From the NCBI GenBank assembly GCA_035557635.1, contig DATMDR010000061.1:44730-108729 (forward strand): a stretch of 64,000 nt of DNA. The letters run 5' to 3'. This DNA comes from Solirubrobacterales bacterium. GTDB taxonomy: Bacteria > Actinomycetota > Thermoleophilia > Solirubrobacterales > 70-9. Under the pieces are notes generated by a model. That model saw only the letters and a program-made list of their open reading frames with translations. It did no database searches and had not been told where the DNA came from. Of the stretch, positions 1-64,000 are shown in pieces. Each line of letters opens with the position of its first letter. Position 1 is the stretch's first letter. A program made the translations under genes and the position numbers.

Positions 1-160
1 CGCCGCGATCGCGCAGCAGCTCGATCGTCGGCAGCGCGGCGCGGATCCGGGTGTCGTCCGCCACCCGGCCGCCGTCCAGCGGCACGTTGAAGTCGACCCG
101 GACCAGCACCCTGCGGCCCGCGACCTCGGCGGCGCGGACGCTCTTCTTGGAGAAGCTCAA
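1..160 (-). CDS. pgk: phosphoglycerate kinase, 5' end only (continues past left edge)
   Basis: Minus-strand translation from TTG at 160-158 gives [49 protein letters not shown], the conserved Pgk N-terminus (RVDFNVP...DD.RI). It lies directly downstream of gap. Absent from the ORF track because it is under 60 aa in the window. Confidence 0.8.
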
Positions 161-178
161 GGCGCCGTCCCCGCGGGC

Positions 179-1617
<1,439 letters not shown>

Positions 1618-1661
1618 TGCGAGGGGAGGCTATAAGGGAATCTCGCCCGAAGGCTGTCCGC

Positions 1662-2435
1662 TCAGCCGCCGCGGGGGCTCCAGCGGAAGAAGCGGATCGC
1701 GAGCAGCAATCCGGCGACGCCCCAGATCGCGACCACGGCGAGGTGGCCCCAGTCGAGGCTGGCCCCGCCCGCACCGGGGATGTAGGCGTCGAAGAAGGAC
1801 TGGAAGAAGGGCCGGACCGGGAAGTGGTTGGCGAAGTCGACGACGCCGCTGGGCAGCTCGTTGTCTGGGATGAAGACGCCGGAGAGGAAGTAGAGCGGCA
1901 GCAACAGCGCGTTGACGATCGGCGCGGCCGCGTCCTGGGAGGGGATCACCGCGGTCAGGGCGATGCCGAGGCAGCAGAAGGAGGCGGCGCCGACGACGAG
2001 GACGAGGACGATCTCCGGCAGCGCCGACCAGGGAATCGGGACGTCGTAGAGGAGGCGCCCAATGGCGGCGATCAGCGCCAGCATCATCATCGCGAGGACG
2101 ATCGAGTTGCCGACCCGCCCGGCGATGAAGACCCAGGGGGGCATCGGCGTACCCCTCCCCCGCTTCAGCCGACCGTCCTCGCGTGCGATCGTCAGTGACA
2201 TCGTCAGCGACTGCATCGTCGCCGAGATCACCGCCAGGGTGATGATCGCCGGCACGTAGTAGGCGGTGGTCTCGATCCCGCCCCGCACGTCGATCGTCTG
2301 GTCGCCGAAGATCGTGGCGAAGATCAGCAGCAGGACGACCGGGAAGGCGACGGTGAAGAAGACCGAGGCGGGATTGCGCCAGAAGGCCTTCTGGTCGTAG
2401 CGGAACTGATGCCCGACGAGGACGAGGGCGCTCAC
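1662..2435 (-). CDS. ABC-2 type transporter permease
   Basis: 257 aa with multiple hydrophobic helices. 4-nt overlap with the upstream ABC ATPase gene. Confidence 0.85.
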   Translation of the reverse strand: MSALVLVGHQFRYDQKAFWRNPASVFFTVAFPVVLLLIFATIFGDQTIDVRGGIETTAYYVPAIITLAVISATMQSLTMSLTIAREDGRLKRGRGTPMPPWVFIAGRVGNSIVLAMMMLALIAAIGRLLYDVPIPWSALPEIVLVLVVGAASFCCLGIALTAVIPSQDAAAPIVNALLLPLYFLSGVFIPDNELPSGVVDFANHFPVRPFFQSFFDAYIPGAGGASLDWGHLAVVAIWGVAGLLLAIRFFRWSPRGG

Positions 2436-3289
2436 TCGGATCTCTCCGAGGTGAGCGAGAGGTAGATCTCCTCAAGATTGGGCCGGGTGACTTCCAGCCC
2501 GTCGAGCTGGAGTCCCTGCTCGACCGCGCGCCCGGTCAGCTCGTGCAGGGTCTCGACCGGTGTCCGGGTCTGCACCGAGACCTCCTCGTCGCCGAGCCGG
2601 TAGCTGATCGTCGTCGGCAGGTTCTCGCGATCGCCGAGGTCGGCGGGCGTCCCGGCGGCGACGATCCGCCCCGCGGCAAGGATCGCGACGCGGTCGGCAA
2701 GGCGCTGCGCCTCGTCCATGTAGTGGGTGGTGAGGAGAACGGTCTTGCCGAGGTCCCGCAGGCCGGCGATCGTCTCCCAGGCCTGGCGCCGAGCCGAGGG
2801 GTCGAAGCCGGTCGTCGGCTCGTCGAGGAAGAGCAGCTCGGGATCGCCGATCAGTGCCATCCCCACGTCGAGGCGGCGCTGCTGGCCGCCGGAGAGGCGG
2901 CTGGCGCGCTCGTCGGCCTTGCCCTCGAGGCCGACGAGCGCGATCGTCTCCTCGATCGGCCGCGGCTTCGAGTAGTAGCCGGCGTAGAGGGCGAGCGACT
3001 CGCGAACGGTCAGGTATGGGTCGGGGCGGCTGCCCTGGAGGACGATGCCGATCCGCTCGCGCCAGGCGCGGCCGGCGCGCCGCGGGTCCTCGCCCAGCAC
3101 TGCGACCTGGCCGGCGCTGGCCTCGCGGTACCCCTCGAGGATCTCGACCGTCGTCGTCTTCCCCGCCCCGTTTGGCCCAAGCAGGGCGAAGACCTCGCCC
3201 GGCTGGACCTCGAGATCGACCCCACGGACGGCTTCGACCTGGCCGTAGCTCTTGCGCAGGCCTCGGATGGAAATGACAGCGTCGGGCAC
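2432..3289 (-). CDS. ABC transporter ATP-binding protein
   Basis: Walker A GPNGAGKTT, signature LSGGQQRR, Walker B LLFLDEPT. The ORF is open to 3373, but GTG at 3289 (VPDAVISIRGL...) fits the usual N-terminus better. Confidence 0.9.
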   Translation of the reverse strand: MPDAVISIRGLRKSYGQVEAVRGVDLEVQPGEVFALLGPNGAGKTTTVEILEGYREASAGQVAVLGEDPRRAGRAWRERIGIVLQGSRPDPYLTVRESLALYAGYYSKPRPIEETIALVGLEGKADERASRLSGGQQRRLDVGMALIGDPELLFLDEPTTGFDPSARRQAWETIAGLRDLGKTVLLTTHYMDEAQRLADRVAILAAGRIVAAGTPADLGDRENLPTTISYRLGDEEVSVQTRTPVETLHELTGRAVEQGLQLDGLEVTRPNLEEIYLSLTSERSE

Positions 3290-3414
3290 GGGGCCGCCGA
3301 TTCTAGGGAGGGGTGGCTGACGAAGCCCAAGCGTCGCCAGGCAAGGACGCAGGGAGCGTGGCGTGCTCTGCACGCGAGCGACTGAGGACGCCGCATGGCG
3401 GCGCTTGGGCTTCG

Positions 3415-4341
3415 TCAGTCCAGTTCGGCGTCGCGGTGCTTCACCCGAACGACGACATCGTCCCGCCCCTCGAGGTCGCGGCGGATCCGGTCGGCGACGG
3501 TAATCGAGCGGTGACGGCCGCCGGTGCAGCCGACCGCGATCGTCAGGTGGCTCTTGCCCTCCGCCACGTAGGCGGGCAGGAGGAACTCGAGCAGCGGCAG
3601 CAGGCGGCCGTAGAACTCGCCGGCGAGGGTGCCGGCCTCGACGTACTCGCGGACCGCGAGGTCGAGCCCGGTCAGCGGGCGCAGCTCGTCGACGTAGTGG
3701 GGGTTGGGCAGGAAGCGCACGTCGAGGGTCAGGTCGGCATCGTGCGGCGGCCCGTTCTTGAAGCCGAAGGTGAGCAGGGTCAGGGCCAGCTTGCCGCTCT
3801 CGTCGCGGCCGAGCATCTCCTCGGCGATGCGGCGGCGCAGCATGCCGCTGGTCAGGTCGCCGGTGTCCATGACGACGTCGGCGCGCTCGCGCAGCGGCGC
3901 CAGCAGCTCGCGCTCGGCGCGGATCCCGTCGACGATCCGCCCCTCGGGGGCGAGCGGGTGACGCCGGCGCGTCTCCTTGTAGCGGTCGACCAGGGTCTCC
4001 TCGTCGGCCTCGAGGAAGAGCACCTTCGGTTTCAGCCCGTCGGTCTGGAGCTCGTCGAGAACCTGGAGTAGCTCGTCGAAGTAGTCGCCGCCGCGCACGT
4101 CGGAGACGACCGCGGCGCGCTCGACGCCGCTGCCGTCGTGGCGGAAGAGCTCGCCGAGGCTGCCGATCATCCGCGGCGGCAGGTTGTCGACGCAGAAGTA
4201 GCCGCCGTCCTCGAAGGCGGCGATCGCCTCCGACTTGCCGGCGCCCGAGTGGCCGGTGATCAAGACCAGGGTCACCTCGCTGCCCGGGGCGTGGCCGTCC
4301 CTGTCCTTGCCGCTCGCCGTCGCCCGCTCCGCTCGCGCCAT
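3415..4341 (-). CDS. rapZ: RNase adapter protein RapZ (YvcJ family)
   Basis: P-loop GHSGAGKS, FCVDNLPP, C-terminal GCTGGRHRS motif. Positioned directly downstream of uvrC. Confidence 0.9.
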   Translation of the reverse strand: MARAERATASGKDRDGHAPGSEVTLVLITGHSGAGKSEAIAAFEDGGYFCVDNLPPRMIGSLGELFRHDGSGVERAAVVSDVRGGDYFDELLQVLDELQTDGLKPKVLFLEADEETLVDRYKETRRRHPLAPEGRIVDGIRAERELLAPLRERADVVMDTGDLTSGMLRRRIAEEMLGRDESGKLALTLLTFGFKNGPPHDADLTLDVRFLPNPHYVDELRPLTGLDLAVREYVEAGTLAGEFYGRLLPLLEFLLPAYVAEGKSHLTIAVGCTGGRHRSITVADRIRRDLEGRDDVVVRVKHRDAELD

Positions 4342-6215
4342 CAGCCTGTCCTGTTGAGCTGCTCGTGAATCTCGCGGGCGACCTTGCCGGGCACCCCCGG
4401 CACCGCCTCCAGCTCCTCGCGGCTGGCCGCCACCAGCCGCTCCGGCGAGCCGAAGTGCTGGAGCAGGGCGCGCTTGCGCACCGGCCCGATGCCCTTCAGG
4501 TCGTCGAGCACCGAGCCGGTCATCGCTCGGTCGCGGCGGCCGCGGTGATGGTCGATCGCGAAGCGGTGGGCCTCGTCGCGGACGCGCTGGAGCAGCTTCG
4601 AGGCCTCGGAGTCGGCCGCCAGGTCGAGCGGCGCCGCGCGCCCGGGCACGTAGACCTCCTCCAGCTTCTTCGCCAGCCCGATCACGGTGACGCCGCGCTC
4701 GACGAAGGGGCGCAGGACGCGCATCCCGGCCGAGAGCTGCCCCTTGCCGCCGTCGATCACAACCAGGGAGGGCAGCGAGGCGAAGCTGGCGTCGCGCTTG
4801 CCGTCGTGGGGAGAGAGGTCGACCTGTTCGAGGTAGCGGTTCATCCGCCGTGTGAGCACCTCTTCCATCGAGGCGAAGTCGTCGGAGCCGTTGCTGCGCT
4901 CGCCCCGCACGCGGAAGCGGCGGTAGTCGGCCTTCTTCGTCGCACCCCCCTCGAACACGACCATCGAGGCGACGGTGTGGTCGCCGCCGAGGTTGGAGAC
5001 GTCGAATCCCTCTATTCGCACCGGCAGCTCCTCCATCCCCAGCGCGTCGCGCAGGGTCGCCAGCGACTCGACCCGGCGCTGGCGGCGGTGCTCGCGGCGC
5101 AGCCGGTCCTGGTCGAGGGCGAGGCGGGCGTTGCGCTCGGCCAGCTCGCGCAGGCGGCGCTTGTCGCCGCGCTCGGCGACGCGCACCTCGACCGGGGCGC
5201 CGCGGCGCTCGCTCAGCGCCGCGGCGAGCAGCTCGGCGCGGTCGCGCAGGTAGGGGCCGACGACGATCGTCCGCGGCACCGCGGGCGAAGCAGAGTAGTA
5301 CTGGCCGATGAACTCCTCGGCGACCTCGGCGGGCTCGCGCTCGGCCTGGTTGTCGAGGTAGAAGCTCTGGCGCTCGGCGAGGATGCCGTCGCGCACCTGG
5401 AAGACCTGGGCGTTGGCGTCAGCGCCCTCCGCGGCGACGCCGATCAGGTCGATCGCCCCGACCGAGCCGCCGGCGACCCGCTGGCGCTCGAACAGCGACT
5501 GGATCGCCTGCAGGCGGTCGCGGTGCACGGCGGCGCGCTCGAACTCCCGCGCCTCCGCCGCCACCTCCATCTTCGCCTGCTCGTCCGCCTCCACCTGGCG
5601 GTAGCGACCGGAGAGGAAGTCGACGATCGCGTCGATGTTGCGACGGTACTCGTCCTGGGTGACGTAACCGACGCAGGGCGCCCCGCAGCGCTTTATGTAG
5701 TGGTCGAGGCAGGGGCTGCCGGAGCGGCGGCCGGGCTCGGCCCCCTCGCAGGTGCGGAACTGGAACAGCTTGCCGAGCAGGTCGAGCGTCTCGCGCACCC
5801 GCTTGGCGCTCGAGAAGGGGCCGAAGTAGGCGCGGCCCGAGCGGTGCTTCTCGCGGGTGAAGTAGACCCGCGGGTACTCCTCGTCGAGGCTGACGCAGAC
5901 GTATGGGTAGGACTTGTCGTCGCGCAGGCGGATGTTGAAGCGCGGCCGGTGGCGCTTGATGAAGCTCTGCTCGGCGAGCAGCGCCTCGGCCTCGTTGGCG
6001 GTGACGAGGCACTCGATCCGGTCGACCCGCGAGGTGAGGCGGGTCTCGCCGCCGGAGAAGTGGGAGGCGACGCGCTTACGGATCGAGCGCGCCTTGCCGA
6101 CGTAGAGGATCTCGCCGTCGGTGCCGTGGAAGAGGTAGACGCCGGGGGAGTCGGGCAGCTGGCGGCGCTGCTGGGCGATCCGCTCAGAGCGCGTCAGGTC
6201 ATCGCCGTCGTTCAC
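4341..6215 (-). CDS. uvrC: excinuclease ABC subunit C
   Basis: GIY-YIG N-terminus (GVYLFHG..EILYVGKA), central UvrC domain, C-terminal helix-hairpin-helix (LDDLKGIGPVRKRALL). 624 aa. Confidence 0.96.
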   Translation of the reverse strand: MNDGDDLTRSERIAQQRRQLPDSPGVYLFHGTDGEILYVGKARSIRKRVASHFSGGETRLTSRVDRIECLVTANEAEALLAEQSFIKRHRPRFNIRLRDDKSYPYVCVSLDEEYPRVYFTREKHRSGRAYFGPFSSAKRVRETLDLLGKLFQFRTCEGAEPGRRSGSPCLDHYIKRCGAPCVGYVTQDEYRRNIDAIVDFLSGRYRQVEADEQAKMEVAAEAREFERAAVHRDRLQAIQSLFERQRVAGGSVGAIDLIGVAAEGADANAQVFQVRDGILAERQSFYLDNQAEREPAEVAEEFIGQYYSASPAVPRTIVVGPYLRDRAELLAAALSERRGAPVEVRVAERGDKRRLRELAERNARLALDQDRLRREHRRQRRVESLATLRDALGMEELPVRIEGFDVSNLGGDHTVASMVVFEGGATKKADYRRFRVRGERSNGSDDFASMEEVLTRRMNRYLEQVDLSPHDGKRDASFASLPSLVVIDGGKGQLSAGMRVLRPFVERGVTVIGLAKKLEEVYVPGRAAPLDLAADSEASKLLQRVRDEAHRFAIDHHRGRRDRAMTGSVLDDLKGIGPVRKRALLQHFGSPERLVAASREELEAVPGVPGKVAREIHEQLNRTG

Positions 6216-6276
6216 AGGTCAAAGAGTAGGCTCCTGGCCAGCTGGCCAAGCCACCCCGACTTACGGAGAGAGCGAG

Positions 6277-7101
6277 ATGACGACCGAGACCCTGAGCCCG
6301 CCCGAGCTGAGCACGCTGCGAATCGAGATCGACGGCGATATCGGCACCCTCACCCTCGACCGCCCGGACGCCTTCAACGCGATGAGCCCGGAGATGATCG
6401 GCGAGATGACGGTCGCCTTCGCCTGGCTCGCCGACCAGGCGCCGCTGCGGGCGCTGATCGTCACCGGCTCCGGCAAGGCCTTCTGCGCCGGTGGCGACGT
6501 CAACTGGTTCAAAACCGGGGTCGAGGACGACTCGATCGACCTGCCCGCGCAGGTGCGGCGCGGCGCCGAGGCGCTGCACACGGCGATCGTCGATCTGCGG
6601 CGGATCCCCTACCCAGTGATCGCCGCGGTCAACGGGCCGGCCGCCGGCGCCGGCTTCTCCCTGGCGCTCGCCTGCGACGTCAGGATCTCCTCCGAGGCGG
6701 CCTTCTTCGCTTGCGCCTACGGGCGGATCGGCGCCTCCCCGGACGGGGGCATGACCTACTTCCTGCCGCGCGTGGTCGGCCCCAGCAGGGCACTGGAAAT
6801 CCTCCTCAACGACCCCAACATGAGCGCCCAGGACGCACTGGCCGAGCGGCTCGTCGCCGAGGTCGTCGCCCCCGACGAGCTGATGGACCGGGCGCGGGCA
6901 AAGGCCGAGAAGCTGGCGGCCAAGGCCCCCCACTACGTGCGGATGGCGAAGCAGCTCTGCGGTCAGAGCATCGAGAACAGCCTTACCGAGCACCTCCAAC
7001 TGGAGCGGCACGGGATCGCCGACAGCATGGCCACCGAGGACCTGCGAGCCGGGGTCACCGCCTTCTTCGGCGGCGAGAAACCCGAGTTCGCCGGCCGCTG
7101 A
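6277..7101 (+). CDS. enoyl-CoA hydratase/isomerase (crotonase) family protein
   Basis: FCAGGDV and NGPAAGAGFSLALACD crotonase-fold motifs. 274 aa. Confidence 0.9.
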   Translation: MTTETLSPPELSTLRIEIDGDIGTLTLDRPDAFNAMSPEMIGEMTVAFAWLADQAPLRALIVTGSGKAFCAGGDVNWFKTGVEDDSIDLPAQVRRGAEALHTAIVDLRRIPYPVIAAVNGPAAGAGFSLALACDVRISSEAAFFACAYGRIGASPDGGMTYFLPRVVGPSRALEILLNDPNMSAQDALAERLVAEVVAPDELMDRARAKAEKLAAKAPHYVRMAKQLCGQSIENSLTEHLQLERHGIADSMATEDLRAGVTAFFGGEKPEFAGR

Positions 7102-7148
7102 GCGGGTACAGTCCCGTTGAGGCTCTCCCCCGAGGAAAGGAACCCAGC

Positions 7149-7613
7149 ATGAAGAAGGTTGCCGCACTTCTCGCCCTCGCCCTCGCCGCCTTCGCGCTCG
7201 TCGCCTGCGGCGATGATGACGACGACGGAACCACGACCGCGACGAGCGACAACGGAGCCGAAACCACCACGGAAACCGGTGGTGGCGAAAAAGCCGCCGG
7301 TGGCGGCGCGGGCGGTGGCGGAGCCGCCACGGCGCTGAAATTCGAGGCCGACCCGAGCGGCGCGCTCGCCTACACGACGACCGAAGCCTCGACCGGAGCC
7401 GGCAAAGTGACGCTCGCGTTCGACAACCCCCAGGTGGCACCGCACGACGTCGCGATCGAAGACTCCGGCGGCAAAACCGTCGGCCAGACCGACCTGATCA
7501 CCGAGAGCTCGACCTCGACCACGGTCGACCTCAAACCCGGCGACTACACCTTCTACTGCTCCGTGCCCGGCCACCGCGAGGCCGGCATGGAAGGCGACCT
7601 GACCGTCAAATAG
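7149..7613 (+). CDS. cupredoxin (plastocyanin/azurin-like) lipoprotein
   Basis: ATG at 7149 preceded by GAGGAAAGG. Lipobox LVAC followed by an Asp/Gly/Thr-rich linker. C-terminal type-1 copper ligand pattern H...YTFYCSVPGHREAGM. It is the 3' part of a spurious 1082-aa track ORF. Confidence 0.85.
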   Translation: MKKVAALLALALAAFALVACGDDDDDGTTTATSDNGAETTTETGGGEKAAGGGAGGGGAATALKFEADPSGALAYTTTEASTGAGKVTLAFDNPQVAPHDVAIEDSGGKTVGQTDLITESSTSTTVDLKPGDYTFYCSVPGHREAGMEGDLTVK

Positions 7614-7626
7614 TCCCGAGCCGGAT

Positions 7627-7650
7627 GGCGCCCGTCACTCGGCGGGCGCC
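7627..7650 (+). terminator. GC-rich hairpin downstream of the cupredoxin gene (possible terminator)
   Basis: GGCGCCCG (7627-7634) and CGGGCGCC (7643-7650) form a perfect 8-bp stem with an 8-nt loop. There is no clear T-tract. Confidence 0.35.
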
Positions 7651-7826
7651 CCATCTCTTAGATCGAGATGCGGTCCTTTCGGCCAGCCACCGTCGTCTTT
7701 CCCTACACCCTGGAGGTCCGGTGAGCATCAGAACCGGCTTGGCGCGGGACGACACTGCGGCTGAGATTACTTGCGAAAGACGCTCTCGGCGTAGGACACG
7801 AGCCACACCTGCCGAAGCTAACTGCG

Positions 7827-8750
7827 ATGTCCGACCTACGGATTCCGATCGGGCGATACGCACGGCGTGTCTTCTGGGCCGTCATCCTCAGCAGCATCGG
7901 GCTGATCATCCTTGTTCGGTTCCTGCTGATTCCTAAAATCTTTGGAACCAACACTCCTTCAGTCGCAGAGCTCCTTAACCAGAGCCTAGGAGACATTTTC
8001 TCAACGATCGTCGCGGCCACCGTGCTCAGCGGCGTTGTCCTTTGGCTAATTGCGCCCTCAAAGAAGAGAGTGGACCTGGAAGTCATTCACCCCAAGGACA
8101 TCGGTGTCATTCTGGATCGGGCGCTTCGTGATGCTCGGTCTTGGCACTACAGCGGCTCGACTGGCCGCTGGAACCGATCAAAAGTGCTTCCCGCACTTGC
8201 ATCTGCGGCTCGACGAACCAACTCTACGAGGTCTTGCCGAATGATCATTCTTGACCCAGAAAACGAGCGGATATGCACGGCGTACGCCAACTATCGTCGT
8301 GGACTACGCACCGGAAGGGGAAATGATTGGGATCTAAGGAGCGTGCGAGCCGACCTCTGCGCAACCATCGTCCTCGCCGCATTGCACAAGAGCCGAGAGC
8401 CTCTTCTCGACATTCGTCTTTTCGTGAAGGCGCAAAGTCCAGTGTTCCGAGTAGATGCATCAGGTGAGCATTTGGTGTTGACGCGAGAGGATCCGGCCGA
8501 GCCAGCCCTAGCCTGCGGCGCAGGCACTCACTTCTTTGACGCATTCATGGAGTCTGTGAACTTTGATGCGCGTCAAGCCAGGGAGCTCGAGATCTCGGAG
8601 CAAGTTCCCGGTGATAAGAAGCTGGATAGAGATATCGTCCGTCAGGTACTCGACACGGCTGCACTACAGCTCCACGAGCTTGCTAGCGACAATTTTGTAG
8701 ATCAGATCCTTGAAAAAGCAGTAAGCCCCAAGAACCCGTATGGCTTTTGA
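7827..8750 (+). CDS. hypothetical membrane protein (2 N-terminal TM helices plus about 220 aa of unknown domain)
   Basis: Hydrophobic helices VFWAVILSSIGLIILVRFLLI and IFSTIVAATVLSGVVLWLIA. No motif I recognise. Local GC is about 47-55% against about 70% in the flanks. Confidence 0.6.
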   Translation: MSDLRIPIGRYARRVFWAVILSSIGLIILVRFLLIPKIFGTNTPSVAELLNQSLGDIFSTIVAATVLSGVVLWLIAPSKKRVDLEVIHPKDIGVILDRALRDARSWHYSGSTGRWNRSKVLPALASAARRTNSTRSCRMIILDPENERICTAYANYRRGLRTGRGNDWDLRSVRADLCATIVLAALHKSREPLLDIRLFVKAQSPVFRVDASGEHLVLTREDPAEPALACGAGTHFFDAFMESVNFDARQARELEISEQVPGDKKLDRDIVRQVLDTAALQLHELASDNFVDQILEKAVSPKNPYGF

Positions 8751-9390
8751 CATCAACGCGCTAGCGACAGCAGTGCGTGCAGGTTCCACTCGCGAGGTTC
8801 TACTGGCCGCACAATCCTTGATTGCGATCCTCAGGGAAGATCCTGACCTGGTTGCCTTGACGGCTCACCCGGTTGGGTTCGCACATGCCAAGCTAGCGGA
8901 GACGGATCGCTCTGCGATTCGCCTCCATCTTTGGCCGATCCCTCCCATTGCGACGCAGGACCCGCCCTGGCTCGTGCACCGCCACGCATGGCCGCTGACT
9001 AGCTATGTGGTTCACGGCGCCGTGATCAATCAGACCTATCGCGTAACCAGGGATAAGCACGGCTCGAATCGCCTTTATTCCGTTGGCTATGACAGGGACG
9101 TGTCGGTCATGACCGCGACCGACGTTCGCGTGAGCTATGAGCTTGAAGAAGAGCAGACAGTCACCGCTGGAGAGAGGTACCTCGTTGATCCCAACGTCTT
9201 CCATTCAACCCTCGCCGCTTTTAGCGAGCCCACCGCGACGATAGCTGTCACAGGCGCCCCACATGGCGGGGCCCCAAGTGTCATAGGCGCTGCTACCGGC
9301 GATAGCGAATATCAGTTCAAGCGGCGCGATCTCAGCACAGAGCAAGGCCGTACAATCCTCAACTCGCTCCCGCGGGAGCCGCAGCCTTAA
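8740..9390 (+). CDS. hypothetical protein, possibly a cupin-like beta-barrel
   Basis: 11-nt overlap with the upstream gene. His-containing pattern IRLHLWP...LVHRHAWPLTSYVVHGAV...VFHS resembles cupin/CDO-type metal motifs. This is inference only. Confidence 0.5.
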   Translation: MAFDINALATAVRAGSTREVLLAAQSLIAILREDPDLVALTAHPVGFAHAKLAETDRSAIRLHLWPIPPIATQDPPWLVHRHAWPLTSYVVHGAVINQTYRVTRDKHGSNRLYSVGYDRDVSVMTATDVRVSYELEEEQTVTAGERYLVDPNVFHSTLAAFSEPTATIAVTGAPHGGAPSVIGAATGDSEYQFKRRDLSTEQGRTILNSLPREPQP

Positions 9391-9397
9391 GACTCGC

Positions 9398-9871
9398 TCA
9401 GGTGGCGGGTGCCATCACACGGGTGACGGAGTCGCCGACGAAGCACGGCTTCTCGTTGCCCTCGACCTCGAGGGTGAAGCGGGTGACCACCTGCCACCAG
9501 CCGCCGCCCTTGTCGTCCATCGAGACGAACTCGGCGCGGGCGCGGACTTTGGAGTCAACCGGCACCGGGGCGGGAAAGCGGATCTTGTCCCAGCCGTAGT
9601 TGACGCCGAGGGCGAAGCCGCTGGAAGAGATCATCTCCTTGCGGAAGCCGTCGACCAGGGAGAGGGTGAGGTTGCCGTGGGCGATCGTCGTCCCGAACGG
9701 GCTCTCGTTCCTGGCCCGCTCGACGTCGACGTGGATCCACTGGTCATCGCCGGAGAGCCTGGCGAAGGTGTCGATGTCCTCCTGGGTGACCGTGCGCCAC
9801 TCGCTCGGCCCGATCTCCTGACCGAGCAGCGCCTGCATCCCCTCGACTCCCTGCACCTCGACCGTCGCCAT
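9398..9871 (-). CDS. MaoC-like (R)-hydratase / hotdog-fold protein
   Basis: FARLSGDDQWIHVD...FGTTIAHG hydratase motif. 157 aa. Confidence 0.85.
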   Translation of the reverse strand: MATVEVQGVEGMQALLGQEIGPSEWRTVTQEDIDTFARLSGDDQWIHVDVERARNESPFGTTIAHGNLTLSLVDGFRKEMISSSGFALGVNYGWDKIRFPAPVPVDSKVRARAEFVSMDDKGGGWWQVVTRFTLEVEGNEKPCFVGDSVTRVMAPAT

Positions 9872-9910
9872 CGCGTCGCAGGCTACAACAGCGGTTGCGC
9901 TATCAAGGGG

Positions 9911-10114
9911 TCAGACGCGATCGGGAGAGCGAAGCTCGGAAAGGTTGCCGCCCCAGCCAAGTCCCTCCGCTGCCAGCATCTCCTCGCTGCTAATCGACTC
10001 GCCGACAAGCCTGCGCAGGGCGAGATCGACGGCCTCGCGCTTGCTGCGCAATCGGTAGAGACGCATCGCATGATCCACCAACTCGTCGTCGATCTCGATA
10101 CTTGTCCTCGTCAT
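9911..10114 (-). CDS. VapB-family (DUF2191-like) type II antitoxin, no cognate toxin adjacent
   Basis: MTRTSIEIDDELVDHAMRLYRLRSKREAVDLALRRLV matches the VapB antitoxin N-terminal pattern. ATGA overlap with the stop of the upstream hydrolase fragment. Confidence 0.7.
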   Translation of the reverse strand: MTRTSIEIDDELVDHAMRLYRLRSKREAVDLALRRLVGESISSEEMLAAEGLGWGGNLSELRSPDRV

Positions 10115-10923
10115 GCGACCAGCCTAACTTCGAACGCTGGGACGAAGAGGGCGCCGGCGCCGTCCAAGAGGGCGAGGATGCGGCTGACGTATGCCTGCGT
10201 CTCGGGGTAGTCGGGAACGCAGTCGCAAGCTTCGACCGGCGCCGGGCCGGCATTGTAGGCGGCAAGGGCTAGGGAGGGGTCGCCGAACTGGCGCAGCAGG
10301 TCTGACATGAGATGCGCTTGGGCGTCGATCGCTTCGACGGGGTCGAAGGGGTCGAGCAGGCCGTAGGCGGCCGCCGTCGAGGGCATGAACTGGGCGATCC
10401 CCTGAGCACCGGCCGGGGAACCCGCGTTGGGATCGAAGTTCGACTCGGCCATCAACTGGCCGGCGAGCAGGGCGGCGGAGACGTTCCAGCGGGTCGCGGC
10501 GCGCAGCAGCGGCGCCCGGTACTGGACTGGGACGAACGATGGAAGGCCTCCGCTACCTGAGAGCGCGCCGTCTCCCCCACCGCCCGTCACTACGGAGTTG
10601 CCTGCGGCTGAGCAGGGCGCCGGCCCGGCGTCGAACCCATAGTGCCAAGCCTCCCAGGAGTAACGCTGGACGAAGCCGAAGCGGCCGGCGTTGGTCGCGA
10701 GCCAGCCGTAGGCCGTTTCGGGGCCGAGGTCGAGCTCGGTGGCGCAGCGGTGCAGCGATTGGCCCGGCGGTGCGACCCAGCGCGGGTCGGGGTTGGCGGC
10801 GAAGAGCGCCGCCTGCTCGGCGTCGGAGCGGAAGCCGGAACTGACGAGGAGCGTGAGGCCTTCGGACGCCGCGGCAGCCGCCATCCGGTCGAAGGCGGCG
10901 GCGACGTCCGGCCTCATCCCCTC
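10111..10923 (-). pseudogene. 3' portion of a split gene: VanY/M15 D,D-carboxypeptidase domain plus SLT lytic transglycosylase domain
   Basis: VanY-like motifs (SGFRSDAEQAALF, LHRCATELDL). SLT-like motifs (AESNFDPNAGSPAGAQGIAQFMP, AAYNAG). No signal peptide. The frame is closed by a stop only 3 codons upstream of the first Met (10927-10929), at the element junction. Confidence 0.75.
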
Positions 10924-10950
10924 GCCCTACCGTTATTTGTTTACCCCCAT
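10915..10950. other. attL-like junction of the integrated element
   Basis: Host coding frame ends at CTC (10921-10923). The element arm GCCCTACCGTTATTTGTTTACCCCC follows. It mirrors the arm at the other end (see findings). Confidence 0.6.
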
Positions 10951-11108
10951 CCGTGTCAGCAGCCCTTCGCCTCAAAAGGACGGCTAGATCGCTGCCACGG
11001 CCAACTCCGGTCTCTGGGCCGGTAGTGCTTCGAGTAGCGCGCTAACGCAGTTCGCACTCCCTAAAAGCTCATCGCTGCCTTTGCCGACTGAGCCGCATAG
11101 CCTTCTTT

Positions 11109-11345
11109 CTAATGAGGAGTGCTGAAGAACTCCACTACTACCCGGATCGTGCCTTCCAAGCCACTGCCTGGTTCACGGTTTCTGATGGCAAGCATCAAAG
11201 CGACGCTGAGCCCTCCGACAATCACGAGAATAGTGCCAAGAGAGACAGACCCAAATGCAAGCTGCCAAATTCCAGCTCCCCATAGGGACAGGCAAGCTAG
11301 GCAGACAGCCAAGAAACCGACCCAGCGCCAGACTCGCCGCGTCAT
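11109..11345 (-). CDS. small membrane protein (2 TM)
   Basis: 78 aa with helices WVGFLAVCLACLSLWGAGIW and LGTILVIVGGLSVALMLAI. 3-nt gap from the upstream gene. Last gene of the RHS operon. Confidence 0.55.
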   Translation of the reverse strand: MTRRVWRWVGFLAVCLACLSLWGAGIWQLAFGSVSLGTILVIVGGLSVALMLAIRNREPGSGLEGTIRVVVEFFSTPH

Positions 11346-11348
11346 CAG

Positions 11349-12068
11349 TTATCCGACAGCGAGCTGACTTCCAAACGGAGGAGGCCTTCGGTCGATTTGC
11401 ACCCCAAAGTCCCAGAACTCAGTTCCCGACCACAGTACGGTCGTGCTCTGCTCCTGATAAGAGACTTCATAGCTCACTCGGCGGACTCTACCTTGATCAT
11501 CAATCCAGGTGAGTACCTGGATTGAGGCGCTTAGACCTCCTAGCCCATCATCCGCATACGGTGCAATCTCGCTCCATGCAGACCCTTGAAACTGACCTGG
11601 ATAAAGCACTGACTGATAGCAAGAAGTAGCGCTTCCACGAATCAATACATCATGCTCTGGCAATCGAGACATATCGTCTACCGAAGCTAGGGGTCCAAAT
11701 ATAAAAAGCGGATTTCTGGTGGGCCGGAGATCGGACACCTCTCCACTTTGCTCACCCCATTCTCCGTCCTTACCCAAAAGCCATTGGGCTCCCCCCTCGA
11801 AGTAGAGTTCTTGTCCACTCCCAACGATTCGGTCCGCGAGCCCGTATAGAAGTCGATAGACCGGGCGGGTCAGCTTAGAGCTGTCCTTCGCACGGTCGTT
11901 GACCATTCGCCTCGAAAACAGGCGATCATGCATCCAAATCCGATCCTGGTCGAAGTCAACGAGGCCTTCGCCTCTTCTATCTATTGGCTCCGGCACTGGA
12001 TTGCCTATGCGCGCGAACACAGACAACTGAGCACTCGCGGCGCTCAGCGTCTCATCAACCACACGCAA
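11349..12068 (-). CDS. hypothetical protein immediately downstream of the RHS toxin (candidate immunity protein)
   Basis: 239 aa, no signal peptide or TM helix. Starts 52 nt after the RHS stop on the same strand. Function assigned from position only. Confidence 0.5.
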   Translation of the reverse strand: MRVVDETLSAASAQLSVFARIGNPVPEPIDRRGEGLVDFDQDRIWMHDRLFSRRMVNDRAKDSSKLTRPVYRLLYGLADRIVGSGQELYFEGGAQWLLGKDGEWGEQSGEVSDLRPTRNPLFIFGPLASVDDMSRLPEHDVLIRGSATSCYQSVLYPGQFQGSAWSEIAPYADDGLGGLSASIQVLTWIDDQGRVRRVSYEVSYQEQSTTVLWSGTEFWDFGVQIDRRPPPFGSQLAVG

Positions 12069-12120
12069 AGGATCAGGATTTGGCAGTGCACTCCCTTCTC
12101 AGGCTAGCCAGATGCATATG

Positions 12121-15100
12121 CTAGCGGCTCACTGGTAGAACTGGCGTTTCTTCCAGCTGAGCCCTTACTCGATTAAGTAGATCCTTGAGGCTTGGACTTC
12201 GGTGTGGCTGTGCCGCCGTGGGCGGTGGATTCGGTGGAGGCGGCGACATCGTTGGGCCGTTGCCAGTAATGCAGCTGAAACCACACACGGCAAGGTCCCA
12301 CAGATTACAGAAATCAGCAAAGCATGAACCAAGTGAAACGATACCTTTACTCGCAGCGAGGCAGTGCTGAATCTTTGTGTACTTCATCGCTACGTTGCGT
12401 GCAGTGCAATGCCTTCTAATGCAAGTCCTGAGACACTGCACAATGCCTTCCCTCGGCCTAGTCGAGCATCCCGTTAGATCGAGCTGGTTTAGCGGATCTT
12501 GGTTCGCATAATCATATGAATTGGCCGAACCGCCCAAGACCCGATCAAGCGATGTAAAGCGACCCATCGCTGGAACATAGGTTCGAACGCCCATTTGAAC
12601 TATCCCCGAAGCAAACTCCGTCCGTCGCTGATGACTCCCGAGCCAACCATATCTTTTGGCTTCGCCTTTCGGTTTGCCGAACTCGTCGGACTCAAAGGTT
12701 GCTAGCAGTTTGGTGGCTTCTGGATCGAGGCTAGCCGTCGCAACGATGTCGCCATGCATGTTTGCCAACTGAAGAATCGTGCCCTGAGCGCTATCGTGCA
12801 GTGCCACCAGTTCTCCCCCAATTCCACTGATGGTGCGCGACCAGTTTGACCCCTGATCGATCCAAACTGGAGCGTCGGTACTGTTGGCGTAGTGATATAT
12901 TTCGGTACCCGATTTGGTGCCTGTTTGGACCCGTTGACGCTGTCGCAGGGATGCGTCGAGGTCGTAGGTGTTGGTGATTCCGTCCTGGGTCTGGCTGCGG
13001 ATCAGGTCGCTGCTGTAGTAGGTCGAGGTCAGCGTTCCCCCGCCTGAAAAGGCTTTGGGGAGCGTCGTGATCCTGCCGAAGTCGTCGTAGGCGATTTCAG
13101 TGCCGAGCAGGCGGTCTCCGGTGTCGTATTTGTATTCTTGGACGTTGCCTTTCGAGCTGATGTCGCAGGCGCCTTCAATGCCAGGTTCCCGCGTGATGAG
13201 AGCGGTGCGATTGGAGTTGGCATCGTAGTTGTAGGTGCGGGTCGTACACGAGCCGCCCTGCGGAGTGTCCTTGACCAGAGTGAGGCGACCTGCTTTGTCA
13301 TAGGAATATTGCTGAGAAGACAAGGCCGAGGTTTGACTGAGCCACTGCCCATGAATCGACCTCTCAACCTCGAAGTCGAGCCATGTACATTCGGAGACGC
13401 AATTCGTCGTCTTCTCGTAGGCTAGGTGGACGGACGCACCAGTCTCGTCGTAAGTGGTGGTTGCCGTGAGGCCGTTCGGGAAGTCCCGTTCGACCAAGTT
13501 GCCGTCGGCGTCATAGGTCGCGGTGAAGGTTCCTGCTGCGGAATCGTTCAGCTGCACGAGCAGGCCCGAGGTCGGGTCATAGGTGCGGGTCTGCACGCCC
13601 TTGCCATCGCTGGATATCACCGGGCGACTGAGCAAGTCATAGCCGGTGCTCGAGAGATTGCCGTCGGCGTCTTCGTAGCTGATCGGTCGCCCGAGCGTGT
13701 CGTAGACGGTCCTCGTCGCCTGGCGGTCGTAGCTGCTGGAGAGAACCCACTTCTGGATCCGGTCGTTGCCGGCGTCTGAGACCCAGACGTTGCCTGCTGA
13801 ATCAGCCGCGAGCCCTGATGGCCAGGTCAGGCTGAACTGGCCCTGGCCTGAGCCTGGCGCGCCGAACTTGGCGACGTATTTCCCCTCGGTGTCGAACTGC
13901 TGGACGCGACCGTTGCTCGCATCTAGGACCCAGACATTGCCTTTGGAGACCTCGACCGCATCCGGATTGATGAATTTGCCGTCGGTGTTGCCGTTGGAGC
14001 CGAACTGGAAAAGGAATTTGCCGGTCGCAGAGAAAACGCTGACGCGGTGTTTGGTCCAATCGGCGACCCAGACCTTGCCCTCGCCAACGTCAAGGCCAGC
14101 GGACTCGCCGAACTGGCCTTCGCCGGAGCCGGAGGAACCGACTGCTTTGATGAAGTTGCCTTCGGCGTCGAACTCCTGCACGCGGCCGCTGTAGTCGCTG
14201 ACCCAGAGCTCACCCTGGGCGTCGATCCCGATGCTCCTCGGCCCGTAGCCCGAGAATTTGCCATCGGTCGAGCCTAGGGAGCCGAATTCGTCTAGGTATT
14301 CTCCTTTGGTGTTGAACTTCTGGACACGGTGATTGCCCCTGTCGGCGACCCAGAGATCGCCGTTGGCATCGATCGCGATGTCCATCGGGTCACTGAGTTT
14401 GCCTTTGGCAGTCCCCAGGCCGCCGAACTCGAAGACGTAGTTCCCTGAGGAGTCGAGCTTCTGGACCCGGTTGTTGAGCCGGTCGACCACCCAGAGGTTG
14501 CCCTGGCCGTCGAAGGCGCTGCCGGCGGGATGGTTGAATTCTTTTTTGCCGGTGCCCGAGGAGCCGTAGGTGGCCGAGTAGTCGATGCTGGTTTTGCATT
14601 CGCTTTCGCAGACGAAGCGCTGGGTGGTCGGGCGGCCGGTGGCGGAGCCGTAGAGAGTCTCCGTCGTCGGGACCGCGACCCCGCCGCCTAGGCGTTTGAC
14701 CATCAGCGTCCGACCCGCTTCGTCGTAGGTCGTGATCGTCTTACGGGTCTTGGCGGGATCAGAGGTACCGCCGGGGCTTTCGATCACTTCGGTTGGCTGA
14801 CCAAGAGGGGAATAGGAGGCGTAATACGTCACTAGGAGGTCGGGTTGGCCTGCTGTTCCCGGTTGAGCCGCAGGCTTGACTTCGCAAGGCAGGCCCGTAA
14901 ACGCCGGTTTGGCATAGCACCGCGCTGGCCCCAGTGGATCATGGCCGTAGTAGACAGTCCGAGTCGATCGTGCATCCCCGCCGTTGGGATTTGCAGGCAA
15001 CCGTCTTTCGATTGGCAATCGACTCGTGTTGAAGGGGAGATACTCGATATGAGTTCGTAGTTTGAGTCCTTCCGGCTCAACTATTGTGTCGATTGGCAGA

Positions 15101-18100
15101 CGCAGGGTCCAGTTGTATTTCGTTTCCTTGACACGCTGATCTGCGTCTTTTCCTTCGCCTTTAACGCTTGCGCCAATGGTTTCCCGGGTTGGCAGATGAT
15201 ACTGAGGCGTCCCGGCAGGAGGAGGCGGTGCATTTTCGTCATCGTCATAGTTAATAGTGCGATGCCTTCGCGCCGGAACGACGGCGCCTGATTCCTCCAG
15301 GCGAGTAAGGTGCAACGGCCCCCATTCCTCGCGCAACTCGATGCCATCCGCAGAGAAGAGACGTTTAGTGTCGAGTTCTTCTGAGCGCGTGACCGATTTA
15401 GGGCCTTCCGCTAGGGCGCGTAGGCGGTTTTGAGGGCTGAGTTCACGTACGGTATTACCGTATTCGTCTGTTTCTGCTGTGGTAATTGATGGCCCCGAAG
15501 TTCCAGCGCCGGTTTCCGTGGCGGTATTGACCAGCAGACCTTCAGCATCCATGTAAAAGACGGTCGCGCGGGAGAAGCTACTGGGCGGATTTGCCGGAAC
15601 CTGATCGGGCGGAAACACGGCAGTTGCATCGACAGGAATGTCTTTCTGTCCCCATTTCGCGATGTCGGCAGCGCCCATTTCGTAGGGCGCACCGCTGCCG
15701 CTGATCGGTACCCCGTAGACGACGGTTGTCTGCGCGATGGATGGACTGCTGAGGAGGCTCGGTCGTTTGACGCTCACCAGGCGGCCATTTGCTTTCTCGC
15801 CGTCGTGGGAGCCGTATTCAAACGTCCACGGCTCCTCCCCCGGCGGCGTGATCGATTTGAGCTGCCCTGCTGCCTCGTAGGAGTAGGTCTCTTTAAGCGT
15901 TGGCGAGATCCGAGGGTCCCAAGCTTCGATGAGCCTGCCTTCTGAGTTGTATTTGTAGTTGGCTACCTGCCAGCTTTTCATCGCTGGGGTCGCACCGCTG
16001 CCAACAGCGGCGTGATATGTGATGGAGGCGAGGCGATCCCCGTAAGCTGCGGGGGCCCCCCAATTCGTCGCCGGTGCGTATTGGAACGTAAGCGTGCGAC
16101 ATCCAGGCATTACCGGGGCTTCTTTTTCCGTACATTCGTACGTCGAAGGCCCGATCACCATGATTAGCCGCCGGTTGCTGCCTTCGATTTTGTAAACCAT
16201 CCGCGTATTGTTGGCGCCGCTCCCTGTTTGAGAGACAGAGACTGGCAGATATTCAGTGCCACCGGAACTGTTTTCAAAGATCGTGCGGTTGCCATCGGGG
16301 TCAGTGAGAAAGAACTGATTTTCTTTCTTAGTCAGAAGCCAGCCGGACGCTTCGGGCGGGGAAATATAGCCGCCAGATCCATTTTGTTCGAATGCGTACT
16401 CGTCGCCGTTGAGATGGGTTAGCACAACATAGTTTTCAAGTCCTTCTATTTTTTCTTCTTCCGATACCACAATTTCACGCGCATGTCGCCATTCAGCCCC
16501 TCCTGCCGCTTCGACTGGAATGCCAGATTTCCAGCCACGGCCTAGCAGCCCGGTATCCGATGTTCCGGGATCGCGTGAGTTGTGAGTGCGAGAAAATTCC
16601 AGCGCAGTCTCAAAAACAGGAATTGAAATATCCGTCCTGCTAATGGAAAAATTTCCAGTAAGTAGATTGACAGAACCTGGGCCAACTGAGGCTGCGGCAT
16701 CCTGCGTACCACCCAAGTCGCGGTCAACTTTAGCTTCGACGGGAACGGTGTAGCCGGCAGCTGCGCCAGCACCATCCAATATCGCTCTGACCTGGATCGG
16801 GCCGCCAACTTTTTCAAGCGAGCTAGTTACGTGCGCCGCATCAAAGAAAAGCGGTGGGGTTTTCTGGCTAGCAACAACGGGAAGTGGCCATTTTTTGAGT
16901 TCTTCTCCCTGTGAATCCCGAACCAGACTAATCGGAACCGTTTGGAAGGGGCCTGTTTTCCCCTCCCTAAACTGATAGGTGACACCTGTCACGCCTGTTT
17001 CGGTCCAAGCAGCTTGGAGCTTGAGACGTCGCGCGGTCTGAGTCCCATCAGTTGGAGAAGTGACTTTGCTGGAGCTAGGAGCTTTGTCGTAATAGATAAC
17101 TTCCATGCGGGGCCGCTTGCTGGTGTCGACCGCAGCACTGGAATCGAAAGTCAGCGAGCGTTCTTTGCAAGCCGGCGAGCATTCGAGTTTCGTATCGTCG
17201 AGGAGCTTCAGCATCAAGCCCTGGTTGGGGAATAGAAGGCCGTTAACCCAGTTATCGACTAGGCTCGTCAGCCCAGGCCCGGAGAATTCCCACCAGCCCG
17301 CCTGGCCGCCGCGATCTTTGGTCAGTATCTGCGCGCCTTCGGAGGTGTAGTCGCCGCCGATCAGAGTCCACTTGAAGAGACTGCTGTACCTGTTCCAAAT
17401 CAACGTACTTTCCCAATTCTTTGTTGCCCGGCGGAGCTCGACTCCTTCCGTGTTGACGGCTGTAGCCGGCGCATGGACTTTGACCGCCGCCGCCATTATG
17501 TAGGGCTTTTTGCCGACGCCGTTGAGCGCGCTTAGATCGAACTTCAAGAGAGAGCGTGCCCATTCGTTGACGCCACTTGCCTGACGGTAGCGGGCATATA
17601 GTGCTTTTTGCCCGCCTGGACCACAGAGGCCCCAACCGTTTTTCCCTTCGAACTGTCCGGGGGGTACCCCGGGCGTTTTCGTGCCGCCAAAAGTGCAGTC
17701 GAGACTCGGGCTGTTGAGTTCGAGTGGGGGGTCGAGATGGATCGGCCAAGTCAGGTCTTCGCGCTTGAACCAGTCACCGTCGGCGTCGACCGTCAGTTCC
17801 CAGCTCTGCTCATCTACAGGCTGGAGTTCGTAATAGACGTCACGCGACACGCTCGGCTCGGGCGAGCTGTCGAGCAGCACTGGCGCTGGAATCGTGGCGA
17901 GCGACCGGTCGCTTGTGTCCCGGAACTCGATCGATCCGTCCTCGAGGAGCTTCGGGCTCAGGCCTTCCGACATCTCCAGGGCGAAGCGAAAGACGCGCGG
18001 CTCGGAGGGATCGGCGAGAACGATGTCCTCCTTGAACCCGTTGGCGAGGCTCGTCAGCTCGAACCGGGTGCCGCCGTCGGCGGTTTCGTAGCTCGCAGTG

Positions 18101-18564
18101 GCGCCTCGTACGTCTGCTGGTCTTGAAGGAGAATCCAGGAGGCGGGTCGCTATCCATCCGCCGCCGAAGCTGAGATGAACCGGCCCCTCTCCCATTCGTT
18201 CCGGCAAGGTGAGGTCGAAGGCATTGGGGCCATTGGTGAGGCCGGTGCCGTCGGATTGCTCTGCGAGGTCTTCGCCGATCGGCTTCCAGTCGCCCTCGGC
18301 ATCTCGATAGTGGATCGGGCTCTCGTAGAGGACGGTCCGAAGGGCTCCGCTGGAAAGGCGGAAGGTCTCTGAGGTCGCAGTGCGTCTTGCGTCCAGCTCG
18401 ACGCCGGTTTCTGACTCAGGCGGAGCCTCAAGCCGTTGCGAACTGCTCTCTTCTGGCTCTGCGATCACCTGTCCCGCTGACAGCGCACACAGCAGGATTG
18501 CCAATAGAACCGCCCAGCTCCCACGTCTTACCCCTCGCAGATTCTTCACTCCCCCACCTTTCAA
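12121..18564 (-). CDS. secreted RHS/YD-repeat polymorphic toxin with an internal NHL beta-propeller
   Basis: Signal peptide (WAVLLAILLCALSAGQVIA). Many YD repeats (YDxxGR/YxYDxxxR). Six NHL repeats. RHS-associated core ending YVPAMGRFTSLD...YDYANQDPLNQLDLTG. A 115-aa divergent C-terminal tail. Confidence 0.92.
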   Translation of the reverse strand: MKGGGVKNLRGVRRGSWAVLLAILLCALSAGQVIAEPEESSSQRLEAPPESETGVELDARRTATSETFRLSSGALRTVLYESPIHYRDAEGDWKPIGEDLAEQSDGTGLTNGPNAFDLTLPERMGEGPVHLSFGGGWIATRLLDSPSRPADVRGATASYETADGGTRFELTSLANGFKEDIVLADPSEPRVFRFALEMSEGLSPKLLEDGSIEFRDTSDRSLATIPAPVLLDSSPEPSVSRDVYYELQPVDEQSWELTVDADGDWFKREDLTWPIHLDPPLELNSPSLDCTFGGTKTPGVPPGQFEGKNGWGLCGPGGQKALYARYRQASGVNEWARSLLKFDLSALNGVGKKPYIMAAAVKVHAPATAVNTEGVELRRATKNWESTLIWNRYSSLFKWTLIGGDYTSEGAQILTKDRGGQAGWWEFSGPGLTSLVDNWVNGLLFPNQGLMLKLLDDTKLECSPACKERSLTFDSSAAVDTSKRPRMEVIYYDKAPSSSKVTSPTDGTQTARRLKLQAAWTETGVTGVTYQFREGKTGPFQTVPISLVRDSQGEELKKWPLPVVASQKTPPLFFDAAHVTSSLEKVGGPIQVRAILDGAGAAAGYTVPVEAKVDRDLGGTQDAAASVGPGSVNLLTGNFSISRTDISIPVFETALEFSRTHNSRDPGTSDTGLLGRGWKSGIPVEAAGGAEWRHAREIVVSEEEKIEGLENYVVLTHLNGDEYAFEQNGSGGYISPPEASGWLLTKKENQFFLTDPDGNRTIFENSSGGTEYLPVSVSQTGSGANNTRMVYKIEGSNRRLIMVIGPSTYECTEKEAPVMPGCRTLTFQYAPATNWGAPAAYGDRLASITYHAAVGSGATPAMKSWQVANYKYNSEGRLIEAWDPRISPTLKETYSYEAAGQLKSITPPGEEPWTFEYGSHDGEKANGRLVSVKRPSLLSSPSIAQTTVVYGVPISGSGAPYEMGAADIAKWGQKDIPVDATAVFPPDQVPANPPSSFSRATVFYMDAEGLLVNTATETGAGTSGPSITTAETDEYGNTVRELSPQNRLRALAEGPKSVTRSEELDTKRLFSADGIELREEWGPLHLTRLEESGAVVPARRHRTINYDDDENAPPPPAGTPQYHLPTRETIGASVKGEGKDADQRVKETKYNWTLRLPIDTIVEPEGLKLRTHIEYLPFNTSRLPIERRLPANPNGGDARSTRTVYYGHDPLGPARCYAKPAFTGLPCEVKPAAQPGTAGQPDLLVTYYASYSPLGQPTEVIESPGGTSDPAKTRKTITTYDEAGRTLMVKRLGGGVAVPTTETLYGSATGRPTTQRFVCESECKTSIDYSATYGSSGTGKKEFNHPAGSAFDGQGNLWVVDRLNNRVQKLDSSGNYVFEFGGLGTAKGKLSDPMDIAIDANGDLWVADRGNHRVQKFNTKGEYLDEFGSLGSTDGKFSGYGPRSIGIDAQGELWVSDYSGRVQEFDAEGNFIKAVGSSGSGEGQFGESAGLDVGEGKVWVADWTKHRVSVFSATGKFLFQFGSNGNTDGKFINPDAVEVSKGNVWVLDASNGRVQQFDTEGKYVAKFGAPGSGQGQFSLTWPSGLAADSAGNVWVSDAGNDRIQKWVLSSSYDRQATRTVYDTLGRPISYEDADGNLSSTGYDLLSRPVISSDGKGVQTRTYDPTSGLLVQLNDSAAGTFTATYDADGNLVERDFPNGLTATTTYDETGASVHLAYEKTTNCVSECTWLDFEVERSIHGQWLSQTSALSSQQYSYDKAGRLTLVKDTPQGGSCTTRTYNYDANSNRTALITREPGIEGACDISSKGNVQEYKYDTGDRLLGTEIAYDDFGRITTLPKAFSGGGTLTSTYYSSDLIRSQTQDGITNTYDLDASLRQRQRVQTGTKSGTEIYHYANSTDAPVWIDQGSNWSRTISGIGGELVALHDSAQGTILQLANMHGDIVATASLDPEATKLLATFESDEFGKPKGEAKRYGWLGSHQRRTEFASGIVQMGVRTYVPAMGRFTSLDRVLGGSANSYDYANQDPLNQLDLTGCSTRPREGIVQCLRTCIRRHCTARNVAMKYTKIQHCLAASKGIVSLGSCFADFCNLWDLAVCGFSCITGNGPTMSPPPPNPPPTAAQPHRSPSLKDLLNRVRAQLEETPVLPVSR
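13747..14545 (-). repeat. six tandem NHL-type repeats (coding) inside the RHS ORF
   Basis: GNLWVVDRLNNRVQKLD / GDLWVADRGNHRVQKFN / GELWVSDYSGRVQEFD / GKVWVADWTKHRVSVFS / GNVWVLDASNGRVQQFD / GNVWVSDAGNDRIQKW, spaced about 45 aa apart. Confidence 0.85.
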
Positions 18565-18578
18565 GAAATGGCTGATGC

Positions 18579-18887
18579 CTAGTTACTTAGGCCTGACAGA
18601 GCAGAAGCTGTGAAGAAACAGAGTTTCTCCCCGGCTCCACGGATTGGACGAACCTCAACCACCTCTAGGACACCTTGATCGCACAGAGTCTTCAGGTGAT
18701 AAGAGATGGCTGAGCTGGTGACCTTTTCATCTAGGACCTGCTCCAGCTGGATAGCTGACACCGGCTGTCCAATCCTTGTGATGGCTTCGAGCACTGCCAG
18801 CTTGGTTGGGCTGATCGCATGAGCCGTGAGCGCACTCCAATCCAAGCGGTTGCTCTGGCTGTGGTGACTGGTCACGTTTGGAGACAT
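18579..18887 (-). CDS. ArsR/SmtB-like winged-helix transcription regulator
   Basis: LAVLEAI...SAIQLEQVL...SSAISYHLKTLCDQGVLEVV wHTH pattern. Ends 14 nt upstream of the RHS start. Confidence 0.7.
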   Translation of the reverse strand: MSPNVTSHHSQSNRLDWSALTAHAISPTKLAVLEAITRIGQPVSAIQLEQVLDEKVTSSAISYHLKTLCDQGVLEVVEVRPIRGAGEKLCFFTASALSGLSN

Positions 18888-19074
18888 AGATCGAGTTGAC
18901 TGTGCCTCCGACGCGGGTGGTGCTGACGATATCCACCCGCATCGGAGACTTGAGAGCAGAACCGCTGCCCATTTTGGGGCTGGTCAAACGGTTATCTGAT
19001 CCTTAGTGATGGAAACTTTCACACCGAAGCGACCCTGTCAATCGTCACTTTTTAAGTGCGCGAAATATGTTCGC

Positions 19075-19722
19075 TCAGTCTTCTATAGACGGTGCATAAT
19101 TACGTTCCGGTCGGCCTTGTCGACATCTTGAGAAAGCCGTTGCAGTGACAATAGTTGTCGTGCCGGCCTCGCCAGATTCGCACATTCGAGTGGCCGCCCT
19201 GCCCTTTATGTCCGCCAATCGCTCATACGAGGCAGCAAGCTCATCGGCTACTTCGCGCCTTCCTTCAGCATCTAGATTCAAGGCGTCCCAGAGAAGCCAC
19301 AGATCCTCATCGGACTCCATTTTGCCGGCACGATAAGAGGCAAGCGTCTCGGTGAGAATCGACTGGATGGTGACACCGATTATGTCGTGGCGTTCCTCCA
19401 TAGTCATGGCTTGGTATGCCTCATCGGTGATGTAGGGCAGGATGACGGTCCTATAGAAGCGCTCGGTTACGTTGCCCCTTGCCACCGTCCCCGCATCTTC
19501 GATGCAGCCGGACTCGAAGAGTTCGCGGACATGGTGGCCGACGAGCTTCACGTCCTCGTCCATGATCTTGGCGAGTTCGCTACTGCTGCGCTTACCCTCA
19601 GCGAGGATCGACAGCACCTCGTTCCTAACCGGGTGTCCAAGCGCCCAGGCCACGGCCTCGTCCATCTTCTTCCGTTTGCGCTCGGCTGGCGGCTTCCGAG
19701 TTGCTGCCAGTTTCTCTGCCAA
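19075..19722 (-). CDS. wHTH (ArsR-like) protein with a helical C-terminal extension
   Basis: ALGHPVRNEVLSILAEGKRSSSELAKIM...VGHHVRELFESGCIE wHTH pattern. 215 aa. Confidence 0.65.
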   Translation of the reverse strand: MAEKLAATRKPPAERKRKKMDEAVAWALGHPVRNEVLSILAEGKRSSSELAKIMDEDVKLVGHHVRELFESGCIEDAGTVARGNVTERFYRTVILPYITDEAYQAMTMEERHDIIGVTIQSILTETLASYRAGKMESDEDLWLLWDALNLDAEGRREVADELAASYERLADIKGRAATRMCESGEAGTTTIVTATAFSRCRQGRPERNYAPSIED

Positions 19723-20065
19723 GGCTGACCCTCCAGTCGAAGTTCTTTGGCTACTCGATAGTGCCTGAGCTTATGGCTTTTCGGAGCCAGTTTTTCTGCT
19801 GCGCTCACGAAAATCACGACGCTCAAAATTTTCTTCACCATTCCCCTCCCGCCCCGGCAAGAGGCCGGGAGCTGACGAGCGGGAGGGAGGTGAGCAGAAA
19901 TGAAGATCGCCCAGGTCGGGTCAGTGGTGCCGTTGTTGCAGGTCATCAAGAACCGCTAGGCACCCGTAGAGGGCCGGTCTCCGGCTGCTCGCACAGGGAA
20001 GGGGGCCGGCCCAATTCTCAACGCAGCAGGTCGCTCGTCGCGACCTTCATAGCTCTTGCGAGCCC

Positions 20066-20857
20066 CTATCCAGTCTTATGGCTGGCGATGTAGATCGCCT
20101 TTGTATGGATCGCTTCGTCAAGCGGCTGCGTTGGCACGCCGTCATAGTCATGGCCGAAGATCTCGAGGATTTCCAAACCGACGCTCCGAAGCGCGGCCAG
20201 GACCTCTGCCTCGGGAAAGTGCCGCTGGCGGTGCAGGTGCGCTCTGGCGCTGCCACTGGTGTCGCCCTCGATCGCGAGGTGCGCTTCGCAGATTGACCCC
20301 GGCTCCACATCGGGGGAAGACCGGCCAGTCCAGACCATTCGCAACCCGCCCTCTTCGACGACGTGCCGCTCGGCGAAGGCGGTCCGGTAGATGTGATGGG
20401 CGTTGAGATCAAAGACCAGCAACCCACCGGGGGCGAGGTTGTCCCGCATCCCGGCTAGGGCGGCTGTCAGTTCATCGGTGCTGAGCAGGTAGTTGATCGC
20501 ATCGTCGAGCGCCCAGACGAGATCGAATGCGCCGAAGCGGGGTAGCTCACGCATGTCGGCAACCTCCAGCCGCACAGCCTCGCCAACCTTCTCGCGGGCG
20601 AGCCGCAGCATCACCGCCGACAGGTCGCAGCCGATTACCTCCCAGCCGCGATCGAGCATCGGAATGAAGCTCCTGCCGGTGCCACAGCCGACGTCGAGCA
20701 AGCGGTTCCCGGCGAGGCCACAGCGCTCTAGATGGGGTAGTAGATCGCTCAGCCACCCATCGAAATCGTTGTTTGCCGTGAAGTCGTCGTAGATCGGCGC
20801 CATCGCGTCGTAGGCGACCTCGGCATGCCTCTCCTGCATCGGGCCCGGACGACTCAT
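20066..20857 (-). CDS. class I SAM-dependent methyltransferase
   Basis: Motif I LLDVGCGTGR, then IGCDLS and LVWALDD motifs. 263 aa. Confidence 0.85.
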   Translation of the reverse strand: MSRPGPMQERHAEVAYDAMAPIYDDFTANNDFDGWLSDLLPHLERCGLAGNRLLDVGCGTGRSFIPMLDRGWEVIGCDLSAVMLRLAREKVGEAVRLEVADMRELPRFGAFDLVWALDDAINYLLSTDELTAALAGMRDNLAPGGLLVFDLNAHHIYRTAFAERHVVEEGGLRMVWTGRSSPDVEPGSICEAHLAIEGDTSGSARAHLHRQRHFPEAEVLAALRSVGLEILEIFGHDYDGVPTQPLDEAIHTKAIYIASHKTG

Positions 20858-20929
20858 CCGCAGCTACCCGCCATAGCTCCAATACTTTAGAGATATTTAT
20901 CAATAAGGAAGACTTAGCCGGGCGCACGG

Positions 20930-23900
20930 TTAGCGGCCGATCCCCAGGTCCCGGCCGAGATCGCGCGCTCTCCCGGCGTGCTGCCCAAGGCCGAGCATGC
21001 GCTGGGTCTCTAGAAGCCGCCGCCGCGTCGCCTCTTGGCGCGCTCGCTCGGCTCCCTGCTTCGCCTCCGCGCCAAACGCTCGGAACGGGTCCTTGATGCC
21101 GTGATCCTGGCGGTAGCGCTCGATCTGCGAGAGGCCGCGATCCCAAGCCTCCCGTTTGACCGGATCGCTCGGCCTCTCCCCCAGCTCGGCCTTCACGTAG
21201 GCGGGTGGGGATATCCGCGCCGCGACGATCGCCAGCTCGCGGCGCTGCGCGAGAACCTGATTGGCGACCGCCAGCTCGCGGCGCGCGGCCCGTCCCGACT
21301 CAGGCAGCTCGCGAATCTCGGCGTCGCGACGCGCGAGCGCATCGCGCCAGTTCTTCTCCAAGGAGTCGATACGTGCCAGCTCCTCGCGGCGCTGGCGACG
21401 CGGCAGCCCCTGCGCCGCCTCGCGCTCGACCTGGATCTGGTCGAGCCGCTTCCGCGCTTCCTCAAACCGCTTCTGCACCATGCGGCGCTGGCTTTCTGCG
21501 TTGGCCTCTCGTCCTGCCGCCACCAGTAGCTCACCGCGCCTTGCGACCAGCTCCTCGGTCGGCAGGCCCGAGAACTTCGAGCGCAGCGCCTCGTCGTGGG
21601 CGGCGACCTGGGCGCGGTCGCGCTCGGCGGCTTCGGCGATGTGCGGGATGCCCTCGCGCAGGTAGGGAGACTCCGGCGCGATCTCCTCGCGGTGGACCTG
21701 TATCTCCGGCGTGGCGTAGATGAACGTCTCCTCGCGGGTGCGCGAGGCGGCGACGTATAGCTCCTGCTTGTCCATCGAAGGGTCGGCGGCGACGAATGCA
21801 CGATCGACGCTCGTGCCCTGTGCCGAGTAGGTGGTGACGGCGTAGGCGTGTTCGAGCGCCGGGGCTTCTGAGTGGCGGTTGGTCTGAGCGAGATAGTCGG
21901 CTCCGACCTCGACCCGCTTTGCCTGGTCGATGCCGTCGAGGGTCATGCGGCGCTCTGCCGCGTCCACCTCGGCAATCCGCCAGCGCTCGCGGTTGAAGAT
22001 CTCGGCGCTGCGGTCGTTGACGCGGGTGATGACGAGATCGCCGGCGGCGAAGCTCGCCTCCCCCACTTCGATCTCCTGGGCTCCGAGCTGCCCGGCCTGG
22101 CGGCGAACCTCGCGCGCCATCTCGTTCAAGCGCCTGACCTCGGCGTTCTGCTTGGCGACCATTACCGCGTCCTCGCCGCGCTCGAACGCCTCGTGCCAGT
22201 CGCGGACCATCGCCTCGCGGCGCTCCTCGGCGTTCGGGGCGACCGTGACCCTCTCGGATGAGCGGTAGAGGCTCAGCGCTTCGCCACCCTCGCCTTCCCT
22301 GATCTGCTTCGCCGCCACGCGGTCGAGCTCGTGGCGGTGGCGGATTACCTCGTCCAGTTGGATCGGGTCGGTGCGCTCGGCAAGAGCGCGGAACAGGCCG
22401 CCCGCTTCGATCTCGCCGAGCTGCTCGGGGTCGCCGACCAGGACGAGCTTCGCCTGGGCTCGCTCGGCGTGGGAGACGAGTCGAGCGAGGGTGGCCGAGT
22501 CCACCATCCCGGCCTCGTCGACCAGGAGGACCGAGCCGTGCGGCAAGCCCTCTTTGCCTTCATGCTCGGCGCGGTCGAGCGCCAAGAGCAGGCTGGCGAT
22601 GCTCGACGCCGGCAGTCCCTCCGCGCGCATCACGTTCGCCGCCCGCCAGGTCGGCGCGGCGGCGCGCAGCTCGATCCCGGCTTCGGCCCAGCCCTCAGCC
22701 GCGGCGACGACGGCGAAGGTCTTGCCGCTGCCCGCCTCGCCGATCACCACGGCGATCCCTTCGGGGTTGATGAGGAGGCGGCGGACCATCTCGCGCTGGT
22801 CGTCCTTCAAGGTCGGGCGTGTGTGAATGACACGGGCCGCGATCAGCTCGCCCGCAGGCGTCGGTCCCTGCGCCCGCATTCGCTCGACCGCCGCCAGCGC
22901 TTCGCGCTCAAGCTCCCAGATGCGCCGGGTGGTGAAGCGGGGGCCTTTGGCAGCCTCGGCGATCTGGATCACCGACTCCGACGCGAGGAAGGCGTCGGCC
23001 AGGCGCTCCACCTCGGCTCCCGGCGCACCGGATGGAAGCGAGTCGGCAACCGCCTGGATCGCGTCTCGCCTGTCGAAGTGGGACGCAGCCGCCGTGACCG
23101 CACGGTCTACCTGCTGGGTAGAGACCGTGCGGCTCACGGCGGCGCTCGGCCTCAGCGCTGCCTCCGGGTCGAAGGTGCGCTCGATCGTCTCGCGGTCAAG
23201 GCCGATCTCATCCGCCCGCGAGCGCCAGCGCCCAAGCAGCTCACCCCGGCTGACGTCTCGCTCCTTCGGCTGGCGCGTGGCAAGCGCGGCGACCTGCATC
23301 GAGCGCGCCGAGGCGTCGGCACCCGCCGCCTCGAGTATTTCCGCGCGACGGGTGGAGAAGGCGCGCAGATGCTCGTCGGCGAAGCCCGCGATCTCGGCGA
23401 TGCCCTTGCGCGTCGGTTGCCACTCGACGCCGAGGCGGCGGGTCAGCTCATGGCGCAAGTGCGCCTCGTAGATGTAGCTGGCGGTCTTGGCGTGGTCGTA
23501 GATCGCCGGGTGGTAGAGGCGGGTCCAGCGCCCGTCCGGTCCCCTAGTCGCGTTGGCGATCAGGACGTGGGTGTGGAGCTGTGGGTCGCCGTTCCGCGAG
23601 GAGCGGTGGACGTAGCCGGCGGCGAGGTAGCCATTGCCCTTGACGAACTCCGAGCCTCCCGCCCCACGCCTCGTCCAGCACGCCTCGCGCTGCATGTAGT
23701 CGAGGGCGGCTCCTACCGCTTCGCGGTGGGCGGCATTGACCTCGATGGCGGCGACCGGTCCGCCCAGGCCCCAGAGCAGGGAGACCGACTTAGGAGCCGA
23801 GAAGGTGAGATCGAAGCCGGGGACCGAGCCGTTGGCGGGGACGCCGCGCATCCCGACCAAGGGCTCGCCGTCGACCGGGCTGCGCCCGGTCAGCATCGCT

Positions 23901-24070
23901 TCGAGCTGGGCCGCCTCGACCTCCCCAGAGAGACCCAGATCCTCGGCGGCGTCGCCGAGCCATTGCCCGGCGACCTCGCCCTCGCCGGAGTAGTAGTCCT
24001 CAGCGCCTTCGGCGACCTTGTCGAGGTAGTAGCGCTCCTGGCCTTTGCCGAGCTTGCCGATGGAAAGCAT
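20930..24070 (-). CDS. MobF/TrwC-type conjugative relaxase fused to a RecD/TraA-like helicase
   Basis: N-terminus MLSIGKLGKGQERYYLD (catalytic Tyr region). His triad GDPQLHTHVLIAN. Helicase Walker A GEAGSGKT and LLVDEAGM. Start taken at ATG 24070; the track ORF extends to 24118. Confidence 0.9.
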   Translation of the reverse strand: MLSIGKLGKGQERYYLDKVAEGAEDYYSGEGEVAGQWLGDAAEDLGLSGEVEAAQLEAMLTGRSPVDGEPLVGMRGVPANGSVPGFDLTFSAPKSVSLLWGLGGPVAAIEVNAAHREAVGAALDYMQREACWTRRGAGGSEFVKGNGYLAAGYVHRSSRNGDPQLHTHVLIANATRGPDGRWTRLYHPAIYDHAKTASYIYEAHLRHELTRRLGVEWQPTRKGIAEIAGFADEHLRAFSTRRAEILEAAGADASARSMQVAALATRQPKERDVSRGELLGRWRSRADEIGLDRETIERTFDPEAALRPSAAVSRTVSTQQVDRAVTAAASHFDRRDAIQAVADSLPSGAPGAEVERLADAFLASESVIQIAEAAKGPRFTTRRIWELEREALAAVERMRAQGPTPAGELIAARVIHTRPTLKDDQREMVRRLLINPEGIAVVIGEAGSGKTFAVVAAAEGWAEAGIELRAAAPTWRAANVMRAEGLPASSIASLLLALDRAEHEGKEGLPHGSVLLVDEAGMVDSATLARLVSHAERAQAKLVLVGDPEQLGEIEAGGLFRALAERTDPIQLDEVIRHRHELDRVAAKQIREGEGGEALSLYRSSERVTVAPNAEERREAMVRDWHEAFERGEDAVMVAKQNAEVRRLNEMAREVRRQAGQLGAQEIEVGEASFAAGDLVITRVNDRSAEIFNRERWRIAEVDAAERRMTLDGIDQAKRVEVGADYLAQTNRHSEAPALEHAYAVTTYSAQGTSVDRAFVAADPSMDKQELYVAASRTREETFIYATPEIQVHREEIAPESPYLREGIPHIAEAAERDRAQVAAHDEALRSKFSGLPTEELVARRGELLVAAGREANAESQRRMVQKRFEEARKRLDQIQVEREAAQGLPRRQRREELARIDSLEKNWRDALARRDAEIRELPESGRAARRELAVANQVLAQRRELAIVAARISPPAYVKAELGERPSDPVKREAWDRGLSQIERYRQDHGIKDPFRAFGAEAKQGAERARQEATRRRLLETQRMLGLGQHAGRARDLGRDLGIGR

Positions 24071-24717
24071 CACCCTCTCTGTCCAGCGGGAGCGCGTTTT
24101 GCCTCGCACACTTAACAAAGTGATAGGGCGTGAGGGTGGTTGCTGTTGGCTGTTGGTACCGGGGCTGGAGCTTTCTCAGGGCTGCTTCTGCTGCCCCTGA
24201 GAACTGGGCTTCCTGCCTGATTCCTTCCTTTGTCTTTGTGGTTTGGCTTTGGCTGGCTGGTTGATTGGCTGCGTTTGGCTGGTTGAGTTCATCAGCCTGG
24301 GGAGGCCGACTTCGCAAAGTCCGGCGCTGGGGGGAGAGAAGCGCCGCCAGCCGGGCTAGCCTTTTTCTATGACCACCATGAAGGTGGTTAGTTAGGAGGA
24401 ATTTGGACACTTCACGATGGAAGACCAGAGAGGCATAAGAGACCATGACCGGCCACGCAAGCGAATGGCTTGCGGTGGGCCTGACCCCTTTCGTTCTCGC
24501 CGGGGCCGTGATGGCTGCGCTGTGCTTGATCGCACTTCTGCGGCGCACCCCATTCGAGGGCGAGCTTCGGGTCTTCTGGCTCCTTTGCCTAAAGCTGCGA
24601 ACGCAGCCGCCGAGGGACGACGCCTGAAGGTGTCGTTAATCTCGGGTCCGCCAGCGAAGCTGGCTGAGGATCTCATCTCTAGCGCTTGCCGGATGCCCTA
24701 GATCGGCCTGGCAGGTA

Positions 24718-24756
24718 GTCGCGCAGAGGGCTGCCGCCCTGGCAGCCCTCTGCGAC
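24718..24756. other. strong GC-rich hairpin in the relaxase/NTase intergenic region
   Basis: CGCAGAGGGCTGCC (24722-24735), loop GCCCT, GGCAGCCCTCTGCG (24741-24754): a perfect 14-bp stem. Confidence 0.6.
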
Positions 24757-25077
24757 TCGTTCTCTGGACGTAGGAAAACCCCGGGGCGTTGAGGCGACCT
24801 GCGCCGACACGATCTCGGAATCCGAAGTCGAGCACGGGATGGGCGGCACAGCGGCCTCCGTCCCTCGCTGCCCGAAGGTCCGTCAACAGCGATCTATAGA
24901 ACTCCGGGCGTCGTCCTCGTATCGCTTGTGGGCCGGGCGGGGGGTTCATCGCCTCCGTCCGGCCTCAAAGTACCCGCCGACGGGCTTGCAATCATCGTCT
25001 CGAGCCGATTGGGGGGGTGATGTCTCCTGAGAAGACCGGCTCGCCGATATGAGGCCGATTAAGAAAGCAGGTTCTAA

Positions 25078-26142
25078 ATGTTTCAGGAGGCGAAGGCCGA
25101 AAAGGCCAGCGATGTAGAAGCAGTTCTCGACGAAGTCCGCATCGAGATCTCCGCCAACGACGATGATCTCCGAGAGACGCGGAAGCGCCGTGATCTCGTC
25201 CGCGACGCTGCCGAATCGTTCGTGGGGGTTCTCCGGACCTTCAACTCGGGATCGGTCGCACACGGGACCGCCAACAACCCGGTCGACGACGCGGACGGGG
25301 GAGCCGTCCTCAACCGCGTCTCTTACCCCGATCTCGGTCCCGATAGCGACGAGGAAGGCGGCCCCGACGACCTGATGCGGGAGATGCGCGACCACGTCAT
25401 GGCGATCGTCCGGAAGGACTACCCGAAGGCCCGCAGTCGGCTGACGAAGAGGGCGATCCTGATCGAGTTCCACAAGCCGAACTCGGACGGCGTCGATCCA
25501 TCGGTCGACCTCGTTGTCGCGCTGACGCGGAAGGACGCTGTCGGCCTCTGGATCCCGAACCGGGACCGCGACGAATGGAACGCCTCCCACCCGGAGGAGC
25601 ACACCCGGCTCCTGGTCGCGAAGCCGAAGGGCCTCCGCGTTCTCCGCGCCCGGGTTATCCGCCTGTCGAAGGCCGCGATAAAGAAGGACTCGACTCCGGC
25701 GCTGATCTCGTTCAACGTCGAGGCCCTCGCCCTCAAGATCGTCGACGACGAGAACGAAGGGCTCGCCGAGGCGCTCCAGCGCTTCTTCGATGTCGCGGCG
25801 GACGAGATCAAGGCCCGCTATACGGAAGACCCGGCCGGGGTCTCGGGGAGAATCAAACTCCCCGAAGGGATGACCCGGTCCCGCTCCTCCCGGCGGCTTC
25901 GCTTCTTCGCCGACAAGGTCCAAGAGGCGATCGACGCCGAGTCTCGGGAGGACGCCGAAGCCGCGCTCGCTGAGCTGTACCCGGACGAGTTGCCGGGCAC
26001 CCCGAAGTCGAGCAAGAAGAGCCTCGCCGAGGCGCTCAACGCCGGAGACGAGAAGCGCGTCCGGACTGCGGCCTCGGTCGCACCGGCCGCAGCGTTCAAG
26101 CCTGGGATGAGGTCCCACGGCGATGACCCGGACGCGGCGTAA
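25078..26142 (+). CDS. Pol-beta superfamily nucleotidyltransferase, CD-NTase/SMODS-like
   Basis: G58-S59 (FNSGSVAHGT), D71-x-D73 (PVDDADGG), D144 (PSVDLVVAL), then W..SHPEEH and RVIRLSK helices. Low-complexity tail of about 50 aa. Confidence 0.7.
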   Translation: MFQEAKAEKASDVEAVLDEVRIEISANDDDLRETRKRRDLVRDAAESFVGVLRTFNSGSVAHGTANNPVDDADGGAVLNRVSYPDLGPDSDEEGGPDDLMREMRDHVMAIVRKDYPKARSRLTKRAILIEFHKPNSDGVDPSVDLVVALTRKDAVGLWIPNRDRDEWNASHPEEHTRLLVAKPKGLRVLRARVIRLSKAAIKKDSTPALISFNVEALALKIVDDENEGLAEALQRFFDVAADEIKARYTEDPAGVSGRIKLPEGMTRSRSSRRLRFFADKVQEAIDAESREDAEAALAELYPDELPGTPKSSKKSLAEALNAGDEKRVRTAASVAPAAAFKPGMRSHGDDPDAA

Positions 26143-26599
26143 ACCGCCCTGGTACCAGCACTTTCCGACGCGGCTTCGCTTCGAGCGCGAGGCCCGGGCC
26201 GCCTACCCCCACATCTCTATGCGAGAGGTAGGCGCTCGGAAGCGCTCGGAGGTCGCCTATGGGTTGAAGATCCCGGTCCCTGAGTACGAGGACCGGAGCA
26301 TCGAACTCGTGTTCCCCCGGATGATCGCGAGGCCGGAATTCACCCGCGTCTACGCCGACGGGCCGACCGAATCCCCGCATCGGTACCGGGCGAGCGAGCG
26401 GGATAAGCAGGGGCGATCCTCGCTCTGTATCTGGGATCCCGACGATCCACCGGAACTTCGCTGGGTCCCGGAGGACGGTCTCCTCTCGCTGATCGAGATG
26501 ACCCGGCTCCACCTCTTCAAGGAGGCGTACTGGCGGGAGACCGGCGACTGGCCGGGCGCGGAGGCCCCGCACCCAACGGCGGAGCCAAAGCCTTGCTGA
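26123..26599 (+). CDS. stand-alone E2/UBC-like protein (putative catalytic Cys102)
   Basis: 20-nt overlap with the NTase gene. Its order of elements mimics the UBC fold: N-terminal helix (RLRFEREARAAYP), beta-strands (VAYGLKIPVP..RSIELVFP), SPHRY flap (HPN-like), SSLCIWDP (Cys, TGT 26426-26428), then W and the helix LLSLIEMTRLHLFKE. Confidence 0.6.
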   Translation: MTRTRRKPPWYQHFPTRLRFEREARAAYPHISMREVGARKRSEVAYGLKIPVPEYEDRSIELVFPRMIARPEFTRVYADGPTESPHRYRASERDKQGRSSLCIWDPDDPPELRWVPEDGLLSLIEMTRLHLFKEAYWRETGDWPGAEAPHPTAEPKPC

Positions 26600-27174
26600 C
26601 CGCTGTCGCCCATGCCGCCTCGGAGGGGGGCGGCGAAGGTTTGAAGGTTGTCCTCCCTCTGATCGGTTCGGCGATCGCCCTCGTCGGGGTTCTCATCACC
26701 CTCTACGTCAATGGCCGCCGGGCCGAGCGAACTCGTCGGCGGGACCTCTACTCCGCGGGTTGGGCCGCAGTCCAGGCGTACAAGGAGTTCGCCTTCGCGG
26801 TTCGGCGCCGGAACTCGGAGGATCGTGCCGGGGAGCGGGTCCGCATCTCGACGGCGATGGGTGAGGTCCAGAAGGAACTCGCCTACTACGAGGCGATGAT
26901 CGGGCAGGAGCGCGTGAGTGAGTTCATCGCCGCGGTAACTGGCCGGGATCTCCGCGGTGCTGTCGCCGACGCCTACCTGACCCTCGTCGCCGAGACTCGG
27001 AAGGTCGCCGGGGGGATCATCAAACTTTCCTGGAACGAGGAGCCGATCGGAGCGGACAGCGAAATGCACGCCCCCGAGATCGCTCAGGAGCTGGCGGTGC
27101 TCAAGCCGGTCGAGATGGCCTTCCTCGACACGGTCTCCGACGACGTCGGCGGGCGTCGGCCGGACGCCGGTTAG
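26593..27174 (+). CDS. single-pass membrane protein of unknown function (candidate effector)
   Basis: TTG start overlaps the E2 gene by 7 nt (alternative TTG near 26641 after GGAGGGGGG). TM helix VVLPLIGSAIALVGVLITLYV, then about 150 aa of charged helical sequence. Confidence 0.6.
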   Translation: MLTAVAHAASEGGGEGLKVVLPLIGSAIALVGVLITLYVNGRRAERTRRRDLYSAGWAAVQAYKEFAFAVRRRNSEDRAGERVRISTAMGEVQKELAYYEAMIGQERVSEFIAAVTGRDLRGAVADAYLTLVAETRKVAGGIIKLSWNEEPIGADSEMHAPEIAQELAVLKPVEMAFLDTVSDDVGGRRPDAG

Positions 27175-27448
27175 GTCCGACCCCGAGAGCGACGTAATGA
27201 TCGACTGAGCCGGGGCTAGTTCAACCCCTCGGCCCAAGAGGGTCATCGTGCACTTCGCGCCCGGTTTGCCGACAGGTATTGCTGCAAACAAATAACAGTG
27301 GGGGGACGTGCCCGACGCGGACAAATGAGCGGGGGGCGATAACCGGGCTTTCCTGACTTATTTCGATGCAATGCGCGGTTTTCGCGGACAAGGGGATTGA
27401 GGAACATGACCCTGAAATCCCCGGCATCCGCCGCAAACCCGCCTATCA

Positions 27449-27554
27449 CCCGGGCAGTGAGCCCGGCCATACCTGGCGGCAGATGCTCAAGCCCGAGCAA
27501 AGATGCCCGGGCAGAGCTTTCTCGCCCGGGCTATCGTAAGAGCGACGCCCGGGC
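27449..27554. promoter_or_regulatory. cluster of four CCCGGGC palindrome-containing sites upstream of the RHH/recombinase genes
   Basis: CCCGGGC at 27449-55, 27506-12, 27525-31 and 27548-54. Confidence 0.4.
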
Positions 27555-27699
27555 TTACCTGGGCCGAGATGCCGGGGCTCTTTCCAATGCAAGCGCCTGG
27601 CCGGCCGCCCCCCTACGGCCCCCCACAAGGGGGCGCACCCCGGCGCAGGGCTGCGCCCTCTTCACAAGCGCGGCGGACTGCTCTAGAACCGGGAGCTAG

Positions 27700-27966
27700 A
27701 TGCCCGCCGAGAGCCCAAAGCCGACCGCAGCATTCGCAAACCCTTGCATCGAGATCACGCCAACGCCGAAGCAGTACGAACGGCTCTGCCTCGATCTCAG
27801 GAAGCTTCGCGAGCGTGGCGCGACCTCCAACACCGACGCGATCCTCGCCGCCGTTCGAGATGCCGCCGCCCGCCGTAAGATGCCTGGCGACAAAGCAAAA
27901 GCCGGGCGGCGCGGTAACGCCCCCGGCACGGCACCAGGAGGTTCCCCTGATGCAAGAGCAGCGTAG
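27700..27966 (+). CDS. small putative ribbon-helix-helix protein (regulator/RDF candidate)
   Basis: GGGAG sits 6 nt upstream of the ATG. CIEITPTPKQYERL (strand) plus helices LRKLRERG...AILAAVRDAA. Overlaps the recombinase start by 17 nt. Confidence 0.45.
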   Translation: MPAESPKPTAAFANPCIEITPTPKQYERLCLDLRKLRERGATSNTDAILAAVRDAAARRKMPGDKAKAGRRGNAPGTAPGGSPDARAA

Positions 27967-29572
27967 CCAGCAGGCCGTTATCTACGCAGCGAAGTCCACC
28001 GAGGACAAGCACGGCAGCATCCCCGATCAGCTCGTCAAGAACCGGCGACTGGCCGACAGAGAAGACTGGTCAGTAGCCGACGAATTTTCGGACGAGGGTT
28101 TCTCCGCCTACAGCGGCAATCGAGGGCCGGGCTTGGAGGAAGCCAAGGCGCTCGCAATTGAACTCGCCGAGCTACACGGCGAGTGCTTTCTTGTCGCTCT
28201 TCACAGCGACCGGGTTGCCCGTGGAGCTGGCGACGCTCCCGGCGCCGCCGATCATCTTGTTGAGGTCGTCGCCCACTTGCGCCGCCACGGCGTGCGGCTC
28301 CGTACGGTCGAGGACGACTTCTTTGCCGACGATCGCATCGGGCTTCTCATGGCCGCAGTCCAGGGACAGCGCAACAGCGAGGACAGTCGTCGCAAGTCCG
28401 AGTCGGTTAGAGCTGGAATGAAGCGACGCGCAGAGCGCGGCTTGTTCAGCGGCCCGGCTCCTTATGGATATGACTACGCGAGCGACGGTAGCGGCCTGGT
28501 GATCGTAGATGCCGAGGCCATCGTGGTACGTCGAATCTTCACGGAGTATGTCGCGGGGCGCAGCCTGTCTGGAATCGCAGTCGGCTTGCACCGCGACGGA
28601 GTCAAGACCAAGAAAGGCTCCCTCTGGCGACAGTCAACGGTCTCAGGCATCGTTCGGAATCACGCCTACATCGGCAAGGTGACTTACCAGCGCGAAGCTT
28701 TCGATGGAGTCCATGAGCCAATCATCGACTCCGAGCTTTGGGAGCAAGCATCGCAGCTCATCGCGGCCACTCCGACTAAGCGCGGCAGACCCCCGAAGCG
28801 GAAGCGCCACCTCTTCACGCACGGATTCCTCCGGTGCGGAACCTGCGGGGAGGCGATGGTCCCGCGTACCCGGCCGGAAAGCGGCTACGAGTTCTACGAA
28901 TGCAATGGGCGAAAGCTGCACGACTGCAAAGTCGGCGCAATCAGGAGAACCGACATAGACGAAGGAGTGCTCGCGCACTTCGAGCAAACGACGCTCGACC
29001 TTGAAGCTACGCGCGCGCAGATCGTCGCCGCTATGGATCGCAATGCGACCGAGGTCGAAGCCCTGCAAGTCGCCGCAGAGCAGGAGGCACAGAAGGCAGC
29101 AGCGCGCCTCGCCAAGGTGAAGCACGATTACACCCACGGCGATCTAACGGCTGCCGAGTGGCGCGAACTAAAGTCAGAGCTTGAGCCCGAAGCCGCCGCC
29201 GCCCAGGCCGAGGCAGATCGCCTGAAAGAGCAGGTTGCCGCCGTCAAATCAAGCGCTGCACTCGGCGATGCCGAATCCGAGGTTCTAGACCAGTTGGCGC
29301 AGCTCCGCGCCGCAGTTGCCGGGAAGGTATCGGCAGCAGACAGCATCGAAGCCGTCAGGGCCGTTCTGATGCGGCTCTTTGACCGATTCATTTTCCATTC
29401 CGAGCTTCCCGCAACTGCGCACGTCGAGCTAATCGGCTATCGCTATTGGATCGAGCCAGTGATGAGCGAGCGAGCCATCGCCGGCTACGACGAGAAGATG
29501 AAGCCGGTCCTAGCGCGCCAGCCGCTTGGGCAAGCCAAAAACAATTACGGCGTCGGCTCCCCGCCGCGGTAG
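27950..29572 (+). CDS. large serine recombinase (integrase)
   Basis: AGGAGG lies 8 nt upstream of ATG 27950. Resolvase catalytic domain AVIYAAKSTEDKHGSIPDQ. Recombinase domain, Cys-rich zinc-ribbon region (CGTCG...C..C) and coiled-coil C-terminus. The last 4-5 codons and the stop lie beyond the predicted crossover. Confidence 0.9.
   Translation: MQEQRSQQAVIYAAKSTEDKHGSIPDQLVKNRRLADREDWSVADEFSDEGFSAYSGNRGPGLEEAKALAIELAELHGECFLVALHSDRVARGAGDAPGAADHLVEVVAHLRRHGVRLRTVEDDFFADDRIGLLMAAVQGQRNSEDSRRKSESVRAGMKRRAERGLFSGPAPYGYDYASDGSGLVIVDAEAIVVRRIFTEYVAGRSLSGIAVGLHRDGVKTKKGSLWRQSTVSGIVRNHAYIGKVTYQREAFDGVHEPIIDSELWEQASQLIAATPTKRGRPPKRKRHLFTHGFLRCGTCGEAMVPRTRPESGYEFYECNGRKLHDCKVGAIRRTDIDEGVLAHFEQTTLDLEATRAQIVAAMDRNATEVEALQVAAEQEAQKAAARLAKVKHDYTHGDLTAAEWRELKSELEPEAAAAQAEADRLKEQVAAVKSSAALGDAESEVLDQLAQLRAAVAGKVSAADSIEAVRAVLMRLFDRFIFHSELPATAHVELIGYRYWIEPVMSERAIAGYDEKMKPVLARQPLGQAKNNYGVGSPPR
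29528..29565. other. attR-like junction of the integrated element
   Basis: Element arm CCAAAAACAATTACGGCGTCGG, then CTC (29557-29559), then the host coding sequence resumes (CCC GCC GCG GTA = G G R Y on the minus strand). Confidence 0.6.
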
Positions 29573-30117
29573 ACCAGCGGCCCGCTGTAGCCGCCCCCGC
29601 TCGCCATCTCCGGTACTGCCCCGGGCGCCGAAGCCGTGGCCGGCGCGGCGGCTTCAGCGACCGCCGAAGCTTCTATCTCGGTGCGGTCGTCACCTACGTC
29701 GAGACTGGCGACGATGAGCGCCCGAGCCCGCACCGGAGCGAAGGAGGAACGATCCGGAAAGTCGACCCGCAGCCGCGCCGGCGCGACGCCGTTCGCCTCC
29801 GCAGCCTCCCTCGCCGCGCCGCGCGCTCGCCACAGGTAGAAGGCCTTCGGCAGGTGACGCGGGTTCGGCAGGCCGTTGGGAAGGGTCGGCGGAGTGAGCA
29901 GGCGCGGCAGGTCGTCGCGCATCGAGCGTGCGGCCGAGATCGCAGCCAAATCTGCCGCCCGCTGCACCCGTCCCTTGCCGGTCACCGCGCCGGCGATGGC
30001 TACCAGCGCCAGCGCCCCGGCGAGCAGGACGAAGACGCCGCCCAAGACCAGCAGCAGCGCCTGCCCCTCCTCCCTGCGCGCGTCCATGCGCCCACCCTGC
30101 CCGGGGCGAGTGCACAT
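29557..30117 (-). pseudogene. 5' portion of the split gene: TadE/TadG-like N-terminal membrane anchor region
   Basis: EEGQALLLVLGGVFVLLAGALALVAIAG...RVQRAADLAAISAA matches the Flp-pilus TadE/G-like N-terminal pattern. The track ORF runs to 29545 through 4 element-derived codons (PTP then stop). Confidence 0.7.
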
Positions 30118-30149
30118 GTGGCGCGCTGAATCGACCTAAACAGTAAAAA

Positions 30150-31250
30150 ATGCCCAACCAACTGTTAGGTTTCCCCGCGATGCTAGGCGGCGAGCGCCGA
30201 TATCGACGGAACATCAGAGCTGGACTGAGCAAAGCGTTCCGCAACGCCGGCGAGATTCCGTTCGACGCAGACCGCGAGAAGCTGATCGTCTTCTCCGACC
30301 TGCACAAGGGCAGCCGCGACGGGGCCGATGATTTCTGGCGATGCGAGCGCGCCTACCACGCCGCCCTCGGCTATTACCTTGAGCAGGGACACACCCTGTA
30401 CGCACTCGGCGACGTCGAGGAGCTCTGGGAGTGCAACCCCGAGGAAGTGCTGAAGGAATACCCCGGCACGTTCGCCCTCGAGGCGGAGTTCCACCAGCGC
30501 GGGCGGTACCGCCGCTTCTGGGGCAACCACGACGACCTCTGGAGCCGACCCGACCAGGTCGGCAAGCACCTCTCCCCTTTCTACGGCGAGGGTCTGCAGC
30601 CGCTGGAGGCGATCAAGCTCCGCGCCTCGTTCGCCGGCGCCGAGGCCGGGACGATCTTCTTCGTCCACGGCCACCAGGGCACGCTCTTCAGCGACCGGCA
30701 CCGGACCGTCGGCCGCCTCGTCGTCCACCACTTGTGGCGACCCCTGCAGCGAACCTTCAAGTGGTCGTCCACCACACCAGCCACCGACTCGCACCTGCGC
30801 GGCAAGCACGACACGGCGATGTACGAATGGGCTCGGGACCATGACGAGCGGCCGGTGCTGATCGCCGGTCATACGCACCATCCGGTCTTCTGGAACGACT
30901 GGAAGAAAAGGATCGCCGAGGAACGCGAGCGGATCGAAGAGCTGCGTTGCGCCTGGCGCCCTCGCCCCGGCAAGCTGGCCAGGGCGAGGGCGACGTTCGA
31001 GTACAACCGCGCCACCTGGCGCTGGCCCGGACCGCCGCCGCGGACGATCGAGTCCCCCTGTTACTTCAACACGGGGTGCTGCGCCTTCGGGGACGGCGAC
31101 GTGACCGGGATCGAGATCGCCGAGGGTGAGATCCGGCTGGTTCGGTGGCCGGACGACTCCGATCGGCCACGACCGAAAGTCCTCGCTTCCGCGACCTTGT
31201 CCGAGGTGCTCGAGCGGGTGGCAGGCGCTACAGCGCCGGCAGCGTCGTAG
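30150..31250 (+). CDS. metallophosphoesterase (calcineurin-like)
   Basis: FSDLHKG, GDVEELWE, GNHDD, VHGHQG and GHTHHP motifs. Confidence 0.85.
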   Translation: MPNQLLGFPAMLGGERRYRRNIRAGLSKAFRNAGEIPFDADREKLIVFSDLHKGSRDGADDFWRCERAYHAALGYYLEQGHTLYALGDVEELWECNPEEVLKEYPGTFALEAEFHQRGRYRRFWGNHDDLWSRPDQVGKHLSPFYGEGLQPLEAIKLRASFAGAEAGTIFFVHGHQGTLFSDRHRTVGRLVVHHLWRPLQRTFKWSSTTPATDSHLRGKHDTAMYEWARDHDERPVLIAGHTHHPVFWNDWKKRIAEERERIEELRCAWRPRPGKLARARATFEYNRATWRWPGPPPRTIESPCYFNTGCCAFGDGDVTGIEIAEGEIRLVRWPDDSDRPRPKVLASATLSEVLERVAGATAPAAS

Positions 31251-31259
31251 ACGCCGGCC

Positions 31260-32261
31260 TCACCGCGCCCGCACCGACGCGACGGTTTCGCGCAGCGTCC
31301 CGCGAGCGTCGTGGTGCGGCATCCAGTGCAGCTCGCCGCGCGCCTTCGCGGTGTCCATTAGGACCGGGCGGCGGACCGCCTCGATCCAGGCCGCCTCATC
31401 AGGCAGGAACGGCATCAGCGCCACCGCCTCGGCGGCGGCGCCGACCGCCAGTTGCGAGGCGGGAACCGGCACTGCGTGCCAGCCGAGCTCGTGGGCGAGG
31501 TCGGAGATCGTCAGCCGCCCCGGGCCCGCCAGGTTGTAGACGCCGGGATCGCCGTGCCCCAGGACGGCGGCGCAGAGCGCCGTGGCGACGTCGTCGTGGT
31601 GGACGAGTTGGAAGGGCACGCCGGGGTCCGGCAGGACAGGACGCAGCTCCGGCACCTTGCCGAGCGCCCAGCGCAGCGGGCTGGGGATGCGCTGCCCCAT
31701 GGCCAGCAGGGGGATCACGTCTAGCAGCATCGTCGCCTGCGGGCCGGCGACGATGCAGGGGCGAAAGACGTAGGCGTCGGTGGCGGAGCCGTCGAGCGCC
31801 TCCGCCAGCTCCTCCTCGACCGCGGCCTTGTGCGCCGAGTAGGGGTGCCGCGCGGTCCCCTGCACCGGCTCGTCCTCGCTGAGCAGCTCGGGCATGCCAC
31901 GGCGGAAGCCGTAGGCGGCGACCGACGAGGTGTAGACGAGGCGCTTGGCACCCGCCGCCGCGGTGGCCTCGAAGACGTTGCGCGAGCCGCGCAGGTTGAT
32001 CTCGCGGCTCTCGTCGCCGCCGGCGACGATCACGAAGGCGAGGTGGACGACCACATCGGCCTCGTCGACCAGGTCCTCGACCGCCTCGCGATCGAGGACG
32101 TCGCCGCGCCGGTACTCGGTCTTCTCCCAGCCCTGCCCGGCGAGGTCGAATGGGCGCCGGGCCATCCCGATCACCCGATCCACTTCCGGCAGCCGCTCGA
32201 GCGCCGAGATGAAGGCCTTGCCGATCTCCCCGGTGGGGCCGGTGACTGCGACGGTCAGCAC
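31260..32261 (-). CDS. NAD-dependent epimerase/dehydratase family protein
   Basis: VTGPTGEIG Rossmann motif and YSAHK catalytic motif. 333 aa. Confidence 0.85.
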   Translation of the reverse strand: MLTVAVTGPTGEIGKAFISALERLPEVDRVIGMARRPFDLAGQGWEKTEYRRGDVLDREAVEDLVDEADVVVHLAFVIVAGGDESREINLRGSRNVFEATAAAGAKRLVYTSSVAAYGFRRGMPELLSEDEPVQGTARHPYSAHKAAVEEELAEALDGSATDAYVFRPCIVAGPQATMLLDVIPLLAMGQRIPSPLRWALGKVPELRPVLPDPGVPFQLVHHDDVATALCAAVLGHGDPGVYNLAGPGRLTISDLAHELGWHAVPVPASQLAVGAAAEAVALMPFLPDEAAWIEAVRRPVLMDTAKARGELHWMPHHDARGTLRETVASVRAR

Positions 32262-32656
32262 ACGACGATCTCTATCAAGTCCTCGAGTCCGCGGAGGTCC
32301 TTGGCGTTGCGGGCGTAGAGAGGGAGCTCGTTTGCCAAGGCGGTTGCGGCGATCATCAGGTCGACGATGCGAGCACCGCGTGCCCTACGGCCCGCCGCCG
32401 TCACCGCTGCATAGACCTGGCTGTGCGCGCGAGCGCAGCGTGAGTCAAAGAACAGCGTCTCAACACCTGCCTCGAAGATCTGCAGGCGTCGCTCCCGGCG
32501 GGCTCGCTCGATGTCATCCGAAGCGGCAAGCGGGCCGACGGTGAGCTCGGCCAGCGTCAGGGTCGAGATGGCCGCCTCTTCGGGAATTTGGTCGGGATCG
32601 ATCTCTCCGAGGGCGATGACGACGGACGTATCGAGCAGGCCCCGATCGTCGGACAG
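32255..32656 (-). CDS. PIN-domain toxin (VapC-like); start uncertain
   Basis: LLDTSVVIAL...TLAEL...IAATALANELPLYARNAKD PIN pattern. No ATG/GTG/TTG near the expected start. The upstream part of the track ORF is Ser/Arg-rich out-of-context sequence. Confidence 0.7.
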   Translation of the reverse strand: MSDDRGLLDTSVVIALGEIDPDQIPEEAAISTLTLAELTVGPLAASDDIERARRERRLQIFEAGVETLFFDSRCARAHSQVYAAVTAAGRRARGARIVDLMIAATALANELPLYARNAKDLRGLEDLIEIVVC

Positions 32657-32657
32657 C

Positions 32658-32918
32658 TCAGTAGCGAGGCGTAGGGTCCTGGTCGACGAAAGCGTCGATA
32701 TCTGCGCGGAACTTCTCGTAGTCGATGTGCGGCGCGCCCTCGAAGAGGACGAGGAGCTCCTCCTTCGGGATGAACTTCCGCTTGCGGCGCTGGATCGGCA
32801 GCAGTTCACCGACTGGCTTGCCGTCGCGAGTGATGACGAAGTCCTCCCCGTCATCGAGGGCGCGCATGACCTCACCACTCTTGTTGCGCAGTTCGCGCTG
32901 AGTCAGTTTCCGAGTCAT
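32658..32918 (-). CDS. Phd/YefM-family antitoxin
   Basis: MTRKLTQRELRNKSGEVMRALDDGEDFVITRDGKPVGELLP is a typical Phd/YefM N-terminus. Lies directly upstream of the PIN gene. Confidence 0.8.
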   Translation of the reverse strand: MTRKLTQRELRNKSGEVMRALDDGEDFVITRDGKPVGELLPIQRRKRKFIPKEELLVLFEGAPHIDYEKFRADIDAFVDQDPTPRY

Positions 32919-33522
32919 CTGAGCCACCGTAGCATTCGTGTTTGTTGACGACAAGACATTTCGCACAGTACTTCGGAAGCCCACCATGCGTGGGCGTCGG
33001 CAACACCCCAAACAGCGCTCGACGCGCCGGGACCCAGGCCAGCGGTCGCTTGAGGACCGCTACGCGAAGGCCTCGTTCGAGCAGGTCGCGAACGGCCAGC
33101 CCGGTCAGGGGGCGGTCGCTGGCGAGATCGGCCCTGAGCAATGCGCCGGTTGCCTCGATGCGAGGCTCGGCCAGCGTCGGCTGCAGCAGCGCCGGCGGCA
33201 GGTGGACGACCGCGATGGACTCGCGGACGAGCGGCAGCGCCGCCGGCAGTCGCTCGAGGCCTTCCTCGCCGGCAGGAAGCGTCAAGTGGCAGGTCTGACC
33301 GCGCGAGGCCGCGCGCGTCTCCGGCATGTGGACGGCAAGCCGCTCCTCGAGCCCGCGTGCTCCCGTCGATGCGACCAGGGTGGGGCGCGGCGGACGCCCA
33401 CCGACATCGACCAGGAGGCCCGGCAGGTCCGGCTCCGAGCCGGCGCAGGCGAGTGCCGCCGCAGCCGCCTTCGAGCCGCTCGCCTCCCCAATCCAGGTGA
33501 CCAGAACCACCGTTCCGTTCAC
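32872..33522 (-). CDS. hypothetical protein in the Tad-like neighbourhood
   Basis: 216 aa, 4-nt overlap with the upstream TadE-like gene. No motif recognised. Its 3' end overlaps the antitoxin start by 47 nt. Confidence 0.45.
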   Translation of the reverse strand: MNGTVVLVTWIGEASGSKAAAAALACAGSEPDLPGLLVDVGGRPPRPTLVASTGARGLEERLAVHMPETRAASRGQTCHLTLPAGEEGLERLPAALPLVRESIAVVHLPPALLQPTLAEPRIEATGALLRADLASDRPLTGLAVRDLLERGLRVAVLKRPLAWVPARRALFGVLPTPTHGGLPKYCAKCLVVNKHECYGGSDDSETDSARTAQQEW

Positions 33523-33851
33523 TTCGCCGGCCTCGCGAACGCGGAGCTAGTCACGGCAAGCCGCTCGGCGATGCCCGGCAGAGGAGACGGCGGGCGCAGG
33601 CGAACCGTGACCCGTCCGCCACTGACCGAGAGGCCGATCTCGTCCTCCGCCCACTCCGGCAACGCGGCACGGACAGCCTCCCTCGCGGGCTCGCCCGATG
33701 CCAGCGCCAGCGCTCCCGCCTCGGCGGCGCCGTCGGCCAGGGTCAACGCATACCCAGCGGCGAGCAGTTGCAGCGCGATCAGGCCGGCGAGCAGCAGCGC
33801 CGGCAATCCCGCGATCAGCTCGACCGTCGCCTGTCCCGACTCGCTACTCAT
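33519..33851 (-). CDS. TadE-like pilus assembly protein
   Basis: GQATVELIAGLPALLLAGLIALQLL N-terminal TadE pattern. Confidence 0.75.
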   Translation of the reverse strand: MSSESGQATVELIAGLPALLLAGLIALQLLAAGYALTLADGAAEAGALALASGEPAREAVRAALPEWAEDEIGLSVSGGRVTVRLRPPSPLPGIAERLAVTSSAFARPAK

Positions 33852-34200
33852 CGCCCTCCCCCAGCCCGGTCTCCGCCCCGACCGTCACTCGGGGCAGCAC
33901 CGGCAGCAGGCGCGGGATCGCCACCCGCACCGTGACTGCGCCCTCATCGCTCACCTTCGCCCCGGAGCGCAGCGGCGGCGGCAGCGCCCGCCGCGCCGCC
34001 GCCGCCGCGTCCCTACCGACGAGCGCGGCTCGCGCGCCCGCCCGCGCCGCGACTCCCGCCGACCACAGGGCCTGCCCGGCGAGCGCCAGCTGTGCCGCCA
34101 CCAGGAACGCCAGCAGCAGGAAGGGAACGACCGCGATCAGCTCGACCGAGGCGGTCCCCTCCTCCCTGTGGCCTGCGCTGCTGGCGGTCCGTGGCGGCAC
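33844..34200 (-). CDS. TadE-like pilus assembly protein
   Basis: EEGTASVELIAVVPFLLLAFLVAAQL N-terminal TadE pattern. Confidence 0.75.
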   Translation of the reverse strand: MPPRTASSAGHREEGTASVELIAVVPFLLLAFLVAAQLALAGQALWSAGVAARAGARAALVGRDAAAAARRALPPPLRSGAKVSDEGAVTVRVAIPRLLPVLPRVTVGAETGLGEGDE

Positions 34201-34274
34201 GCCGTGACCGTCGCAGCCACCGGCGCACGCGTGGTGCGCTCAAACGAACTATTCAGTCACAACTCTGTGCGAAC

Positions 34275-34625
34275 TCAGTAGGTGTTGGCCTCGACCCAGA
34301 TGCGCCAGATCGCCGCGATCGAAGCGCCGAGCAGCATCAGCCAGGCCAGGGTGCCGAGCCCGGTCGCAAAGAGCTCATCGGAGCCGGCGATCAGCAGCGC
34401 GATCATCCCCAGCGCTCCGTAAAGGATCGCCCGCCGTCCGTCGCTCAGAGTCGCCAGCGTCAGCTGGTTCTGGCGGCTCAGCACGTAAACGGTCCAGGCG
34501 ATCGCGGTCAGGAACGCCATCGTGATCGCGGTCAGCAAGGCATCGGCGGCGTTGCCCCCGCCGGGGACGAAGGCGACCACCAGCGCCAGGGCCATGACTA
34601 TCGCGACGTTGCGCAGCGTGCGCAC
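34275..34625 (-). CDS. small integral membrane protein
   Basis: 116 aa with 4 hydrophobic segments. Confidence 0.55.
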   Translation of the reverse strand: MRTLRNVAIVMALALVVAFVPGGGNAADALLTAITMAFLTAIAWTVYVLSRQNQLTLATLSDGRRAILYGALGMIALLIAGSDELFATGLGTLAWLMLLGASIAAIWRIWVEANTY

Positions 34626-34648
34626 AGCGTGATTGTACGAGGGCGCCG

Positions 34649-34888
34649 CTAGCCGCCGGTCATCACGACGAGGCCAACGGCGACGGCGCCGAAGGTCGCC
34701 GCCAGCGCGACGAGCCCAACGGTCGCCGCGGCCGCGGCGGCGGCGGGCCGCTCGCTGCGACTGAGCTCGATGAAGCGGGCCGCCCCCCAGATCGCCACCG
34801 AGAAGATGACCGTGACGCCGATGCCCGCGATCACGGAGGCTGCCACCGTCTGCAGCAGCTCGCTGGTCTCGACCACGACGGCCATCAT
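34649..34888 (-). CDS. small membrane protein downstream of pit
   Basis: 79 aa (MMAVVVETSELL...) with two hydrophobic helices. Starts 2 nt after the pit stop. It is the 3' part of a longer spurious track ORF. Confidence 0.5.
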   Translation of the reverse strand: MMAVVVETSELLQTVAASVIAGIGVTVIFSVAIWGAARFIELSRSERPAAAAAAATVGLVALAATFGAVAVGLVVMTGG

Positions 34889-34890
34889 CG

Positions 34891-35988
34891 TCAACTCGCC
34901 GGGAGCGGCGATCCCTGCTGCGAGCGGCGAGCGAACAGCGCCGCGCTGGCTGCCAGCGCGGCGATGCTGACGACCACCGGCCCGACGGCGCCGCTGCCGA
35001 AGATCTCGGTCACCGCGTACGTGATGCCCCCGAACGCCGCCGCCGCCGGCAGGGTCAGCAGCCAGGCCACCATGATGTTCCCGGCAACCCCCCAGCGCAC
35101 CGCCGAGAGCCGCTTGCCCGCGCCGGCCCCCATCACGCCGCCGTTGATCACGTGGGTGGTCGAGAGCGGGAAGCCGAAGTGGGTGGAGGAGAGGATCACC
35201 GCGGCCCCGGCGCCCTGGGCCGAGAACCCCTGGGCGGCGTCCATCTTGATGATCCGCGTGCCGGTGGTGCGGATGATCCGCCAGCCGCCGCTGTAGGTGC
35301 CGAGCGCGATCGCGGTCGCCGCCGAGACGATCACCCAGAAGGGCGGGTCGGCGTCCGCCCCGAGGCTGCCGTTGGCGATCAACGCCAGGGTGATCACCCC
35401 CATCGTCTTCTGGGCGTCGTTGGTGCCATGGGCAAGGGCCAGCAGGCCGCCGGAGACGAGCTGCCCGTAGCGGAAGCCGCGGGTCACCGTGCCTGGCCGC
35501 TGCCGGCCAACGATCCGGTAGACGATGCCGATCGCGATGCCGGCGACCGTGAAGGCGAGCAGCGGCGCGACGATCGCCGGGATCAGCACCTTGCCGATCA
35601 CCCCGTCGGCGAGCACCGCGTCGAAGCCTGCCGCGACCACGGCCGAGCCGACGACGCCACCGATCAACGCGTGCGAGGAGCTGGAAGGCAGAGCGAACCA
35701 CCAAGTGATCAGGTTCCAGGCGATCGCCCCGATCAGCCCGGCGAAAACGACGGTCGGGGTGATCACCCCGGCATCGACGACGTCGTTGGCGACGGTCGCA
35801 GCGACCGAGATGGAGATGAAAGCGCCGGCGAAGTTGAGCAGCGCCGCGATCGTGATCGCCGTCCGCGGCTTGGCTGCGCGGGTCGAGATCGAGGTGGCGA
35901 CCACGTTGGCGGTGTCGTGGAAGCCGTTGGTGAAGTCGAAGGCGAGCGCCGTAGCGACGACGATCACCATGATCACGTCCGAGCTCAT
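34891..35988 (-). CDS. pit: inorganic phosphate transporter, PiT family
   Basis: FTNGFHDTANVVATSI and AHGTNDAQKTMG PiT signature repeats. 365 aa. Confidence 0.93.
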   Translation of the reverse strand: MSSDVIMVIVVATALAFDFTNGFHDTANVVATSISTRAAKPRTAITIAALLNFAGAFISISVAATVANDVVDAGVITPTVVFAGLIGAIAWNLITWWFALPSSSSHALIGGVVGSAVVAAGFDAVLADGVIGKVLIPAIVAPLLAFTVAGIAIGIVYRIVGRQRPGTVTRGFRYGQLVSGGLLALAHGTNDAQKTMGVITLALIANGSLGADADPPFWVIVSAATAIALGTYSGGWRIIRTTGTRIIKMDAAQGFSAQGAGAAVILSSTHFGFPLSTTHVINGGVMGAGAGKRLSAVRWGVAGNIMVAWLLTLPAAAAFGGITYAVTEIFGSGAVGPVVVSIAALAASAALFARRSQQGSPLPAS

Positions 35989-35998
35989 TGGGTGACCG

Positions 35999-36619
35999 TC
36001 ACGAGTTCTTGATGACGATGCCCTCGAGAATCTGCGCCGCGGTCTCGGTGGCGTCGATCGCGTTCTCCAGCACGGCGAAGATGTCCTTCCAGCGGATCAC
36101 GACCATCGGGTCGATCCCGTTGGAGAAGAGCGAGGCGACGGCGTCGCGGGAGATCCTGTCTCCTTCGTTCTCGAGCCGGTGGATCTCGATCCAGTATTTC
36201 TCCAGGCCCTTGAAGTTCCGCAAGAACTCCAGCGCCTCGGCCAGCTGCTCGCAGGAGGCGACGAGCACTTTGGTCAGCGCCCCGGCCTGCTCCATCGGGG
36301 CCTCGATCTTGTAGAGGCCGAGAAAGTCGGCGGCCTCCTCCGTGTAGTCGACGATGTCGTCCATCTGCGTCGCCAGGCCGTAGATGTCCTCGCGGTCGAT
36401 CGGGGTGACGAAGGTGTGGTTGAGCCGCTGGACGATGTCGTGCGTGATCCGGTCGCCCTCCTGCTCGGCCTTGAGGATGTCCCGCCCGAGGCCGCCTGCA
36501 TCGGGCCAGGTGCCCATCATCTCGTCGAGCAGGCGGGCTGCGTGAAGGGCGTTCTGGCCGGCCTCTACGAAGAGCTCGAAGAAGGCGCTGTCACGCGGCA
36601 GGAGGGAGAGCCGGGGCAC
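35999..36619 (-). CDS. DUF47-family phosphate transport regulator (PhoU-like, Pit accessory)
   Basis: 206 aa helical protein with EGDRITHDIV...TPIDREDI and ENEGDRISRD repeats. Directly upstream of pit. Confidence 0.85.
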   Translation of the reverse strand: MPRLSLLPRDSAFFELFVEAGQNALHAARLLDEMMGTWPDAGGLGRDILKAEQEGDRITHDIVQRLNHTFVTPIDREDIYGLATQMDDIVDYTEEAADFLGLYKIEAPMEQAGALTKVLVASCEQLAEALEFLRNFKGLEKYWIEIHRLENEGDRISRDAVASLFSNGIDPMVVIRWKDIFAVLENAIDATETAAQILEGIVIKNS

Positions 36620-36657
36620 GGACTCATCCTATTGCTCGCCCCCGCCGCCTTAGAGGC

Positions 36658-38826
36658 TCACCCGGCGGTGGCGGCGAGCTGCTCGGCGGCGCGGGCGGCG
36701 TGGCGTTCGCGGAGCTCCCGCTGGACGTCGTGCCGCTCCCCTTCCACCGCGTGCAGCCGGGTCCAAGCCCCGTTCGCGTCGAGCTCCCAGGCGTTGGCGT
36801 TCTCGGCAAAGCAGCGCTCGAGCACGTCGAGCAGTTCGACCCTGGGCGCCTCGTCCTCGACCGGCGTCACCAGCTCGACCCGGCTGTCGAGGTTGCGCGG
36901 CATCAGGTCGGCGGAGCCGATCAGGACCCGGGTGTCCGCACCGCGCTGGAAGGAGTAGACGCGGGAGTGCTCGAGGAAGCGGCCGACGATCGAGACGACG
37001 CGGATGTTCTCCGAGACGCCCTCGACGCCGGGCCGCAGGCAGCAGATCCCGCGCACGTTGAGGTCCACGCGCACGCCCGCCTGCGAGGCCTCGTAGAGCG
37101 CCCTGATGCAGCCCTCGTCGACGAGGGAGTTCATCTTCATCGCGATCCGCGCCTCCTCGCCCGCCCGCTGCGCCTCCACCGTCTCCTCGATCTCGGCGAG
37201 GATGCGGTCGCGCATCGTCGTCGGCGAGACCAGCACCTTGCGGTACTCGGCCGGGCGCCCGTAGCCGGTGAGGAAGTTGAACATCTCGGCGACGTCGGCG
37301 CCGATCTCGGAATCGGCGGTGAAGAGGCCGAAGTCGGTGTAGAGGCGCGCGGTCTTCGGGTGGTAGTTGCCGGTGCCGATGTGGACGTACTCGCGCACCC
37401 GCTCGCCCTCGCGGCGGACGACGAGGATCGCCTTGACGTGGGTCTTCAGGCCGGGAATGCCGTAGACGACGTGCACGCCGGCCTCCTCCAGCGACTTCGC
37501 CCAGTGGATGTTCCCCTCCTCGTCGAAGCGGGCCTTCAGCTCGACCATGCAGACCGCCTGCTTGCCGCGTTCGGAGGCGCGGATCAGGCCCGGCACCAGC
37601 GGCGAGTCGTCGCTGGTCCGGTAGACCGTGTGCTTGATCGCCAGCACTTCGGGGTCGGCCACGGCCTGCTCGACGAAGCGCTCGACCGAGGTCGCGAAGG
37701 AGTCGTAGGGGTGGTGGACGAGGATGTCGCCCTGGCGGATCGCCGCGAAGATGTCGACCGGCTCGTCGTCCTCGCCCTGGAGGCGGGGCTGGGTGACCGG
37801 CGTCCAGGACGGGTAGCGCAGCTCGGCGTGCCCGGGAAGGTCGGCCATGGCGGTGAGGTCGGCGAGGTCGATCAGGCCGTCGACGTCGTAGACCTCGCGG
37901 TCCTCCAGCCGCAGCGCCTCGATCAGCTGGATGCGCAGCTTCGGGTTCATCCCCGCCGCCACCTCCAGCCGCACCACCTCGCCGAAGCGGCGGCGGCGGA
38001 TCTCGTCCTGCACCGCCCGGACCAAATCGTCGGCCTCGTCGGAGACGGTGAAGTCGGTGTCGCGGGTCACCCTGAAGTAGCCGTGATCGACGACCTCGGT
38101 GCCGGGGAAGAGCGCGTCGAGGTTGGCGGCGATCGCCTCCTCCAGAGGGACGAAGGCCTTGCCCCCCTCGCCCACCGGGAGGAAGCGGCCGAGCAGCTCC
38201 TTCGGCACCTTGACGCGGGCAATGATCTCGTTGCCGCTCTCCGGATCGCGCAGCAGCACGCCGAGGCTGAGCGAGAGGTTGGAGATGTAGGGGAAGGGGC
38301 GGCCGAGGCCGACCACCAGCGGAGTCAGGGTCGGGAAAACCTGCTCGTGAAAGCGGCTGTCGATCTCGCGGCGCTCCGCCTCGCTGGCGGAGTCGAGCGA
38401 GACGATCCGGATCCCGTGCTCCTCCAGGGCGGGACGCAGCTCGCCCTCGAAGCAGGCGTGGAGACGGCTGTCGAGCTCCAGGACCCGCGCCTGGATCGCG
38501 TCGATCTGCTCTCCGGGCCCGAGCCCGTCGGGCCCGCGCGCGTCGATCCCCGCGTCGAGCTGGTCGAAGAGGCCGGCGACCCGGACCATGAAGAACTCGT
38601 CGAGATTGGAGGCGTAGATCGAGCAGAACCGCACCCGCTCCAGGAGCGGCACCTCGGCGCCCTCGGCGAGTTCCAGCACCCGCTGGTTGAAGTCGAGCCA
38701 GGACAGCTCTCGGTTGAAATAAAGGGCTGGATCGTCGATCCGGCCATCGTACTGTGGCGCCTGCAACGCCCAGACCCGCTCAGGCGGCCCGGGCAGGCGC
38801 TTGCCGGGCCGTGGGAAGAGACGCAT
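36658..38826 (-). CDS. ppk: polyphosphate kinase 1
   Basis: LYFNRELSWLDFNQRVLELA N-terminus, two PLD-like HKD regions, HIGTGNYHPKTARLYTD. Start uncertain (ATG 38826 or TTG 38766; the track ORF runs to 38895). Confidence 0.93.
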   Translation of the reverse strand: MRLFPRPGKRLPGPPERVWALQAPQYDGRIDDPALYFNRELSWLDFNQRVLELAEGAEVPLLERVRFCSIYASNLDEFFMVRVAGLFDQLDAGIDARGPDGLGPGEQIDAIQARVLELDSRLHACFEGELRPALEEHGIRIVSLDSASEAERREIDSRFHEQVFPTLTPLVVGLGRPFPYISNLSLSLGVLLRDPESGNEIIARVKVPKELLGRFLPVGEGGKAFVPLEEAIAANLDALFPGTEVVDHGYFRVTRDTDFTVSDEADDLVRAVQDEIRRRRFGEVVRLEVAAGMNPKLRIQLIEALRLEDREVYDVDGLIDLADLTAMADLPGHAELRYPSWTPVTQPRLQGEDDEPVDIFAAIRQGDILVHHPYDSFATSVERFVEQAVADPEVLAIKHTVYRTSDDSPLVPGLIRASERGKQAVCMVELKARFDEEGNIHWAKSLEEAGVHVVYGIPGLKTHVKAILVVRREGERVREYVHIGTGNYHPKTARLYTDFGLFTADSEIGADVAEMFNFLTGYGRPAEYRKVLVSPTTMRDRILAEIEETVEAQRAGEEARIAMKMNSLVDEGCIRALYEASQAGVRVDLNVRGICCLRPGVEGVSENIRVVSIVGRFLEHSRVYSFQRGADTRVLIGSADLMPRNLDSRVELVTPVEDEAPRVELLDVLERCFAENANAWELDANGAWTRLHAVEGERHDVQRELRERHAARAAEQLAATAG

Positions 38827-41071
38827 CGATGGCGCGCCGGTAGCCGTCCGCCAGCTGCGCCAGCGCCCGCTCCCAGGAGCGACCGGCGGCGGCACGAGCC
38901 GCGCAAGCGCCGAGGTGCCGGCGTAGCAGCGGCGAGGCGGCGAGCTGGAGGACGGCGCCGGCGAGATGATCGGCGTCGGGCCCGCAGAGCAGCCCCGTGT
39001 GACGGTTCTCGATCAGCGAAGCGGGACCGCCTTCGGCGACGGCGACGACCGGCAGCCCGCTGGCGCCGGCCTCGACGACCACCTGCCCGTAGGTGTCGGT
39101 CTGCGAGCAGAAGAGAAAGAGGTCGGCGCTGGCGTAGGCGCGAGCGAGCTCCTCGCCCTCGAGCCAGCCGAGGAAGGTGGCTCGCTCGCCGAGCCGCGAG
39201 CGCAGCTCACCTTCCTCGGGCCCCCCACCCGCCAGCAAAAGGTGCAGGCGCGGATCGGCGCGGTGCGCCCGCTCGAAGCTCTCGGCGAGCAGTCCAACCC
39301 CCTTCTCGCGCGTCAGCCGGCCGGCGTAGAGGACCTTCACCTCGCCCGGGTACTCGCCCGGGGCGGCCTTGCCGGGATCGAAGCGAGAGACGTCGACCCC
39401 CCGCTCCCAGCGGCCGAGCCGGCTCTGGTCGACCCCGAGCCCGATCAGCGAGCGGTCCGCCGCCGGGCTCGGCGAGAGAACCGTGGAAGGGGCCCCGTAG
39501 AAGGCGCCGAGAGCCGCGGTCGCCATCGCCTCGAGGCCGCCGTCGCCGCTGCGCAGTCCGGCGTAGGCGCCCAGCTCGGTGTGGTAGCTGCCGACCAGGG
39601 GCATGCCCGAGATGCGGCTGAGCATCATCGCGGCGATGCCGGAAGGCCCTGGAGCGGTGACGTGGATCAGGTCATAGCGCCCCTCCGCCAGGGTCTCGGC
39701 CAGGTCGGGCAACCCCGGCACCCCGAGGCGCATCCCCTCGTAGAAGGGCACCTCGAGCTCGGCGCTGGCCGGGAGCCGCCGGTCGACGCCGGCGTCGGTG
39801 CCGACCACCTCAATCTCGAAGCCGGGCACCCCGTGCTCGCGAATCTGGGCGATCGTCGTGGTCACCCCGTGCATCGCCTCGATCCCGTCGGCGATCAGTG
39901 CCACCCGCGGCTCGCCACCGCGGGACGAAGCGAGCTTCGACTTCTCGGCACCGAGGAAGACGGTCGGGGGCACGTAAGGGACGGCGGGCACCAGCGCCTC
40001 GAAGAGCGTCCCGAACGCCGTCGCCGCCCCGCCGCCGGCGAGGGCCGACGCCCCCTGCTGGACCGCACTGCGCAAGCGCCGCTCGTGGATGCGGCGAGCC
40101 CGCCTGTAAAGCGCCGCATGGGAGAAGCCCTCCGACTGGAGGTGGTCGAGGAGGCCCCGCCCGCGCAGCTCCAGCCCGATCGACCGCAGCCAGGCCTCGA
40201 GCAGGGCGCGGGCGTCGTCGGGGCCGATGTCGCTCGCGACCTTGCCCTCGCGCGCCGCGCCCTCGCCGATCGTCCGCTGCGCGATCTTCAGCATCACCGA
40301 CGGGTCGACCGCCCCGTCGCTGCCGACTGCATCGTTCAAGGTGAGCGCGCGAGTGGCCAGCGCCATCGCCGCGTGCGTCCACTTGGCGGCGCTGCCCTGC
40401 TCGCCCCCGGCCTCGGCCTCGCCGCGGCGCAGGTGCGAGAGAAACTCTTCCGGCGTGGCGGCGGCCGGCGCCTCGGTGAAGGTGCGGCCGATGTCCACGC
40501 CGGCGTGATCGTCGGAGCCGCCGATGCCGGTGCCGCCATGGGTGTCGATGTAGATGACGGCGGGCATGTTCAGCTCCGCGGCCCGCGACCCGTTGCGGAC
40601 CTCCCAGACCGGAAACAGCTCCGCCAGGCGACGCCGGTGGCGGCGGGTCAGGGGGGCGTCCACGTTGTAGAAGGGATGGGCGAGAGCGCAGGCGATCTCG
40701 CTCTCGCGAAGGTAGGCGGCACAGGCCTCCACATCGCCGGAATTGGCCTGCAGCCACTCGTGGTCCCCGGGAGTGATCCCGTAACAGAGGACGTGCACCG
40801 CCTGCGGCTCACCGGCGAAGCGAGCGGTCAGCTCCTCGGAGACGAAGCAATCGGGACGACCGGCCAGCTCCAGGCAGCCGTCGATCGTGTCGTGGTCGGT
40901 GATCGTGACGAAGTCCATGCCACGACGCTTGGCAAGTTCGTAGACCTCCTCCGGCGGGGTCGCGCACTCGGGCAGCCCGAGCGATCGCTGCACCCCGAGC
41001 CGCGAGAGCTGCGAGGCGGTGGAATGGCAATGCATGTCTACTCGGGAAGTCATCGGCGTCTCCCTGCTCAT
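38780..41071 (-). CDS. PHP-domain phosphoesterase fused to a GT4-type glycosyltransferase
   Basis: N-terminus: VDMHCHSTAS, ITDHDT, AHPF, GGSDDH (PHP metal ligands). C-terminus: GT-B/GT4 features (VGSYHTE, GRLTREKG, E..GQVVVEAGASGLPVV). Confidence 0.8.
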   Translation of the reverse strand: MSRETPMTSRVDMHCHSTASQLSRLGVQRSLGLPECATPPEEVYELAKRRGMDFVTITDHDTIDGCLELAGRPDCFVSEELTARFAGEPQAVHVLCYGITPGDHEWLQANSGDVEACAAYLRESEIACALAHPFYNVDAPLTRRHRRRLAELFPVWEVRNGSRAAELNMPAVIYIDTHGGTGIGGSDDHAGVDIGRTFTEAPAAATPEEFLSHLRRGEAEAGGEQGSAAKWTHAAMALATRALTLNDAVGSDGAVDPSVMLKIAQRTIGEGAAREGKVASDIGPDDARALLEAWLRSIGLELRGRGLLDHLQSEGFSHAALYRRARRIHERRLRSAVQQGASALAGGGAATAFGTLFEALVPAVPYVPPTVFLGAEKSKLASSRGGEPRVALIADGIEAMHGVTTTIAQIREHGVPGFEIEVVGTDAGVDRRLPASAELEVPFYEGMRLGVPGLPDLAETLAEGRYDLIHVTAPGPSGIAAMMLSRISGMPLVGSYHTELGAYAGLRSGDGGLEAMATAALGAFYGAPSTVLSPSPAADRSLIGLGVDQSRLGRWERGVDVSRFDPGKAAPGEYPGEVKVLYAGRLTREKGVGLLAESFERAHRADPRLHLLLAGGGPEEGELRSRLGERATFLGWLEGEELARAYASADLFLFCSQTDTYGQVVVEAGASGLPVVAVAEGGPASLIENRHTGLLCGPDADHLAGAVLQLAASPLLRRHLGACAARAAAGRSWERALAQLADGYRRAIDASLPTARQAPARAA

Positions 41072-41163
41072 ATCGCTTCGGTCTCCTCTAGATTCCGCTA
41101 AGAGCAGGGAAAGCTTGTGAAAGGGCAGGGAACGACCAGTGAAGATCTCGTGACCGGGAAGCG

Positions 41164-41583
41164 CTAGAGGGACTGCTCGAGCGCCGCCCAGGTTCCCTGG
41201 CTGGCCTGTGCCTGCACGAGATCGTGAAAGCGGCGGAAGAGCAGCGCACGGCGCGTCCGCAGCAGGGCCTCCAGGGACTCGATCCCGGCTGCCCGAGGCA
41301 GCAGCACGTCGCAGTCGTGCACCTCACCGAGAACGCCCTGCAGCTCCCGGGCCGCGCGGCGGGCGGTGACCGCGTCGCCGCCGAAGCACTCCTCGGTGAT
41401 CTCGAGGACGTAGCGCAGCCGCTTCGCCGCGATTCGCAGGTCGTGCTGGGCGCTCGCCGCCCCAGGGTCGAGCGCCGGCTCGACCAGTGCGCGCAACTCA
41501 TCGAGCCGGGTCTGGACGATCCGCGCCGGGTTCGGCCTCAGAGGCCCTTCGGGCTCCAGGCCCTTCACTCTGCGTGCCTTCAC
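41164..41583 (-). CDS. CHAD domain protein
   Basis: HDLRIAAKRLRYVLE...LQGVLGEVHDCDV conserved-histidine helical pattern. Confidence 0.75.
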   Translation of the reverse strand: MKARRVKGLEPEGPLRPNPARIVQTRLDELRALVEPALDPGAASAQHDLRIAAKRLRYVLEITEECFGGDAVTARRAARELQGVLGEVHDCDVLLPRAAGIESLEALLRTRRALLFRRFHDLVQAQASQGTWAALEQSL

Positions 41584-42050
41584 GATGCCGCCTCGACCAG
41601 CTTCTCGAGTCGGCGGCGCAGCTTCTTCAGCCGCTTGCGCTTCACGAACAGGGCCAGCTCTTCGTTGGCGACCCGCTGCTCCTCTCGCAGCGACTCGGCC
41701 AGGGCCTCGAGCGCACCCCTGTCGGCCTCGGGCAGCTCGCCCCCAAAGCCTTCGAGCAACTCGATCGAGACGTCGCGGTCGCGGCGCTCCCCGAGCGCGT
41801 CGGCCAGCGCCTTGACCCGCTTCAGCGCCTGGCGATGGCGCTTGTGGGGGAAGCAGGACTCGAACACCTCCATCGCGGCGCGCAGGCGGCGCGTCGCCAC
41901 CCGCATGTCGTGGAGCCGCTCGATCTGACCGAGGTCGAGGACGCCGCGCGAGTGCTCGAAGACCTCCGCCGCTCGCACTTCGACGACCCTTGCCGCGGCG
42001 AGCGCGAAGGGCTCACCGCACTCGAGCTCGACCTCGCGGGCGCGTGCCAC
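41580..42050 (-). CDS. CHAD domain protein
   Basis: LHDMRVATRRLRAAMEVF...LADALGERRDRDV. 4-nt overlap with the next CHAD gene. Confidence 0.75.
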   Translation of the reverse strand: MARAREVELECGEPFALAAARVVEVRAAEVFEHSRGVLDLGQIERLHDMRVATRRLRAAMEVFESCFPHKRHRQALKRVKALADALGERRDRDVSIELLEGFGGELPEADRGALEALAESLREEQRVANEELALFVKRKRLKKLRRRLEKLVEAAS

Positions 42051-42073
42051 GCACGCAGGCTAGCCGACCGCGC

Positions 42074-42985
42074 TCAGGCCACTAGCCGCGCCGGCGAGGA
42101 GCCGTTGGCGCTGCCATTGAGCAGGTCGAGGACGACACCCTCGCGCAACCCGCCCTTGCCGATCTGGAGCGGCTGGCCGAGCAGCTCGGAGAGCTTCTCC
42201 AGCAGCAGCACGCCGGTGGCGAGAATCCGCACCCGTTCGGGATCGAGCTCGAAGCGGCGTGCGACGTCCGCCGCGGGGTCGCCGCAGAGCACGCGGATCC
42301 CCCGCTCGAGGGTCTCGTACTCGAGCACGGCGCCGACCAGGCGGCGCAGCGAGGTCGCGCTGCCGCCGACCGCCACCGCCTGCGCCGGCCGCTCGATCTC
42401 GACGCCTTCGAAGATCTCCTCGATGCGGTCGCGGATCTTGCGGATCTCTGCCGCCGAGGGCGGGTCCGATGCGATCAGCTCGTCGGCGAGGACACCGGAG
42501 CCGACCCGCCAGGAACGGACCTTTTCCACGCCGCCGGGCACGGTGCCGAGGATCACCTCGCTGGAGCCGCCCCCCACGTCGACCACCCCGACCTTGCCCT
42601 CGACCGGGTGGCCGAACGTCTTGGTCGCGCCGATGAAGGAGAGCCGCCCCTCCTCCTCGTCGCTGAGGATGTCGACCGGGACCCCGGAAGCGGCCGCGAT
42701 CGCCTCCGCGACCTCCTCCCCGTTGACGGCCTCGCGCACTGCGGCGGTCGCCACCGAGCGGATCGTCTCCGCTCCCAGCTCCCGCGCCAGGCGGACCTGG
42801 GTGGCGACGATCTCGCACACCTCCTCGACCTTCTCCGGCAGGATCGCCCCATCCGGATCGAGCGCCTTGTTGATCCGCGTGTAGGCCCGCTGCTCCATCA
42901 CCTTCTTCAACTGCCCGTCCACCGGCTCCGCAACGAGAAGCCGGGTGGTGTTGGACCCAATATCTATTGCGGCGTAGAGCGTCAC
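42074..42985 (-). CDS. ppx: exopolyphosphatase, Ppx/GppA family
   Basis: AAIDIGSNTTRLLVA and VDVGGGSSE ASKHA-fold phosphate motifs. 303 aa. Confidence 0.9.
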   Translation of the reverse strand: MTLYAAIDIGSNTTRLLVAEPVDGQLKKVMEQRAYTRINKALDPDGAILPEKVEEVCEIVATQVRLARELGAETIRSVATAAVREAVNGEEVAEAIAAASGVPVDILSDEEEGRLSFIGATKTFGHPVEGKVGVVDVGGGSSEVILGTVPGGVEKVRSWRVGSGVLADELIASDPPSAAEIRKIRDRIEEIFEGVEIERPAQAVAVGGSATSLRRLVGAVLEYETLERGIRVLCGDPAADVARRFELDPERVRILATGVLLLEKLSELLGQPLQIGKGGLREGVVLDLLNGSANGSSPARLVA

Positions 42986-43143
42986 GGCGTCTTTTTCATG
43001 TTCCCAGGCGCCCCGGATCTCAACCGTGCGCGCAGTGGCTTCTCGCGGCGGGTGGCGCGGATTTGGGGGACCACCCCGAGGAAGCTTCAGCTACCGCAGG
43101 GGTGGTGGTTCCAAATCCGCGACAGGACCCGCCGCGCCTGGCC

Positions 43144-43839
43144 CTACCCGCTCGGGTGCGAGGCGTCCTCGAACTCCCGAAAGAGCCCGGTGACGACGAA
43201 GGCGACCTGCTCGCCGATGTCGACGGCGTTGTCGCCGATCCGCTCGATCGCCCGTGCCGCCAGCAACATCGTCATCGCCCACTCGCGCTTGTCGGCGTCA
43301 TCGCCGATCTCGAGCGCCAGCCCGAAGCACTCGCGGTTGAGGTTGTCGACGACGTCGTCCTGGCGCACCAGGTCGCGAGCCATCTCGACGTCACGATCTT
43401 CGAAGGCCCGCTTCGCCTGGCTGATCAGGGTGCGGGTCTGCTTGCCCATGGTCAGGATCCGGCTCACCATCTCCGGGTCTGCAGGCGGCTCGTTGCCGCT
43501 CAGCGGCAGCAGCTTGCAGACGTTCACGCACTGGTCGCCCATCCGCTCGACGCACTTCAGGACGTGCAGCAGGGCCGAGATCAGCCGCAGGTCGGTCGCC
43601 ACCGGCGACTGCGTCGCCAGCAAAGCGATCAGCGCCTGGTGAACCTCCAGGTAGCGGCCGTCGATGCGGTCGTCGTCGGCGATCACCAGCTGGGCCAGCT
43701 CGACGTCCTGCTGCTCTACCGCTTCCATCGTCCGTTCCAGCGCAGCGCTGACCAGGTCGAGGCCGCCGAGGGCGCTTGCCTCCAGCCGCTCCAGCTCTTC
43801 CTGGTAGTGGATACGCGTTTCGGCCAAAGGCGGCATCAA
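43144..43839 (-). CDS. phoU: phosphate signalling complex protein PhoU
   Basis: Two PhoU repeats ([22 protein letters not shown]). Directly downstream of pstB. Confidence 0.92.
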
Positions 43840-44738
43840 CCAACCTTGCCAGAGACGTAGTCCTCCGTGCGCCGGTCGGAGGGGTTGGTGAAGACCTTCT
43901 CGGTCTCGTCGTACTCGACCAGGCGGCCCCAGCGGTTGTCCTCGTCGGCGTCGAGCTCGACCATGAGGAAGGCGGTGCGATCGGAGACCCGCGCCGCCTG
44001 TTGCATGTTGTGGGTGACGATGACGATCGAGAACTCCTGCTTCAGGTCGATCATCAGGTCCTCGATCTTGCCGGTCGAGATCGGGTCGAGCGCCGAGCAG
44101 GGCTCGTCCATCAGGATCGTGTCGGGCTCGACCGCGATGCAGCGGGCGATGCAGAGGCGCTGCTGCTGGCCGCCGGAGAGGCCGAAGGCGTTGCTGTCGA
44201 GCCGGTCCTTGACCTCGTCCCAGAGCGCCGCGCCGCGCAGGGCTTTCTCGACCGTCGCATCGAGGTCATCCTTGCGGCCGAGGATGCGCGGGCCGAAGGC
44301 GACGTTGTCGTAGATCGACTTGGGGAACGGGTTCGGCTTCTGGAAGACCATCCCGATCAGCTTGCGCACCTGGACTGGGTCTACCGCCGGCCCGTAGAGA
44401 TCCTCGCCGTGGTAGAGCAGCTCGCCCCGCACTTCGGCGCTGGGGATCAGGTCGTTCATCCGGTTGAGGCAGCGCAGCAGCGTGCTCTTGCCGCATCCCG
44501 ACGGCCCGATCATCGCGGTCACGTCATTGCGGTGGATGTCCATCGAGATGCCCTTGACCGCGGCGACACCGCCGTAGAGGACGTCGATGCCCTTCATCTC
44601 GAAGACCTTCTCCCTGGAGCCGCTGCCGGTGCTGTGCTGGAACTCCGGCCGCACCGAGATCGCCGCGCGCTCGGCGGCCGCCTCGCGCGCTTCGCGTCCG
44701 GTGCCGGTCCTGCTCTCGTCCCGCGTCATCTCGCTCAC
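43836..44738 (-). CDS. pstB: phosphate ABC transporter ATP-binding protein
   Basis: Walker [23 protein letters not shown], Walker [13 protein letters not shown]. The true start may be later than 44738. Confidence 0.93.
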
Positions 44739-44748
44739 CCTAGTCCAC

Positions 44749-45693
44749 CTACCACCTCTGCTCGTAACGATTTCGTAGCCAGATCGCGAAGGAGTTCATC
44801 GCCAGCAGTACGCCCAACATGACGATGATTCCCGCCGCCGCCAGCGCCTGGAACTCCTCCTGCGGGCGCACCGCGTAGTTGAAGATCTGCACCGGCAGCG
44901 CCGAGTAGCCGTCGGGCGAGAACGGCGTCGGGTCGAAGGTGACGAAGACCGTCGCCCCAACCAGCAGCAGCGGCGCCGTCTCTCCCAGGGCCCGCGAGAC
45001 GGCGAGGATGACGCCAGTGGCGATGCCCGGTATCGAGGCGGGCAGAACCTGGGAACGGATCGTCTGCCACTGGGTCGCGCCCAGCGCCAGCGAGCCCTGG
45101 CGTATCGAGTCGGGAACGGCGCGGATCGCCTCGCGGGCAGCGATGATCACCATCGGCAGCACCAGCAGCGCCAGAGTCAGTGAGCCGGCGGCAAGGATGA
45201 AGCCGAGGTCGAGTGGCCCGCGGACGATGAAGGCCAGGCCGAGGATGCCGTAGATGATCGAGGGCACCGCCGCGAGGTTCTGGATGTTGACCTCGATCAG
45301 CCGGTTCCACCACTTCGACTTGTCGGCGTACTCCTCGAGGTAGATCGCCGCACCGATCCCGACCGGGACGACGAAGAGGATCACGCCGGCGATCAGCTCC
45401 AGCGAGCCGATGATCGCCGTCCGGAAGCCTGCTTTCTCTGGAAAGGCAGTCGACGGCGGATTGGTGAAGAGATCGGTGCTGAGCGCCGAAGCACCCTGCG
45501 TAAAGGCCTGGATCAACAGCGCGAGCAGGCCCGCGAGCGCGATCAAGATCGCCAGCAGCAGAAGCCCGGCGAAGACGGCGTTGCGGATCACGTCCCCGCG
45601 GGGCTGGTCGCGCAGCATCGCCTGCGTCGTCGCCCTGGCCCCGGCCATGGCGAGGCGATTGCGCGGCGCGGCAGCTCCAGGGCCGGTCATCAC
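44749..45693 (-). CDS. pstA: phosphate ABC transporter permease PstA
   Basis: EAA-loop region REAIRAVP...GSLALGAT. Operon position. Confidence 0.9.
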
Positions 45694-46607
45694 TCGTAGA
45701 CCTCGCGGTACCTGCGGACCAGGCGGATGCTGATCATGTTCATGACCAGCGTGATCGCGAAGAGCACCGTGCCGACCGCGAACACCGATTTGTAGTCGAG
45801 CGATCCGGTCGAGATGTCGCCGGTGGCGGTGACGCCGATGTAGGCAGTCATCGTTTGGATCGACTCAACCGGGTTGAAGGTGAAATTGGGGGTCGAGCCG
45901 GCGGCAAGGAGGACGATCATCGTCTCGCCGACGGCGCGTGAGGTCGCCAGCACGATCGAGGCGACGATGCCGGAGAGCGCCGCCGGGAAGACGACACGGG
46001 TCGCCACCTTCAGCTTCGTCGCGCCCATCGCGTAGGCGCCCTCTCGCAGACCGTTGGGCACCGCCGACATCGCGTCCTCGGAGATCGAGGCGATGATCGG
46101 CACGATCATCAGGCCGACGCCGAGGCCGGCGGCGAGCGCCATGAACGGCTTGCCGGCGGCGCCGCCAAGGAACTCTCCGGGCCAGAGCGGCACGATGATC
46201 TCAGGCGCGATGAAGCTGGCGGCGAAGAAACCGATCGCAACGGTGGGGATGCCGGCGAGGATCTCCAGCACCGGCTTCACCGTCTTGCGCACCCGCGGGC
46301 GCGCATACTCGCTCAGGTAGACCGCGGCGCCGAGCCCGATCGGGATCGCGAACAGCATCCCCCAGAGCGTCACGTTGAAGGTGCCGGCGACGATCGCCAG
46401 CACGCCGAAGCTGGGCGGCTCGAACTGCGGCGTCCAGTCGATCCCGAAGAAGAACTCGCTGGCCGGGACGATCTCGAAGAAGCCGATCGTCGGCCCGACC
46501 AGCGAGATGACGATCGCCGTCGTGGTGAGGACGGAGAGAATCCCGCAGGCGGCGAGAAGGCCCTGGATGGCCTTCTCGCCGTAGCGGGGTTTGGAGGACT
46601 GCAGCAC
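45690..46607 (-). CDS. pstC: phosphate ABC transporter permease PstC
   Basis: EDAMSAVP..LREGAYAMGAT EAA loop. Operon position. Confidence 0.9.
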   Translation of the reverse strand: MLQSSKPRYGEKAIQGLLAACGILSVLTTTAIVISLVGPTIGFFEIVPASEFFFGIDWTPQFEPPSFGVLAIVAGTFNVTLWGMLFAIPIGLGAAVYLSEYARPRVRKTVKPVLEILAGIPTVAIGFFAASFIAPEIIVPLWPGEFLGGAAGKPFMALAAGLGVGLMIVPIIASISEDAMSAVPNGLREGAYAMGATKLKVATRVVFPAALSGIVASIVLATSRAVGETMIVLLAAGSTPNFTFNPVESIQTMTAYIGVTATGDISTGSLDYKSVFAVGTVLFAITLVMNMISIRLVRRYREVYE

Positions 46608-47563
46608 TAACCGAGTTTCGCCGTCGCGTCCTTGGAGGCTTTCAGCTGCTCTTCGGTGAGCGGGATGAAGCCAACCGACTCGGCGATTTCGTTGATGTTG
46701 TCCAGGTAGTAGTCGACGAACGCCTTCACCTGCGGCTCTTTCAGCGCCTCGCCGCTCGGGTAGATGAAGAGCGGCCGGCTCAGCGGCACGTAGGTGTCGT
46801 TCTGCGCGGTCTCCGCCGAGGGGAGGACGCAGCCTTTGCCGCCGTCGACCTCGAGCGCCTTCAGGGCGTCTTCGTTCTCCAGGTAGAAGGAGTAGCCGAA
46901 GTAGCCGATGCCGCCGGGAGCACCCTCGACACCGGTGACCGTGGCGTTGTCGTTCTCGCCGACGTTGTTGTAGTCCTTGCGGGAGGCGCCCTCCTCACCG
47001 TTGATTTCTTCGGTGAAGTAGTCGAACGTGCCGGAATCGGTGCCCGGGCCGAAGAGCGCCAGATCCTCGTCGAATTCCTCTTTCAGGCCGGGGATCTGGC
47101 TCCAGTTGGAGAGATCGGAGTCGGGGCCCCAGATCGCGCTGAGCTGGTCGACGGTGAGGCAGTTGACCGGGTTCTCGGGATTGACGACGACGGTCAGGGC
47201 GTCGGTCGCGACCCGCACCTCCTCATAGGAGATGCCGGCTTTCTCACAGGCTTCCACCTCTTCGGGCTCGATCGCGCGGGAGGCGTCGGAGATCGCCGTC
47301 TCGCCGGCGCAGAACTTTTCGAAGCCGCCGCCGGTGCCGGAGGTCCCAACCGTCACCCGGACGTCGGAGTTTTCGGCTTCGAACTGCTCGGCGACCGCCT
47401 CGGTCAGCGGCGCCACCGTGCTCGAGCCGTCGATGCGGATCGATCCGGAGAGGTCGCCCCCACCTCCGCTGCCGCTGCTTTCGTCGTCGTCGCCGCACGC
47501 CGCGACCCCGAAGGCCAGGACGACCGCGGAGGCGATGACCATGAGCCACTTAGGGATAGTCAA
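46607..47563 (-). CDS. pstS: phosphate-binding lipoprotein PstS
   Basis: Lipobox [14 protein letters not shown] and GTSGTGGGF phosphate-binding motifs. Confidence 0.92.
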
Positions 47564-47667
47564 CTCTGTCTCCTATCTGGTTTTGCTCCGATTGCGGCCC
47601 ACGGGGGCCGATGCCTAAGCCACCCTCTCAGCGGCCCCCCGGCAGCTTGTTACGTGCCTGTATCGGG

Positions 47668-47687
47668 GATGTAAAAAAGATGTAAAA
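47668..47687. promoter_or_regulatory. 11-bp-phased direct repeat GATGTAAAA x2 upstream of pstS (candidate Pho box)
   Basis: GATGTAAAA at 47668-47676 and 47679-47687. AT-rich in a GC-rich intergenic region, about 105-125 bp upstream of the pstS start. Confidence 0.5.
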
Positions 47688-47715
47688 GAGCGTCGGGAGT
47701 GCCGGTTGGCGCGCC

Positions 47716-48003
47716 TCATCCGTCCGGCGAGAAGCGGTAGCCGATGCCGCTGTGGGTGTGGATCAGGCGAAGCTCCGGCAACGCCTCGCCGAGCTTGGAG
47801 CGCAGGCGGCTGACGTAGACGTCGACCGAGCGGTCGTCGTGGCGCGGCTCGCCGCCCCAGACCTGGGAGTAGAGCTCCTCGCGGGTCATGATCCGCTGTG
47901 GGTGCTCGGCCAGCGTGGCGAGCAGCTGGAGCTCCCGCATCGTCAGGCTCAGGGGTCGCCCGTCGACCAGTGCCGCGTGCTCCTCCAGCCGAATCTCCAG
48001 CAT
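47716..48003 (-). CDS. stand-alone OmpR/PhoB-type winged-helix DNA-binding domain (no receiver domain)
   Basis: 95 aa: LSLTMRELQLLATLAEHP..IMTREELYSQVWG...RSVDVYVSRLRSKL...IHTHSGIGYRF. Paralogous to the C-terminus of the adjacent regulator. Only 36 nt separate the two genes. Confidence 0.75.
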   Translation of the reverse strand: MLEIRLEEHAALVDGRPLSLTMRELQLLATLAEHPQRIMTREELYSQVWGGEPRHDDRSVDVYVSRLRSKLGEALPELRLIHTHSGIGYRFSPDG

Positions 48004-48039
48004 CCGGTCGAGGATCGCCGCACCCGGCGGCCGGCCGGG

Positions 48040-48840
48040 TTACGCAGCCGTAAAGCTGCTGTGAACTAGTTGTGAATCCGGCGCCTCGGCTGGCTCCGCG
48101 GCCTTTGCCGCCGCCGGCGGCGGCACGGTGCCGTCGACCGGCTCCGGGTCGAAGCGGTAGCCGACGCCGAAGTGGGTGTGGATGTAGCCCCAGCCCGGCG
48201 AGCGCTTCTCCAGCTTTTGGCGCAGCTTGCGGACGAAGACGTCGACCGAGCGGTCGCCGTGGGCCATCGCGTAGCCCCAGACGCGCTGGTAGATCGCCTC
48301 GCGCTCGAGCACCTGGCCTTCGGCATCGGCAAGCAGGAGAAGCAGCTCGAACTCACGGCGAGTGAGGTCGAGGCTGGTGCCGCCGACGAAGGCCTGGAAC
48401 TGATCGGCGCGGATCTCCATCTCGCCGGCAAGCATCGGCCCTGCCTCGACCCGGGGCTGAGAGCGGCGGCGGCGGCGCGAGACGGCTTCGATCCGTGCCA
48501 TCACCTCTTCGGGGTGGCAGGGCTTGGCGATCCAGTCGTCGACGCCGAGGCGGAGGCCGCGCACCCGCTGCGCCACGGTCGAGCGACCGGTGCAGACGAT
48601 CACGCCGAGGTCGGGGAGCATCCCGCAGACTCGCTCGAGGTAGCTCCAGCCCTCGTCGCCCAGAACCGCCGGGTCGACCAGCAGGGCGTTTAGCTTCATC
48701 GCCACCAGCTCCTCCGGAGGAATGACGCTGGCGACCTGCCGGTGCTGCCACCCGGTCGCCTCGATGCGCTTCGCGAGGACGGTGACGAAACCGCTGTCGT
48801 CGTCGATCACCGCGAGCCGAATGGTCTGCTGCTGGGTCAC
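48040..48840 (-). CDS. OmpR-family response regulator (PhoP/RegX3-like by context)
   Basis: Receiver residues DDD, LLVD, CTG, AKP, plus a trans_reg_C domain (RSVDVFVRKLRQKL...HTHFGVGYRF). GTG start. Confidence 0.88.
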   Translation of the reverse strand: MTQQQTIRLAVIDDDSGFVTVLAKRIEATGWQHRQVASVIPPEELVAMKLNALLVDPAVLGDEGWSYLERVCGMLPDLGVIVCTGRSTVAQRVRGLRLGVDDWIAKPCHPEEVMARIEAVSRRRRRSQPRVEAGPMLAGEMEIRADQFQAFVGGTSLDLTRREFELLLLLADAEGQVLEREAIYQRVWGYAMAHGDRSVDVFVRKLRQKLEKRSPGWGYIHTHFGVGYRFDPEPVDGTVPPPAAAKAAEPAEAPDSQLVHSSFTAA

Positions 48841-49107
48841 GTTGACACGATTCTATGCTGTAGCGGCGACGGGGCGGGGGTGGAAATCCCTGCGTTCACA
48901 GGATTTTCACAGCCCAAAGCATCCTAATTGCGGGAAAGTCGCCCATGGGGCTTCTCCGGATGTTCACCCCCCGGCGCCGTGCCGGCTGCAGACTTCACCT
49001 CACGAGACTCCTCTCTCGTCGCGAACGGCCCCCTGCCCCGGGCCGTTCGCATTTTCGGAGGCGCCTGGAACGACAGCGGATCCTGGCGAAGCGCTAGATT
49101 CCCGAGT

Positions 49108-49365
49108 GTGAAGTTCCCCTCGCGCCCCGCTCGCCTAGCCGCCGCCCTCTGCGCGGCGCTCACCATGCTGCTGGTCGCGGCGCCGGCGGCGCTGGCCGAG
49201 AACGGTGTCGGCCTGGCGGGGCCAGTGACCGACAAGGAAATCACCTTCTTCTGCTTCGGAGTGATCGGCTTTTTCGCGCTCCTCGTGGTCGTCCTCTCGC
49301 TGGTCCAGGCGAAGCTGGAGAAGCGCAAAGAACTGCGCCGCCAAGACCTGGATCGCTTCGGCTGA
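49108..49365 (+). CDS. small secreted/membrane-anchored hypothetical protein
   Basis: GTG start. Signal-like ARLAAALCAALTMLLVAAPAALA and C-terminal TM FFCFGVIGFFALLVVVLSLV. Weak support. Confidence 0.35.
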   Translation: MKFPSRPARLAAALCAALTMLLVAAPAALAENGVGLAGPVTDKEITFFCFGVIGFFALLVVVLSLVQAKLEKRKELRRQDLDRFG

Positions 49366-49371
49366 GCCGCG

Positions 49372-50220
49372 TCAGTCGAGTCTGAATCCAGTCAGCAGAC
49401 GCTTCTCGGTCTCGCCGTCAATTGCGGCAAGGACTTCCACTCGGCCCTCGAGCGGAGTGTCGCGGATCTTGGTCGCCAGCAGGTCGTCGACCTGGAAGAT
49501 CCCGGCTGAGTTGTTGAGCTCGATCTCGATCCGCACCGGGCGCTCCTCCCCCGCCTCGATCCGGACCTCGTCGATCGCCGCGGCGGAGATCGAGTGGATC
49601 CCCTCCTGGCCCGCCTCCAGCGGCAGGCGCGTGCGCCCCTGGGCCATGTCGAGCGCGTCGGCGACCCGCACCACGCCGGCTTCCAGCGTGTAGGGCTGGC
49701 CGCGGCGGCGGTGGCCGATGATCGCGTGCAGGATCTCCGAGGCAATCACGGTCCGCTGTGGCTCGGAATAGGAGTCGGCCAGCAAACGGTCGAGGGCGTT
49801 GCTGGCGAGAAAGAGGCTGTAGGCCTCGTGATCGGCGCGGTGGATCGACATGCCGACGTCGTGCAGCAAAGCGCCACCGGCGACGACCACCTCGGCGTCG
49901 CGGGCGCTCATCCCATGGTCGGCGACGACCGCCGGCTCCTCCCCGGCCTTGACCAGGAGGCGCAGCAGCCGCAGGGCGATGTTGAGGACGATCTGGGTGT
50001 GCACCCAGGAGTGGTCGGACATGCCGAGCCGCTCCGCATGGACCTGCGCCATGTACCACCAGGCCCGAACCTGCTCGTCCTCGTTGACCGCCGACAGGAA
50101 GCTGTCGAGCCGACGGTTGCCGCGGGTCGGTGCCCTCACCCGCGCCTCGGCGATCGCCTCCTTCGGCGGTTTGCGCTTCGGCCCCTTCGGGTCAGGCGTG
50201 GGAACTGCCTCGCCGGTCAC
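49372..50220 (-). CDS. HD-domain phosphohydrolase
   Basis: HSWVHTQIV...GALLHDVGMSIHRADHE HD motif. Confidence 0.8.
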   Translation of the reverse strand: MTGEAVPTPDPKGPKRKPPKEAIAEARVRAPTRGNRRLDSFLSAVNEDEQVRAWWYMAQVHAERLGMSDHSWVHTQIVLNIALRLLRLLVKAGEEPAVVADHGMSARDAEVVVAGGALLHDVGMSIHRADHEAYSLFLASNALDRLLADSYSEPQRTVIASEILHAIIGHRRRGQPYTLEAGVVRVADALDMAQGRTRLPLEAGQEGIHSISAAAIDEVRIEAGEERPVRIEIELNNSAGIFQVDDLLATKIRDTPLEGRVEVLAAIDGETEKRLLTGFRLD

Positions 50221-50246
50221 GGGGGATCGTAGGGGAGGGGTCAGCG

Positions 50247-50771
50247 TTAACCGCAGACAGGCCAGGGACTCGAGCCCGAGCTGGCGTAAAGCAGTGCCGC
50301 CCGGTAGTCCTGCTCTGACTCTGAGGCCGCAGCTGGGTCACCGGAGCCGCCGACGGAGGCCCAGGTTTCGAAGGAGAACTGGTACTTGCCGCGGTAGCTG
50401 CCGTCGGCGGAGACGATGGTCGGGTCGCCCCCCGACTCGCAGGCGGCGATCGCCTCGAGGGTGGCGCGCGAGACGCCGCCGGGCAGGGTGGCGAACAGCT
50501 CGCGTCGCTTGCGGCGCAGCTCGGCGCGGCGTTCTGCCTCCATGCGATCGGCGACCGCGTGAACCGTGCGGTGGAAGCGTTCGATCGGCCACTCGAGGGC
50601 AGCGGGCTCGGCCGGCCTGGCGCCGGCGAGGCCGATCCGCGGCTGGCTGGGGTCGCCGTCGACCGCGGCGATGGCGGCAGCCGGGAAGGCGATGGCGGCA
50701 ATCAGGACAGAGACGATGTATGTGCGTTTCGTAAGCAAGACGCGGAACCGTGTCGAGGTTCTGCTGTCCAC
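50247..50771 (-). CDS. Rpf-like (resuscitation-promoting factor type) transglycosylase
   Basis: Signal peptide, then IAACESGGDP....YRGKYQFSFETW and a C-terminal WPVCG. Confidence 0.8.
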   Translation of the reverse strand: MDSRTSTRFRVLLTKRTYIVSVLIAAIAFPAAAIAAVDGDPSQPRIGLAGARPAEPAALEWPIERFHRTVHAVADRMEAERRAELRRKRRELFATLPGGVSRATLEAIAACESGGDPTIVSADGSYRGKYQFSFETWASVGGSGDPAAASESEQDYRAALLYASSGSSPWPVCG

Positions 50772-50916
50772 AGGGTGACCGCCGTCACATACCGCGAGCT
50801 GCTAGAGCCAAACGTCACGAGCTCAGGCGTGAACCAGAACTGCCGGCGATGCCCTTGAAGCGGATCTTGCGGCTGCGGAGCGGCATCATGCACGGATCGC
50901 GGAGCACCCGACAACG

Positions 50917-51747
50917 CGCCTGCTGCTGGCCTGCCCAGACCGGCCGGGGCTGATCGCCGCGGTCAGCGGCTTCCTCGCCGATGCCGGCCTCAACATCGTC
51001 GACGCCGACCAGCACTCCAGCGGGGAGGGGCGGTTCTTCATGCGGATGGTGTTCGAGCCGGCCTCCGAGGCAGAGCGGGCGGGCCTCTACCGGCGCTTCG
51101 ACGAGGAGATCGGCGAGCCGCTGCAGATGGATTACCGCTTCGCCGAGTCGGGTGAGCGCAAGCGGATCGCGATCATGGTCTCGCGCGAGGACCACTGCCT
51201 CTCTGACCTGCTCTGGCGCTGGCGCAGCGGCGAGTTGGGCGCCGACCTCGTAGGGGTCATCTCCAACCACCCCGACCACGGCGACCAGGTTGGGTCGCTC
51301 GGACTGCCCTTCCACCAGGTGCCGGTGGAGCCGACCGCGAAGGCTGAGGCCGAGGCGCAGATGCTGGAGCTGCTCGAAGGGCAGGTGGACCTGCTCGTCC
51401 TCGCCCGCTACATGCAGGTCCTCTCCGGCAAGTTCCTGGAGCGGCTGGGCGCGCCGGCGATCAACATCCACCACAGCTTCCTGCCCGCCTTCGTCGGCGC
51501 CGATCCCTACCGCCGCGCCCACGAGCGCGGCGTCAAGTTGATCGGCGCCACCGCCCACTACGTCACCGAGGACCTCGACGCCGGGCCGATCATCGACCAG
51601 GATGTGACCCGGGTCAGCCACCGCGACGAGGTCGGCGATCTGATGCAGATCGGACGGGACGTCGAGCGCCTCGTCCTCTCCCGCGCCGTCAAGGCCCACC
51701 TCGACGACCGGGTCCTCCTCGACGGCGATAGAACCATCGTCTTCTAG
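50917..51747 (+). CDS. purU: formyltetrahydrofolate deformylase; start codon unresolved
   Basis: ACT-like N-terminus RLLLACPDRPGLIAAVSGFLADAGLNIV, then formyltransferase core (ISNHPD, LARYMQVLS, INIHHSFLPAFVGA, GATAHYVTEDLDAGPII). No in-frame ATG/GTG/TTG between the stop at 50830 and 51040. Confidence 0.85.
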   Translation, partial: RLLLACPDRPGLIAAVSGFLADAGLNIVDADQHSSGEGRFFMRMVFEPASEAERAGLYRRFDEEIGEPLQMDYRFAESGERKRIAIMVSREDHCLSDLLWRWRSGELGADLVGVISNHPDHGDQVGSLGLPFHQVPVEPTAKAEAEAQMLELLEGQVDLLVLARYMQVLSGKFLERLGAPAINIHHSFLPAFVGADPYRRAHERGVKLIGATAHYVTEDLDAGPIIDQDVTRVSHRDEVGDLMQIGRDVERLVLSRAVKAHLDDRVLLDGDRTIVF

Positions 51748-51844
51748 CGCGCAGAGAGTGACTTCGCCTTTTTTCGCGATAGTGGCGAAGAAAAGCGAAG
51801 TCAGCGGGCTGGCTGGCTGGCCAGTTTTATCGTAAGGTGCTTCG

Positions 51845-53197
51845 ATGGAGCAGGCGACGATTCCCCGGCCGCGGACCCGCGCCACGCCGGCTTCCGCGCG
51901 ACCACCCGGCTCGCGGGCACCGGCGCTGGTGCAGGGGCTGAGATACGTGCGCGACCCGCTTGGCTTCCTGAGTGGGCTGCAGCGCCGCTACGGCGACGTC
52001 TTCTCGGTTGCCTTCCCCTACTTCGGCCGGGTCGTCTACGTCGCCAGCCCGGAGCTGGTCAAAGCGGTCTTCACGGGCTCACCCGACCAGTTCCACGCCG
52101 GCGAGGCGAACGCAACCGTGCTCGAGCCGGCGCTGGGCCCGAACTCCGTCCTCACCCTCGACGAGGGCCCGCACATGCGCCAGCGCAAGCTGCTGCTGCC
52201 CCCATTCCACGGCGAGCGCATCGGTCACTACGGAGAGCTGATGCGGGAGATCACGCTGCGGGAGATGGAGAGCTGGCCGGTGGGCGAGCCGTTCGCGTTG
52301 CGCCCCCACACGCAGCGGATCACCCTGGCGGTGATCATGCGCGCCGTTTTCGGCGTCCACGATGAGGAGCGGCTGGCCCGCTTCGAGCGGCTGATCGACG
52401 ACTTCAGCCAGCGCGTCAACCTGATCACCTCCTTCCCCGCCCTGCGCAGGGACCTCGGCCGCTGGAGCCCCTGGTCGCGCTTCCTCCGCTCACGCGAGGC
52501 GCTCGACGAGTTCATCTACGAGGAGATCGCGATCCGCCGCGCCGAGGCGGCGGGCGAGGGTGAGGGCGACGACGTGCTCTCGCTGTTGCTGCAGGCTCGC
52601 CATGACGACGGCAGCCCGATGAGCGACGAGGAGCTGCGCGACGAGCTGGTGACCGTGCTCGGTGCCGGGCACGAGACCACGGCGACCGCGCTGGCTTGGG
52701 CGATGGAGCGGCTTCTGCGCACTCCGCGGGCACTGCAGCGGTTGCGCGAGTCGATCGCGGCGGGCGAGGACGACTACCTCGCGGCGACGGCGAAAGAGAC
52801 GCTGCGGGCCCGGCCGGTGATCCTCGACGTGGCGCGCAAGCTGACCGCGCCGGCCGAGATCGGCGGCTACCAGCTGGCGGCGGGCACCTTCGTGATGCCG
52901 GCGATCGCCGCCCTTCACTACCGCGAGGACCTCTTCCCGCAGCCGCAGGAGTTCCGGCCCGAGCGCTTCCTCGATGGCAAGGCCGACAACTACGCCTGGA
53001 TCCCCTTCGGCGGCGGCGTGCGCCGCTGCATCGGGGCCGCCTTCGCCGAATACGAGATGAAGGTGATCCTGCGCGCGATCCTCGAGCGAGCCGACCTCGA
53101 GGCTCCCGATCCGAAGCCGGAGCGGGTCAAGGTCCGCAACATCACCCTGGCGCCCGGCAAGGGCGCCCAGGTCACCCTGACTCGGCCCCTGCGCTAG
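51845..53197 (+). CDS. cytochrome P450
   Basis: AGHETT I-helix motif, ETLR K-helix motif, heme-binding loop FGGGVRRCIGAAFA. Confidence 0.93.
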   Translation: MEQATIPRPRTRATPASARPPGSRAPALVQGLRYVRDPLGFLSGLQRRYGDVFSVAFPYFGRVVYVASPELVKAVFTGSPDQFHAGEANATVLEPALGPNSVLTLDEGPHMRQRKLLLPPFHGERIGHYGELMREITLREMESWPVGEPFALRPHTQRITLAVIMRAVFGVHDEERLARFERLIDDFSQRVNLITSFPALRRDLGRWSPWSRFLRSREALDEFIYEEIAIRRAEAAGEGEGDDVLSLLLQARHDDGSPMSDEELRDELVTVLGAGHETTATALAWAMERLLRTPRALQRLRESIAAGEDDYLAATAKETLRARPVILDVARKLTAPAEIGGYQLAAGTFVMPAIAALHYREDLFPQPQEFRPERFLDGKADNYAWIPFGGGVRRCIGAAFAEYEMKVILRAILERADLEAPDPKPERVKVRNITLAPGKGAQVTLTRPLR

Positions 53198-55082
53198 CCG
53201 CCTGCTCGGCCTCTTCCCATTCTTCGAACAACTCGGCGAGGTGGCGCTTCGCATCCGCGTGCCGTTTTTCCGCCCGCTCGGCCTTTTTCGGCGTCGACCA
53301 GGCGGCGGGGTCGGCGAGCTCCTCCTCCACTGCGCGCAGGTCCGCTTCGGCCGCCTCGATCCGCTCGGCGACACGGGTCGCCTTGCGGACCGCCCGCTGT
53401 AGGGGCGCCTTCGAGCCGCGGCGCCGCTTGCCGCCGCTCGCCTTCTTCGCGGAAGCGGCCGCGGCGGAGACCTCGGCCCCGCGTTCGTCGCGGTCGCGCT
53501 GATAGGCCGCCCAGCCGCTCGGGTGACTGCGCAGCTCACCGTTCTCGCAGACCAGGGTTCTGCTGCCGACCGCCTCCAGCAGCGCCCGGTCGTGGGAGAC
53601 GAGGACCACCGCGCCTTCGAAGGCGCCGAGAGCGTCCTCGAGCGCCTCACGGCTCTCGATGTCGAGGTGGTTGGTCGGCTCGTCCAGGATCAGCACGTTG
53701 GCGCCGGAGGCGACGAGGATCGCCAGCGAGAGGCGCCGCTGCTCGCCGCCGGAGATGTCCTCCAGCGACTTCTCCGCGTCCGCGCCCGAGAAGAGGAAGG
53801 CGCCGAGCAGGTCGCGGGCTTTCTGCCCGCGCAGGCCGGTCTGCCGCTGCGCGGCTTCGAGCACCGTCCCCTCCCCCGCGGCGGTGTCCGCGTGCTGAGA
53901 GAGGTAGCCGATCTTGACGTTGTGCCCGACCCGGATCGAGCCGGAAGGGGGCTCGCGGCGGCCGGCCAAGGCCTCGATCAGCGTCGTCTTGCCGGCGCCG
54001 TTGGGGCCGACGAGGACGGCGTGCTCGCCCCGCTCGAGCTCGAGGTCCGCTGTCTCGAGCAGGGTCCGCCCCGGCACCTCGATCCTCGCTTTCACCGCTC
54101 TCAGCACCACCCGGCCCGGCCGCTCCGGTTTGACGAAGGAGAAGCGCAGGTTGCGCCGGTCGCGCGCCTCGGCGCTCACCCCCTCGCGCTTGACCCGCTC
54201 GATCTGCTTCAGCTTCGACTGGGCCTGTTTGGCCTTGGTCGCCTTGTAGCGGAAGCGCTCGACGAAGCGCTCCATCCGCTCGATCTCCGCTTGCTGGCGC
54301 TCGATCGCCTTGCCGCGGGCGATCTCACGAGCCGCCTGCTCCTTGCGCCAGGCGTGCCAGGGCCCGGCGAAAAAGCGCCCCCGCTTCGCCTCCAGCTCCA
54401 GCACCGAGGTGCCGACCGCCTCCAGGAACCAGCGGTCGTGGGCGACCAGGACGATCGCGGCGTCGAGCTCGCACAGGTGCCTCTCCAGCCACTCGAGCGA
54501 GGGGATGTCGAGGTGGTTCGTCGGCTCGTCGAGCAGCAGCAGGTCGGGCCGGGTGGCGAGCGCCCGCGCGAGCGAGGCCCGGGTCAGCTCCCCTCCCGAG
54601 AAGGTGCCGAGTGAGCGCTCGGCGTCCTCGGCGCCGAAGCCGAGGCCGGCGAGCACCCCGAGGACGCCGTCGCGCCAGCGGTAGCCGCCGCCGGCTTCGA
54701 GCCGTTGTTGCGCGCCAGCGTAGGCGCGCATCGTCTCCTCGGCCGGGTCCTGCTGCGACATCTCCTCCTCCAGCCGCGCCAGCTCCGCCTCGGTGTCGAG
54801 CATCTCGGCACGTCCGGCGAAGACGTACTCGCCCAGCGATACCGCCGACTCACGGGGCGGGCGCTGGTCGTGCAGGGCGACGCGGGCGCCCTTCTGGATG
54901 GAGAGGACACCGGCGTCTGGTGGCCGCTCTCCGGAGAGCACCCGCAGCAGCGTCGACTTGCCGGCGCCGTTGCGGCCGGAGAGCGTCATCCGCTCACGTG
55001 GCTCGAGCTTGAAGGAGACGCCGGCGAAGAGCAGCTTGCCGCCGGCATAGACGTCGAGGCTGGTTGCGGTCGCGATTGCCAT
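53172..55082 (-). CDS. ABC-F family ATPase (Uup/EttA-like)
   Basis: Two ABC cassettes (GRNGAGKST, GPNGAGKTT; two LSGGE signatures) with a linker and a charged coiled-coil C-terminus. No TM domain. Confidence 0.92.
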   Translation of the reverse strand: MAIATATSLDVYAGGKLLFAGVSFKLEPRERMTLSGRNGAGKSTLLRVLSGERPPDAGVLSIQKGARVALHDQRPPRESAVSLGEYVFAGRAEMLDTEAELARLEEEMSQQDPAEETMRAYAGAQQRLEAGGGYRWRDGVLGVLAGLGFGAEDAERSLGTFSGGELTRASLARALATRPDLLLLDEPTNHLDIPSLEWLERHLCELDAAIVLVAHDRWFLEAVGTSVLELEAKRGRFFAGPWHAWRKEQAAREIARGKAIERQQAEIERMERFVERFRYKATKAKQAQSKLKQIERVKREGVSAEARDRRNLRFSFVKPERPGRVVLRAVKARIEVPGRTLLETADLELERGEHAVLVGPNGAGKTTLIEALAGRREPPSGSIRVGHNVKIGYLSQHADTAAGEGTVLEAAQRQTGLRGQKARDLLGAFLFSGADAEKSLEDISGGEQRRLSLAILVASGANVLILDEPTNHLDIESREALEDALGAFEGAVVLVSHDRALLEAVGSRTLVCENGELRSHPSGWAAYQRDRDERGAEVSAAAASAKKASGGKRRRGSKAPLQRAVRKATRVAERIEAAEADLRAVEEELADPAAWSTPKKAERAEKRHADAKRHLAELFEEWEEAEQAASAGAESG

Positions 55083-55130
55083 ATGCCGTTGACACTAGGC
55101 GCCCCAAGACCCGGGCGTAAGCTCCCACTC

Positions 55131-56096
55131 GTGGACGGCGAGGCGTCGCGAAGAGCTAGCTCGACGGCGGTGGCGCTGCGACACCTCGGCGAGCTAGCGA
55201 AGGCGCGAGCGACGCGGCGCTCCAGCGAGCGCGACGACGGGCAGGCGCTGGGTGAGCTGGAGGCAAGGCCGCTGGCGCTGCCGGCGGGCCTCGAGCTGGA
55301 ATGGCTGGGGGTTTCCGGCTACCGGATCAGCTTCGAGGGCAAGACCCTCTTCGTCGATCCCTACCTCTCCCGAGTCCCATTCCGCGACCTCGTGCTGCGC
55401 CGCACTGCGCTTCCCGACCCAGCCGCGCTGGAGCGCTTCGTCCACGCTCCCGGCGAGGTGGTCGGGGTGCTCGTCGGCCACACCCACTTCGACCACGCCG
55501 TCGACGCCCCGGCGATCGTTCGGCGCTTCGGGGGTAAGGCATACGGCTCTGACTCGCTGGTGACCCTGATGGGCCTGCACGGGCTCGCCGAGCAGACTGT
55601 CGAGGTCGAGCCGTACCGCACCTACGAGCTGGGGCCGTTCGAGGTCGGCTTTACCCCCAGCGTCCACTCGAAACTGCTGCTCGGGCGGGCCGTTCCCTAC
55701 GACGGCGACCTCACCTGCGAGCACCTCGACGGGCTCTCCCCCAACGCCTACCGCTGCGGACAGGTCTGGGGGATCTCGATCAAGGTCGCCGGGGTGCGCT
55801 TCTACCACCAGGGCAGCGCCAACCTCCTCGACGACGCGATCCGCGAGCAGGGGGTGGACGTCTTCCTCGCCGGCGTCGCCGGTCGCAACTTCACCCGCGA
55901 CTACTGGAAGCGCATCCTCCCCCGCCTCGATCCCCGCGTAGTCGTCCCCACCCACTACGACAACTTCTTCCACCCGCTCGGGCAGCGGATGGAGTTCGTC
56001 TCCAACGTCCAGCTCGCAGCGCTGCCCGACGAGATCGGCACTGTCAGCGCCGACGTCGAGCTGGCCGCCCTCCCCCGCGCCGACGCTGTGACTTAA
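55131..56096 (+). CDS. MBL-fold metallo-hydrolase
   Basis: VLVGHTHFDH metallo-beta-lactamase motif. Start uncertain (GTG 55131; in-frame ATG 55083 abuts the divergent ABC-F start). Confidence 0.75.
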   Translation: MDGEASRRASSTAVALRHLGELAKARATRRSSERDDGQALGELEARPLALPAGLELEWLGVSGYRISFEGKTLFVDPYLSRVPFRDLVLRRTALPDPAALERFVHAPGEVVGVLVGHTHFDHAVDAPAIVRRFGGKAYGSDSLVTLMGLHGLAEQTVEVEPYRTYELGPFEVGFTPSVHSKLLLGRAVPYDGDLTCEHLDGLSPNAYRCGQVWGISIKVAGVRFYHQGSANLLDDAIREQGVDVFLAGVAGRNFTRDYWKRILPRLDPRVVVPTHYDNFFHPLGQRMEFVSNVQLAALPDEIGTVSADVELAALPRADAVT

Positions 56097-56168
56097 GACT
56101 CACTCCCATTGCAAACTTTTCGCGATCTGGGCACCACTTACGCGGTCGCTCGACCTAGGGTGGGCGCG

Positions 56169-56402
56169 ATGACTCCGATCGATCCAGGCAGTGCTCGGGA
56201 GTTCCTAGAATCGATCATCGCCGCTTTTTCCGTTCTCGGCGGCGGCATGGCGTGTTTCAGCGGCTACTACGCGGCTCAAGCCCTCGCTCAACGGCAACCG
56301 CCTGAATTCGTCGCTCAGCGCATCAACGAAGGCCTTGGCGAGGGATTCAAATGGGTATCCCCGTTTTCGATCGTCGCTCTTATCATTGTGGTGTGGACCT
56401 GA
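56169..56402 (+). CDS. small membrane protein
   Basis: 77 aa with two hydrophobic segments. TGATG overlap with the next small ORF. Confidence 0.4.
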   Translation: MTPIDPGSAREFLESIIAAFSVLGGGMACFSGYYAAQALAQRQPPEFVAQRINEGLGEGFKWVSPFSIVALIIVVWT

Positions 56403-56587
56403 TGGAACGAGTAGTTCGAGCCCCGTGGGGAGCATTCGGCGTTGGCACCGCTACAGCCATACTCACAGCCATTGCGATCCTTGCCCTTGGCGCACCCGCA
56501 TGGATCCTCGTTCCCGTCATATGGGTTGGAGCGGCAACTTACGCCGAGATGAGCTCCCGGGTCAACCGTCGGCTCGGTCGCTGGTAG
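56402..56587 (+). CDS. small membrane protein
   Basis: 61 aa with helices GVGTATAILTAIAILALGA and WILVPVIWVGAA. Coupled to the previous ORF. Confidence 0.4.
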   Translation: MERVVRAPWGAFGVGTATAILTAIAILALGAPAWILVPVIWVGAATYAEMSSRVNRRLGRW

Positions 56588-56596
56588 CTATCGCCG

Positions 56597-57142
56597 TCAG
56601 TCGATGAAGTGCTTGGCGACGATCTGGTCGATCGTGCCCTTGGTTCGCATCGTCGAGAGGCCGAGGGCGGTCCCGATCGCCTTCAGGTCGAGCTCCGATT
56701 CCGAGATGCCGCCGCTGGGCAGCCAGTAGAGCTCGCGGCCCCTGAGCACGAGCCTGTCCTCGGCGGTGGCCAGCGAGAGCACCTGCTTGCGGGCTGCCGC
56801 GCTCGGCGCCCCGGTCAGCAACGAGACCTGGACCTTGCCCGTCGAGGCCTCGAGCTGCGTGGCGTCGAACGGCTCGTGCCTGGCGATCGCCTGCACCTGC
56901 GCCGCCGTGCGCAGGAACACCACCACCTCGTAGCCGAGCGAGTCTTCCAGCCCACCTTCCAGGCGGCGGGTGACTTCCTCCGGGTCGCTCTTCCCCTCCG
57001 TCCCGAGGATGACGTTGCCGCTGGCGCGGAAGATCGCGACGTCCACGAAGCCCATCTCCTCGCAACAGAGGCGCAGCGCGTCGTTCTTGACCCGCCGGTT
57101 GCTGATGTTGATCCCGCGCAGGAAGGCCGTATACCTGGGCAT
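56597..57142 (-). CDS. DUF1697-family protein
   Basis: MPRYTAFLRGINISNRRVKNDALR...FRASGNVIL is the characteristic DUF1697 N-terminus. Confidence 0.8.
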   Translation of the reverse strand: MPRYTAFLRGINISNRRVKNDALRLCCEEMGFVDVAIFRASGNVILGTEGKSDPEEVTRRLEGGLEDSLGYEVVVFLRTAAQVQAIARHEPFDATQLEASTGKVQVSLLTGAPSAAARKQVLSLATAEDRLVLRGRELYWLPSGGISESELDLKAIGTALGLSTMRTKGTIDQIVAKHFID

Positions 57143-57191
57143 CCACCCACCTTACGAACCCGGCCCGAAGCCTCCTGCGACGATTGGCCCG

Positions 57192-57767
57192 GTGAACGCC
57201 GACTTCACCAGCCTCCCGCCGGACCTCCCCGTCCCCGTGGACGACGGCGCCGCCGATCACCTGCCCGGATCGGTGCTGCCCGAGGGACTGGTGCTCCCTT
57301 CCACACAGGGCGGAAGCGCCGACCTGGCGGAGCTGGCCAGAGAGAGGCTCGTCGCCTACGTCTATCCGCGTACCGGAGTCCCCGGGGACCCTCTTCCCCA
57401 GGGCTGGGACGAGATCCCGGGGGCACGCGGATGCACGCCGCAGAGCTGCGCCTTTCGCGACAGCCGGGAAGAGTTCGCGCGGCTCGGTACCACTGTGGTC
57501 GGGATCAGCGCCCAAACCGCCGCCGAACAGCGGGAGTTCGCACAGCGAGAGCAGATCCCGTTCCCGCTGCTCAGCGACCCCGGCCTGCTCCTGGCAGCGG
57601 CACTGCGGCTGCCCACCTTCACGGTGGAGGAGACGACGCTCTACCGGCGCCTGACCCTCGTCGCCGAGGCCGGCGTCGTCGCCAAGGCCTTCTACCCGGT
57701 CTTTCCACCCGACCGCAACGCCGCCGAAGTGCTCGCCTTCCTCACTTCGGCGCCACCGCACCGCTAG
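57192..57767 (+). CDS. peroxiredoxin/redoxin-family thiol peroxidase
   Basis: YVYPRTG.PG....GCTPQSC..R and GISAQT..EQREFA...FPLLSDP patterns. GTG start chosen; the track ORF extends upstream antisense to the DUF1697 gene. Confidence 0.75.
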   Translation: MNADFTSLPPDLPVPVDDGAADHLPGSVLPEGLVLPSTQGGSADLAELARERLVAYVYPRTGVPGDPLPQGWDEIPGARGCTPQSCAFRDSREEFARLGTTVVGISAQTAAEQREFAQREQIPFPLLSDPGLLLAAALRLPTFTVEETTLYRRLTLVAEAGVVAKAFYPVFPPDRNAAEVLAFLTSAPPHR

Positions 57768-58578
57768 CGACAAGGGCGAGGACGAACGCCCCGAGGGCAA
57801 CCCGGTAGATGATGAAGACCGAGTAGTCGTGGCGCGCGATGTAGCGCAGCAGCCAGGAGACGGCAACGAAGGCGACGGCGAAGCTGACCAGCGTGGCGAC
57901 GATGGTCGGCCCCCAGCCGACGCCGCCGGAGATGTTGTCGAACTCGCTGACCGTCTGCAGGATCGCCGCGCCGCTCAGCGCCGGGATCGAGAGGAAGAAC
58001 GAGAGTCGGGTCACGGCGACGCGATCGATCCCGCGCAGCAGCCCGGCGGACATCGTCGCCCCCGCCCGCGAGACCCCGGGCACCAGGGCCAGGCACTGGA
58101 CGACACCGATGATCAGCGTGTCGCGCCAGGTGACGTCGGCCTCGTGCCGCTCCTGCGTGGCGCGGCTGTCGGCGAACCACATCACCCCGCTCCAAAGAAT
58201 CAGCGCGCCGCCGACGAACCAGAGGCTCCGCAGCGTCGTCTCGATCTCGTCCTTGAAGGCGAGGCCGACGATCGCGATCGGCAGCGAGCCGAGGATCACC
58301 GCCCAGCCGAAGCGGTAGTCGCCCGAGGAACGGTTGGCAGGGCTGACCAGCCCTCTCCCCCAGGCGGCGAGGATCCTGACGATGTCGTGACGGAGGTAGA
58401 GCAGCGTTGCGGCCACCGCGCCAACCTGGATGATCGCGGTGAAGGCGGTGATGTCGGGGTCGTCGGTGGAGTGGCCGAGCAGCCGCTCGAGGATGGTCAG
58501 GTGGCCGGTGCTCGAGATCGGCAGGAACTCGGTAAACCCCTCGACCGCGCCGAGGAGGATTGCTTCCCACCAGTCCAC
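57742..58578 (-). CDS. uppP: undecaprenyl-diphosphate phosphatase
   Basis: EGFTEFLPISSTGHL N-terminal motif and PGVSRAGATM motif. 278 aa. Confidence 0.93.
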   Translation of the reverse strand: MDWWEAILLGAVEGFTEFLPISSTGHLTILERLLGHSTDDPDITAFTAIIQVGAVAATLLYLRHDIVRILAAWGRGLVSPANRSSGDYRFGWAVILGSLPIAIVGLAFKDEIETTLRSLWFVGGALILWSGVMWFADSRATQERHEADVTWRDTLIIGVVQCLALVPGVSRAGATMSAGLLRGIDRVAVTRLSFFLSIPALSGAAILQTVSEFDNISGGVGWGPTIVATLVSFAVAFVAVSWLLRYIARHDYSVFIIYRVALGAFVLALVASGAVAPK

Positions 58579-58639
58579 GGCGGCAGCCTATGCGGCGAAG
58601 AGGCGAAGCCGAGCGTACCCTTCAGCAAGAGGAGATGAG

Positions 58640-58963
58640 ATGACTGAGGACAAGCCAATCGCCTGCTCCCTCGGCACGAGTGCGCTCGAGCAGAGGCTCG
58701 CCGCGATCGCCGATATCGGCGCTGACAGCCTGGTGTCCCGGGAAACCAGGGGCGATCAGCATCTGCTGCGTTTCCGGTCGAGCGACGAAATCCGTCGACG
58801 ACTCGAAGGCATCGTGGCCGCCGAGGCCGAGTGCTGTTCGTTCCTCGACCTTTCACTGACCGAGAAAGACGGGGAGCTGGCCCTCTCGATCGCCGCACCC
58901 GCGGCGGGGCAGGCGATTGCGGATGAGCTCGCCGCAACGTTCGCGACGGACCTTGGACGGTGA
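58640..58963 (+). CDS. hypothetical Cys-containing small protein
   Basis: AAGAGGAG upstream of ATG 58640. 107 aa with C9 and an ECCSF motif. No assignment. Confidence 0.5.
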   Translation: MTEDKPIACSLGTSALEQRLAAIADIGADSLVSRETRGDQHLLRFRSSDEIRRRLEGIVAAEAECCSFLDLSLTEKDGELALSIAAPAAGQAIADELAATFATDLGR

Positions 58964-58969
58964 GCTGAG

Positions 58970-59013
58970 TGGAGCTAGCCGGACTCGAACCGGCGACCTC
59001 CTGGGTGCGCTCC
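58970..59013 (-). other. tRNA 3'-half remnant (T-arm plus acceptor 3' strand), not a complete tRNA
   Basis: The minus strand reads ...GTCGCCGGTTCGAGTCCGGCTAGCTCCA: T-stem GCCGG/CCGGC, T-loop TTCGAGT, 7-nt acceptor strand plus A. No matching 5' acceptor strand or D-arm upstream. Confidence 0.6.
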
Positions 59014-59216
59014 AAGCCGGCTCGTTGAAATTACAGGCCTAAAAGGTGGCGATTTCCGGGGGATTTATCGAAGTGCCTGATGGTCACGCTCGGGGCCGAT
59101 ATGTGCGGATATGCGGCGATATGTCGGGGATTCGGGCACTCTTAGGCCCGAGTGCCCGAAATGCCGGAGGCGATTCATCCGCAGAAGCCCTAGGGCTGGC
59201 GAGAGTAAGCCCCCCG

Positions 59217-61216
59217 CTACGTGGCTGCTGGAGCCGTGTCCGTTTCGGCCATCTGCTCCGGCAGGTACTTCTCATGCGTCCTGCGGAGGTAGTCGAGGGC
59301 CTGCTCGGCATCAGGCTGGTAGTCAAGAAGGTCGCGGACGAACTTCAAGCGGTGGGCCGCGTCATCAAGTACGTCGGCCCAGGTGAGCACCCAGATTCGT
59401 AGGCCATCGGCATCCGTGATCTGGCCGTACGGCGTGTTCGTGGCTCGTCGCTCACGGTCGGTGATCCCGGTCACCTCCCCCGACACGATGATGAAATCCC
59501 AGGTGACGTCGTTCGTGTTGAACCTTGGATCGGCTGCGACTGCGTCGGCATACTTCTTGATCTGCTGGGCCTGTTCGTCACCCACCTTGACCTTTGGTGC
59601 CTTCAGCTCGATGACGAGGTGCTCGCGGCGTTTTCGCTGCTGGGAAAGCGACCGGGCAAGCATTAGGTCAACGATCGCCCGCGATCCCTCAGCGTCAAGC
59701 ACCTCATGGGAGACGTCCTGCGCCAGCTCGTCTCGGCCCAGGATGGCGAGGTGGTTCTTGAGAACCGTGGTCAGGCTGTTGTCGTCCGCCGCCAGGGCGT
59801 ACTCCTCCCCGAACACCCACGTCTCGCTGGCCAGTACCCGGTGCAGTTGCGAGCGCTCTTTGACGTGCTTGGACACGTCGCCCAGAACCAGCTCCTCCAA
59901 GCCCTTCAAGAACTCGAGCCGGTCGGTGATCTCCTTCGAGGTGGCGATCAGCGCCGTCAGCGGCGTGCGATCGAGCAGGGCACTCAGCTCTTCGAGCCGA
60001 TCCTGCTTTAGGTCGAGTACCTCGCCCAGCACCTTGTGGAGCGAGCCCGGATCGTTCTCAAGGGCCTCTCGCAGCAGCCGCAGCGACAGTCGCCGGCCTG
60101 ACTTCTCGGAGGCATTGACCGCGCCGGAGGCGGACAAAGCCACGACATCGAACACATCGCGGGCGGCTTGCTCCGCTTTGTTCTCTGGCTCACCGTCGAA
60201 GGGGTAGACGTTCTCCCTTTTCCATTCCGCGATCTGCTCGCGGGTTCTCTCTTTGGCGCGTTCCTTGAAGTACTCGCGCAGCTTGTCCCGCGCCTCCTCG
60301 ATAACGGCCTTGGAGTCGCCGGTTCCCAGGTCCGCAGCGGCAAGCGCGTTGTCTGCCTGAAGCCGGTCCAGTTGACGTAGGCGGTGAACTCGAAGCCGGG
60401 AGCCTGGATGCCCGGATGCACCTCGCCCAGAGGGGTGCCGCGCTCATCACATAGGTAAAGAGCGCGGTCGACGTGCCGGTTCCACTCGATCACGACGAGC
60501 AAGGCGGGATCGCTGCCCGCCGGGGTCGGCACCTCCAGCTCGCCTCGGTTCGTCTGCAGCTTGTCCGGCTCGACCTCGGTGCGGTCAAAGATCACGTGCG
60601 CATTGTTCGTCTGCAAGTAGAGCCCGAAAACGCCCGTCAACTTCTCGATCGGCTTCTCGCCGTTCAACCCCGCCGGCTCTTTGAGGAAGCCGTCGATCAG
60701 GACGCGGGTGCCGGTTGGCTCGTCGGTGGGCTTGGGATCGGACACCTCGACGTGGGAGAGCTGGGCGACAGTCATTTCCACGTCGAGAGCGAGGCGTCGC
60801 GACGGATTGTCGGGGTCCTCGGCCACGGTGTGCCATCGAAGCCGACCCCCCAACCCAGCGGCCAGAAACCGCCCGCGCCCGTCGCGGCCGTGGAGCGCGC
60901 GACCCCCCTTGGAGCGCTTTGCCGTCCGCTTCAACGATCCGCCGAGACGACCGAAGCCGTCGACAACTTCCTGTTGGGACATTCCGTGGCCGTTGTCTAC
61001 GACCCGGACCTCCTCGATCCCGTCCAGAGCATTGCGGCCGAACTCGATCCTGACCTCGTCGGCGTCTGCGTCCAATGCGTTCCAGATCAGCTCGATCAAG
61101 CCGGTGATCGGTTCCGTAGCGCCGAGTCGCTCCAGGTGCTGCTGGTCGAGTTTGACGTCGAAATCCACGGCGGCTGAGTCTCGCACCAATTCCGGCGGCT
61201 CGTGTCTGGGCGCCAC
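59217..61216 (-). pseudogene. GHKL (HATPase_c_3-type) ATPase with a C-terminal PD-(D/E)xK-like nuclease motif, interrupted by a frameshift near 60360-60385
   Basis: N-terminus: LIELIWNALDADADEVRI...VVDNGHGM...GRFGLG-like Bergerat motifs. The track ORF 60008-61216 turns into Arg/Ser-rich nonsense after ...YVNWTG. The frame of ORF 59217-60155 stays open upstream (…LQADNALAAADLGTGDSKAVIEEARDKLREYFKER…) back to the same point. C-terminus has IVDLML...EHLVIELKAPK. Confidence 0.7.
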
Positions 61217-61276
61217 GGCGACGGATCTCCGGCGGTGGCGTAGAGCGGCGGTGTTCCTGGGGGCTACGTTGTAGGT

Positions 61277-61699
61277 GTGTCTGTCGCAGAGCTAGCCATC
61301 GCCTCCCTTGCTGCATTCCTCGCCCTCTACGCGAGCATCGTCTTGGCCCTGTTCGTTCTGGGCCGTCGCGGCGAGTCGCGAGCGGTGGCGCGCTTCATTC
61401 CCGATTGCCTCGTTCTCCTCCGGCGACTCCTCGTCGACGATCGCGTGTCGAGAGTCCGCAAGCTCTCACTCGTCTTGATGCTCGGCTATCTGGCGCTGCC
61501 GATCGACTTGATCCCTGACTTCATCCCGGTTGCGGGCCAGCTTGACGACGCGATCCTGGTCGCCCTGACTCTGCGGTTTGTCCTGCACGGCAGCGGCCGA
61601 GAGCTGGTCGACGAGCACTGGCCCGGCCCGCCGGAGGGACTTGCCGTTGTCCAACGTTTCGCATTCGCGCCCCAAACGGATCGTCGTCAGGGTGCATAA
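61277..61699 (+). CDS. DUF1232 (YkvA-like) membrane protein
   Basis: LALPIDLIPDFIPVAGQLDDAILV is the DUF1232 signature. Confidence 0.8.
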   Translation: MSVAELAIASLAAFLALYASIVLALFVLGRRGESRAVARFIPDCLVLLRRLLVDDRVSRVRKLSLVLMLGYLALPIDLIPDFIPVAGQLDDAILVALTLRFVLHGSGRELVDEHWPGPPEGLAVVQRFAFAPQTDRRQGA

Positions 61700-61759
61700 A
61701 CAGCGCCGCGTGCGCCTTACCGCCCCGGCGGCGCGCTCTGCGGCGGCGACGTAGAGGCG

Positions 61760-63652
61760 TCAGTCTCTGCGATTGTCGAAAGCCGCCATCTCGGGGCCTT
61801 CGGAAACAACGATGACCCAACAGGGACGCTCTCCGAGCACCGTTTGCAGCGTCTTGTCGTAGCGCGGCCTCCCGTTGCGGAACTGCATGCCGACGACGAT
61901 CGCCGCTGCGTCGGACCCCGCAGCCTCGTCGGAGATCGAGTACCCCGCCTGTTCCGGTCTCACCCGCTCCACATGGCCCGTCACCCGCTGCCCACCGATC
62001 AGCTTCGCCTGCTCGATCTTCCTCCGGGCCTCTTCTTCGCGCTCGGGCAGTTTTGCGTCAAGCGGCAGGTGGGTGGGTACGGTGAGCATCGAGTGGACAT
62101 GGATGCCGCGGCGGCGTTGGGAGGCCAGCTTGACGGCGGTGGCGACCATCTGCTCGGAGAACGGCTGGTCGTCCTCGAACGCCACGAGGATGCTTCGGTA
62201 CTCGAGCTCCTCCACCCCGAGCGGCTCGGGCATCACGACCTTGACCGTCTGCCGCAGCCCGAGGCCCTGGTTGCGGCGGTAGAGCATGTAGAGCGTGAGT
62301 CCGATCAGCATCCAGGCGCCACCGATCGCCAGGGTCCTCACGTTCAACGCCATTACGACGACCCAGGCCGAGAAAGTGCCGAGACCGCCGACCAAGGCGC
62401 TCAGCGGCAGGAGGCGGCCCCGCCAGCGGAAGTTGGCCGGCGGCATCCAGGGCCGACGCCGATCGGGAAGGCGGCGGCGAAGCTGGATCACCGACACGTG
62501 CGCGACGGTGAACGAGAGCATCGCCCCGAACGAGTACATCGTGGCCAGCAGCTCGGTCTCGCCGGGAAGCACCGTCACTATCGCCACGACCGAGAAGACG
62601 ATGACCGCGATGTAGGGGGTGCCGAAGCGCGGATGGACCTGCCGCAATAGCTCGGGCAGTTGGCGATACTGCCCCATCGAGAAGGTGAGGCGCGAGAGGC
62701 CGATCAGAGCCGCGTTGGTCGCGATCACGAGGATCACGGCGGCAAGCACGCCGACGTAGACGCGCAGCACCTCGGTAAGTGCGGCGGAGAGGCCGAAGTT
62801 CTCCACAATCCCGAGGACCGGATCGTCGGCGTAGGTAGTGCCCAGCTCGGTTGTGTAGGTGCCGGTGGCATCCTGAGTGACCGGCAGGGCGGAGAGCGCG
62901 ATGATCGGCAACAGCGCGTAGATGCCGAGTACCGCCAGCACGGTGAGGCCGGTGCCGTTCGGCACCGTTCGCTCCGCGTCGCGCGCCTCCTCGGCCATGT
63001 TGGAGATCGTCTCGATGCCGGTGAAGGCGATCATCCCCACGGCGATCCCCAAGGCGAAGTTGCTCCAGGTCGGGGCGACGCCGAGCTCCACGTTCTCGAT
63101 CAGCGTCTCTGGGCTCAGCACCAAGACGACGCCGATCGCGACGAGCACGACCTGGGTCAGCAGGTCTCCCACCGCCAGGATCAGATTGAGGCGGGCCGAC
63201 TCCTTGGTCCCTTTCACGTTCAGCGCCGCCAGCAGCACGATCAGCACGATCGCGCCGACGATGTCTCCCGGACTGCTCCCGAGGGGCTCCCAGAAGACGG
63301 CCAGGTAGTGCGGCACGAAGTAGGCCGAGATCGCGACCGTGATCACGTAGTTGAGCATCTGCGCCCAGGCCGCGAAGAAGCTGACCAGCTCGTTGAAGGC
63401 GTGCCTGGCAAAGCTCGAGGAGCCGCCGGCCTCCGGGTACATCACGGTCGCCTCGATATAGGTGGCCGCGGTGCAGACGAAGATGATCCCGGCGACGAGG
63501 AAGGCGAGCGGGGTCAGGCCGAGCGCGAAGGCGGCAGTGACGCCGAGCGCGTAGTAGGGCGTCGAGCCGACGTTGCCGTAGGCAGTCGAGAACAGAGCCG
63601 AGGTGCCGTGCACTCGGCGAAGCGCCTCCTCTCGTGGGTGTCGTTCGGCCAT
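61760..63652 (-). CDS. APC-family amino acid permease with a C-terminal universal-stress-protein-like domain
   Basis: 12-TM APC core (GNVGSTPYYALG, FTGIETISNMAEE), then about 150 aa resembling USP (ILVAFEDD...VVGM). Confidence 0.85.
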   Translation of the reverse strand: MAERHPREEALRRVHGTSALFSTAYGNVGSTPYYALGVTAAFALGLTPLAFLVAGIIFVCTAATYIEATVMYPEAGGSSSFARHAFNELVSFFAAWAQMLNYVITVAISAYFVPHYLAVFWEPLGSSPGDIVGAIVLIVLLAALNVKGTKESARLNLILAVGDLLTQVVLVAIGVVLVLSPETLIENVELGVAPTWSNFALGIAVGMIAFTGIETISNMAEEARDAERTVPNGTGLTVLAVLGIYALLPIIALSALPVTQDATGTYTTELGTTYADDPVLGIVENFGLSAALTEVLRVYVGVLAAVILVIATNAALIGLSRLTFSMGQYRQLPELLRQVHPRFGTPYIAVIVFSVVAIVTVLPGETELLATMYSFGAMLSFTVAHVSVIQLRRRLPDRRRPWMPPANFRWRGRLLPLSALVGGLGTFSAWVVVMALNVRTLAIGGAWMLIGLTLYMLYRRNQGLGLRQTVKVVMPEPLGVEELEYRSILVAFEDDQPFSEQMVATAVKLASQRRRGIHVHSMLTVPTHLPLDAKLPEREEEARRKIEQAKLIGGQRVTGHVERVRPEQAGYSISDEAAGSDAAAIVVGMQFRNGRPRYDKTLQTVLGERPCWVIVVSEGPEMAAFDNRRD

Positions 63653-63762
63653 CGAAGGCGCAACCTTGGGTCGCCGGTCAGGTCGCCGGGCGATGATGGG
63701 CCTGGTCGCGTCAAGGCCGCATCAAGGAAGCGGCACCGCGCATACAGATTTCGTAAAGGCGG

Positions 63763-64000
63763 CTAGGCCACGAAGCGGTAGCCGACACCGGGATCGGTGC
63801 GGATGTAGCGAGGGCCGCCATCCGTCGGCTCGATCTTTCGACGCAGATTGGCTACGTGCGCGCGCAGCACTTGGACGTCTTCTGCGTATTGCGGACCCCA
63901 GACCTCGATAAGCAACGAGCGGTGCGTCATCAGGCGGCCCCGGTTCTGCGCAAGTGCCCGAAGCAGCTCGAACTCCGTCGGGGTCAGATGCACGGGCTCC
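63763..64000 (-). CDS. OmpR-family response regulator, 3' end only (continues past right edge)
   Basis: LTPTEFELLRALAQNRGRLMTHRSLL..VWG....DVQVLRAHVANLRRKIE...IRTDPGVGYRF trans_reg_C domain. Confidence 0.85.
   Translation of the reverse strand, partial: EPVHLTPTEFELLRALAQNRGRLMTHRSLLIEVWGPQYAEDVQVLRAHVANLRRKIEPTDGGPRYIRTDPGVGYRFVA

Follow-up and report, generated by a model that had tools for sequence, protein, structure and literature searches.

A probable 18.6 kb integrative mobilizable element inserted in a TadG-like/VanY/SLT cell-wall hydrolase gene of a Solirubrobacterales bacterium

Results

A cell-wall hydrolase gene in two parts

The window analyzed here is a 64 kb stretch of the larger genome of a Solirubrobacterales bacterium, a soil actinobacterium, in which a conserved cell-wall hydrolase gene is cut by an 18.6 kb island. 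The two halves of the gene are present as minus-strand ORFs, as the initial annotation had described. The N-terminal fragment (29545..30087, minus strand), delimited by Pfam and homologues, encodes a TadG-like membrane anchor and a linker, and comprises 177 host-coded residues followed by an element-coded P-T-P and a stop codon. The 190-aa minus-strand ORF that contains it (29545-30117) ends ...GGGYSGPLVYRGGE, then P-T-P and the stop. The upstream start of this ORF was rejected, and the true start is the Met at 30087, as homologues begin at M11. The C-terminal fragment (10111..10920, minus strand), delimited by Pfam and alignment, encodes a VanY LAS metallopeptidase domain and an SLT lytic transglycosylase domain. 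It has an in-frame ATG at 10917, and the ORF read from there (10111-10917, minus strand) starts MRPDVAAAFDRM... and is preceded by stop-G-E-G. This fragment by itself lacks an export signal. Pfam assigned Tad (PF13400; 7.3e-6, 26.7 bits against a cutoff of 22.3) to the N-terminal ORF, and VanY (7e-14) and SLT (1e-19) to the C-terminal ORF.

Fusing the halves in silico by deleting 10924-29559 gave a 456-aa protein, in frame as had been predicted. Its best database homologue (3.5e-263, 93% identity, 98% coverage) is an uninterrupted protein of about 445 aa; uninterrupted orthologues, also of about 445 aa, are 91-93% identical, and many further uninterrupted homologues were found at 75-90% identity. 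The best 120 homologues in the database were all full length and uninterrupted. Orthologues read ...PLVYRGGEGMRPDV... through the predicted joint, and ...YR.GEG(M/V)RPDV... crosses the joint gap-free in ten of ten aligned sequences. No intact allele more than 93% identical was found among the database matches listed. The catalytic motifs of the split-gene product remain intact, dN/dS against an intact orthologue is 0.23 for the N-terminal and 0.12 for the C-terminal half, and the split halves carry 4 private substitutions where intact orthologues carry 6-13. This lack of decay fits a recent insertion, and equally selection for a restorable gene. With the membrane anchor cut off from the two catalytic domains, the integrated state most probably leaves the gene null. 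A paralogue may lie elsewhere in the genome, of which the window covers 64 kb.

The neighbourhood of the split gene is one of phosphate metabolism (pst/phoU/ppk/ppx), with an epimerase and a MaoC gene. TadA ATPase, TadB/C, CpaB/RcpC and prepilin peptidase were not found among the neighbours (window to 47.5 kb; 10 kb on either side in the syntenic locus L001, described below). One upstream neighbour, of 118 aa, has a TadE-like N-terminus by eye. The association of the hydrolase with a Tad pilus, raised in the initial annotation, thus holds as far as the TadE/G-like N-terminus (PF13400) is concerned and is otherwise weak, because neither the window nor L001 has tad core genes among these neighbours.

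Insertion boundaries and attachment sites

The element occupies positions 10924-29559 of the window (18,636 bp), inside the TadG-like/VanY/SLT gene. An empty site was found at L001, in a related Solirubrobacterales genome with 93-94% nucleotide identity across the flanks. This locus is colinear with window positions 41627-29557 and then directly with 10926-10111, so that synteny breaks exactly at 10926 and 29557. The comparison with an element-free relative, which the initial annotation had suggested, thus returned an empty site and intact orthologues, and the two halves are not normally separate genes. The two junctions and attB have in common only GAG, read on the gene strand (CTC on the plus strand), and alignment of the junctions with attB places its left copy at 10921..10923 and its right copy at 29557..29559. 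Given the colinearity with L001 and these 3 bp as the sole shared sequence, deletion of 10924-29559 is exact. The crossover dinucleotide is likely TC/GA.

Comparison of the att sites defined the two arms of attP. The left end of the element (10924..10961, plus strand; GCCCTACCGTTATTTGTTTACCCCC...) is the P' arm, and in the excised circle codes the recombinase tail (S)PYRYLFTPIRV.... The right end (29534..29556, plus strand; GCCAAAAACAATTACGGCGTCGG) is the P arm, which lies within the 3' end of the recombinase gene and codes ..AKNNYGVG. Joined, they form an imperfect dyad, AAACAAWTA..GGC-TC-GCC..TAWTTGTTT, whose arms match around TC at 13 of 24 positions. A natural, uninterrupted attP-like dyad occurs within the recombinase 3' end at another locus (L040). 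The att sites are short and lack long direct repeats, as expected of a large serine recombinase (LSR). The attB site lies within codons ...Y-R-G-G-E|G-M... of the conserved hydrolase gene, where the LSR of the element most probably joined it to attP; integration at this site is evident from the sequences.

Recombinase

The LSR gene at one end of the element (27950..29572, plus strand) was identified from Pfam domains and relatives, and encodes a protein of 540 aa in the integrated state; a 689-aa reading from the first ATG was rejected. The resolvase (PF00239, 1.5e-13), Recombinase (PF07508, 3.3e-21) and zinc-ribbon (PF13408, Zn_ribbon_recom, 8.2e-10) domains bear out its initial assignment, and the nucleophilic Ser16, in YAAKST, is shared by all 37 relatives compared. 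Host DNA supplies the stop codon (29570-29572) and the final three sense codons, which follow the crossover Ser. Since the crossover lies inside the ORF, 20 sense codons before the stop of the circular form, the recombinase is predicted to exist as two isoforms, of 557 aa when encoded by the circle and of 540 aa when integrated. Integration thus replaces a family-conserved 20-aa C-terminal tail by three host-encoded residues. The tail motif of the circular form, ..(Y/F)LF(G/T/A)PI.V, which was drawn up post hoc, is found within the final 30 aa in 12 of 120 relatives, with no further instance in 62,528 positions. Part of this conservation may act at the DNA level, because the tail overlaps the attP P' arm. 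No attP-form recombinase ORF of this clade was found among the database matches listed. The tail swap may have a functional consequence for the recombinase.

Backbone and mobility genes

The backbone of the element consists of a small ORF, the LSR, a MobF relaxase-helicase and winged-helix regulators. The relaxase (20930..24118, minus strand) is of the TrwC/TraA type, fused to an SF1B helicase, and was recognized by Pfam and NCBIfam (MobF NF041492 above cutoff at 5.1e-81; TrwC at 4e-83). It is 85% identical in nucleotide sequence to the relaxase of an 8.8 kb relative (L031). VirB4, VirD4, FtsK/TraB and TcpA had no match in any element ORF in Pfam, NCBIfam, PADLOC or PHROGs searches, and an oriT was not located on the element. 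The label of integrative mobilizable element (IME), first given for a MobF relaxase with neither coupling protein nor type IV secretion system (T4SS), is therefore reasonable; the element is also bounded by att sites, carries the gene for its integration and excision enzyme, and has an empty site in a relative. A T4SS may be encoded elsewhere in the genome, beyond the 64 kb window.

Two regulators were identified by domain matches: a 102-aa winged-helix (HTH_20) protein (18579..18887, minus strand), which has homologues in L030 and L037, and a 215-aa ArsR-type HTH protein (19075..19722, minus strand; Pfam). An 88-aa ORF (27700..27966, plus strand) overlaps the recombinase start and is conserved among relatives with the motif NPCIEITPTPxQYExLCxDL..LR..GA.SNT.AIL. 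It had no Pfam or PHROG match and is a candidate accessory or directionality factor. Repeat comparison revealed an internal inverted copy of the element left end (27267..27306, minus strand; 40 nt), which is 75% complementary to 10922-10961 and forms the longest inverted repeat in the element. The copy lies shortly after the CBASS cassette. The low GC content initially ascribed to the whole element applies to 11-20 kb (53-62%) and not to the relaxase region (70-71%), which is host-like. The mosaic GC together with the inverted copy of its own end makes a mobility-impairing rearrangement possible. Neither an excised circle nor a repaired attB of this strain was seen, nor a helper conjugative element; mobility would follow from the intact parts.

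Cargo genes

Homology suggests that the cargo serves competition and defence. A 2147-aa Rhs/YD-repeat and NHL-repeat protein (12121..18564, minus strand; Pfam, NCBIfam) has a Sec-type signal peptide and an Rhs-associated core, and ends, after DPLNQLDLTG, in a Cys-rich domain of about 110 aa that matched no family. It is a predicted secreted toxin. The 239-aa ORF just downstream (11349..12068, minus strand) had no family match in profile searches including Pfam and PHROGs; its position makes an immunity protein possible. A domain match identified a 263-aa SAM-dependent methyltransferase (20066..20857, minus strand). The CBASS cassette, all on the plus strand, comprises a CD-NTase (oligonucleotide cyclase; 25078..26142; SMODS; PADLOC PDLC00777, 3.8e-99), an E2-like protein (26123..26599; PDLC00867, 7.6e-35) and a single-TM effector (26593..27174; PDLC00666, 3.4e-18), the ORFs of which overlap. 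It lies with the inverted end copy in a 3.5 kb segment (24195-27748) that is absent from L031.

Relatives of the element

The same codon of the same gene is occupied in three other hosts (L029, L030 and L037/L038), with recombinases 80%, 78% and 74% identical, respectively, and each of the four hosts with the insertion has an intact N-terminal half. The Rhs-HTH-TrwC-recombinase layout recurs in L030 and L037, and one same-attB relative carries VirB4-like (AAA_10) and TcpE-like genes. The 8.8 kb relative, which is fully delimited, contains only regulators, the relaxase, the small ORF and the recombinase; its insertion lies within a response-regulator receiver domain, and its deletion also restores the frame. 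At 73-77% identity, recombinases are found in a response-regulator gene (L031, L021) or at another site (L002). Because relatives use the same codon, and an unrelated gene, for a response regulator, is split likewise by a sister clade, the choice of target seems to lie with the element family and not with host regulation. As far as sampled, the family appears confined to Solirubrobacterales.

Discussion

The island is very probably an IME whose integration is typical of its family, with no evolved host switch. The initial annotation had proposed a gene switch, in which conditional excision by the host or the element permits expression of the VanY/SLT hydrolase. That restoration in silico is exact and in frame would suit such a switch, as would the retention of catalytic motifs in both halves at a dN/dS of 0.12-0.23, the few private substitutions, and the intact N-terminal halves in all four insertion-bearing hosts. 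The recombinase also scores weakly against XisF and Ccr models, and LSR-driven switches are well documented (PMC5025042). However, conservative recombination inside a gene restores the frame automatically, so that in-frame rejoining, the only ground for the proposal, is not evidence for a switch. The target is not tied to one host gene or programme, as sister elements that share its backbone interrupt an unrelated gene, for a response regulator, and a third target is used in L002. Unlike domesticated intervening elements, this one has kept its relaxase and selfish cargo. The best 120 homologues are all uninterrupted, and neither an intact allele above 93% nor an attP-form ORF of the clade occurs among the matches listed. 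We know of no developmental programme in Solirubrobacterales. A switch is therefore unlikely.

Marginally less probable still is that the island is what remains of a conjugative element after decay or immobilization, or is of composite origin, and that the gene has been knocked out for good. The element has neither T4SS nor coupling protein, whereas a same-attB relative has VirB4-like and TcpE-like genes; its GC is mosaic, and the segment missing from L031 holds both CBASS and the inverted end copy. Yet L031, L030 and L037 share the T4SS-less design of relaxase and recombinase, which points to a stable architecture rather than decay. The recombinase, small ORF, relaxase and both att junctions are intact, and the split gene is still free of decay. 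The reading of the island as a prophage or phage-like satellite, brought in by a phage serine integrase, can be set aside almost entirely: LSRs are common as phage integrases, and CBASS and toxin cargo are also found on prophages, but the unassigned ORFs of the element had no PHROG match, and no ORF has capsid, terminase, portal or tail domains, the element carrying a MobF relaxase instead.

Serine-recombinase IMEs typically integrate within genes and disrupt them (PMC5704250). Like the IMEs of Firmicutes (streptococcal elements in rumA; Tn4451/Tn4453 with TnpX and the TnpZ Mob protein; PMC5704250), the element has a single terminal LSR, its own relaxase, no mating-pore genes, flanking repeats of 2-3 bp, a disrupted protein-coding gene and adaptive cargo. 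It differs in its actinomycetotal host (Solirubrobacterales), its VanY/SLT target, its cargo of Rhs and CBASS genes in place of antibiotic resistance, an attP inside the recombinase ORF, and a MobF relaxase fused to a helicase; no known canonical IME encoded MobF according to a 2017 review (PMC5704250). The skin element (SpoIVCA) in sigK, SP-beta (SprA) in spsM and the XisF-dependent fdxN element are likewise bounded by an LSR in mid-gene, and their precise excision rebuilds the ORF. Their excision is tied to terminal differentiation and a dedicated directionality factor, whereas the present element has kept functions for horizontal transfer, and unrelated genes are the targets of its relatives. 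Defence and competition islands that carry CBASS and polymorphic Rhs toxins resemble the element in their CD-NTase/E2/1TM effector operon and in having a small ORF downstream of a Sec-signal Rhs protein whose C-terminal domain is variable; here neither that domain nor the ORF after it matches a family.

An attP within coding sequence, with a protein that differs between free and integrated states, is also known from SSV1-type "suicidal" integrases and from integration-dependent immunity in mycobacteriophages (PMC8371274; PMC4557955). Those systems use tyrosine recombinases, whereas here the enzyme is a bacterial serine recombinase. In BPs-type phages the repressor gene is cut, not the recombinase gene. 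In SSV-type integration, which has been described as exclusive to archaea, the integrase gene is split and inactivated; in contrast, the recombinase here loses only its last 20 residues, and its catalytic and DNA-binding domains stay intact.

As a family-typical IME, the element would be released by conservative excision, which would rebuild exactly the gene whose TadG-like anchor the insertion parts from both catalytic domains. The relaxase would then nick oriT, and the element would pass through the mating channel of a conjugative element in the same cell. By using a conserved coding motif as its target, the family may have a dependable landing site across species.

Split hydrolase gene and its surroundings

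The initial annotation described an island that splits a TadG-like/VanY/SLT cell-wall hydrolase gene, and this observation is correct and precise. The N-terminal half (ORF 29545-30117, minus strand), in which Pfam detected a TadE/G-like segment, ends with ...GGGYSGPLVYRGGE followed by P-T-P and a TAA stop, and the frame of the C-terminal half (ORF 10111-10917, minus strand), with VanY and SLT domains, reads stop-G-E-G-M and onward MRPDVAAAFDRMAAAA..., both as first described. A search of 5.8 billion proteins with the 456-aa fusion originally proposed gave, as its best matches, uninterrupted proteins of 442-452 aa (98% query coverage, at most 93% identity, E = 3.5e-263), and those with a source name belonged to Solirubrobacterales. 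Intact proteins of such coverage clearly dispose of the possibility that an uninterrupted homologue is absent. The joint, ...YR(G/S/T)GEG(M/V)RPDV..., was gap-free in a ten-sequence alignment, with several invariant residues. The agreement between the split gene and its intact homologues cannot be due to chance. While the element is integrated, the gene is probably null, because both catalytic domains are cut off from the membrane anchor and the fragment that carries them has no signal for export.

A comparison with a related genome was provided by L001, a 2.5 Mb MAG contig that encodes one of the fusion matches (P0002), aligns colinearly with the window (93-94% nucleotide identity) and carries the intact, uninterrupted site. 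Its positions 1-10531 correspond to window 41627-29557, followed by 10526-11341, which correspond to window 10926-10111. In the alignment, GAG (gene strand) was the sole sequence common to attB and both window junctions. Therefore, the element spans 10924-29559 (18,636 bp, one overlap copy counted), exactly the bounds first proposed. The reconstructed attB is ...CGCGGCGGGGAGGGGATGAGG... and the reconstructed attP is ...TTACGGCGTCGGCTCGCCCTACCG..., which reads ...GCCAAAAACAATTACGGCGTCGG-CTC-GCCCTACCGTTATTTGTTTACCCCC... around the overlap. The attP forms an imperfect dyad centred on TC (13/24 positions), which improves with one indel. A 2-bp non-palindromic crossover inside short dyad sites is a hallmark of large serine recombinases.

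The suggested association with Tad pili is weak. Its only Pfam support was PF13400 on the N-terminus, and no tad core genes were detected by Pfam within 10 kb on either side of the empty site in L001. Genes in this interval encode CHAD, a glycosyltransferase, PPK, PhoU, PHO4, small membrane proteins, an epimerase, VapBC, a zincin-like protein and MaoC; the window neighbourhood further includes Ppx, PhoU and PstSCAB. The description should be downgraded from "Tad-pilus-associated" to "has a TadG-like membrane anchor". Among the neighbours, a Tad connection is hinted at by a single upstream 118-aa protein (window 33844-34200, minus strand; L001 7419-7775), which starts ...EEGTASVELIAVVPFLLL... 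and resembles TadE-type pseudopilins by eye, with no HMM match. Between the split gene and the epimerase gene, L001 lacks about 1.1 kb of the window (30137-31255), which holds a 366-aa ORF (30150-31250, plus strand) with a sub-threshold metallophosphoesterase match only. The window also differs from L001 by an additional PIN-domain gene (32255-32878) and by low-GC DNA of its own at 7642-9396, and it lacks the VapBC and the 452-aa zincin-like gene present in L001 (11415-13435). The target neighbourhood is a variable region.

Element anatomy and cargo

The gene set of the element was obtained by GC3-based ORF selection and four HMM libraries. A large serine recombinase lies at the element end, the relaxase-helicase passed the NCBIfam MobF model as claimed, and no element ORF resembled a coupling protein, a VirB4-type ATPase, FtsK/TraB or a phage structural protein in the four libraries. 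The classification as an integrative mobilizable element (IME) is supported by this combination of its own recombinase and relaxase without ORFs for a T4SS or coupling protein. The prophage reading was rejected, as the unassigned ORFs had no PHROG match. A 2017 review knew no IME with a MobF relaxase, an unusual type in which the window element differs from the IMEs known at that time (PMC5704250). The claim of lower GC content applies to the Rhs/regulator part (53-62%) but not to the relaxase (70-71%), and the element is therefore a mosaic.

The recombinase (27950-29572, plus strand) is a protein of 540 aa, and all its close relatives have 538-547 aa. A 689-aa version of the ORF was discarded as over-extended, as the database copy of the window's own protein starts at ATG 27950. 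A 182-aa ORF (24000-24548) overlapping the relaxase start was likewise taken as over-extended or spurious.

The cargo includes a SAM methyltransferase and a 2147-aa Rhs/NHL protein (within 11349-18564, minus strand), which has a Sec-type signal peptide and, past the Rhs core, a short C-terminal domain that is rich in Cys and follows DPLNQLDLTG. The Rhs gene is followed by a 239-aa ORF without assignment (11349-12068, minus strand), which may encode immunity. A compact CBASS operon of three genes (25078-27174, plus strand) encodes a CD-NTase cyclase, an E2-like protein and a single-TM (1TM) effector. It lies in a 3.5 kb segment (24195-27748) missing from the otherwise similar L031 element, a member of a sister clade.

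A small ORF of 88 aa (27700-27966, plus strand; NPCIEITPTP.QYE.LC.DL..LR..GA.SNT.AIL) overlaps the recombinase start and is conserved in the related elements L029, L030 and L031. It matched no Pfam or PHROG family. DNA homology with the relatives begins about 210 bp upstream of the recombinase, at 27738, and covers this ORF, which is a candidate for an accessory or directionality role. Among inverted repeats within the element, the longest (27267-27306 versus 10922-10961; 40 nt, 75%) places an inverted copy of the element left end just after the CBASS cassette, upstream of the recombinase module. With up to 5 mismatches allowed, nothing comparable turned up in L029, L030, L031 or L037 except the left end of L031 itself, and L033 has two direct copies upstream of its recombinase. 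The repeat at 27267-27306 was rejected as a full second att site, as a convincing dyad was absent.

Related recombinases and their target sites

The recombinase has many relatives of 61-80% identity, and their source contigs, where an organism is named, come from Solirubrobacterales; a metagenome scan with the recombinase returned few loci. Direct examination of the flanks showed that L029 (80%), L030 (78%) and L037/L038 (74%), the last seen on 12 contigs, all interrupt the orthologous gene at the same codon as in the window, and the pst/ppk/epimerase neighbourhood is the same around all of these insertions. One sub-clade of the recombinase has the hydrolase gene as its canonical insertion site. 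L030 and L037 have the Rhs-HTH-TrwC-recombinase layout of the window element, with CBASS absent; Rhs genes recur beside the same backbone. At the same attB, the L029 element (1-9995) has genes for a VirB4-like ATPase (AAA_10) and for a TcpE-like protein. Therefore, a putatively conjugative element uses this site, and its type could be the conjugative helper for the window IME family.

L031/L032 (77%), L021 and L022 have a common flank different from that of the hydrolase gene. The L031 element was fully delimited (2766-11603, 8.8 kb); besides its recombinase and the small ORF, it contains a MobF relaxase and regulators. Translation of the reconstructed L031 attB gives ...RYNHPDLLLLDLTLP..., from a response-regulator receiver domain that the element splits as ..RYNHPD|LLLLDL.., which ruled out a Fis-type regulator as the target of this clade; the halves rejoin in frame here too. 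L002 (74%) occupies a third site. L006 has a 45%-identical recombinase (11596-11895) in the SLT part (GIAQFMP) of the same hydrolase gene family. This recombinase clade thus habitually inserts in the middle of genes, at conserved coding motifs. The L006 recombinase ORF likewise reads across the junction, at a second site within this gene family.

Druantia is another defence cargo tied to the recombinase lineage. Family recombinases of 56-61% identity adjoin Druantia genes (DruA) in L034 (10001-21668) and L033 (6636-7736), and the genes in L034 include a large DEAD/MZB helicase.

attP within the recombinase ORF

The stop codon of the integrated recombinase (29570-29572) lies beyond the crossover, and its C-terminal end, (S)PPR, is the antisense of the host codons Y-R-G-G. 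The ORF crosses the junction in every relative examined, and the tails sort by target: GSPxR/GSPCL, the antisense of Y-R-x-G-E, marks the hydrolase site and ..SGWL the response-regulator site. Inferring the target from the tail was correct for the close relatives checked (L029 and L030), and L037, with the tail ..AWPWR, is also in the hydrolase gene. The tail alone failed as a predictor at 48% identity, where L036 has the tail GSPSR yet lies beside a PEP-mutase gene; therefore, the target claim is limited to directly verified loci.

In the reconstructed excised circle, the frame enters the element left end and gives a 557-aa protein ending ...NNYGVGSPYRYLFTPIRVSSPSPQKDG, and the L031 circle form ends ...NNYAQASPYCYLFAPILVGG... 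The ORF runs across the crossover at window 29557-29572 plus 10924-10990 and at L031 2766-2830, and an uninterrupted attP-like dyad is present at L040 2960-3032. Integration swaps the last 20 residues, with the conserved ..YLF(T/G/A)PI.V, for three host-coded residues and a host stop. The motif [LMFI]F[GATD][PLR][IV]x[VA], defined post hoc, was found within 30 residues of the C-terminus in 12/120 relatives and at no other place among 62,528 positions. L033 encodes it by different synonymous codons, which argues for some protein-level conservation of the tail. The circle-form ORF looks like the native full-length gene, because the 3' end of the 46%-identical L040 recombinase holds an uninterrupted dyad, AAACAATTACGCCGATGGC-TT-GCCGTCGCAGTTTTTGTT, colinear with the reconstructed attP. 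A protein search with the circle-form C-terminus for attP-form ORFs of the window clade yielded only four fragments, none with the tail among the matches listed. When viral contigs were scanned for the attP pattern, the single match lay in low-GC DNA of unrelated origin and was due to chance.

The tail swap leaves the catalytic and DNA-binding domains as they are, and any effect would be modulatory. It is conceivable, though unlikely, that attP serves as a sensor of the integration state, with the 557-aa and 540-aa isoforms differing in activity, stability or binding of a partner (which may be, for example, the 88-aa protein), thereby biasing the circle toward integration and restraining or licensing excision. 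An attP within the integrase gene was described as exclusive to archaeal "suicidal" integrases (PMC8371274); these are of the tyrosine type, whereas the window element has attP in the ORF of a serine recombinase. Mycobacteriophage integration-dependent immunity rests on attP within the repressor gene (PMC4557955) rather than the recombinase gene. A state sensor, if real, would give bacteria a serine-recombinase counterpart to both systems, and as a by-product the split hydrolase gene could become conditionally restorable.

Proposed excision and significance of the element family

The initial annotation further raised the possibility that regulated excision makes the element a switch for the host gene. 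Compared with the intact orthologue, the halves showed no decay (dN/dS 0.23 and 0.12), and private substitutions at conserved columns numbered 4 in the window copy versus 6-13 in intact orthologues. Such preservation is compatible with maintained restorability but fits a recent insertion equally. Rejoining in frame follows automatically from conservative recombination and therefore says nothing on regulation. Moreover, neither an intact allele above 93% identity nor an attP-form ORF of the window clade was among the matches listed. Taken together, these points make regulated excision quite improbable, and the switch, like the Tad-pilus reading, is not supported beyond the anatomy of the locus. 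Site-specific serine-recombinase IMEs integrate in genes and disrupt them, as in rumA (PMC5704250), and the window element fits this pattern. It joins the serine-recombinase IMEs that disrupt genes, a known class in which such disruption alone is established behaviour.

The attP-in-ORF arrangement, as read from sequence, would offer a cheap, testable idea on directionality control. Solirubrobacterales are an uncultured, soil-dominant actinobacterial order. In this under-studied group, the element brings to light serine-recombinase IMEs that form a coherent family, with attB and attP defined to the base and a cargo that serves competition and defence (Rhs and CBASS). The mapped att sites, together with 61-80% identical recombinases that use at least three targets, are raw material on the evolution of target specificity in large serine recombinases.

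Follow-up and report, generated by a model that had tools for sequence, protein, structure and literature searches.

Introduction

Toxins of the RHS and teneurin-like type are mostly known for enzymatic cargo. Among the described systems, BiTLP, the teneurin-like protein (TLP) of Bacillus inaquosorum, has a C-terminal domain (CTD) of 93 aa (computed from the numbering in the paper), which permeabilises cells and is toxic only if exported (PMC13018210, Nat Commun 2026). The CTDs of bacterial TLPs average ~15 kDa, and an immunity gene is located directly downstream of almost all bacterial TLPs (PMC13018210).

Here we analyse an RHS gene with a short C-terminal tip in a window of 64,000 nucleotides, which is the whole stretch of DNA under study. 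The tip belongs to a real, conserved and previously unnamed family of 8-cysteine mini-proteins, which adds a tiny Cys-locked and apparently non-catalytic cargo to this group of toxins. New beside the tip is an unannotated partner with a predicted lipid-carrier fold, apparently moved to the cytoplasm. Together, tip and partner are probably a new small non-enzymatic toxin/antidote pair, within a class of bacterial weapons that had been described before. An earlier note on this DNA had described the tip; the conserved tip family with its obligatory LolA/LprG-fold partner had not been seen there.

Architecture of the RHS gene

The features of the locus are summarized in Table 1. The RHS gene is an uninterrupted open reading frame that starts with TTG. 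Pfam matches of its product are NHL (9.9e-31), RHS_repeat (PF05593, 2.8e-18, six stretches) and DUF6531 (2.6e-09, residues 631-681), and the NCBIfam matches are DNRLRE (9e-15), TIGR01643 (5.8e-11) and TIGR03696 (40.6 bits, with a curated cut-off of 32.5 bits). The YD/RHS repeats typical of the shell of RHS/YD toxins are present (PF05593, TIGR01643), and all parts of the TLP superfold (FN-plug, NHL propeller and YD shell) were found by profile matches. Five stretches of the propeller are scored by Pfam, and six blades had been counted in the earlier note. The signal peptide was assigned by eye from MKGGGVKNLRGVRRGSWAVLLAILLCALSAGQVIA/EPEE. Of the 1997 residues of the mature shell, 14 are cysteines, grouped as seven local pairs. 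HTH_20 genes similar in type to the regulator gene ahead of the RHS gene are also located upstream of the RHS gene in loci L002, L004, L005 and L007. A scan for promoters and terminators gave nothing usable.

Table 1. Positions of the features in the window.
Feature	Position	Strand	Remarks
ArsR/HTH_20-type regulator gene	18579..18887	-	end 14 nt ahead of RHS start
Teneurin-like RHS/YD polymorphic toxin gene	12121..18564	-	2147 aa; Pfam and NCBIfam domain matches
Domain order of the RHS protein, N to C			Sec-type signal peptide, DNRLRE domain, DUF6531 (FN-plug-like), six-blade NHL propeller, YD shell, RHS core, tip
RHS-associated core domain (residues 1969-2032)	12469..12660	-	ends at DLTG
Putative aspartyl autoprotease residues	R1994 12583-12585, D2007 12544-12546, D2029 12478-12480	-	within RHS core
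Polymorphic tip, 115 aa (residues 2033-2147)	12124..12468	-	TAG stop at 12121-12123
Cys-rich core, 55 aa	12271..12435	-	C-x3-C-x4-C-x14-C-x12-C-x4-C-x7-C-x3-C; pI 8.2-9.1
Pro-rich linker (ITGNGPTMSPPPPNPPPTAAQPHRSP)	12193..12270	-	Pro-rich segment in every tip-family member
C-terminal tail	12124..12192	-	short amphipathic helix + hydrophobic/Pro end (…ETPVLPVSR)
Conserved partner gene, 239 aa	11349..12068	-	TTG at 12068, 52 nt past RHS stop; candidate cognate immunity protein
Two-transmembrane (2-TM) protein, 78 aa	11109..11345	-	3 nt past partner gene; conserved cytoplasmic C-terminal amphipathic tail

The TIGR03696 match stops exactly at ...YDYANQDPLNQLDLTG, in agreement with the earlier note, which had placed the end of the RHS core at the start of the tip. 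Within the core, the spacing between the arginine and the first aspartate of the putative autoprotease is 13, equal to that of R2103 and D2116 in BiTLP, as solved by cryo-EM (PMC13018210). The autoprotease motif reads DRVL...DLTG, as opposed to the usual DPxG...DPxGL. By analogy, the RHS aspartyl protease would cut at, or one residue past, ...DLTG, and the released fragment of ~114 aa may stay held inside the YD shell.

A set of 89 relatives have the sequence ...DPxNxxDLxG in common and then split into unrelated tips. The tip starts exactly at this point of divergence, right after the RHS core motif, which bears out the earlier view of a swapped polymorphic tip. The two other RHS genes of the same genome carry different tips, and L012, one of the genome's other RHS loci, contains orphan tip fragments and small TM ORFs, typical of toxin-immunity arrays. 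We propose that the tip is what a teneurin-like RHS polymorphic toxin, exported via Sec, carries as its cargo, and that this toxin is encoded on an integrative mobilisable element. The tips in the clade of 89 relatives comprise 93-171 aa (median 136) with an almost always even number of cysteines. The claim that the tip is far shorter than typical RHS tips therefore holds in comparison with T6SS-type Rhs enzymes, but not within the clade. In this uncultured clade, tips are as a rule small and presumably disulfide-paired, and short ones are not anomalies.

A conserved tip with eight invariant cysteines

The tip contains nine cysteines within 66 residues (positions 1, 12, 16, 21, 36, 49, 54, 62 and 66), a density that differs from that of the mature shell with a binomial P of ~1e-9. 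The Cys-rich core is basic, with a cationic N-terminal half and a hydrophobic C-terminal half. We envisage it as a small cationic helical domain in which the eight invariant cysteines pair up as four disulfides, and from which the Pro-rich linker would lead into the hydrophobic tail at the C-terminus. The tail ends differ among relatives (IPLG, VAFG or a long (hydrophobic-Pro)n tail). The highest 19-residue Kyte-Doolittle mean in the tip is 1.35, under the usual ~1.6, and a hydropathy scan found no TM-grade or glycine-zipper segment of the kind present in the BiTLP-CTD and Tse5-CT cargo. A reading of LTGC as a lipobox was dropped: the motif is internal, no signal peptide precedes it, and Cys1 is not invariant.

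The tip length, the cysteine count, the poly-Pro linker and the short charged tail had all been described in the earlier note and agree with the open reading frame. The visibly lower GC content that had been claimed stands only in part. The GC content is indeed lower in the tip (0.54; 0.505 in the Cys-rich part) than in the RHS body (0.586), but the drop is modest, with 13.5% of the RHS-body windows of tip size having equally low values. The whole operon has a lower GC content than the host flanks (0.68).

Thirteen RHS proteins carry the tip at matching length (91-115 aa). Eight cysteines and Phe53 are invariant across the aligned sequences, and no polar residue is. His35 gives way to Gln in L014 and to Arg in L025, which excludes it as a metal or catalytic ligand, and Lys32 is replaced by Thr in L002. 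Therefore, the tip has no catalytic or metal-ligand signature. No exchange of Cys to His was seen among the tips. In comparison with the closest relative, L014 (80% identical tip), which lacks an NHL segment of ~930 nt, the tip has a dN/dS of ~0.17, and its Cys-rich part one of 0.10.

These observations bear on whether the tip could be what is left of a decayed domain, or a reading frame that is rich in cysteine by chance. All that speaks for such an origin is the short length and the absent annotation. Homologues with longer intact domains, proposed in the earlier note as a sign of degradation, were sought, and the 13 homologues were found to keep their length under purifying selection. Equal length, invariant cysteines and the dN/dS value exclude a degraded remnant and, with the biased cysteine density, make an accidental origin hardly credible.

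Searches for known families gave no match. With the tip as query, zero families were found in Pfam and NCBIfam at E <= 1, and the best hit of a PDB sequence-profile search had E = 0.89. Twelve tips compared with profile libraries at E <= 10 yielded noise only, and no tip matched Wnt, SAA, VanZ or any other Pfam family. A phmmer search of 1.84 billion representatives returned seven matches, of which two are genuine, both C-termini of RHS proteins (P0092 and P0097); the others are proteins with repeats or of low complexity. A profile search for tip-like proteins of 63-200 aa that stand alone found none. A single-sequence AlphaFold model of the tip, in which the Cys-rich core is helical, has low confidence (pLDDT 60.8), and Foldseek with this model against the PDB gave no significant match (best E 2.1). 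The earlier statement that the tip has no recognised toxin motif is thus upheld by the Pfam, NCBIfam and PDB searches, and the Foldseek comparison recommended at the time brought no known family to light. We treat the helical four-disulfide fold as a prediction, because the only model is of low confidence and has no significant structural match.

Two known groups were compared specifically. A CFEM-type 8-Cys helical domain was rejected, since PF05730 was matched by only two of the 12 tips, at E = 6; the resemblance is confined to the presence of eight cysteines in ~60 helical residues. The Min-Wnt-type group is characterized by a five-helix core and conserved polar active-site residues; the tip is unmatched to it by sequence and has variable polar residues, and the fold comparison was made with the low-confidence model.

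A disulfide-rich mini-protein, as suggested in the earlier note, is the most sensible reading of the tip sequence. The invariant cysteines in 13 homologues support it, as do the predicted export, the seven Cys pairs of the shell, the even cysteine counts in the clade, and the adjacent VKOR and DsbA-like genes in the genome. Because no polar residue is invariant, we favour a non-catalytic tip, with binding or insertion as the most likely mode of action.

A partner protein with a predicted lipid-binding fold

A gene for a partner of ~235 aa is located directly downstream of the RHS gene in 11 of 11 tip-bearing loci for which DNA is available. The 45 N-terminal residues of the partner are conserved and are left out of the public gene calls of 194 aa. 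None of the aligned partner sequences has a signal peptide, a hydrophobic N-terminus or a lipobox, and no match was found by sequence in Pfam (E <= 10) or the PDB. The AlphaFold model of the partner (pLDDT 86.7, pTM 0.84) matches LprG (3mh9, E = 1e-7) and LppX (2byo, E = 5.5e-7, TM 0.51/0.65) in Foldseek, followed by LprF, RseB and LolA. The modelled partner thus has the LprG/LppX/LolA lipid-binding fold.

From its sequence and position, the partner is a candidate cytoplasmic, cognate immunity protein. In L006, an orphan copy of the partner, together with a TM gene that is truncated, adjoins a relaxase gene, and a stand-alone partner homologue is present in G119, both without an RHS gene. Such copies fit an immunity role. 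The gene for the 2-TM protein is present in nine of the 11 tip loci and is missing from L008 and L025. Compared with Pfam, the 2-TM protein gave noise only, such as a match of two out of six members to actinobacterial holin-X at E = 0.026. Within the immunity module, it is a candidate for the membrane subunit.

A role of the partner outside immunity would follow if the tip, instead of being a toxin, served the surface RHS protein in structure, tethering or adhesion. The LolA-fold protein could then act in the cytoplasm as an export chaperone, covering the hydrophobic tail until Sec transport. T6SS Rhs effectors have hydrophobic tails that are shielded by Eag chaperones. In BiTLP, a disulfide tether connects the CTD and the N-terminal fragment (PMC13018210). 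However, the tip occupies what is a hypervariable toxin slot in the 89 relatives, the other RHS loci of the genome differ in their tips, with the array-like remains in L012, and partner copies occur without any RHS gene. We consider a non-toxin module quite unlikely.

Proposed mode of action

Our preferred model, to which we give an even chance, is that the tip is a disulfide-stabilised non-enzymatic toxin acting at the membrane of a neighbouring cell, and that the LolA-fold protein, usually along with the 2-TM protein, neutralises it from the cytoplasmic side. The best guess for the site of action is at or in the cytoplasmic membrane, or on lipid-linked intermediates. The product of the directly downstream gene would be the cognate immunity protein, a cytoplasmic LprG/LolA-fold protein that binds lipids or other hydrophobic ligands. 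At most loci it may work with the co-encoded 2-TM protein, the cytoplasmic tail of which could tether it to the membrane. Since the partner has no signal peptide, a purely extracellular action of the toxin requires the assumption of neutralisation at the inner face. Class IIa (pediocin-like) bacteriocins, which are small cationic disulfide peptides, act on the membrane from outside, and their immunity proteins are cytoplasmic and work at the inner face. The proposed neutralisation would resemble that of these bacteriocins.

Points that weigh against this model are the partner without a signal peptide, the tip without a TM-grade segment, and the absence of the 2-TM gene from two of 11 loci. The same points would fit a toxin that makes its way into the target cell, there loses its disulfides by reduction or binds zinc through its cysteines, and blocks an essential cytoplasmic target by binding it stoichiometrically. 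The LolA-fold protein, always linked and in the canonical immunity position, would then be a 1:1 immunity protein, and the dispensable 2-TM protein an accessory, for example one that blocks entry. Among the RHS toxins that monoderms export via Sec, some have their targets in the cytoplasm, such as the WapA tRNases of B. subtilis. However, eight invariant cysteines in an exported protein, from a host with VKOR and DsbA, point to an extracellular fold. A zinc site is at odds with the variable His35 and the conserved identity of the cysteines, and the partner fold binds lipids or acyl chains and is not a typical inhibitor fold. We consider a cytoplasmic toxin unlikely.

The cationic and, by prediction, disulfide-rich tip could also act like a defensin, sequestering a precursor of the lipid II or undecaprenyl-phosphate type at the outer face of the membrane, with the LolA/LprG-fold partner handling the same lipid. 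The lipid-binding fold of the partner is consistent with this, and polymorphic toxins with tips that target lipid head groups, together with membrane or periplasmic immunity proteins, have been described (PMC12419801). However, the tip matches none of these families by sequence and has no conserved polar residue for binding, and the partner is apparently cytoplasmic. We regard sequestration of a lipid carrier as quite unlikely.

A fuller version of the preferred model of a membrane-acting toxin is possible but doubtful. In this version, the tip would represent an unrecognised class of RHS-delivered toxins, four-disulfide helical mini-proteins without catalytic residues that kill monoderm actinobacteria at the level of the membrane or lipid carrier, countered by a cytoplasmic LolA/LprG-fold protein docked to the 2-TM protein. 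If true, monoderm soil actinobacteria would deliver bacteriocin-like mini-proteins via exported YD shells. The LolA/LprG fold would gain an antidote role, the first immunity role for this lipid-carrier fold; in the literature searched, no description of this fold as an immunity protein of polymorphic toxins was found. A compact disulfide-stabilised antibacterial scaffold would also become available.

Comparison with known systems

BiTLP and the RHS protein described here have in common Sec export, an FN-plug/DUF6531 domain, an NHL propeller and a YD shell, an R/D/D motif at the end of the core, a small CTD that is enclosed in the shell in BiTLP and probably here, and an extra gene directly downstream. 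The CTD of BiTLP targets the membrane from the outside in a non-enzymatic manner, and we suggest the same for the tip. The CTD sequences are dissimilar. The CTD of BiTLP has a predicted TM segment, whereas the tip has none and contains eight invariant cysteines instead, and the downstream module here consists of a LolA/LprG-fold protein and usually a 2-TM protein.

With the Rhs/WapA/Tc-type polymorphic toxins (Zhang et al. 2012, PMC3482391), the locus shares the YD shell, the RHS-associated core, the hypervariable C-terminal tip, the linked downstream gene, the diversity of tips among paralogues, the orphan modules and the carriage on mobile elements. Most characterised tips of these toxins, however, are enzymes of 130-300 aa (nucleases, deaminases, ADP-ribosyltransferases and NADases) with invariant catalytic residues, whereas the present tip has a 55-aa core in which no polar residue is invariant.

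The partner resembles LprG, LppX and LprF, as well as LolA and RseB, in its modelled fold (Foldseek E 1e-7 to 1e-5, TM 0.5-0.65, ~240 aligned columns), a half-barrel with helices that holds acyl chains. It differs from them in having no sequence-level match, signal peptide or lipobox, and would be a cytoplasmic protein rather than a lipoprotein of the cell envelope.

Tse5-CT from Pseudomonas aeruginosa (PMC10684867) is likewise a non-enzymatic cargo encapsulated by an Rhs protein, with a membrane target as we suggest for the tip. It differs in its delivery by the T6SS of a diderm, and is reported to be a pore-forming toxin delivered to the membrane. The tip has no TM-grade stretch, and no homology to Tse5-CT was seen. 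Class IIa bacteriocins have unrelated folds and, rather than RHS cargo, are free peptides that carry leader sequences, but as a functional analogy only, their arrangement of toxin and immunity protein across the membrane is the one that we propose here.

Architecture of the RHS protein

The tip, the cysteine-rich C-terminal cargo (residues 2033-2147) of the 2147-residue RHS protein, is a selected, RHS-specific cargo domain that always has a LolA-fold neighbour and often a further one with two transmembrane helices (2-TM). The protein carrying it belongs to the RHS/YD polymorphic toxins and the bacterial teneurin-like proteins (TLPs), and the polymorphic-toxin architecture is intact at this locus. 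A predicted Sec-type signal peptide, judged by eye to read ...ALSAGQVIA/EPEE, is followed by DNRLRE, DUF6531 (FN-plug-like), an NHL propeller (Pfam, 9.9e-31), RHS/YD repeats (2.8e-18) and the RHS-associated core TIGR03696 (residues 1969-2032; 40.6 bits, above the cut-off of 32.5), which ends in ...YDYANQDPLNQLDLTG. The core-motif residues R1994, D2007 and D2029 are spaced like the catalytic set of BiTLP, the TLP of Bacillus inaquosorum (PMC13018210). The coordinates of the genes are collected in the table below.

Features of the RHS operon and of the mobile element that carries it.
Feature	Coordinates	Strand	Basis or remark
2-TM protein gene	11109-11345	minus	3-nt gap after partner
Partner gene, 239 aa, probable start TTG 12068	11349-12068	minus	alignment; 52-nt gap after RHS stop
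Tip, last 115 residues after RHS core	12124-12468	minus	translation
Teneurin-like RHS gene, 2147 aa	12121-18564	minus	ORF
ArsR/HTH_20 regulator genes preceding the RHS operon	18579-18887 and 19075-19722		
Methyltransferase gene	20066-20857		
TrwC relaxase-helicase gene	20930-24118		
Large serine recombinase gene	27503-29572		

The RHS genes of the window and of L014, the locus with the closest relative of the tip, are collinear (71-78% nucleotide identity) save for a segment of ~930 nt encoding the NHL propeller (window 13700-14640, ~residues 1310-1620), which is absent from L014. The propeller thus appears to be a module that is gained by insertion or lost by deletion; its occurrence is independent of the tip subfamily. 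At two related loci (L015:2454-7969 and L025:1376-6966) gene calling splits the RHS frame into two ORFs (1392 + 417 aa and 1435 + 428 aa), through a frameshift or else an assembly error. Both loci keep an intact tip and partner.

The tip is a conserved cysteine-rich domain

The tip has cysteines at positions 1, 12, 16, 21, 36, 49, 54, 62 and 66, followed by the Pro-rich linker and charged tail that an earlier note had described. Nine cysteines in 66 residues, compared with 14 in the 1997 residues of the mature shell, correspond to a binomial P of ~1e-9. The same note had called the tip lower in GC than the repeats; it is (0.54 vs 0.586 for the RHS body), but 13.5% of equal-sized windows of the body are equally low, and the whole operon lies well under the host flanks (0.68). 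As had been supposed, no catalogued toxin domain family matches the tip. Lipocone-type tips (PMC12419801) were considered, with support from neither sequence nor conserved residues. A low-confidence single-sequence model places predicted helices at residues 6-20, 30-39, 43-50 and 56-68; a Foldseek search with this model was uninformative.

A word-seeded search with residues 1960-2147 yielded 89 RHS relatives, one of them labelled Thermoleophilaceae by its source, and in five the match extends through the cysteine-rich part. Two more members, both RHS C-termini, came from an exhaustive phmmer search in which the tip was compared with 1.84 billion representatives, and five further loci were reached via the downstream gene. 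The resulting family comprises 13 distinct tips, each directly after ...D(L/I)xG, with the pattern C-x3-C-x4-C ... C ... C-x4-C-x7-C-x3-C, a Pro-rich linker and a hydrophobic end. The ends take two forms, either a short helix with IPLG/VAFG/PVSR or a long (hydrophobic-Pro)n tail. Eight cysteines and Phe53 are invariant, and the first cysteine, right after DLTG, is variable. No polar residue is invariant across the 13 tips: Lys32 is Thr in L002, and in place of His35 L014 has Gln and L025 has Arg.

Longer intact homologues, which would mark the region as a degraded remnant, were not among the 13 tips, all of 91-115 aa. In an ungapped comparison with the 80%-identical L014 tip (first six codons one position out of register), dN/dS is ~0.17 overall and 0.10 in the cysteine-rich part. 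The tip is a conserved family under selection, not a remnant. A profile search found no stand-alone tip-like proteins of 63-200 aa, so the domain is known only as RHS cargo; the window's own genome has a single copy.

The description of the tip as unusually short holds only in part. It stands at the short, cysteine-richest end of a clade whose tips are normally small and disulfide-paired, as judged from the relatives' tips and from TLP C-terminal domains (CTDs). The tips of the 89 relatives (P0002-P0090) span 93-171 aa (median 136), and their cysteine counts are almost always even (four in most, six in many). In 29 of them the tip ends in a cysteine, and many have one no more than four residues from the DLxG junction; these features together suggest that disulfide-closed tips are a clade-wide design. 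Bacterial TLP CTDs average ~15 kDa according to a 2026 paper (PMC13018210), in which the BiTLP shell ends at L2144 and the construct at 2237, giving a CTD of 93 aa by our arithmetic.

A second RHS gene of the own genome (L012; G000:C48, ~15184-18378) has a 135-aa tip ending ...ASKAGAC. Two or more additional fragments of tip ends (...EKAGVC, ...ASKAGAC) lie downstream, along with small, hydrophobic ORFs resembling 2-TM proteins, and the locus looks like an orphan tip/immunity array.

Partner and 2-TM genes

In all 11 tip-bearing loci with DNA (the window, L001-L005, L007, L008, L014, L015 and L025), a gene of ~220-256 aa directly follows the RHS stop. Public calls of 194 aa (P0100, P0101) start at an internal ATG and lose 45 conserved N-terminal residues (window 11934-12068), which make up the initial strands of the fold as predicted; the upstream TTG is the likely start. 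No member of this partner family has a signal peptide, and Pfam and PDB sequence searches gave no match. An AlphaFold model from a 13-sequence alignment (pLDDT 86.7, pTM 0.84) retrieved LprG (E = 1e-7) and LppX (5.5e-7, TM 0.51/0.65) with Foldseek, then LprF, RseB, VioE and LolA. Partner identity follows the tip subfamily (36-72% in the helix-tail group, 23-31% in the Pro-tail group). Pro-tail partners (L004, L005, L007, L008) have a cysteine at residue 3-5 (MMKC, MNVC, MRVC, MGTC), without a signal peptide.

The partner is rare, with one strong match among 400 other genomes of the class, and two copies have no RHS gene alongside. An orphan at L006:8001-8937 (GCA_009772315.1, WNFM01302855.1) lies, together with a truncated small-TM gene, ~950 nt away from the gene of a TrwC relaxase; no tip-bearing RHS gene adjoins it, and an RHS gene 6 kb upstream has an unrelated tip. 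A diverged stand-alone homologue (E = 4.7e-39) in the related genome G119 (L017; G119:C1:1531601-1532392) has a chromosomal setting behind a RecN-like gene.

Behind the partner, nine of the 11 loci (all except L008 and L025) have a gene for a small 2-TM protein, 55-80 aa long, whose C-terminal tail is amphipathic and conserved.

The operon is carried by a mobile element, whose relaxase and recombinase genes lie nearby (genes at window 18579-29572), and related loci likewise adjoin relaxase, coupling-protein, integrase or IS genes.

Proposed mode of action

Oxidative folding of exported proteins is supported by seven local cysteine pairs in the shell and by adjacent VKOR and DsbA-like thioredoxin-fold genes in the own genome (L022/L023; G000:C46:46739-47843), the oxidative folding pair of actinobacterial type. 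Autoproteolysis would occur at DLTG or one residue after it; a cut by the DPxGL| rule would leave Cys2033 with the shell, and the freed fragment would have exactly the eight invariant cysteines, four disulfides probably holding a helical core.

With no polar residue conserved, catalysis by the tip is unlikely. The make-up of the tip core (cationic in its N-half, hydrophobic in its C-half), the partner's lipid-binding fold and the 2-TM companion suggest that the tip acts at the membrane or upon its lipids. A simple pore-former is less likely, since the tip lacks any TM-grade segment (maximum hydropathy 1.35). We hypothesize that the partner, having no signal peptide, neutralises the tip at the inner face of the membrane. 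Class IIa bacteriocin immunity proteins are cytoplasmic and work at that face. Less probably, the tip may be a binder acting in the cytoplasm, a defensin-like sequestrator of a lipid carrier, or a non-toxic tether with the LolA-fold partner as its export chaperone.

For the favoured membrane or lipid action, the CTD of BiTLP offers a comparison: it is hydrophobic, poisons E. coli only when it bears a signal peptide, and renders cells propidium-permeable (PMC13018210). The partner shares its fold with LprG, LppX and LolA, but has neither their family sequence signature nor their export signal. This fold is a half-barrel that carries acyl chains. What is new is a genuine, tidy family of tips, together with a partner whose fold is unusual and well supported, within a kind of system that is already well known.

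Follow-up and report, generated by a model that had tools for sequence, protein, structure and literature searches.

It was found that three overlapping genes of a Solirubrobacterales bacterium constitute a type II-short (E2-only) CBASS operon with an effector of the Millman 1TM class. The operon is a fresh example of a catalogued anti-phage system, and the system type itself was already known. It is highly likely that the trio is an abortive-infection operon carried aboard an integrated mobilisable element. A first-pass annotation of the same DNA had proposed E2-only CBASS as mobile-element cargo as one candidate, and this reading is borne out by the HMM matches, the conserved catalytic residues, the conserved C-terminal glycine of the cyclase, and the conserved gene linkage.

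Operon Organization and Class Assignment

In the 64,000-nt window (the whole stretch of DNA that was analysed), the three genes lie on the forward strand. The cyclase gene (gene 1, positions 25078 to 26142) encodes 354 amino acids from an ATG start codon, the E2 gene (gene 2, 26123 to 26599) encodes 158 amino acids, also from ATG, and the 1TM effector gene (gene 3, 26593 to 27174) encodes 193 amino acids from a TTG start codon. Genes 1 and 2 overlap by 20 nt and genes 2 and 3 by 7 nt, exactly as first described. All three genes have a coding signature, with a GC content of 0.83–0.85 at the third codon position against 0.44–0.52 at the second. A Shine-Dalgarno-like GAGG lies 10 nt upstream of the gene 2 start codon, and a GGAG lies 8 nt upstream of that of gene 3.

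All three proteins match PADLOC models from end to end: the cyclase (PDLC00777, 3.8e-99), the E2 (PDLC00867, 7.6e-35), and the effector (PDLC00666, 3.4e-18). The label of an unclassified signalling-defence module in the first-pass annotation is thus not supported. The annotation had also stated that no described subtype could be assigned; the stand-alone E2 architecture is that of the catalogued "type II short / E2-CBASS" class, which accounts for 616 of >5,000 systems (bioRxiv 10.1101/2022.05.25.493364). In agreement with the earlier observation, no E1, JAB, SAVED, nuclease, or phospholipase family was matched in the trio or in the immediately flanking ORFs, and no E1 or JAB gene is kept beside the trio in related loci. 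Rfam gave no match over the whole window, a tRNA search found none, and a promoter and terminator scan of positions 24100 to 28000 revealed nothing exceeding chance.

The Cyclase

By its sequence, gene 1 is a CD-NTase (CBASS oligonucleotide cyclase) whose GS / DxD / D active site is intact. All the Pol-beta/CD-NTase residues named in the first-pass annotation are present. In an alignment of 14 cyclase-family sequences (A4), S57-G58-S59 and D71-x-D73 (25246 to 25296, forward strand) are invariant, as is the third acidic residue D144 (25507 to 25509, forward strand). The protein exceeds the cutoff of the Pfam SMODS model (31.5 bits against 26.5). Its score for the NCBIfam model CBASS_cyclase_b is 96.5 bits, below the curated cutoff of 200. 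RefSeq calls the plasmid copies of the trio proteins "hypothetical protein", which is explained by NCBIfam, where the cyclase stays below the cutoffs and nothing matches the E2 or the effector.

When the family profile of the cyclase was compared with PDB sequences, the matches, apart from chance-level ones, were CD-NTases only. The best were Pseudomonas aeruginosa PaCdnD (8e-18; PDB 6P82 is this clade D enzyme), the CdnD of entry 9ntn (3e-10), and the clade C enzyme EcCdnC (1e-4). At E <= 10, neither a chain with a clade G name nor a known clade A, B, or E enzyme was among the matches. Thus, the cyclase appears nearest to clade D and not to clade G by this PDB ranking, which is not a phylogeny. 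Clade G holds ~74% of the E2-CBASS cyclases; membership of it is typical but not defining of E2-CBASS, and on the same ranking the cyclase falls outside it. With this affinity to clade D, the regulation of the clade G enzyme SmCdnG may not carry over in detail. A protease-sensing activation loop like that of EcCdnG was also considered but is not proposed, since the cyclase sequence is colinear with PaCdnD and has no obvious insertion of ~30 residues.

Is gene 1 a signalling enzyme at all? It might instead be a non-signalling nucleotidyltransferase of the MNT, KNTase, or AbiEii type, with gene 2 being no E2, in a toxin-antitoxin-like or unclassified module. The NCBIfam CBASS cyclase models, all under their cutoffs, leave room for this idea. 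On the other hand, the MNT and AbiEii families were unmatched by gene 1 in Pfam, NCBIfam, and PADLOC, while CD-NTases account for all of its PADLOC, Pfam, and PDB matches and, among the four weak NCBIfam ones, for three. The check suggested with the first-pass annotation thus places gene 1 with the signalling enzymes. The remaining evidence on this idea comes from gene 2.

The E2 Protein

The product of gene 2 is a stand-alone, minimal, Cap2-like E2 with no E1 domain. The SPHRY flap and the cysteine pointed out earlier are both present: His86 (in SPHR, 26378 to 26380, forward strand) and Cys102 (in SLCIW, 26426 to 26428) are invariant among the homologues, and His150 (26570 to 26572) is at least 90% conserved in the homologue alignments. 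Lys156 (26588 to 26590) is present, while a tail lysine occurs in only ~10 of the 16 E2 sequences aligned (A2). In the studied E2 of Serratia marcescens (SmE2), H87, C101, H152, and K159 are needed for cleavage of the cyclase tail and for thioester and isopeptide formation, and the two histidines are reported to be specific to E2-CBASS (bioRxiv 10.1101/2022.05.25.493364; PMC12948482). H86, C102, H150, and K156 appear to be their positional counterparts in parallel, an equivalence taken from residue numbers, motif order, and the PADLOC models rather than from aligning the two sequences directly. The first-pass annotation had regarded the very small size of the E2 as an oddity. In fact, ~160 residues is normal for the class, and SmE2 is an 18 kDa protein.

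The fold was assessed with an AF2 model (pLDDT 87), which has a helix, four strands, a Cys loop, and a long helix. The best Foldseek match was the TSG101 UEV domain (non-significant E 0.069, probability 0.98, TM 0.45), with UbcH8, RWD, and UbcH7 below it and none at E <= 0.001. SmE2 or any other CBASS E2 was absent among the Foldseek matches listed. These UBC/UEV matches of the model lend weak support to an E2 fold. Neither the single sequence nor the 16-sequence family profile gave anything meaningful among PDB chains. The E2 homologues bear a precomputed PF26395 tag. Local Pfam and NCBIfam gave no match for the protein itself.

The missing Pfam match and the non-significant fold matches would suit the idea that gene 2 is no E2. 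They are outweighed by the match to the CBASS E2 HMM, which spans the protein from end to end and runs counter to the refuting outcome named in the first-pass annotation, and by the His/Cys/His pattern of the E2 together with the invariant C-terminal glycine of the cyclase, which are specific features of E2-CBASS. A non-signalling module is therefore extremely improbable; the PADLOC matches, the invariant cyclase residues, and the PDB profile effectively refute it.

A C-Terminal Glycine Encoded next to the Gene Overlap

The C-terminal tail of ~50 amino acids of the cyclase had been labelled low-complexity. The tail is there, but it is not featureless, since a family-wide invariant glycine, Gly348, lies in it within an R-[SA]-[YFHW]-G motif. 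Here the motif is R345-S346-H347-G348 (26110 to 26121, forward strand), and Gly348 is the predicted site of E2 conjugation. In the alignment of 14 sequences the glycine is invariant while the surrounding tail is variable. The motif is present in all 19 cyclase-bearing genome loci and in both plasmid loci, and 1–8 variable residues follow it in the cyclase homologues. In the operon under study these are the six residues DDPDAA (26122 to 26139, forward strand), which are encoded within the cyclase/E2 gene overlap and are predicted to be trimmed off by the E2.

SmE2 is known to cut off residues, and even whole fused proteins, C-terminal to the glycine (bioRxiv 10.1101/2022.05.25.493364; PMC12948482). 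In this context, one locus of the family (L022) has a natural in-frame fusion of the cyclase and the E2, in which the E2 directly follows the glycine. The fusion hints at conjugation and trimming of the cyclase by the E2, but it is only suggestive.

The 1TM Effector

Gene 3 had been described as a single-pass membrane protein of unknown fold. The single transmembrane segment stood up to analysis; the class of the protein, however, can be assigned. Having one transmembrane helix and homology to the PADLOC "Effector 1TM" models (PDLC00665 at 1.7e-7 in addition to PDLC00666), it is by sequence a member of the "1TM" effector class, which comes from the Millman 2020 classification as defined in the papers citing it. 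The family comprises ~900 representative clusters at 50% identity. The protein (193 aa, forward strand) is predicted to have a short outside N-terminus, one transmembrane helix, and a cytoplasmic helical bundle. The transmembrane segment (residues ~19–41, 26647 to 26715, forward strand) is the sole hydrophobic window, with a Kyte-Doolittle value of 2.58 compared with 0.97 for the next best. Its C-terminal flank is Arg-rich, with five Lys or Arg in 15 residues, and this positive flank predicts an N-out, C-in topology.

In the AF2 model (pLDDT 89.3, pTM 0.78), the transmembrane helix runs on into an all-helical bundle. An Arg-rich loop, R71-R72-R73 ... E81-R82-V83-R84 (26803 to 26844, forward strand), lies between helices 15–71 and 78–104 of the model, and its columns are invariant or nearly so in an alignment of 29 effector sequences (A1). 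From this conservation, the loop is a candidate nucleotide-binding site. Foldseek of the model found generic helical bundles only (designed proteins, talin/vinculin, and the chemoreceptor 4HB domain). The best of these matches had an E of 0.16, and no function was drawn from them. The same search revealed no recognisable nucleotide-binding or enzymatic fold in the bundle, only a chance-level match was obtained among PDB sequences, and NCBIfam had no match. In the literature, I found no published ligand, structure, mechanism, or experimental study of a 1TM CBASS effector.

A bundle of this kind, whose closest generic folds include the four-helix-bundle sensor domains of chemoreceptors, might be expected of a membrane anchor or sensor for the cyclase-E2 complex, with the killer encoded elsewhere or nonexistent. 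Such a role for gene 3 is very unlikely. The protein matches the PADLOC effector models, it is the only further gene conserved with the cyclase and the E2, and its bundle is predicted to face the cytoplasm, the compartment of signal synthesis. Moreover, a CBASS operon requires an effector, and the largest class of CBASS effectors (>40%) is that of the membrane proteins, 1TM among them. Gene 3 is thus better regarded as the effector of the operon.

Gene Linkage and Genomic Context

Is the trio conserved as a unit? The first-pass annotation had asked for conserved co-occurrence in other genomes, and this was found: the order cyclase-E2-1TM is kept in each of the 19 genome loci whose upstream DNA is long enough to be informative, as well as in two annotated actinobacterial plasmid loci (Rhodococcus and Streptomyces). 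The loci belong to Actinomycetota, except for that of one Chloroflexia MAG. The plasmids bearing the relatives are large and linear. CapH/CapP regulators were considered and discarded; the window has no IrrE-like peptidase gene, which occurs in an upstream position only in a Micromonospora/Streptomyces sub-clade.

The relaxase and the serine recombinase that had been noted on the two sides of the operon were both recovered. A TrwC-type relaxase with a RecD-like helicase domain (20930 to 24118, reverse strand) matches Pfam TrwC (4e-83) and AAA_30 (1.3e-51). A large serine recombinase (27503 to 29572, forward strand) matches Resolvase (1.5e-13), Recombinase (3.3e-21), and Zn_ribbon_recom (8.2e-10). 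Because its Pfam domains begin only at residue 158 of the ORF, the gene probably starts near 27.95 kb.

These flanks, and the relatives on large linear actinobacterial plasmids, raise the question of whether the trio mainly serves the mobile element itself, through addiction or exclusion, and kills those cells that lose the element or gain a competing plasmid or ICE, instead of defending the host against phages. The mobile-element context, however, is not conserved: the trio alone is broadly common to the 25 loci, with no other neighbour gene and no recurring cluster of relaxase or recombinase genes. No relatives of the cyclase were found in phage genomes either. Defence systems often ride on mobile elements without aiding the maintenance of these elements. 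A module working mainly for the element is thus very unlikely, and the trio is better viewed as a defence operon that the element carries.

Comparison with Known CBASS Systems

The studied relative, although a distant one, is the E2-CBASS of Serratia marcescens, which consists of SmCdnG (cGAS) and SmE2 (Yan et al., bioRxiv 10.1101/2022.05.25.493364; Xiao et al., mLife 2026, PMC12948482). Both systems have a stand-alone E2 of ~160 residues with no E1 or JAB partner. Both cyclases have an extended C-terminal region that ends in an aromatic residue or His followed by Gly and a removable tail, the removal being a prediction for the present operon. The Gly348 motif parallels Tyr405-Gly406 of the S. 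marcescens cGAS; His replaces Tyr before the glycine, and six residues follow the glycine instead of one. The natural cyclase-E2 fusion is another Serratia-type feature that also occurs in the family studied here. In contrast, the present cyclase has 354 residues and is nearest to clade D, while SmCdnG has 407 residues, belongs to clade G, and makes cGAMP. The two systems also differ in the effector, which is a 1TM protein here, and in the host, a Solirubrobacterales actinobacterium as opposed to an enterobacterium.

Canonical type II CBASS has a CD-NTase, a Cap2 E1-E2 fusion, and a Cap3 JAB protein. Its cyclase is conjugated at the C-terminus via the E2 Cys in a ubiquitin-like manner that regulates signalling, and the same may apply to the present operon by analogy. 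However, the trio has neither the E1 adenylation domain nor the JAB peptidase, and its E2 has the two histidines reported to give the E2s of E2-CBASS a protease-like activity, unlike that of canonical type II.

The closest solved homologue of the cyclase is PaCdnD (PDB 6P82, 6P8J, 6P8U), a clade D5 enzyme of a type III CBASS. In the family-profile comparison, it is colinear with the cyclase over ~275 residues and has the same GS / DxD / D layout. Unlike the present cyclase, PaCdnD is activated by HORMA proteins, has a Pch2/TRIP13 ATPase as its regulator, and is paired with the NucC nuclease, and it lacks the C-terminal extension of ~60 residues with the terminal Gly motif. As for the effector, it resembles the CBASS TM effectors of the 1TM, 2TM, and 4TM classes in being a small membrane protein encoded by the last gene, with a sensing part predicted to be cytoplasmic. 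TM effectors such as Cap15 and Cap14 reportedly act by membrane disruption, as Duncan-Lowey et al. are said to have described in 2021. Effectors of the Cap15/Cap14 type have a beta-barrel or a SAVED domain, whereas the present one has an all-helical bundle continuous with its TM helix.

A Possible Mechanism

By analogy with the cGAS-E2 pair of S. marcescens, Cys102 and His86 of the E2 would cut off DDPDAA and load the exposed carboxylate of Gly348 onto Cys102 as a thioester. The glycine may then be passed to a lysine, for example Lys156 of the E2 itself or one of another cyclase, and the conjugation would keep the cyclase covalently bound in a state that is primed or regulated, as the Serratia pair suggests. 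Upon phage infection, the cyclase would synthesise a cyclic oligonucleotide. The products of its closest characterised relatives point weakly to a cyclic trinucleotide, for example cAAA, which both PaCdnD and EcCdnC make, as the likeliest signal. As with other CBASS membrane effectors, the signal would bind the cytoplasmic bundle of the 1TM protein, probably at the Arg-rich loop. Ligand binding may then cause the 1TM protein to oligomerise and to disrupt the membrane with its TM helices, killing the cell ahead of phage release.

A bolder version of this scheme would make the 1TM protein a new kind of cyclic-oligonucleotide receptor that binds its ligand through the Arg loop. The clade-D-like cyclase would then represent an actinobacterial branch of E2-CBASS that uses a cyclic trinucleotide, not cGAMP, and has its propeptide encoded in a gene overlap. 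I put this forward tentatively, as its chances seem somewhat short of even.

Implications

The operon leaves the present understanding of CBASS as it stands. It is a well-delimited actinobacterial example of an E2-only CBASS on a mobilisable element. In practice, it is most useful as a way into the 1TM effectors, a common CBASS membrane class. Mutants that can be tested directly follow from the confidently predicted AF2 structure of the effector and from its invariant cluster of Arg residues. For the E2-CBASS family, the sequences suggest that the hallmarks of the Serratia system, namely the C-terminal aromatic-Gly handle, the trimmed tail, and the His/Cys/His E2, may extend to cyclases outside clade G.

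A type II-short CBASS operon

The three ORFs of the operon lie on the forward strand at 25078-26142 (gene 1, 354 aa, ATG start), 26123-26599 (gene 2, 158 aa, ATG start), and 26593-27174 (gene 3, 193 aa, TTG start), and neighbouring ORFs overlap by 20 nt and 7 nt, as the first-pass annotation had proposed. Each shows the codon-position pattern of real genes in a high-GC genome (GC3 of 0.83-0.85 versus GC2 of 0.44-0.52), and the starts of gene 2 and gene 3 are preceded by GAGG and GGAG sequences at distances of 10 nt and 8 nt, respectively. Since all the motifs named in that annotation are present in the three proteins, the observation was confirmed.

A search of PADLOC-DB revealed that CBASS component models span essentially the full length of all three proteins. 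Gene 1 matches a Cyclase model (PDLC00777, 3.8e-99, residues 13-350), gene 2 an E2 model (PDLC00867, 7.6e-35, residues 4-152), and gene 3 an Effector 1TM model (PDLC00666, 3.4e-18) as well as a second 1TM model (1.7e-7). Thus, the initial guess of an E2-only CBASS was right, while the statement that the trio could not be assigned to a described subtype does not hold: it has the catalogued type II-short or E2-CBASS architecture, a stand-alone E2 without E1 or JAB, together with a catalogued 1TM effector. The only Pfam family found for the trio is SMODS on gene 1 (31.5 bits; gathering score 26.5). The NCBIfam CBASS cyclase models match gene 1 below their curated cutoffs, which is consistent with the label "hypothetical protein" on plasmid-borne homologues in RefSeq. 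Could gene 1 instead be a non-signalling nucleotidyltransferase? PADLOC-DB, Pfam, and NCBIfam gave no match to an MNT, KNTase, or AbiEii family, which speaks against this reading.

Is the linkage of the three genes conserved? A scan of GTDB with the effector alignment, using one genome per species, yielded 22 loci, three of which are cut by contig ends. The order cyclase, E2, 1TM on the same strand was found in all 19 loci with enough upstream DNA, mostly with overlapping or abutting junctions. The hosts are Solirubrobacterales, Micromonospora, Kribbella, Amycolatopsis, Actinomycetospora, Protofrankia, Acidimicrobiales, other Actinomycetota, and one Chloroflexia MAG, and the trio is also carried by Rhodococcus pRWAY01 and Streptomyces longwoodensis linear plasmids. 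The conserved co-occurrence that had been proposed as a check was therefore observed, and judging from these sequences the linkage is strict. Clustering of all flank ORFs revealed no other broadly conserved gene beside the trio. Members of a Micromonospora/Protofrankia/Streptomyces sub-clade carry an IrrE/ImmA-type metallopeptidase gene (Peptidase_M78, 3.5e-9) and one or two more conserved genes immediately upstream (2896-4200 in locus L007, 2148-3188 in L024, and equivalents in L008, L009, and L021). This arrangement resembles the CapH/CapP regulators of CBASS (CapP: bioRxiv 10.1101/2022.04.27.489752); such upstream genes are absent from the window.

The cyclase and its C-terminal glycine

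In an alignment of the window cyclase with 13 homologues from the genome loci, S57-G58-S59, D71, D73, and D144 are invariant columns. They correspond to the CD-NTase catalytic set, and the active site is intact as judged from the alignment. When the profile of this alignment was run against all PDB sequences, Pseudomonas aeruginosa CdnD (6P8U, 6P82, and 6P8J; E 8e-18 to 7e-16) ranked first, followed by a chain named CdnD (9NTN, 3e-10), E. coli CdnC (6P80, 1e-4), and cyclic AMP-AMP-GMP synthases (7LJL, 7D48, and 7TO3; about 0.05). No chains named for clade G and none of the familiar clade A, B, or E enzymes appeared to E <= 10. Because PaCdnD, a member of clade D group D5 (PMC8096243), and CdnD head the ranking and no chain named for clade G appears in it, the window cyclase seems nearest to clade D, an assignment kept tentative since it comes from ranking solved structures rather than from a phylogeny. 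In contrast, about 74% of E2-CBASS cyclases belong to clade G (PMC12948482). Also considered was an activation loop that senses proteases, as in EcCdnG; it is not evident, because the window cyclase is colinear with PaCdnD in the sequence alignment.

The C-terminal tail described as low-complexity does exist, but it is not featureless: near its end lies an invariant glycine, Gly348. The motif R-[SA]-[YFHW]-G, with one to eight variable residues after it, is present in every cyclase homologue. The window protein ends in MRSHG plus DDPDAA, its close relatives have RSYG plus DD and further residues, and the Micromonospora, L015, and Rhodococcus plasmid proteins end in TRAYG plus GRSPR, VRSYG plus S, and PRAYG plus VPPGGSDD, respectively. 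At 26119-26142, the E2 start codon (26123) lies one base past the Gly348 codon, so the six-residue tail is encoded wholly within the 20-nt overlap. In the studied E2-CBASS of Serratia marcescens, the cyclase has Tyr405-Gly406 followed by the single residue Glu407; SmE2 strips anything after the glycine, including fused MBP or GFP, and links Gly406 to its own Cys101 (thioester) and Lys159 (isopeptide). By analogy, the C-terminal tail of the window cyclase is predicted to be a conjugation handle and DDPDAA the segment cleaved off, although it has six residues rather than one.

An Acidimicrobiales locus (L022, OZ241331.1) has an apparent in-frame cyclase-E2 fusion of 494 aa at 4517-6001, in which the E2 domain begins straight after the TRAYG motif and which overlaps the 1TM gene behind it by 1 nt. 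The fusion may be genuine or may come from a frameshift in the assembly; fusions of this kind are mentioned in the literature (PMC12948482).

The stand-alone E2

Alignments of 16 and 36 E2 homologues show H86 (in SPHR), C102 (in LCxW), W104, W114, H130, E134, W143, and G145 to be invariant, with H150 (in EAPH) conserved to at least 90%. It is known that SmE2 needs Cys101 and His87 both to cleave the tail and to form the covalent link, that its His152 tunes the isopeptide-thioester interconversion, and that both histidines are kept only in E2-CBASS E2s, being absent from Cap2 E1-E2 fusions and eukaryotic E2s (Yan et al., bioRxiv 10.1101/2022.05.25.493364). H86, C102, and H150 of the window E2 would correspond to H87, C101, and H152 of SmE2, and the window protein thus appears to carry the E2-CBASS-specific His/Cys/His set; this equivalence comes from the PADLOC models and matching residue positions rather than direct alignment. 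K156 lies six residues past His150, while K159 of SmE2 lies seven past H152, and about 10 of the 16 aligned sequences have a tail lysine.

The AF2 model of the E2 (pLDDT 87, pTM 0.83) has a helix, four strands, an extended loop bearing the cysteine, and one long helix, which may represent a minimal UBC-like layout without the last helices. Its top Foldseek match in the PDB is the TSG101 UEV domain (E 0.069, probability 0.98), with UbcH8, an RWD domain, and UbcH7 ranked below. Since no match reached E <= 0.001, and no PDB chain related by sequence was found with the single sequence or the family profile, structural support for the UBC fold is weak. Most database homologues (P0092 and others) carry the precomputed Pfam tag PF26395.1; the window E2, which is 100% identical to a Solirubrobacterales MAG protein, matched no Pfam-A family even at E <= 1, and the scanned copy may lack PF26395.1 or its thresholds may differ.

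The 1TM effector

Gene 3 has only one hydrophobic segment (residues ~19-41). Because its C-terminal flank is Arg-rich, the short N-terminus is predicted to be outside and the remaining ~150 residues cytoplasmic. In a confident AF2 model built on 29 homologues (pLDDT 89.3, pTM 0.78), residues 15-71, including the TM segment, form a single continuous helix, against which helices 78-104, 120-148, and 161-185 bundle; Foldseek returned only generic helical bundles (best E 0.16) and no specific fold match. Y63, E65, R72, R73, E81, R82, R84, and Q93, in or around the first inter-helix loop, are invariant, as are A139, G140, W147, and D155 further along, and R71 is nearly so. The positively charged cluster at the first loop is a reasonable candidate for the binding site of a phosphate-rich ligand. 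The family is large: a full HMMER search over 1.84 billion representatives gave 899 clusters at E <= 1e-3, 579 of them at E <= 1e-10.

The mobile element

The proposal that the operon is mobile-element cargo is supported by its surroundings. To its left lie a TrwC relaxase-helicase gene (20930-24118, reverse strand), a SAM methyltransferase, an ArsR-type regulator, a 2147-aa RHS/NHL protein, and a VanY+SLT hydrolase, in a stretch with a GC content of 0.53-0.65 versus about 0.70 in the flanks. To its right, the 3′ end of a large serine recombinase gene overlaps (29545-29572) that of a convergent TadE/G-like gene (29545-30117, reverse strand), which opens a Tad-type chromosomal region; this overlap probably marks the right border of the element. 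These features support an integrated mobilisable element some 22 kb long. The same context was not found at the other trio loci by flank-ORF clustering. In the long recombinase ORF, the Pfam domains begin only at residue 158, so the true start of the gene is probably near 27.95 kb, leaving about 770 bp of apparently non-coding sequence after the 1TM gene (27175-27970).

The RHS/NHL gene (12121-18564, reverse strand; Pfam NHL 1e-30, RHS_repeat 3e-18, and DUF6531) is in a region of distinctly low GC content (0.53-0.60 versus about 0.70) and probably encodes a polymorphic toxin carried on the same element. A 239-aa ORF just downstream (11349-12068, reverse strand), with no Pfam match, could be its immunity gene. 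The VanY D-Ala-D-Ala carboxypeptidase and SLT lytic transglycosylase fusion (10111-10917, reverse strand) is a cell-wall hydrolase of a kind often found aboard conjugative or mobilisable elements. Two forward-strand ORFs of 307 aa and 216 aa (7827-9390), at the left end of the low-GC stretch, have no Pfam match; the left border of the element and any transfer functions would be expected there. The relaxase and cyclase genes diverge from a spacer of about 960 bp (24119-25077), which has a lower GC content of 0.62 and no Rfam or promoter-consensus match. Two 14-nt arms within it (24722-24735 and 24741-24754) form a perfect inverted repeat around a 5-nt loop, possibly a terminator or an oriT-type hairpin.

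A possible mechanism

If the system works like SmCdnG-SmE2, the E2 would trim DDPDAA, join Gly348 to Cys102 and then to a lysine, and thereby control cyclase activity. Judging from the nearest characterised enzymes, the cyclase may make a cyclic trinucleotide; PaCdnD and EcCdnC both make cyclic tri-AMP (bioRxiv 10.1101/694695). The 1TM protein, if it acts as other CBASS membrane effectors do, would oligomerise on binding its ligand, permeabilise the membrane, and so abort infection. The window system differs from the one studied E2-CBASS in cyclase clade, tail length, effector, and host; it is another E2-CBASS of a catalogued type and not a new kind of system. Membrane proteins including 1TM, an effector class in the CBASS classification of Millman et al. 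(2020), are the most abundant CBASS effectors (more than 40%; PMC12480259). No paper characterising a 1TM effector was found in the literature.
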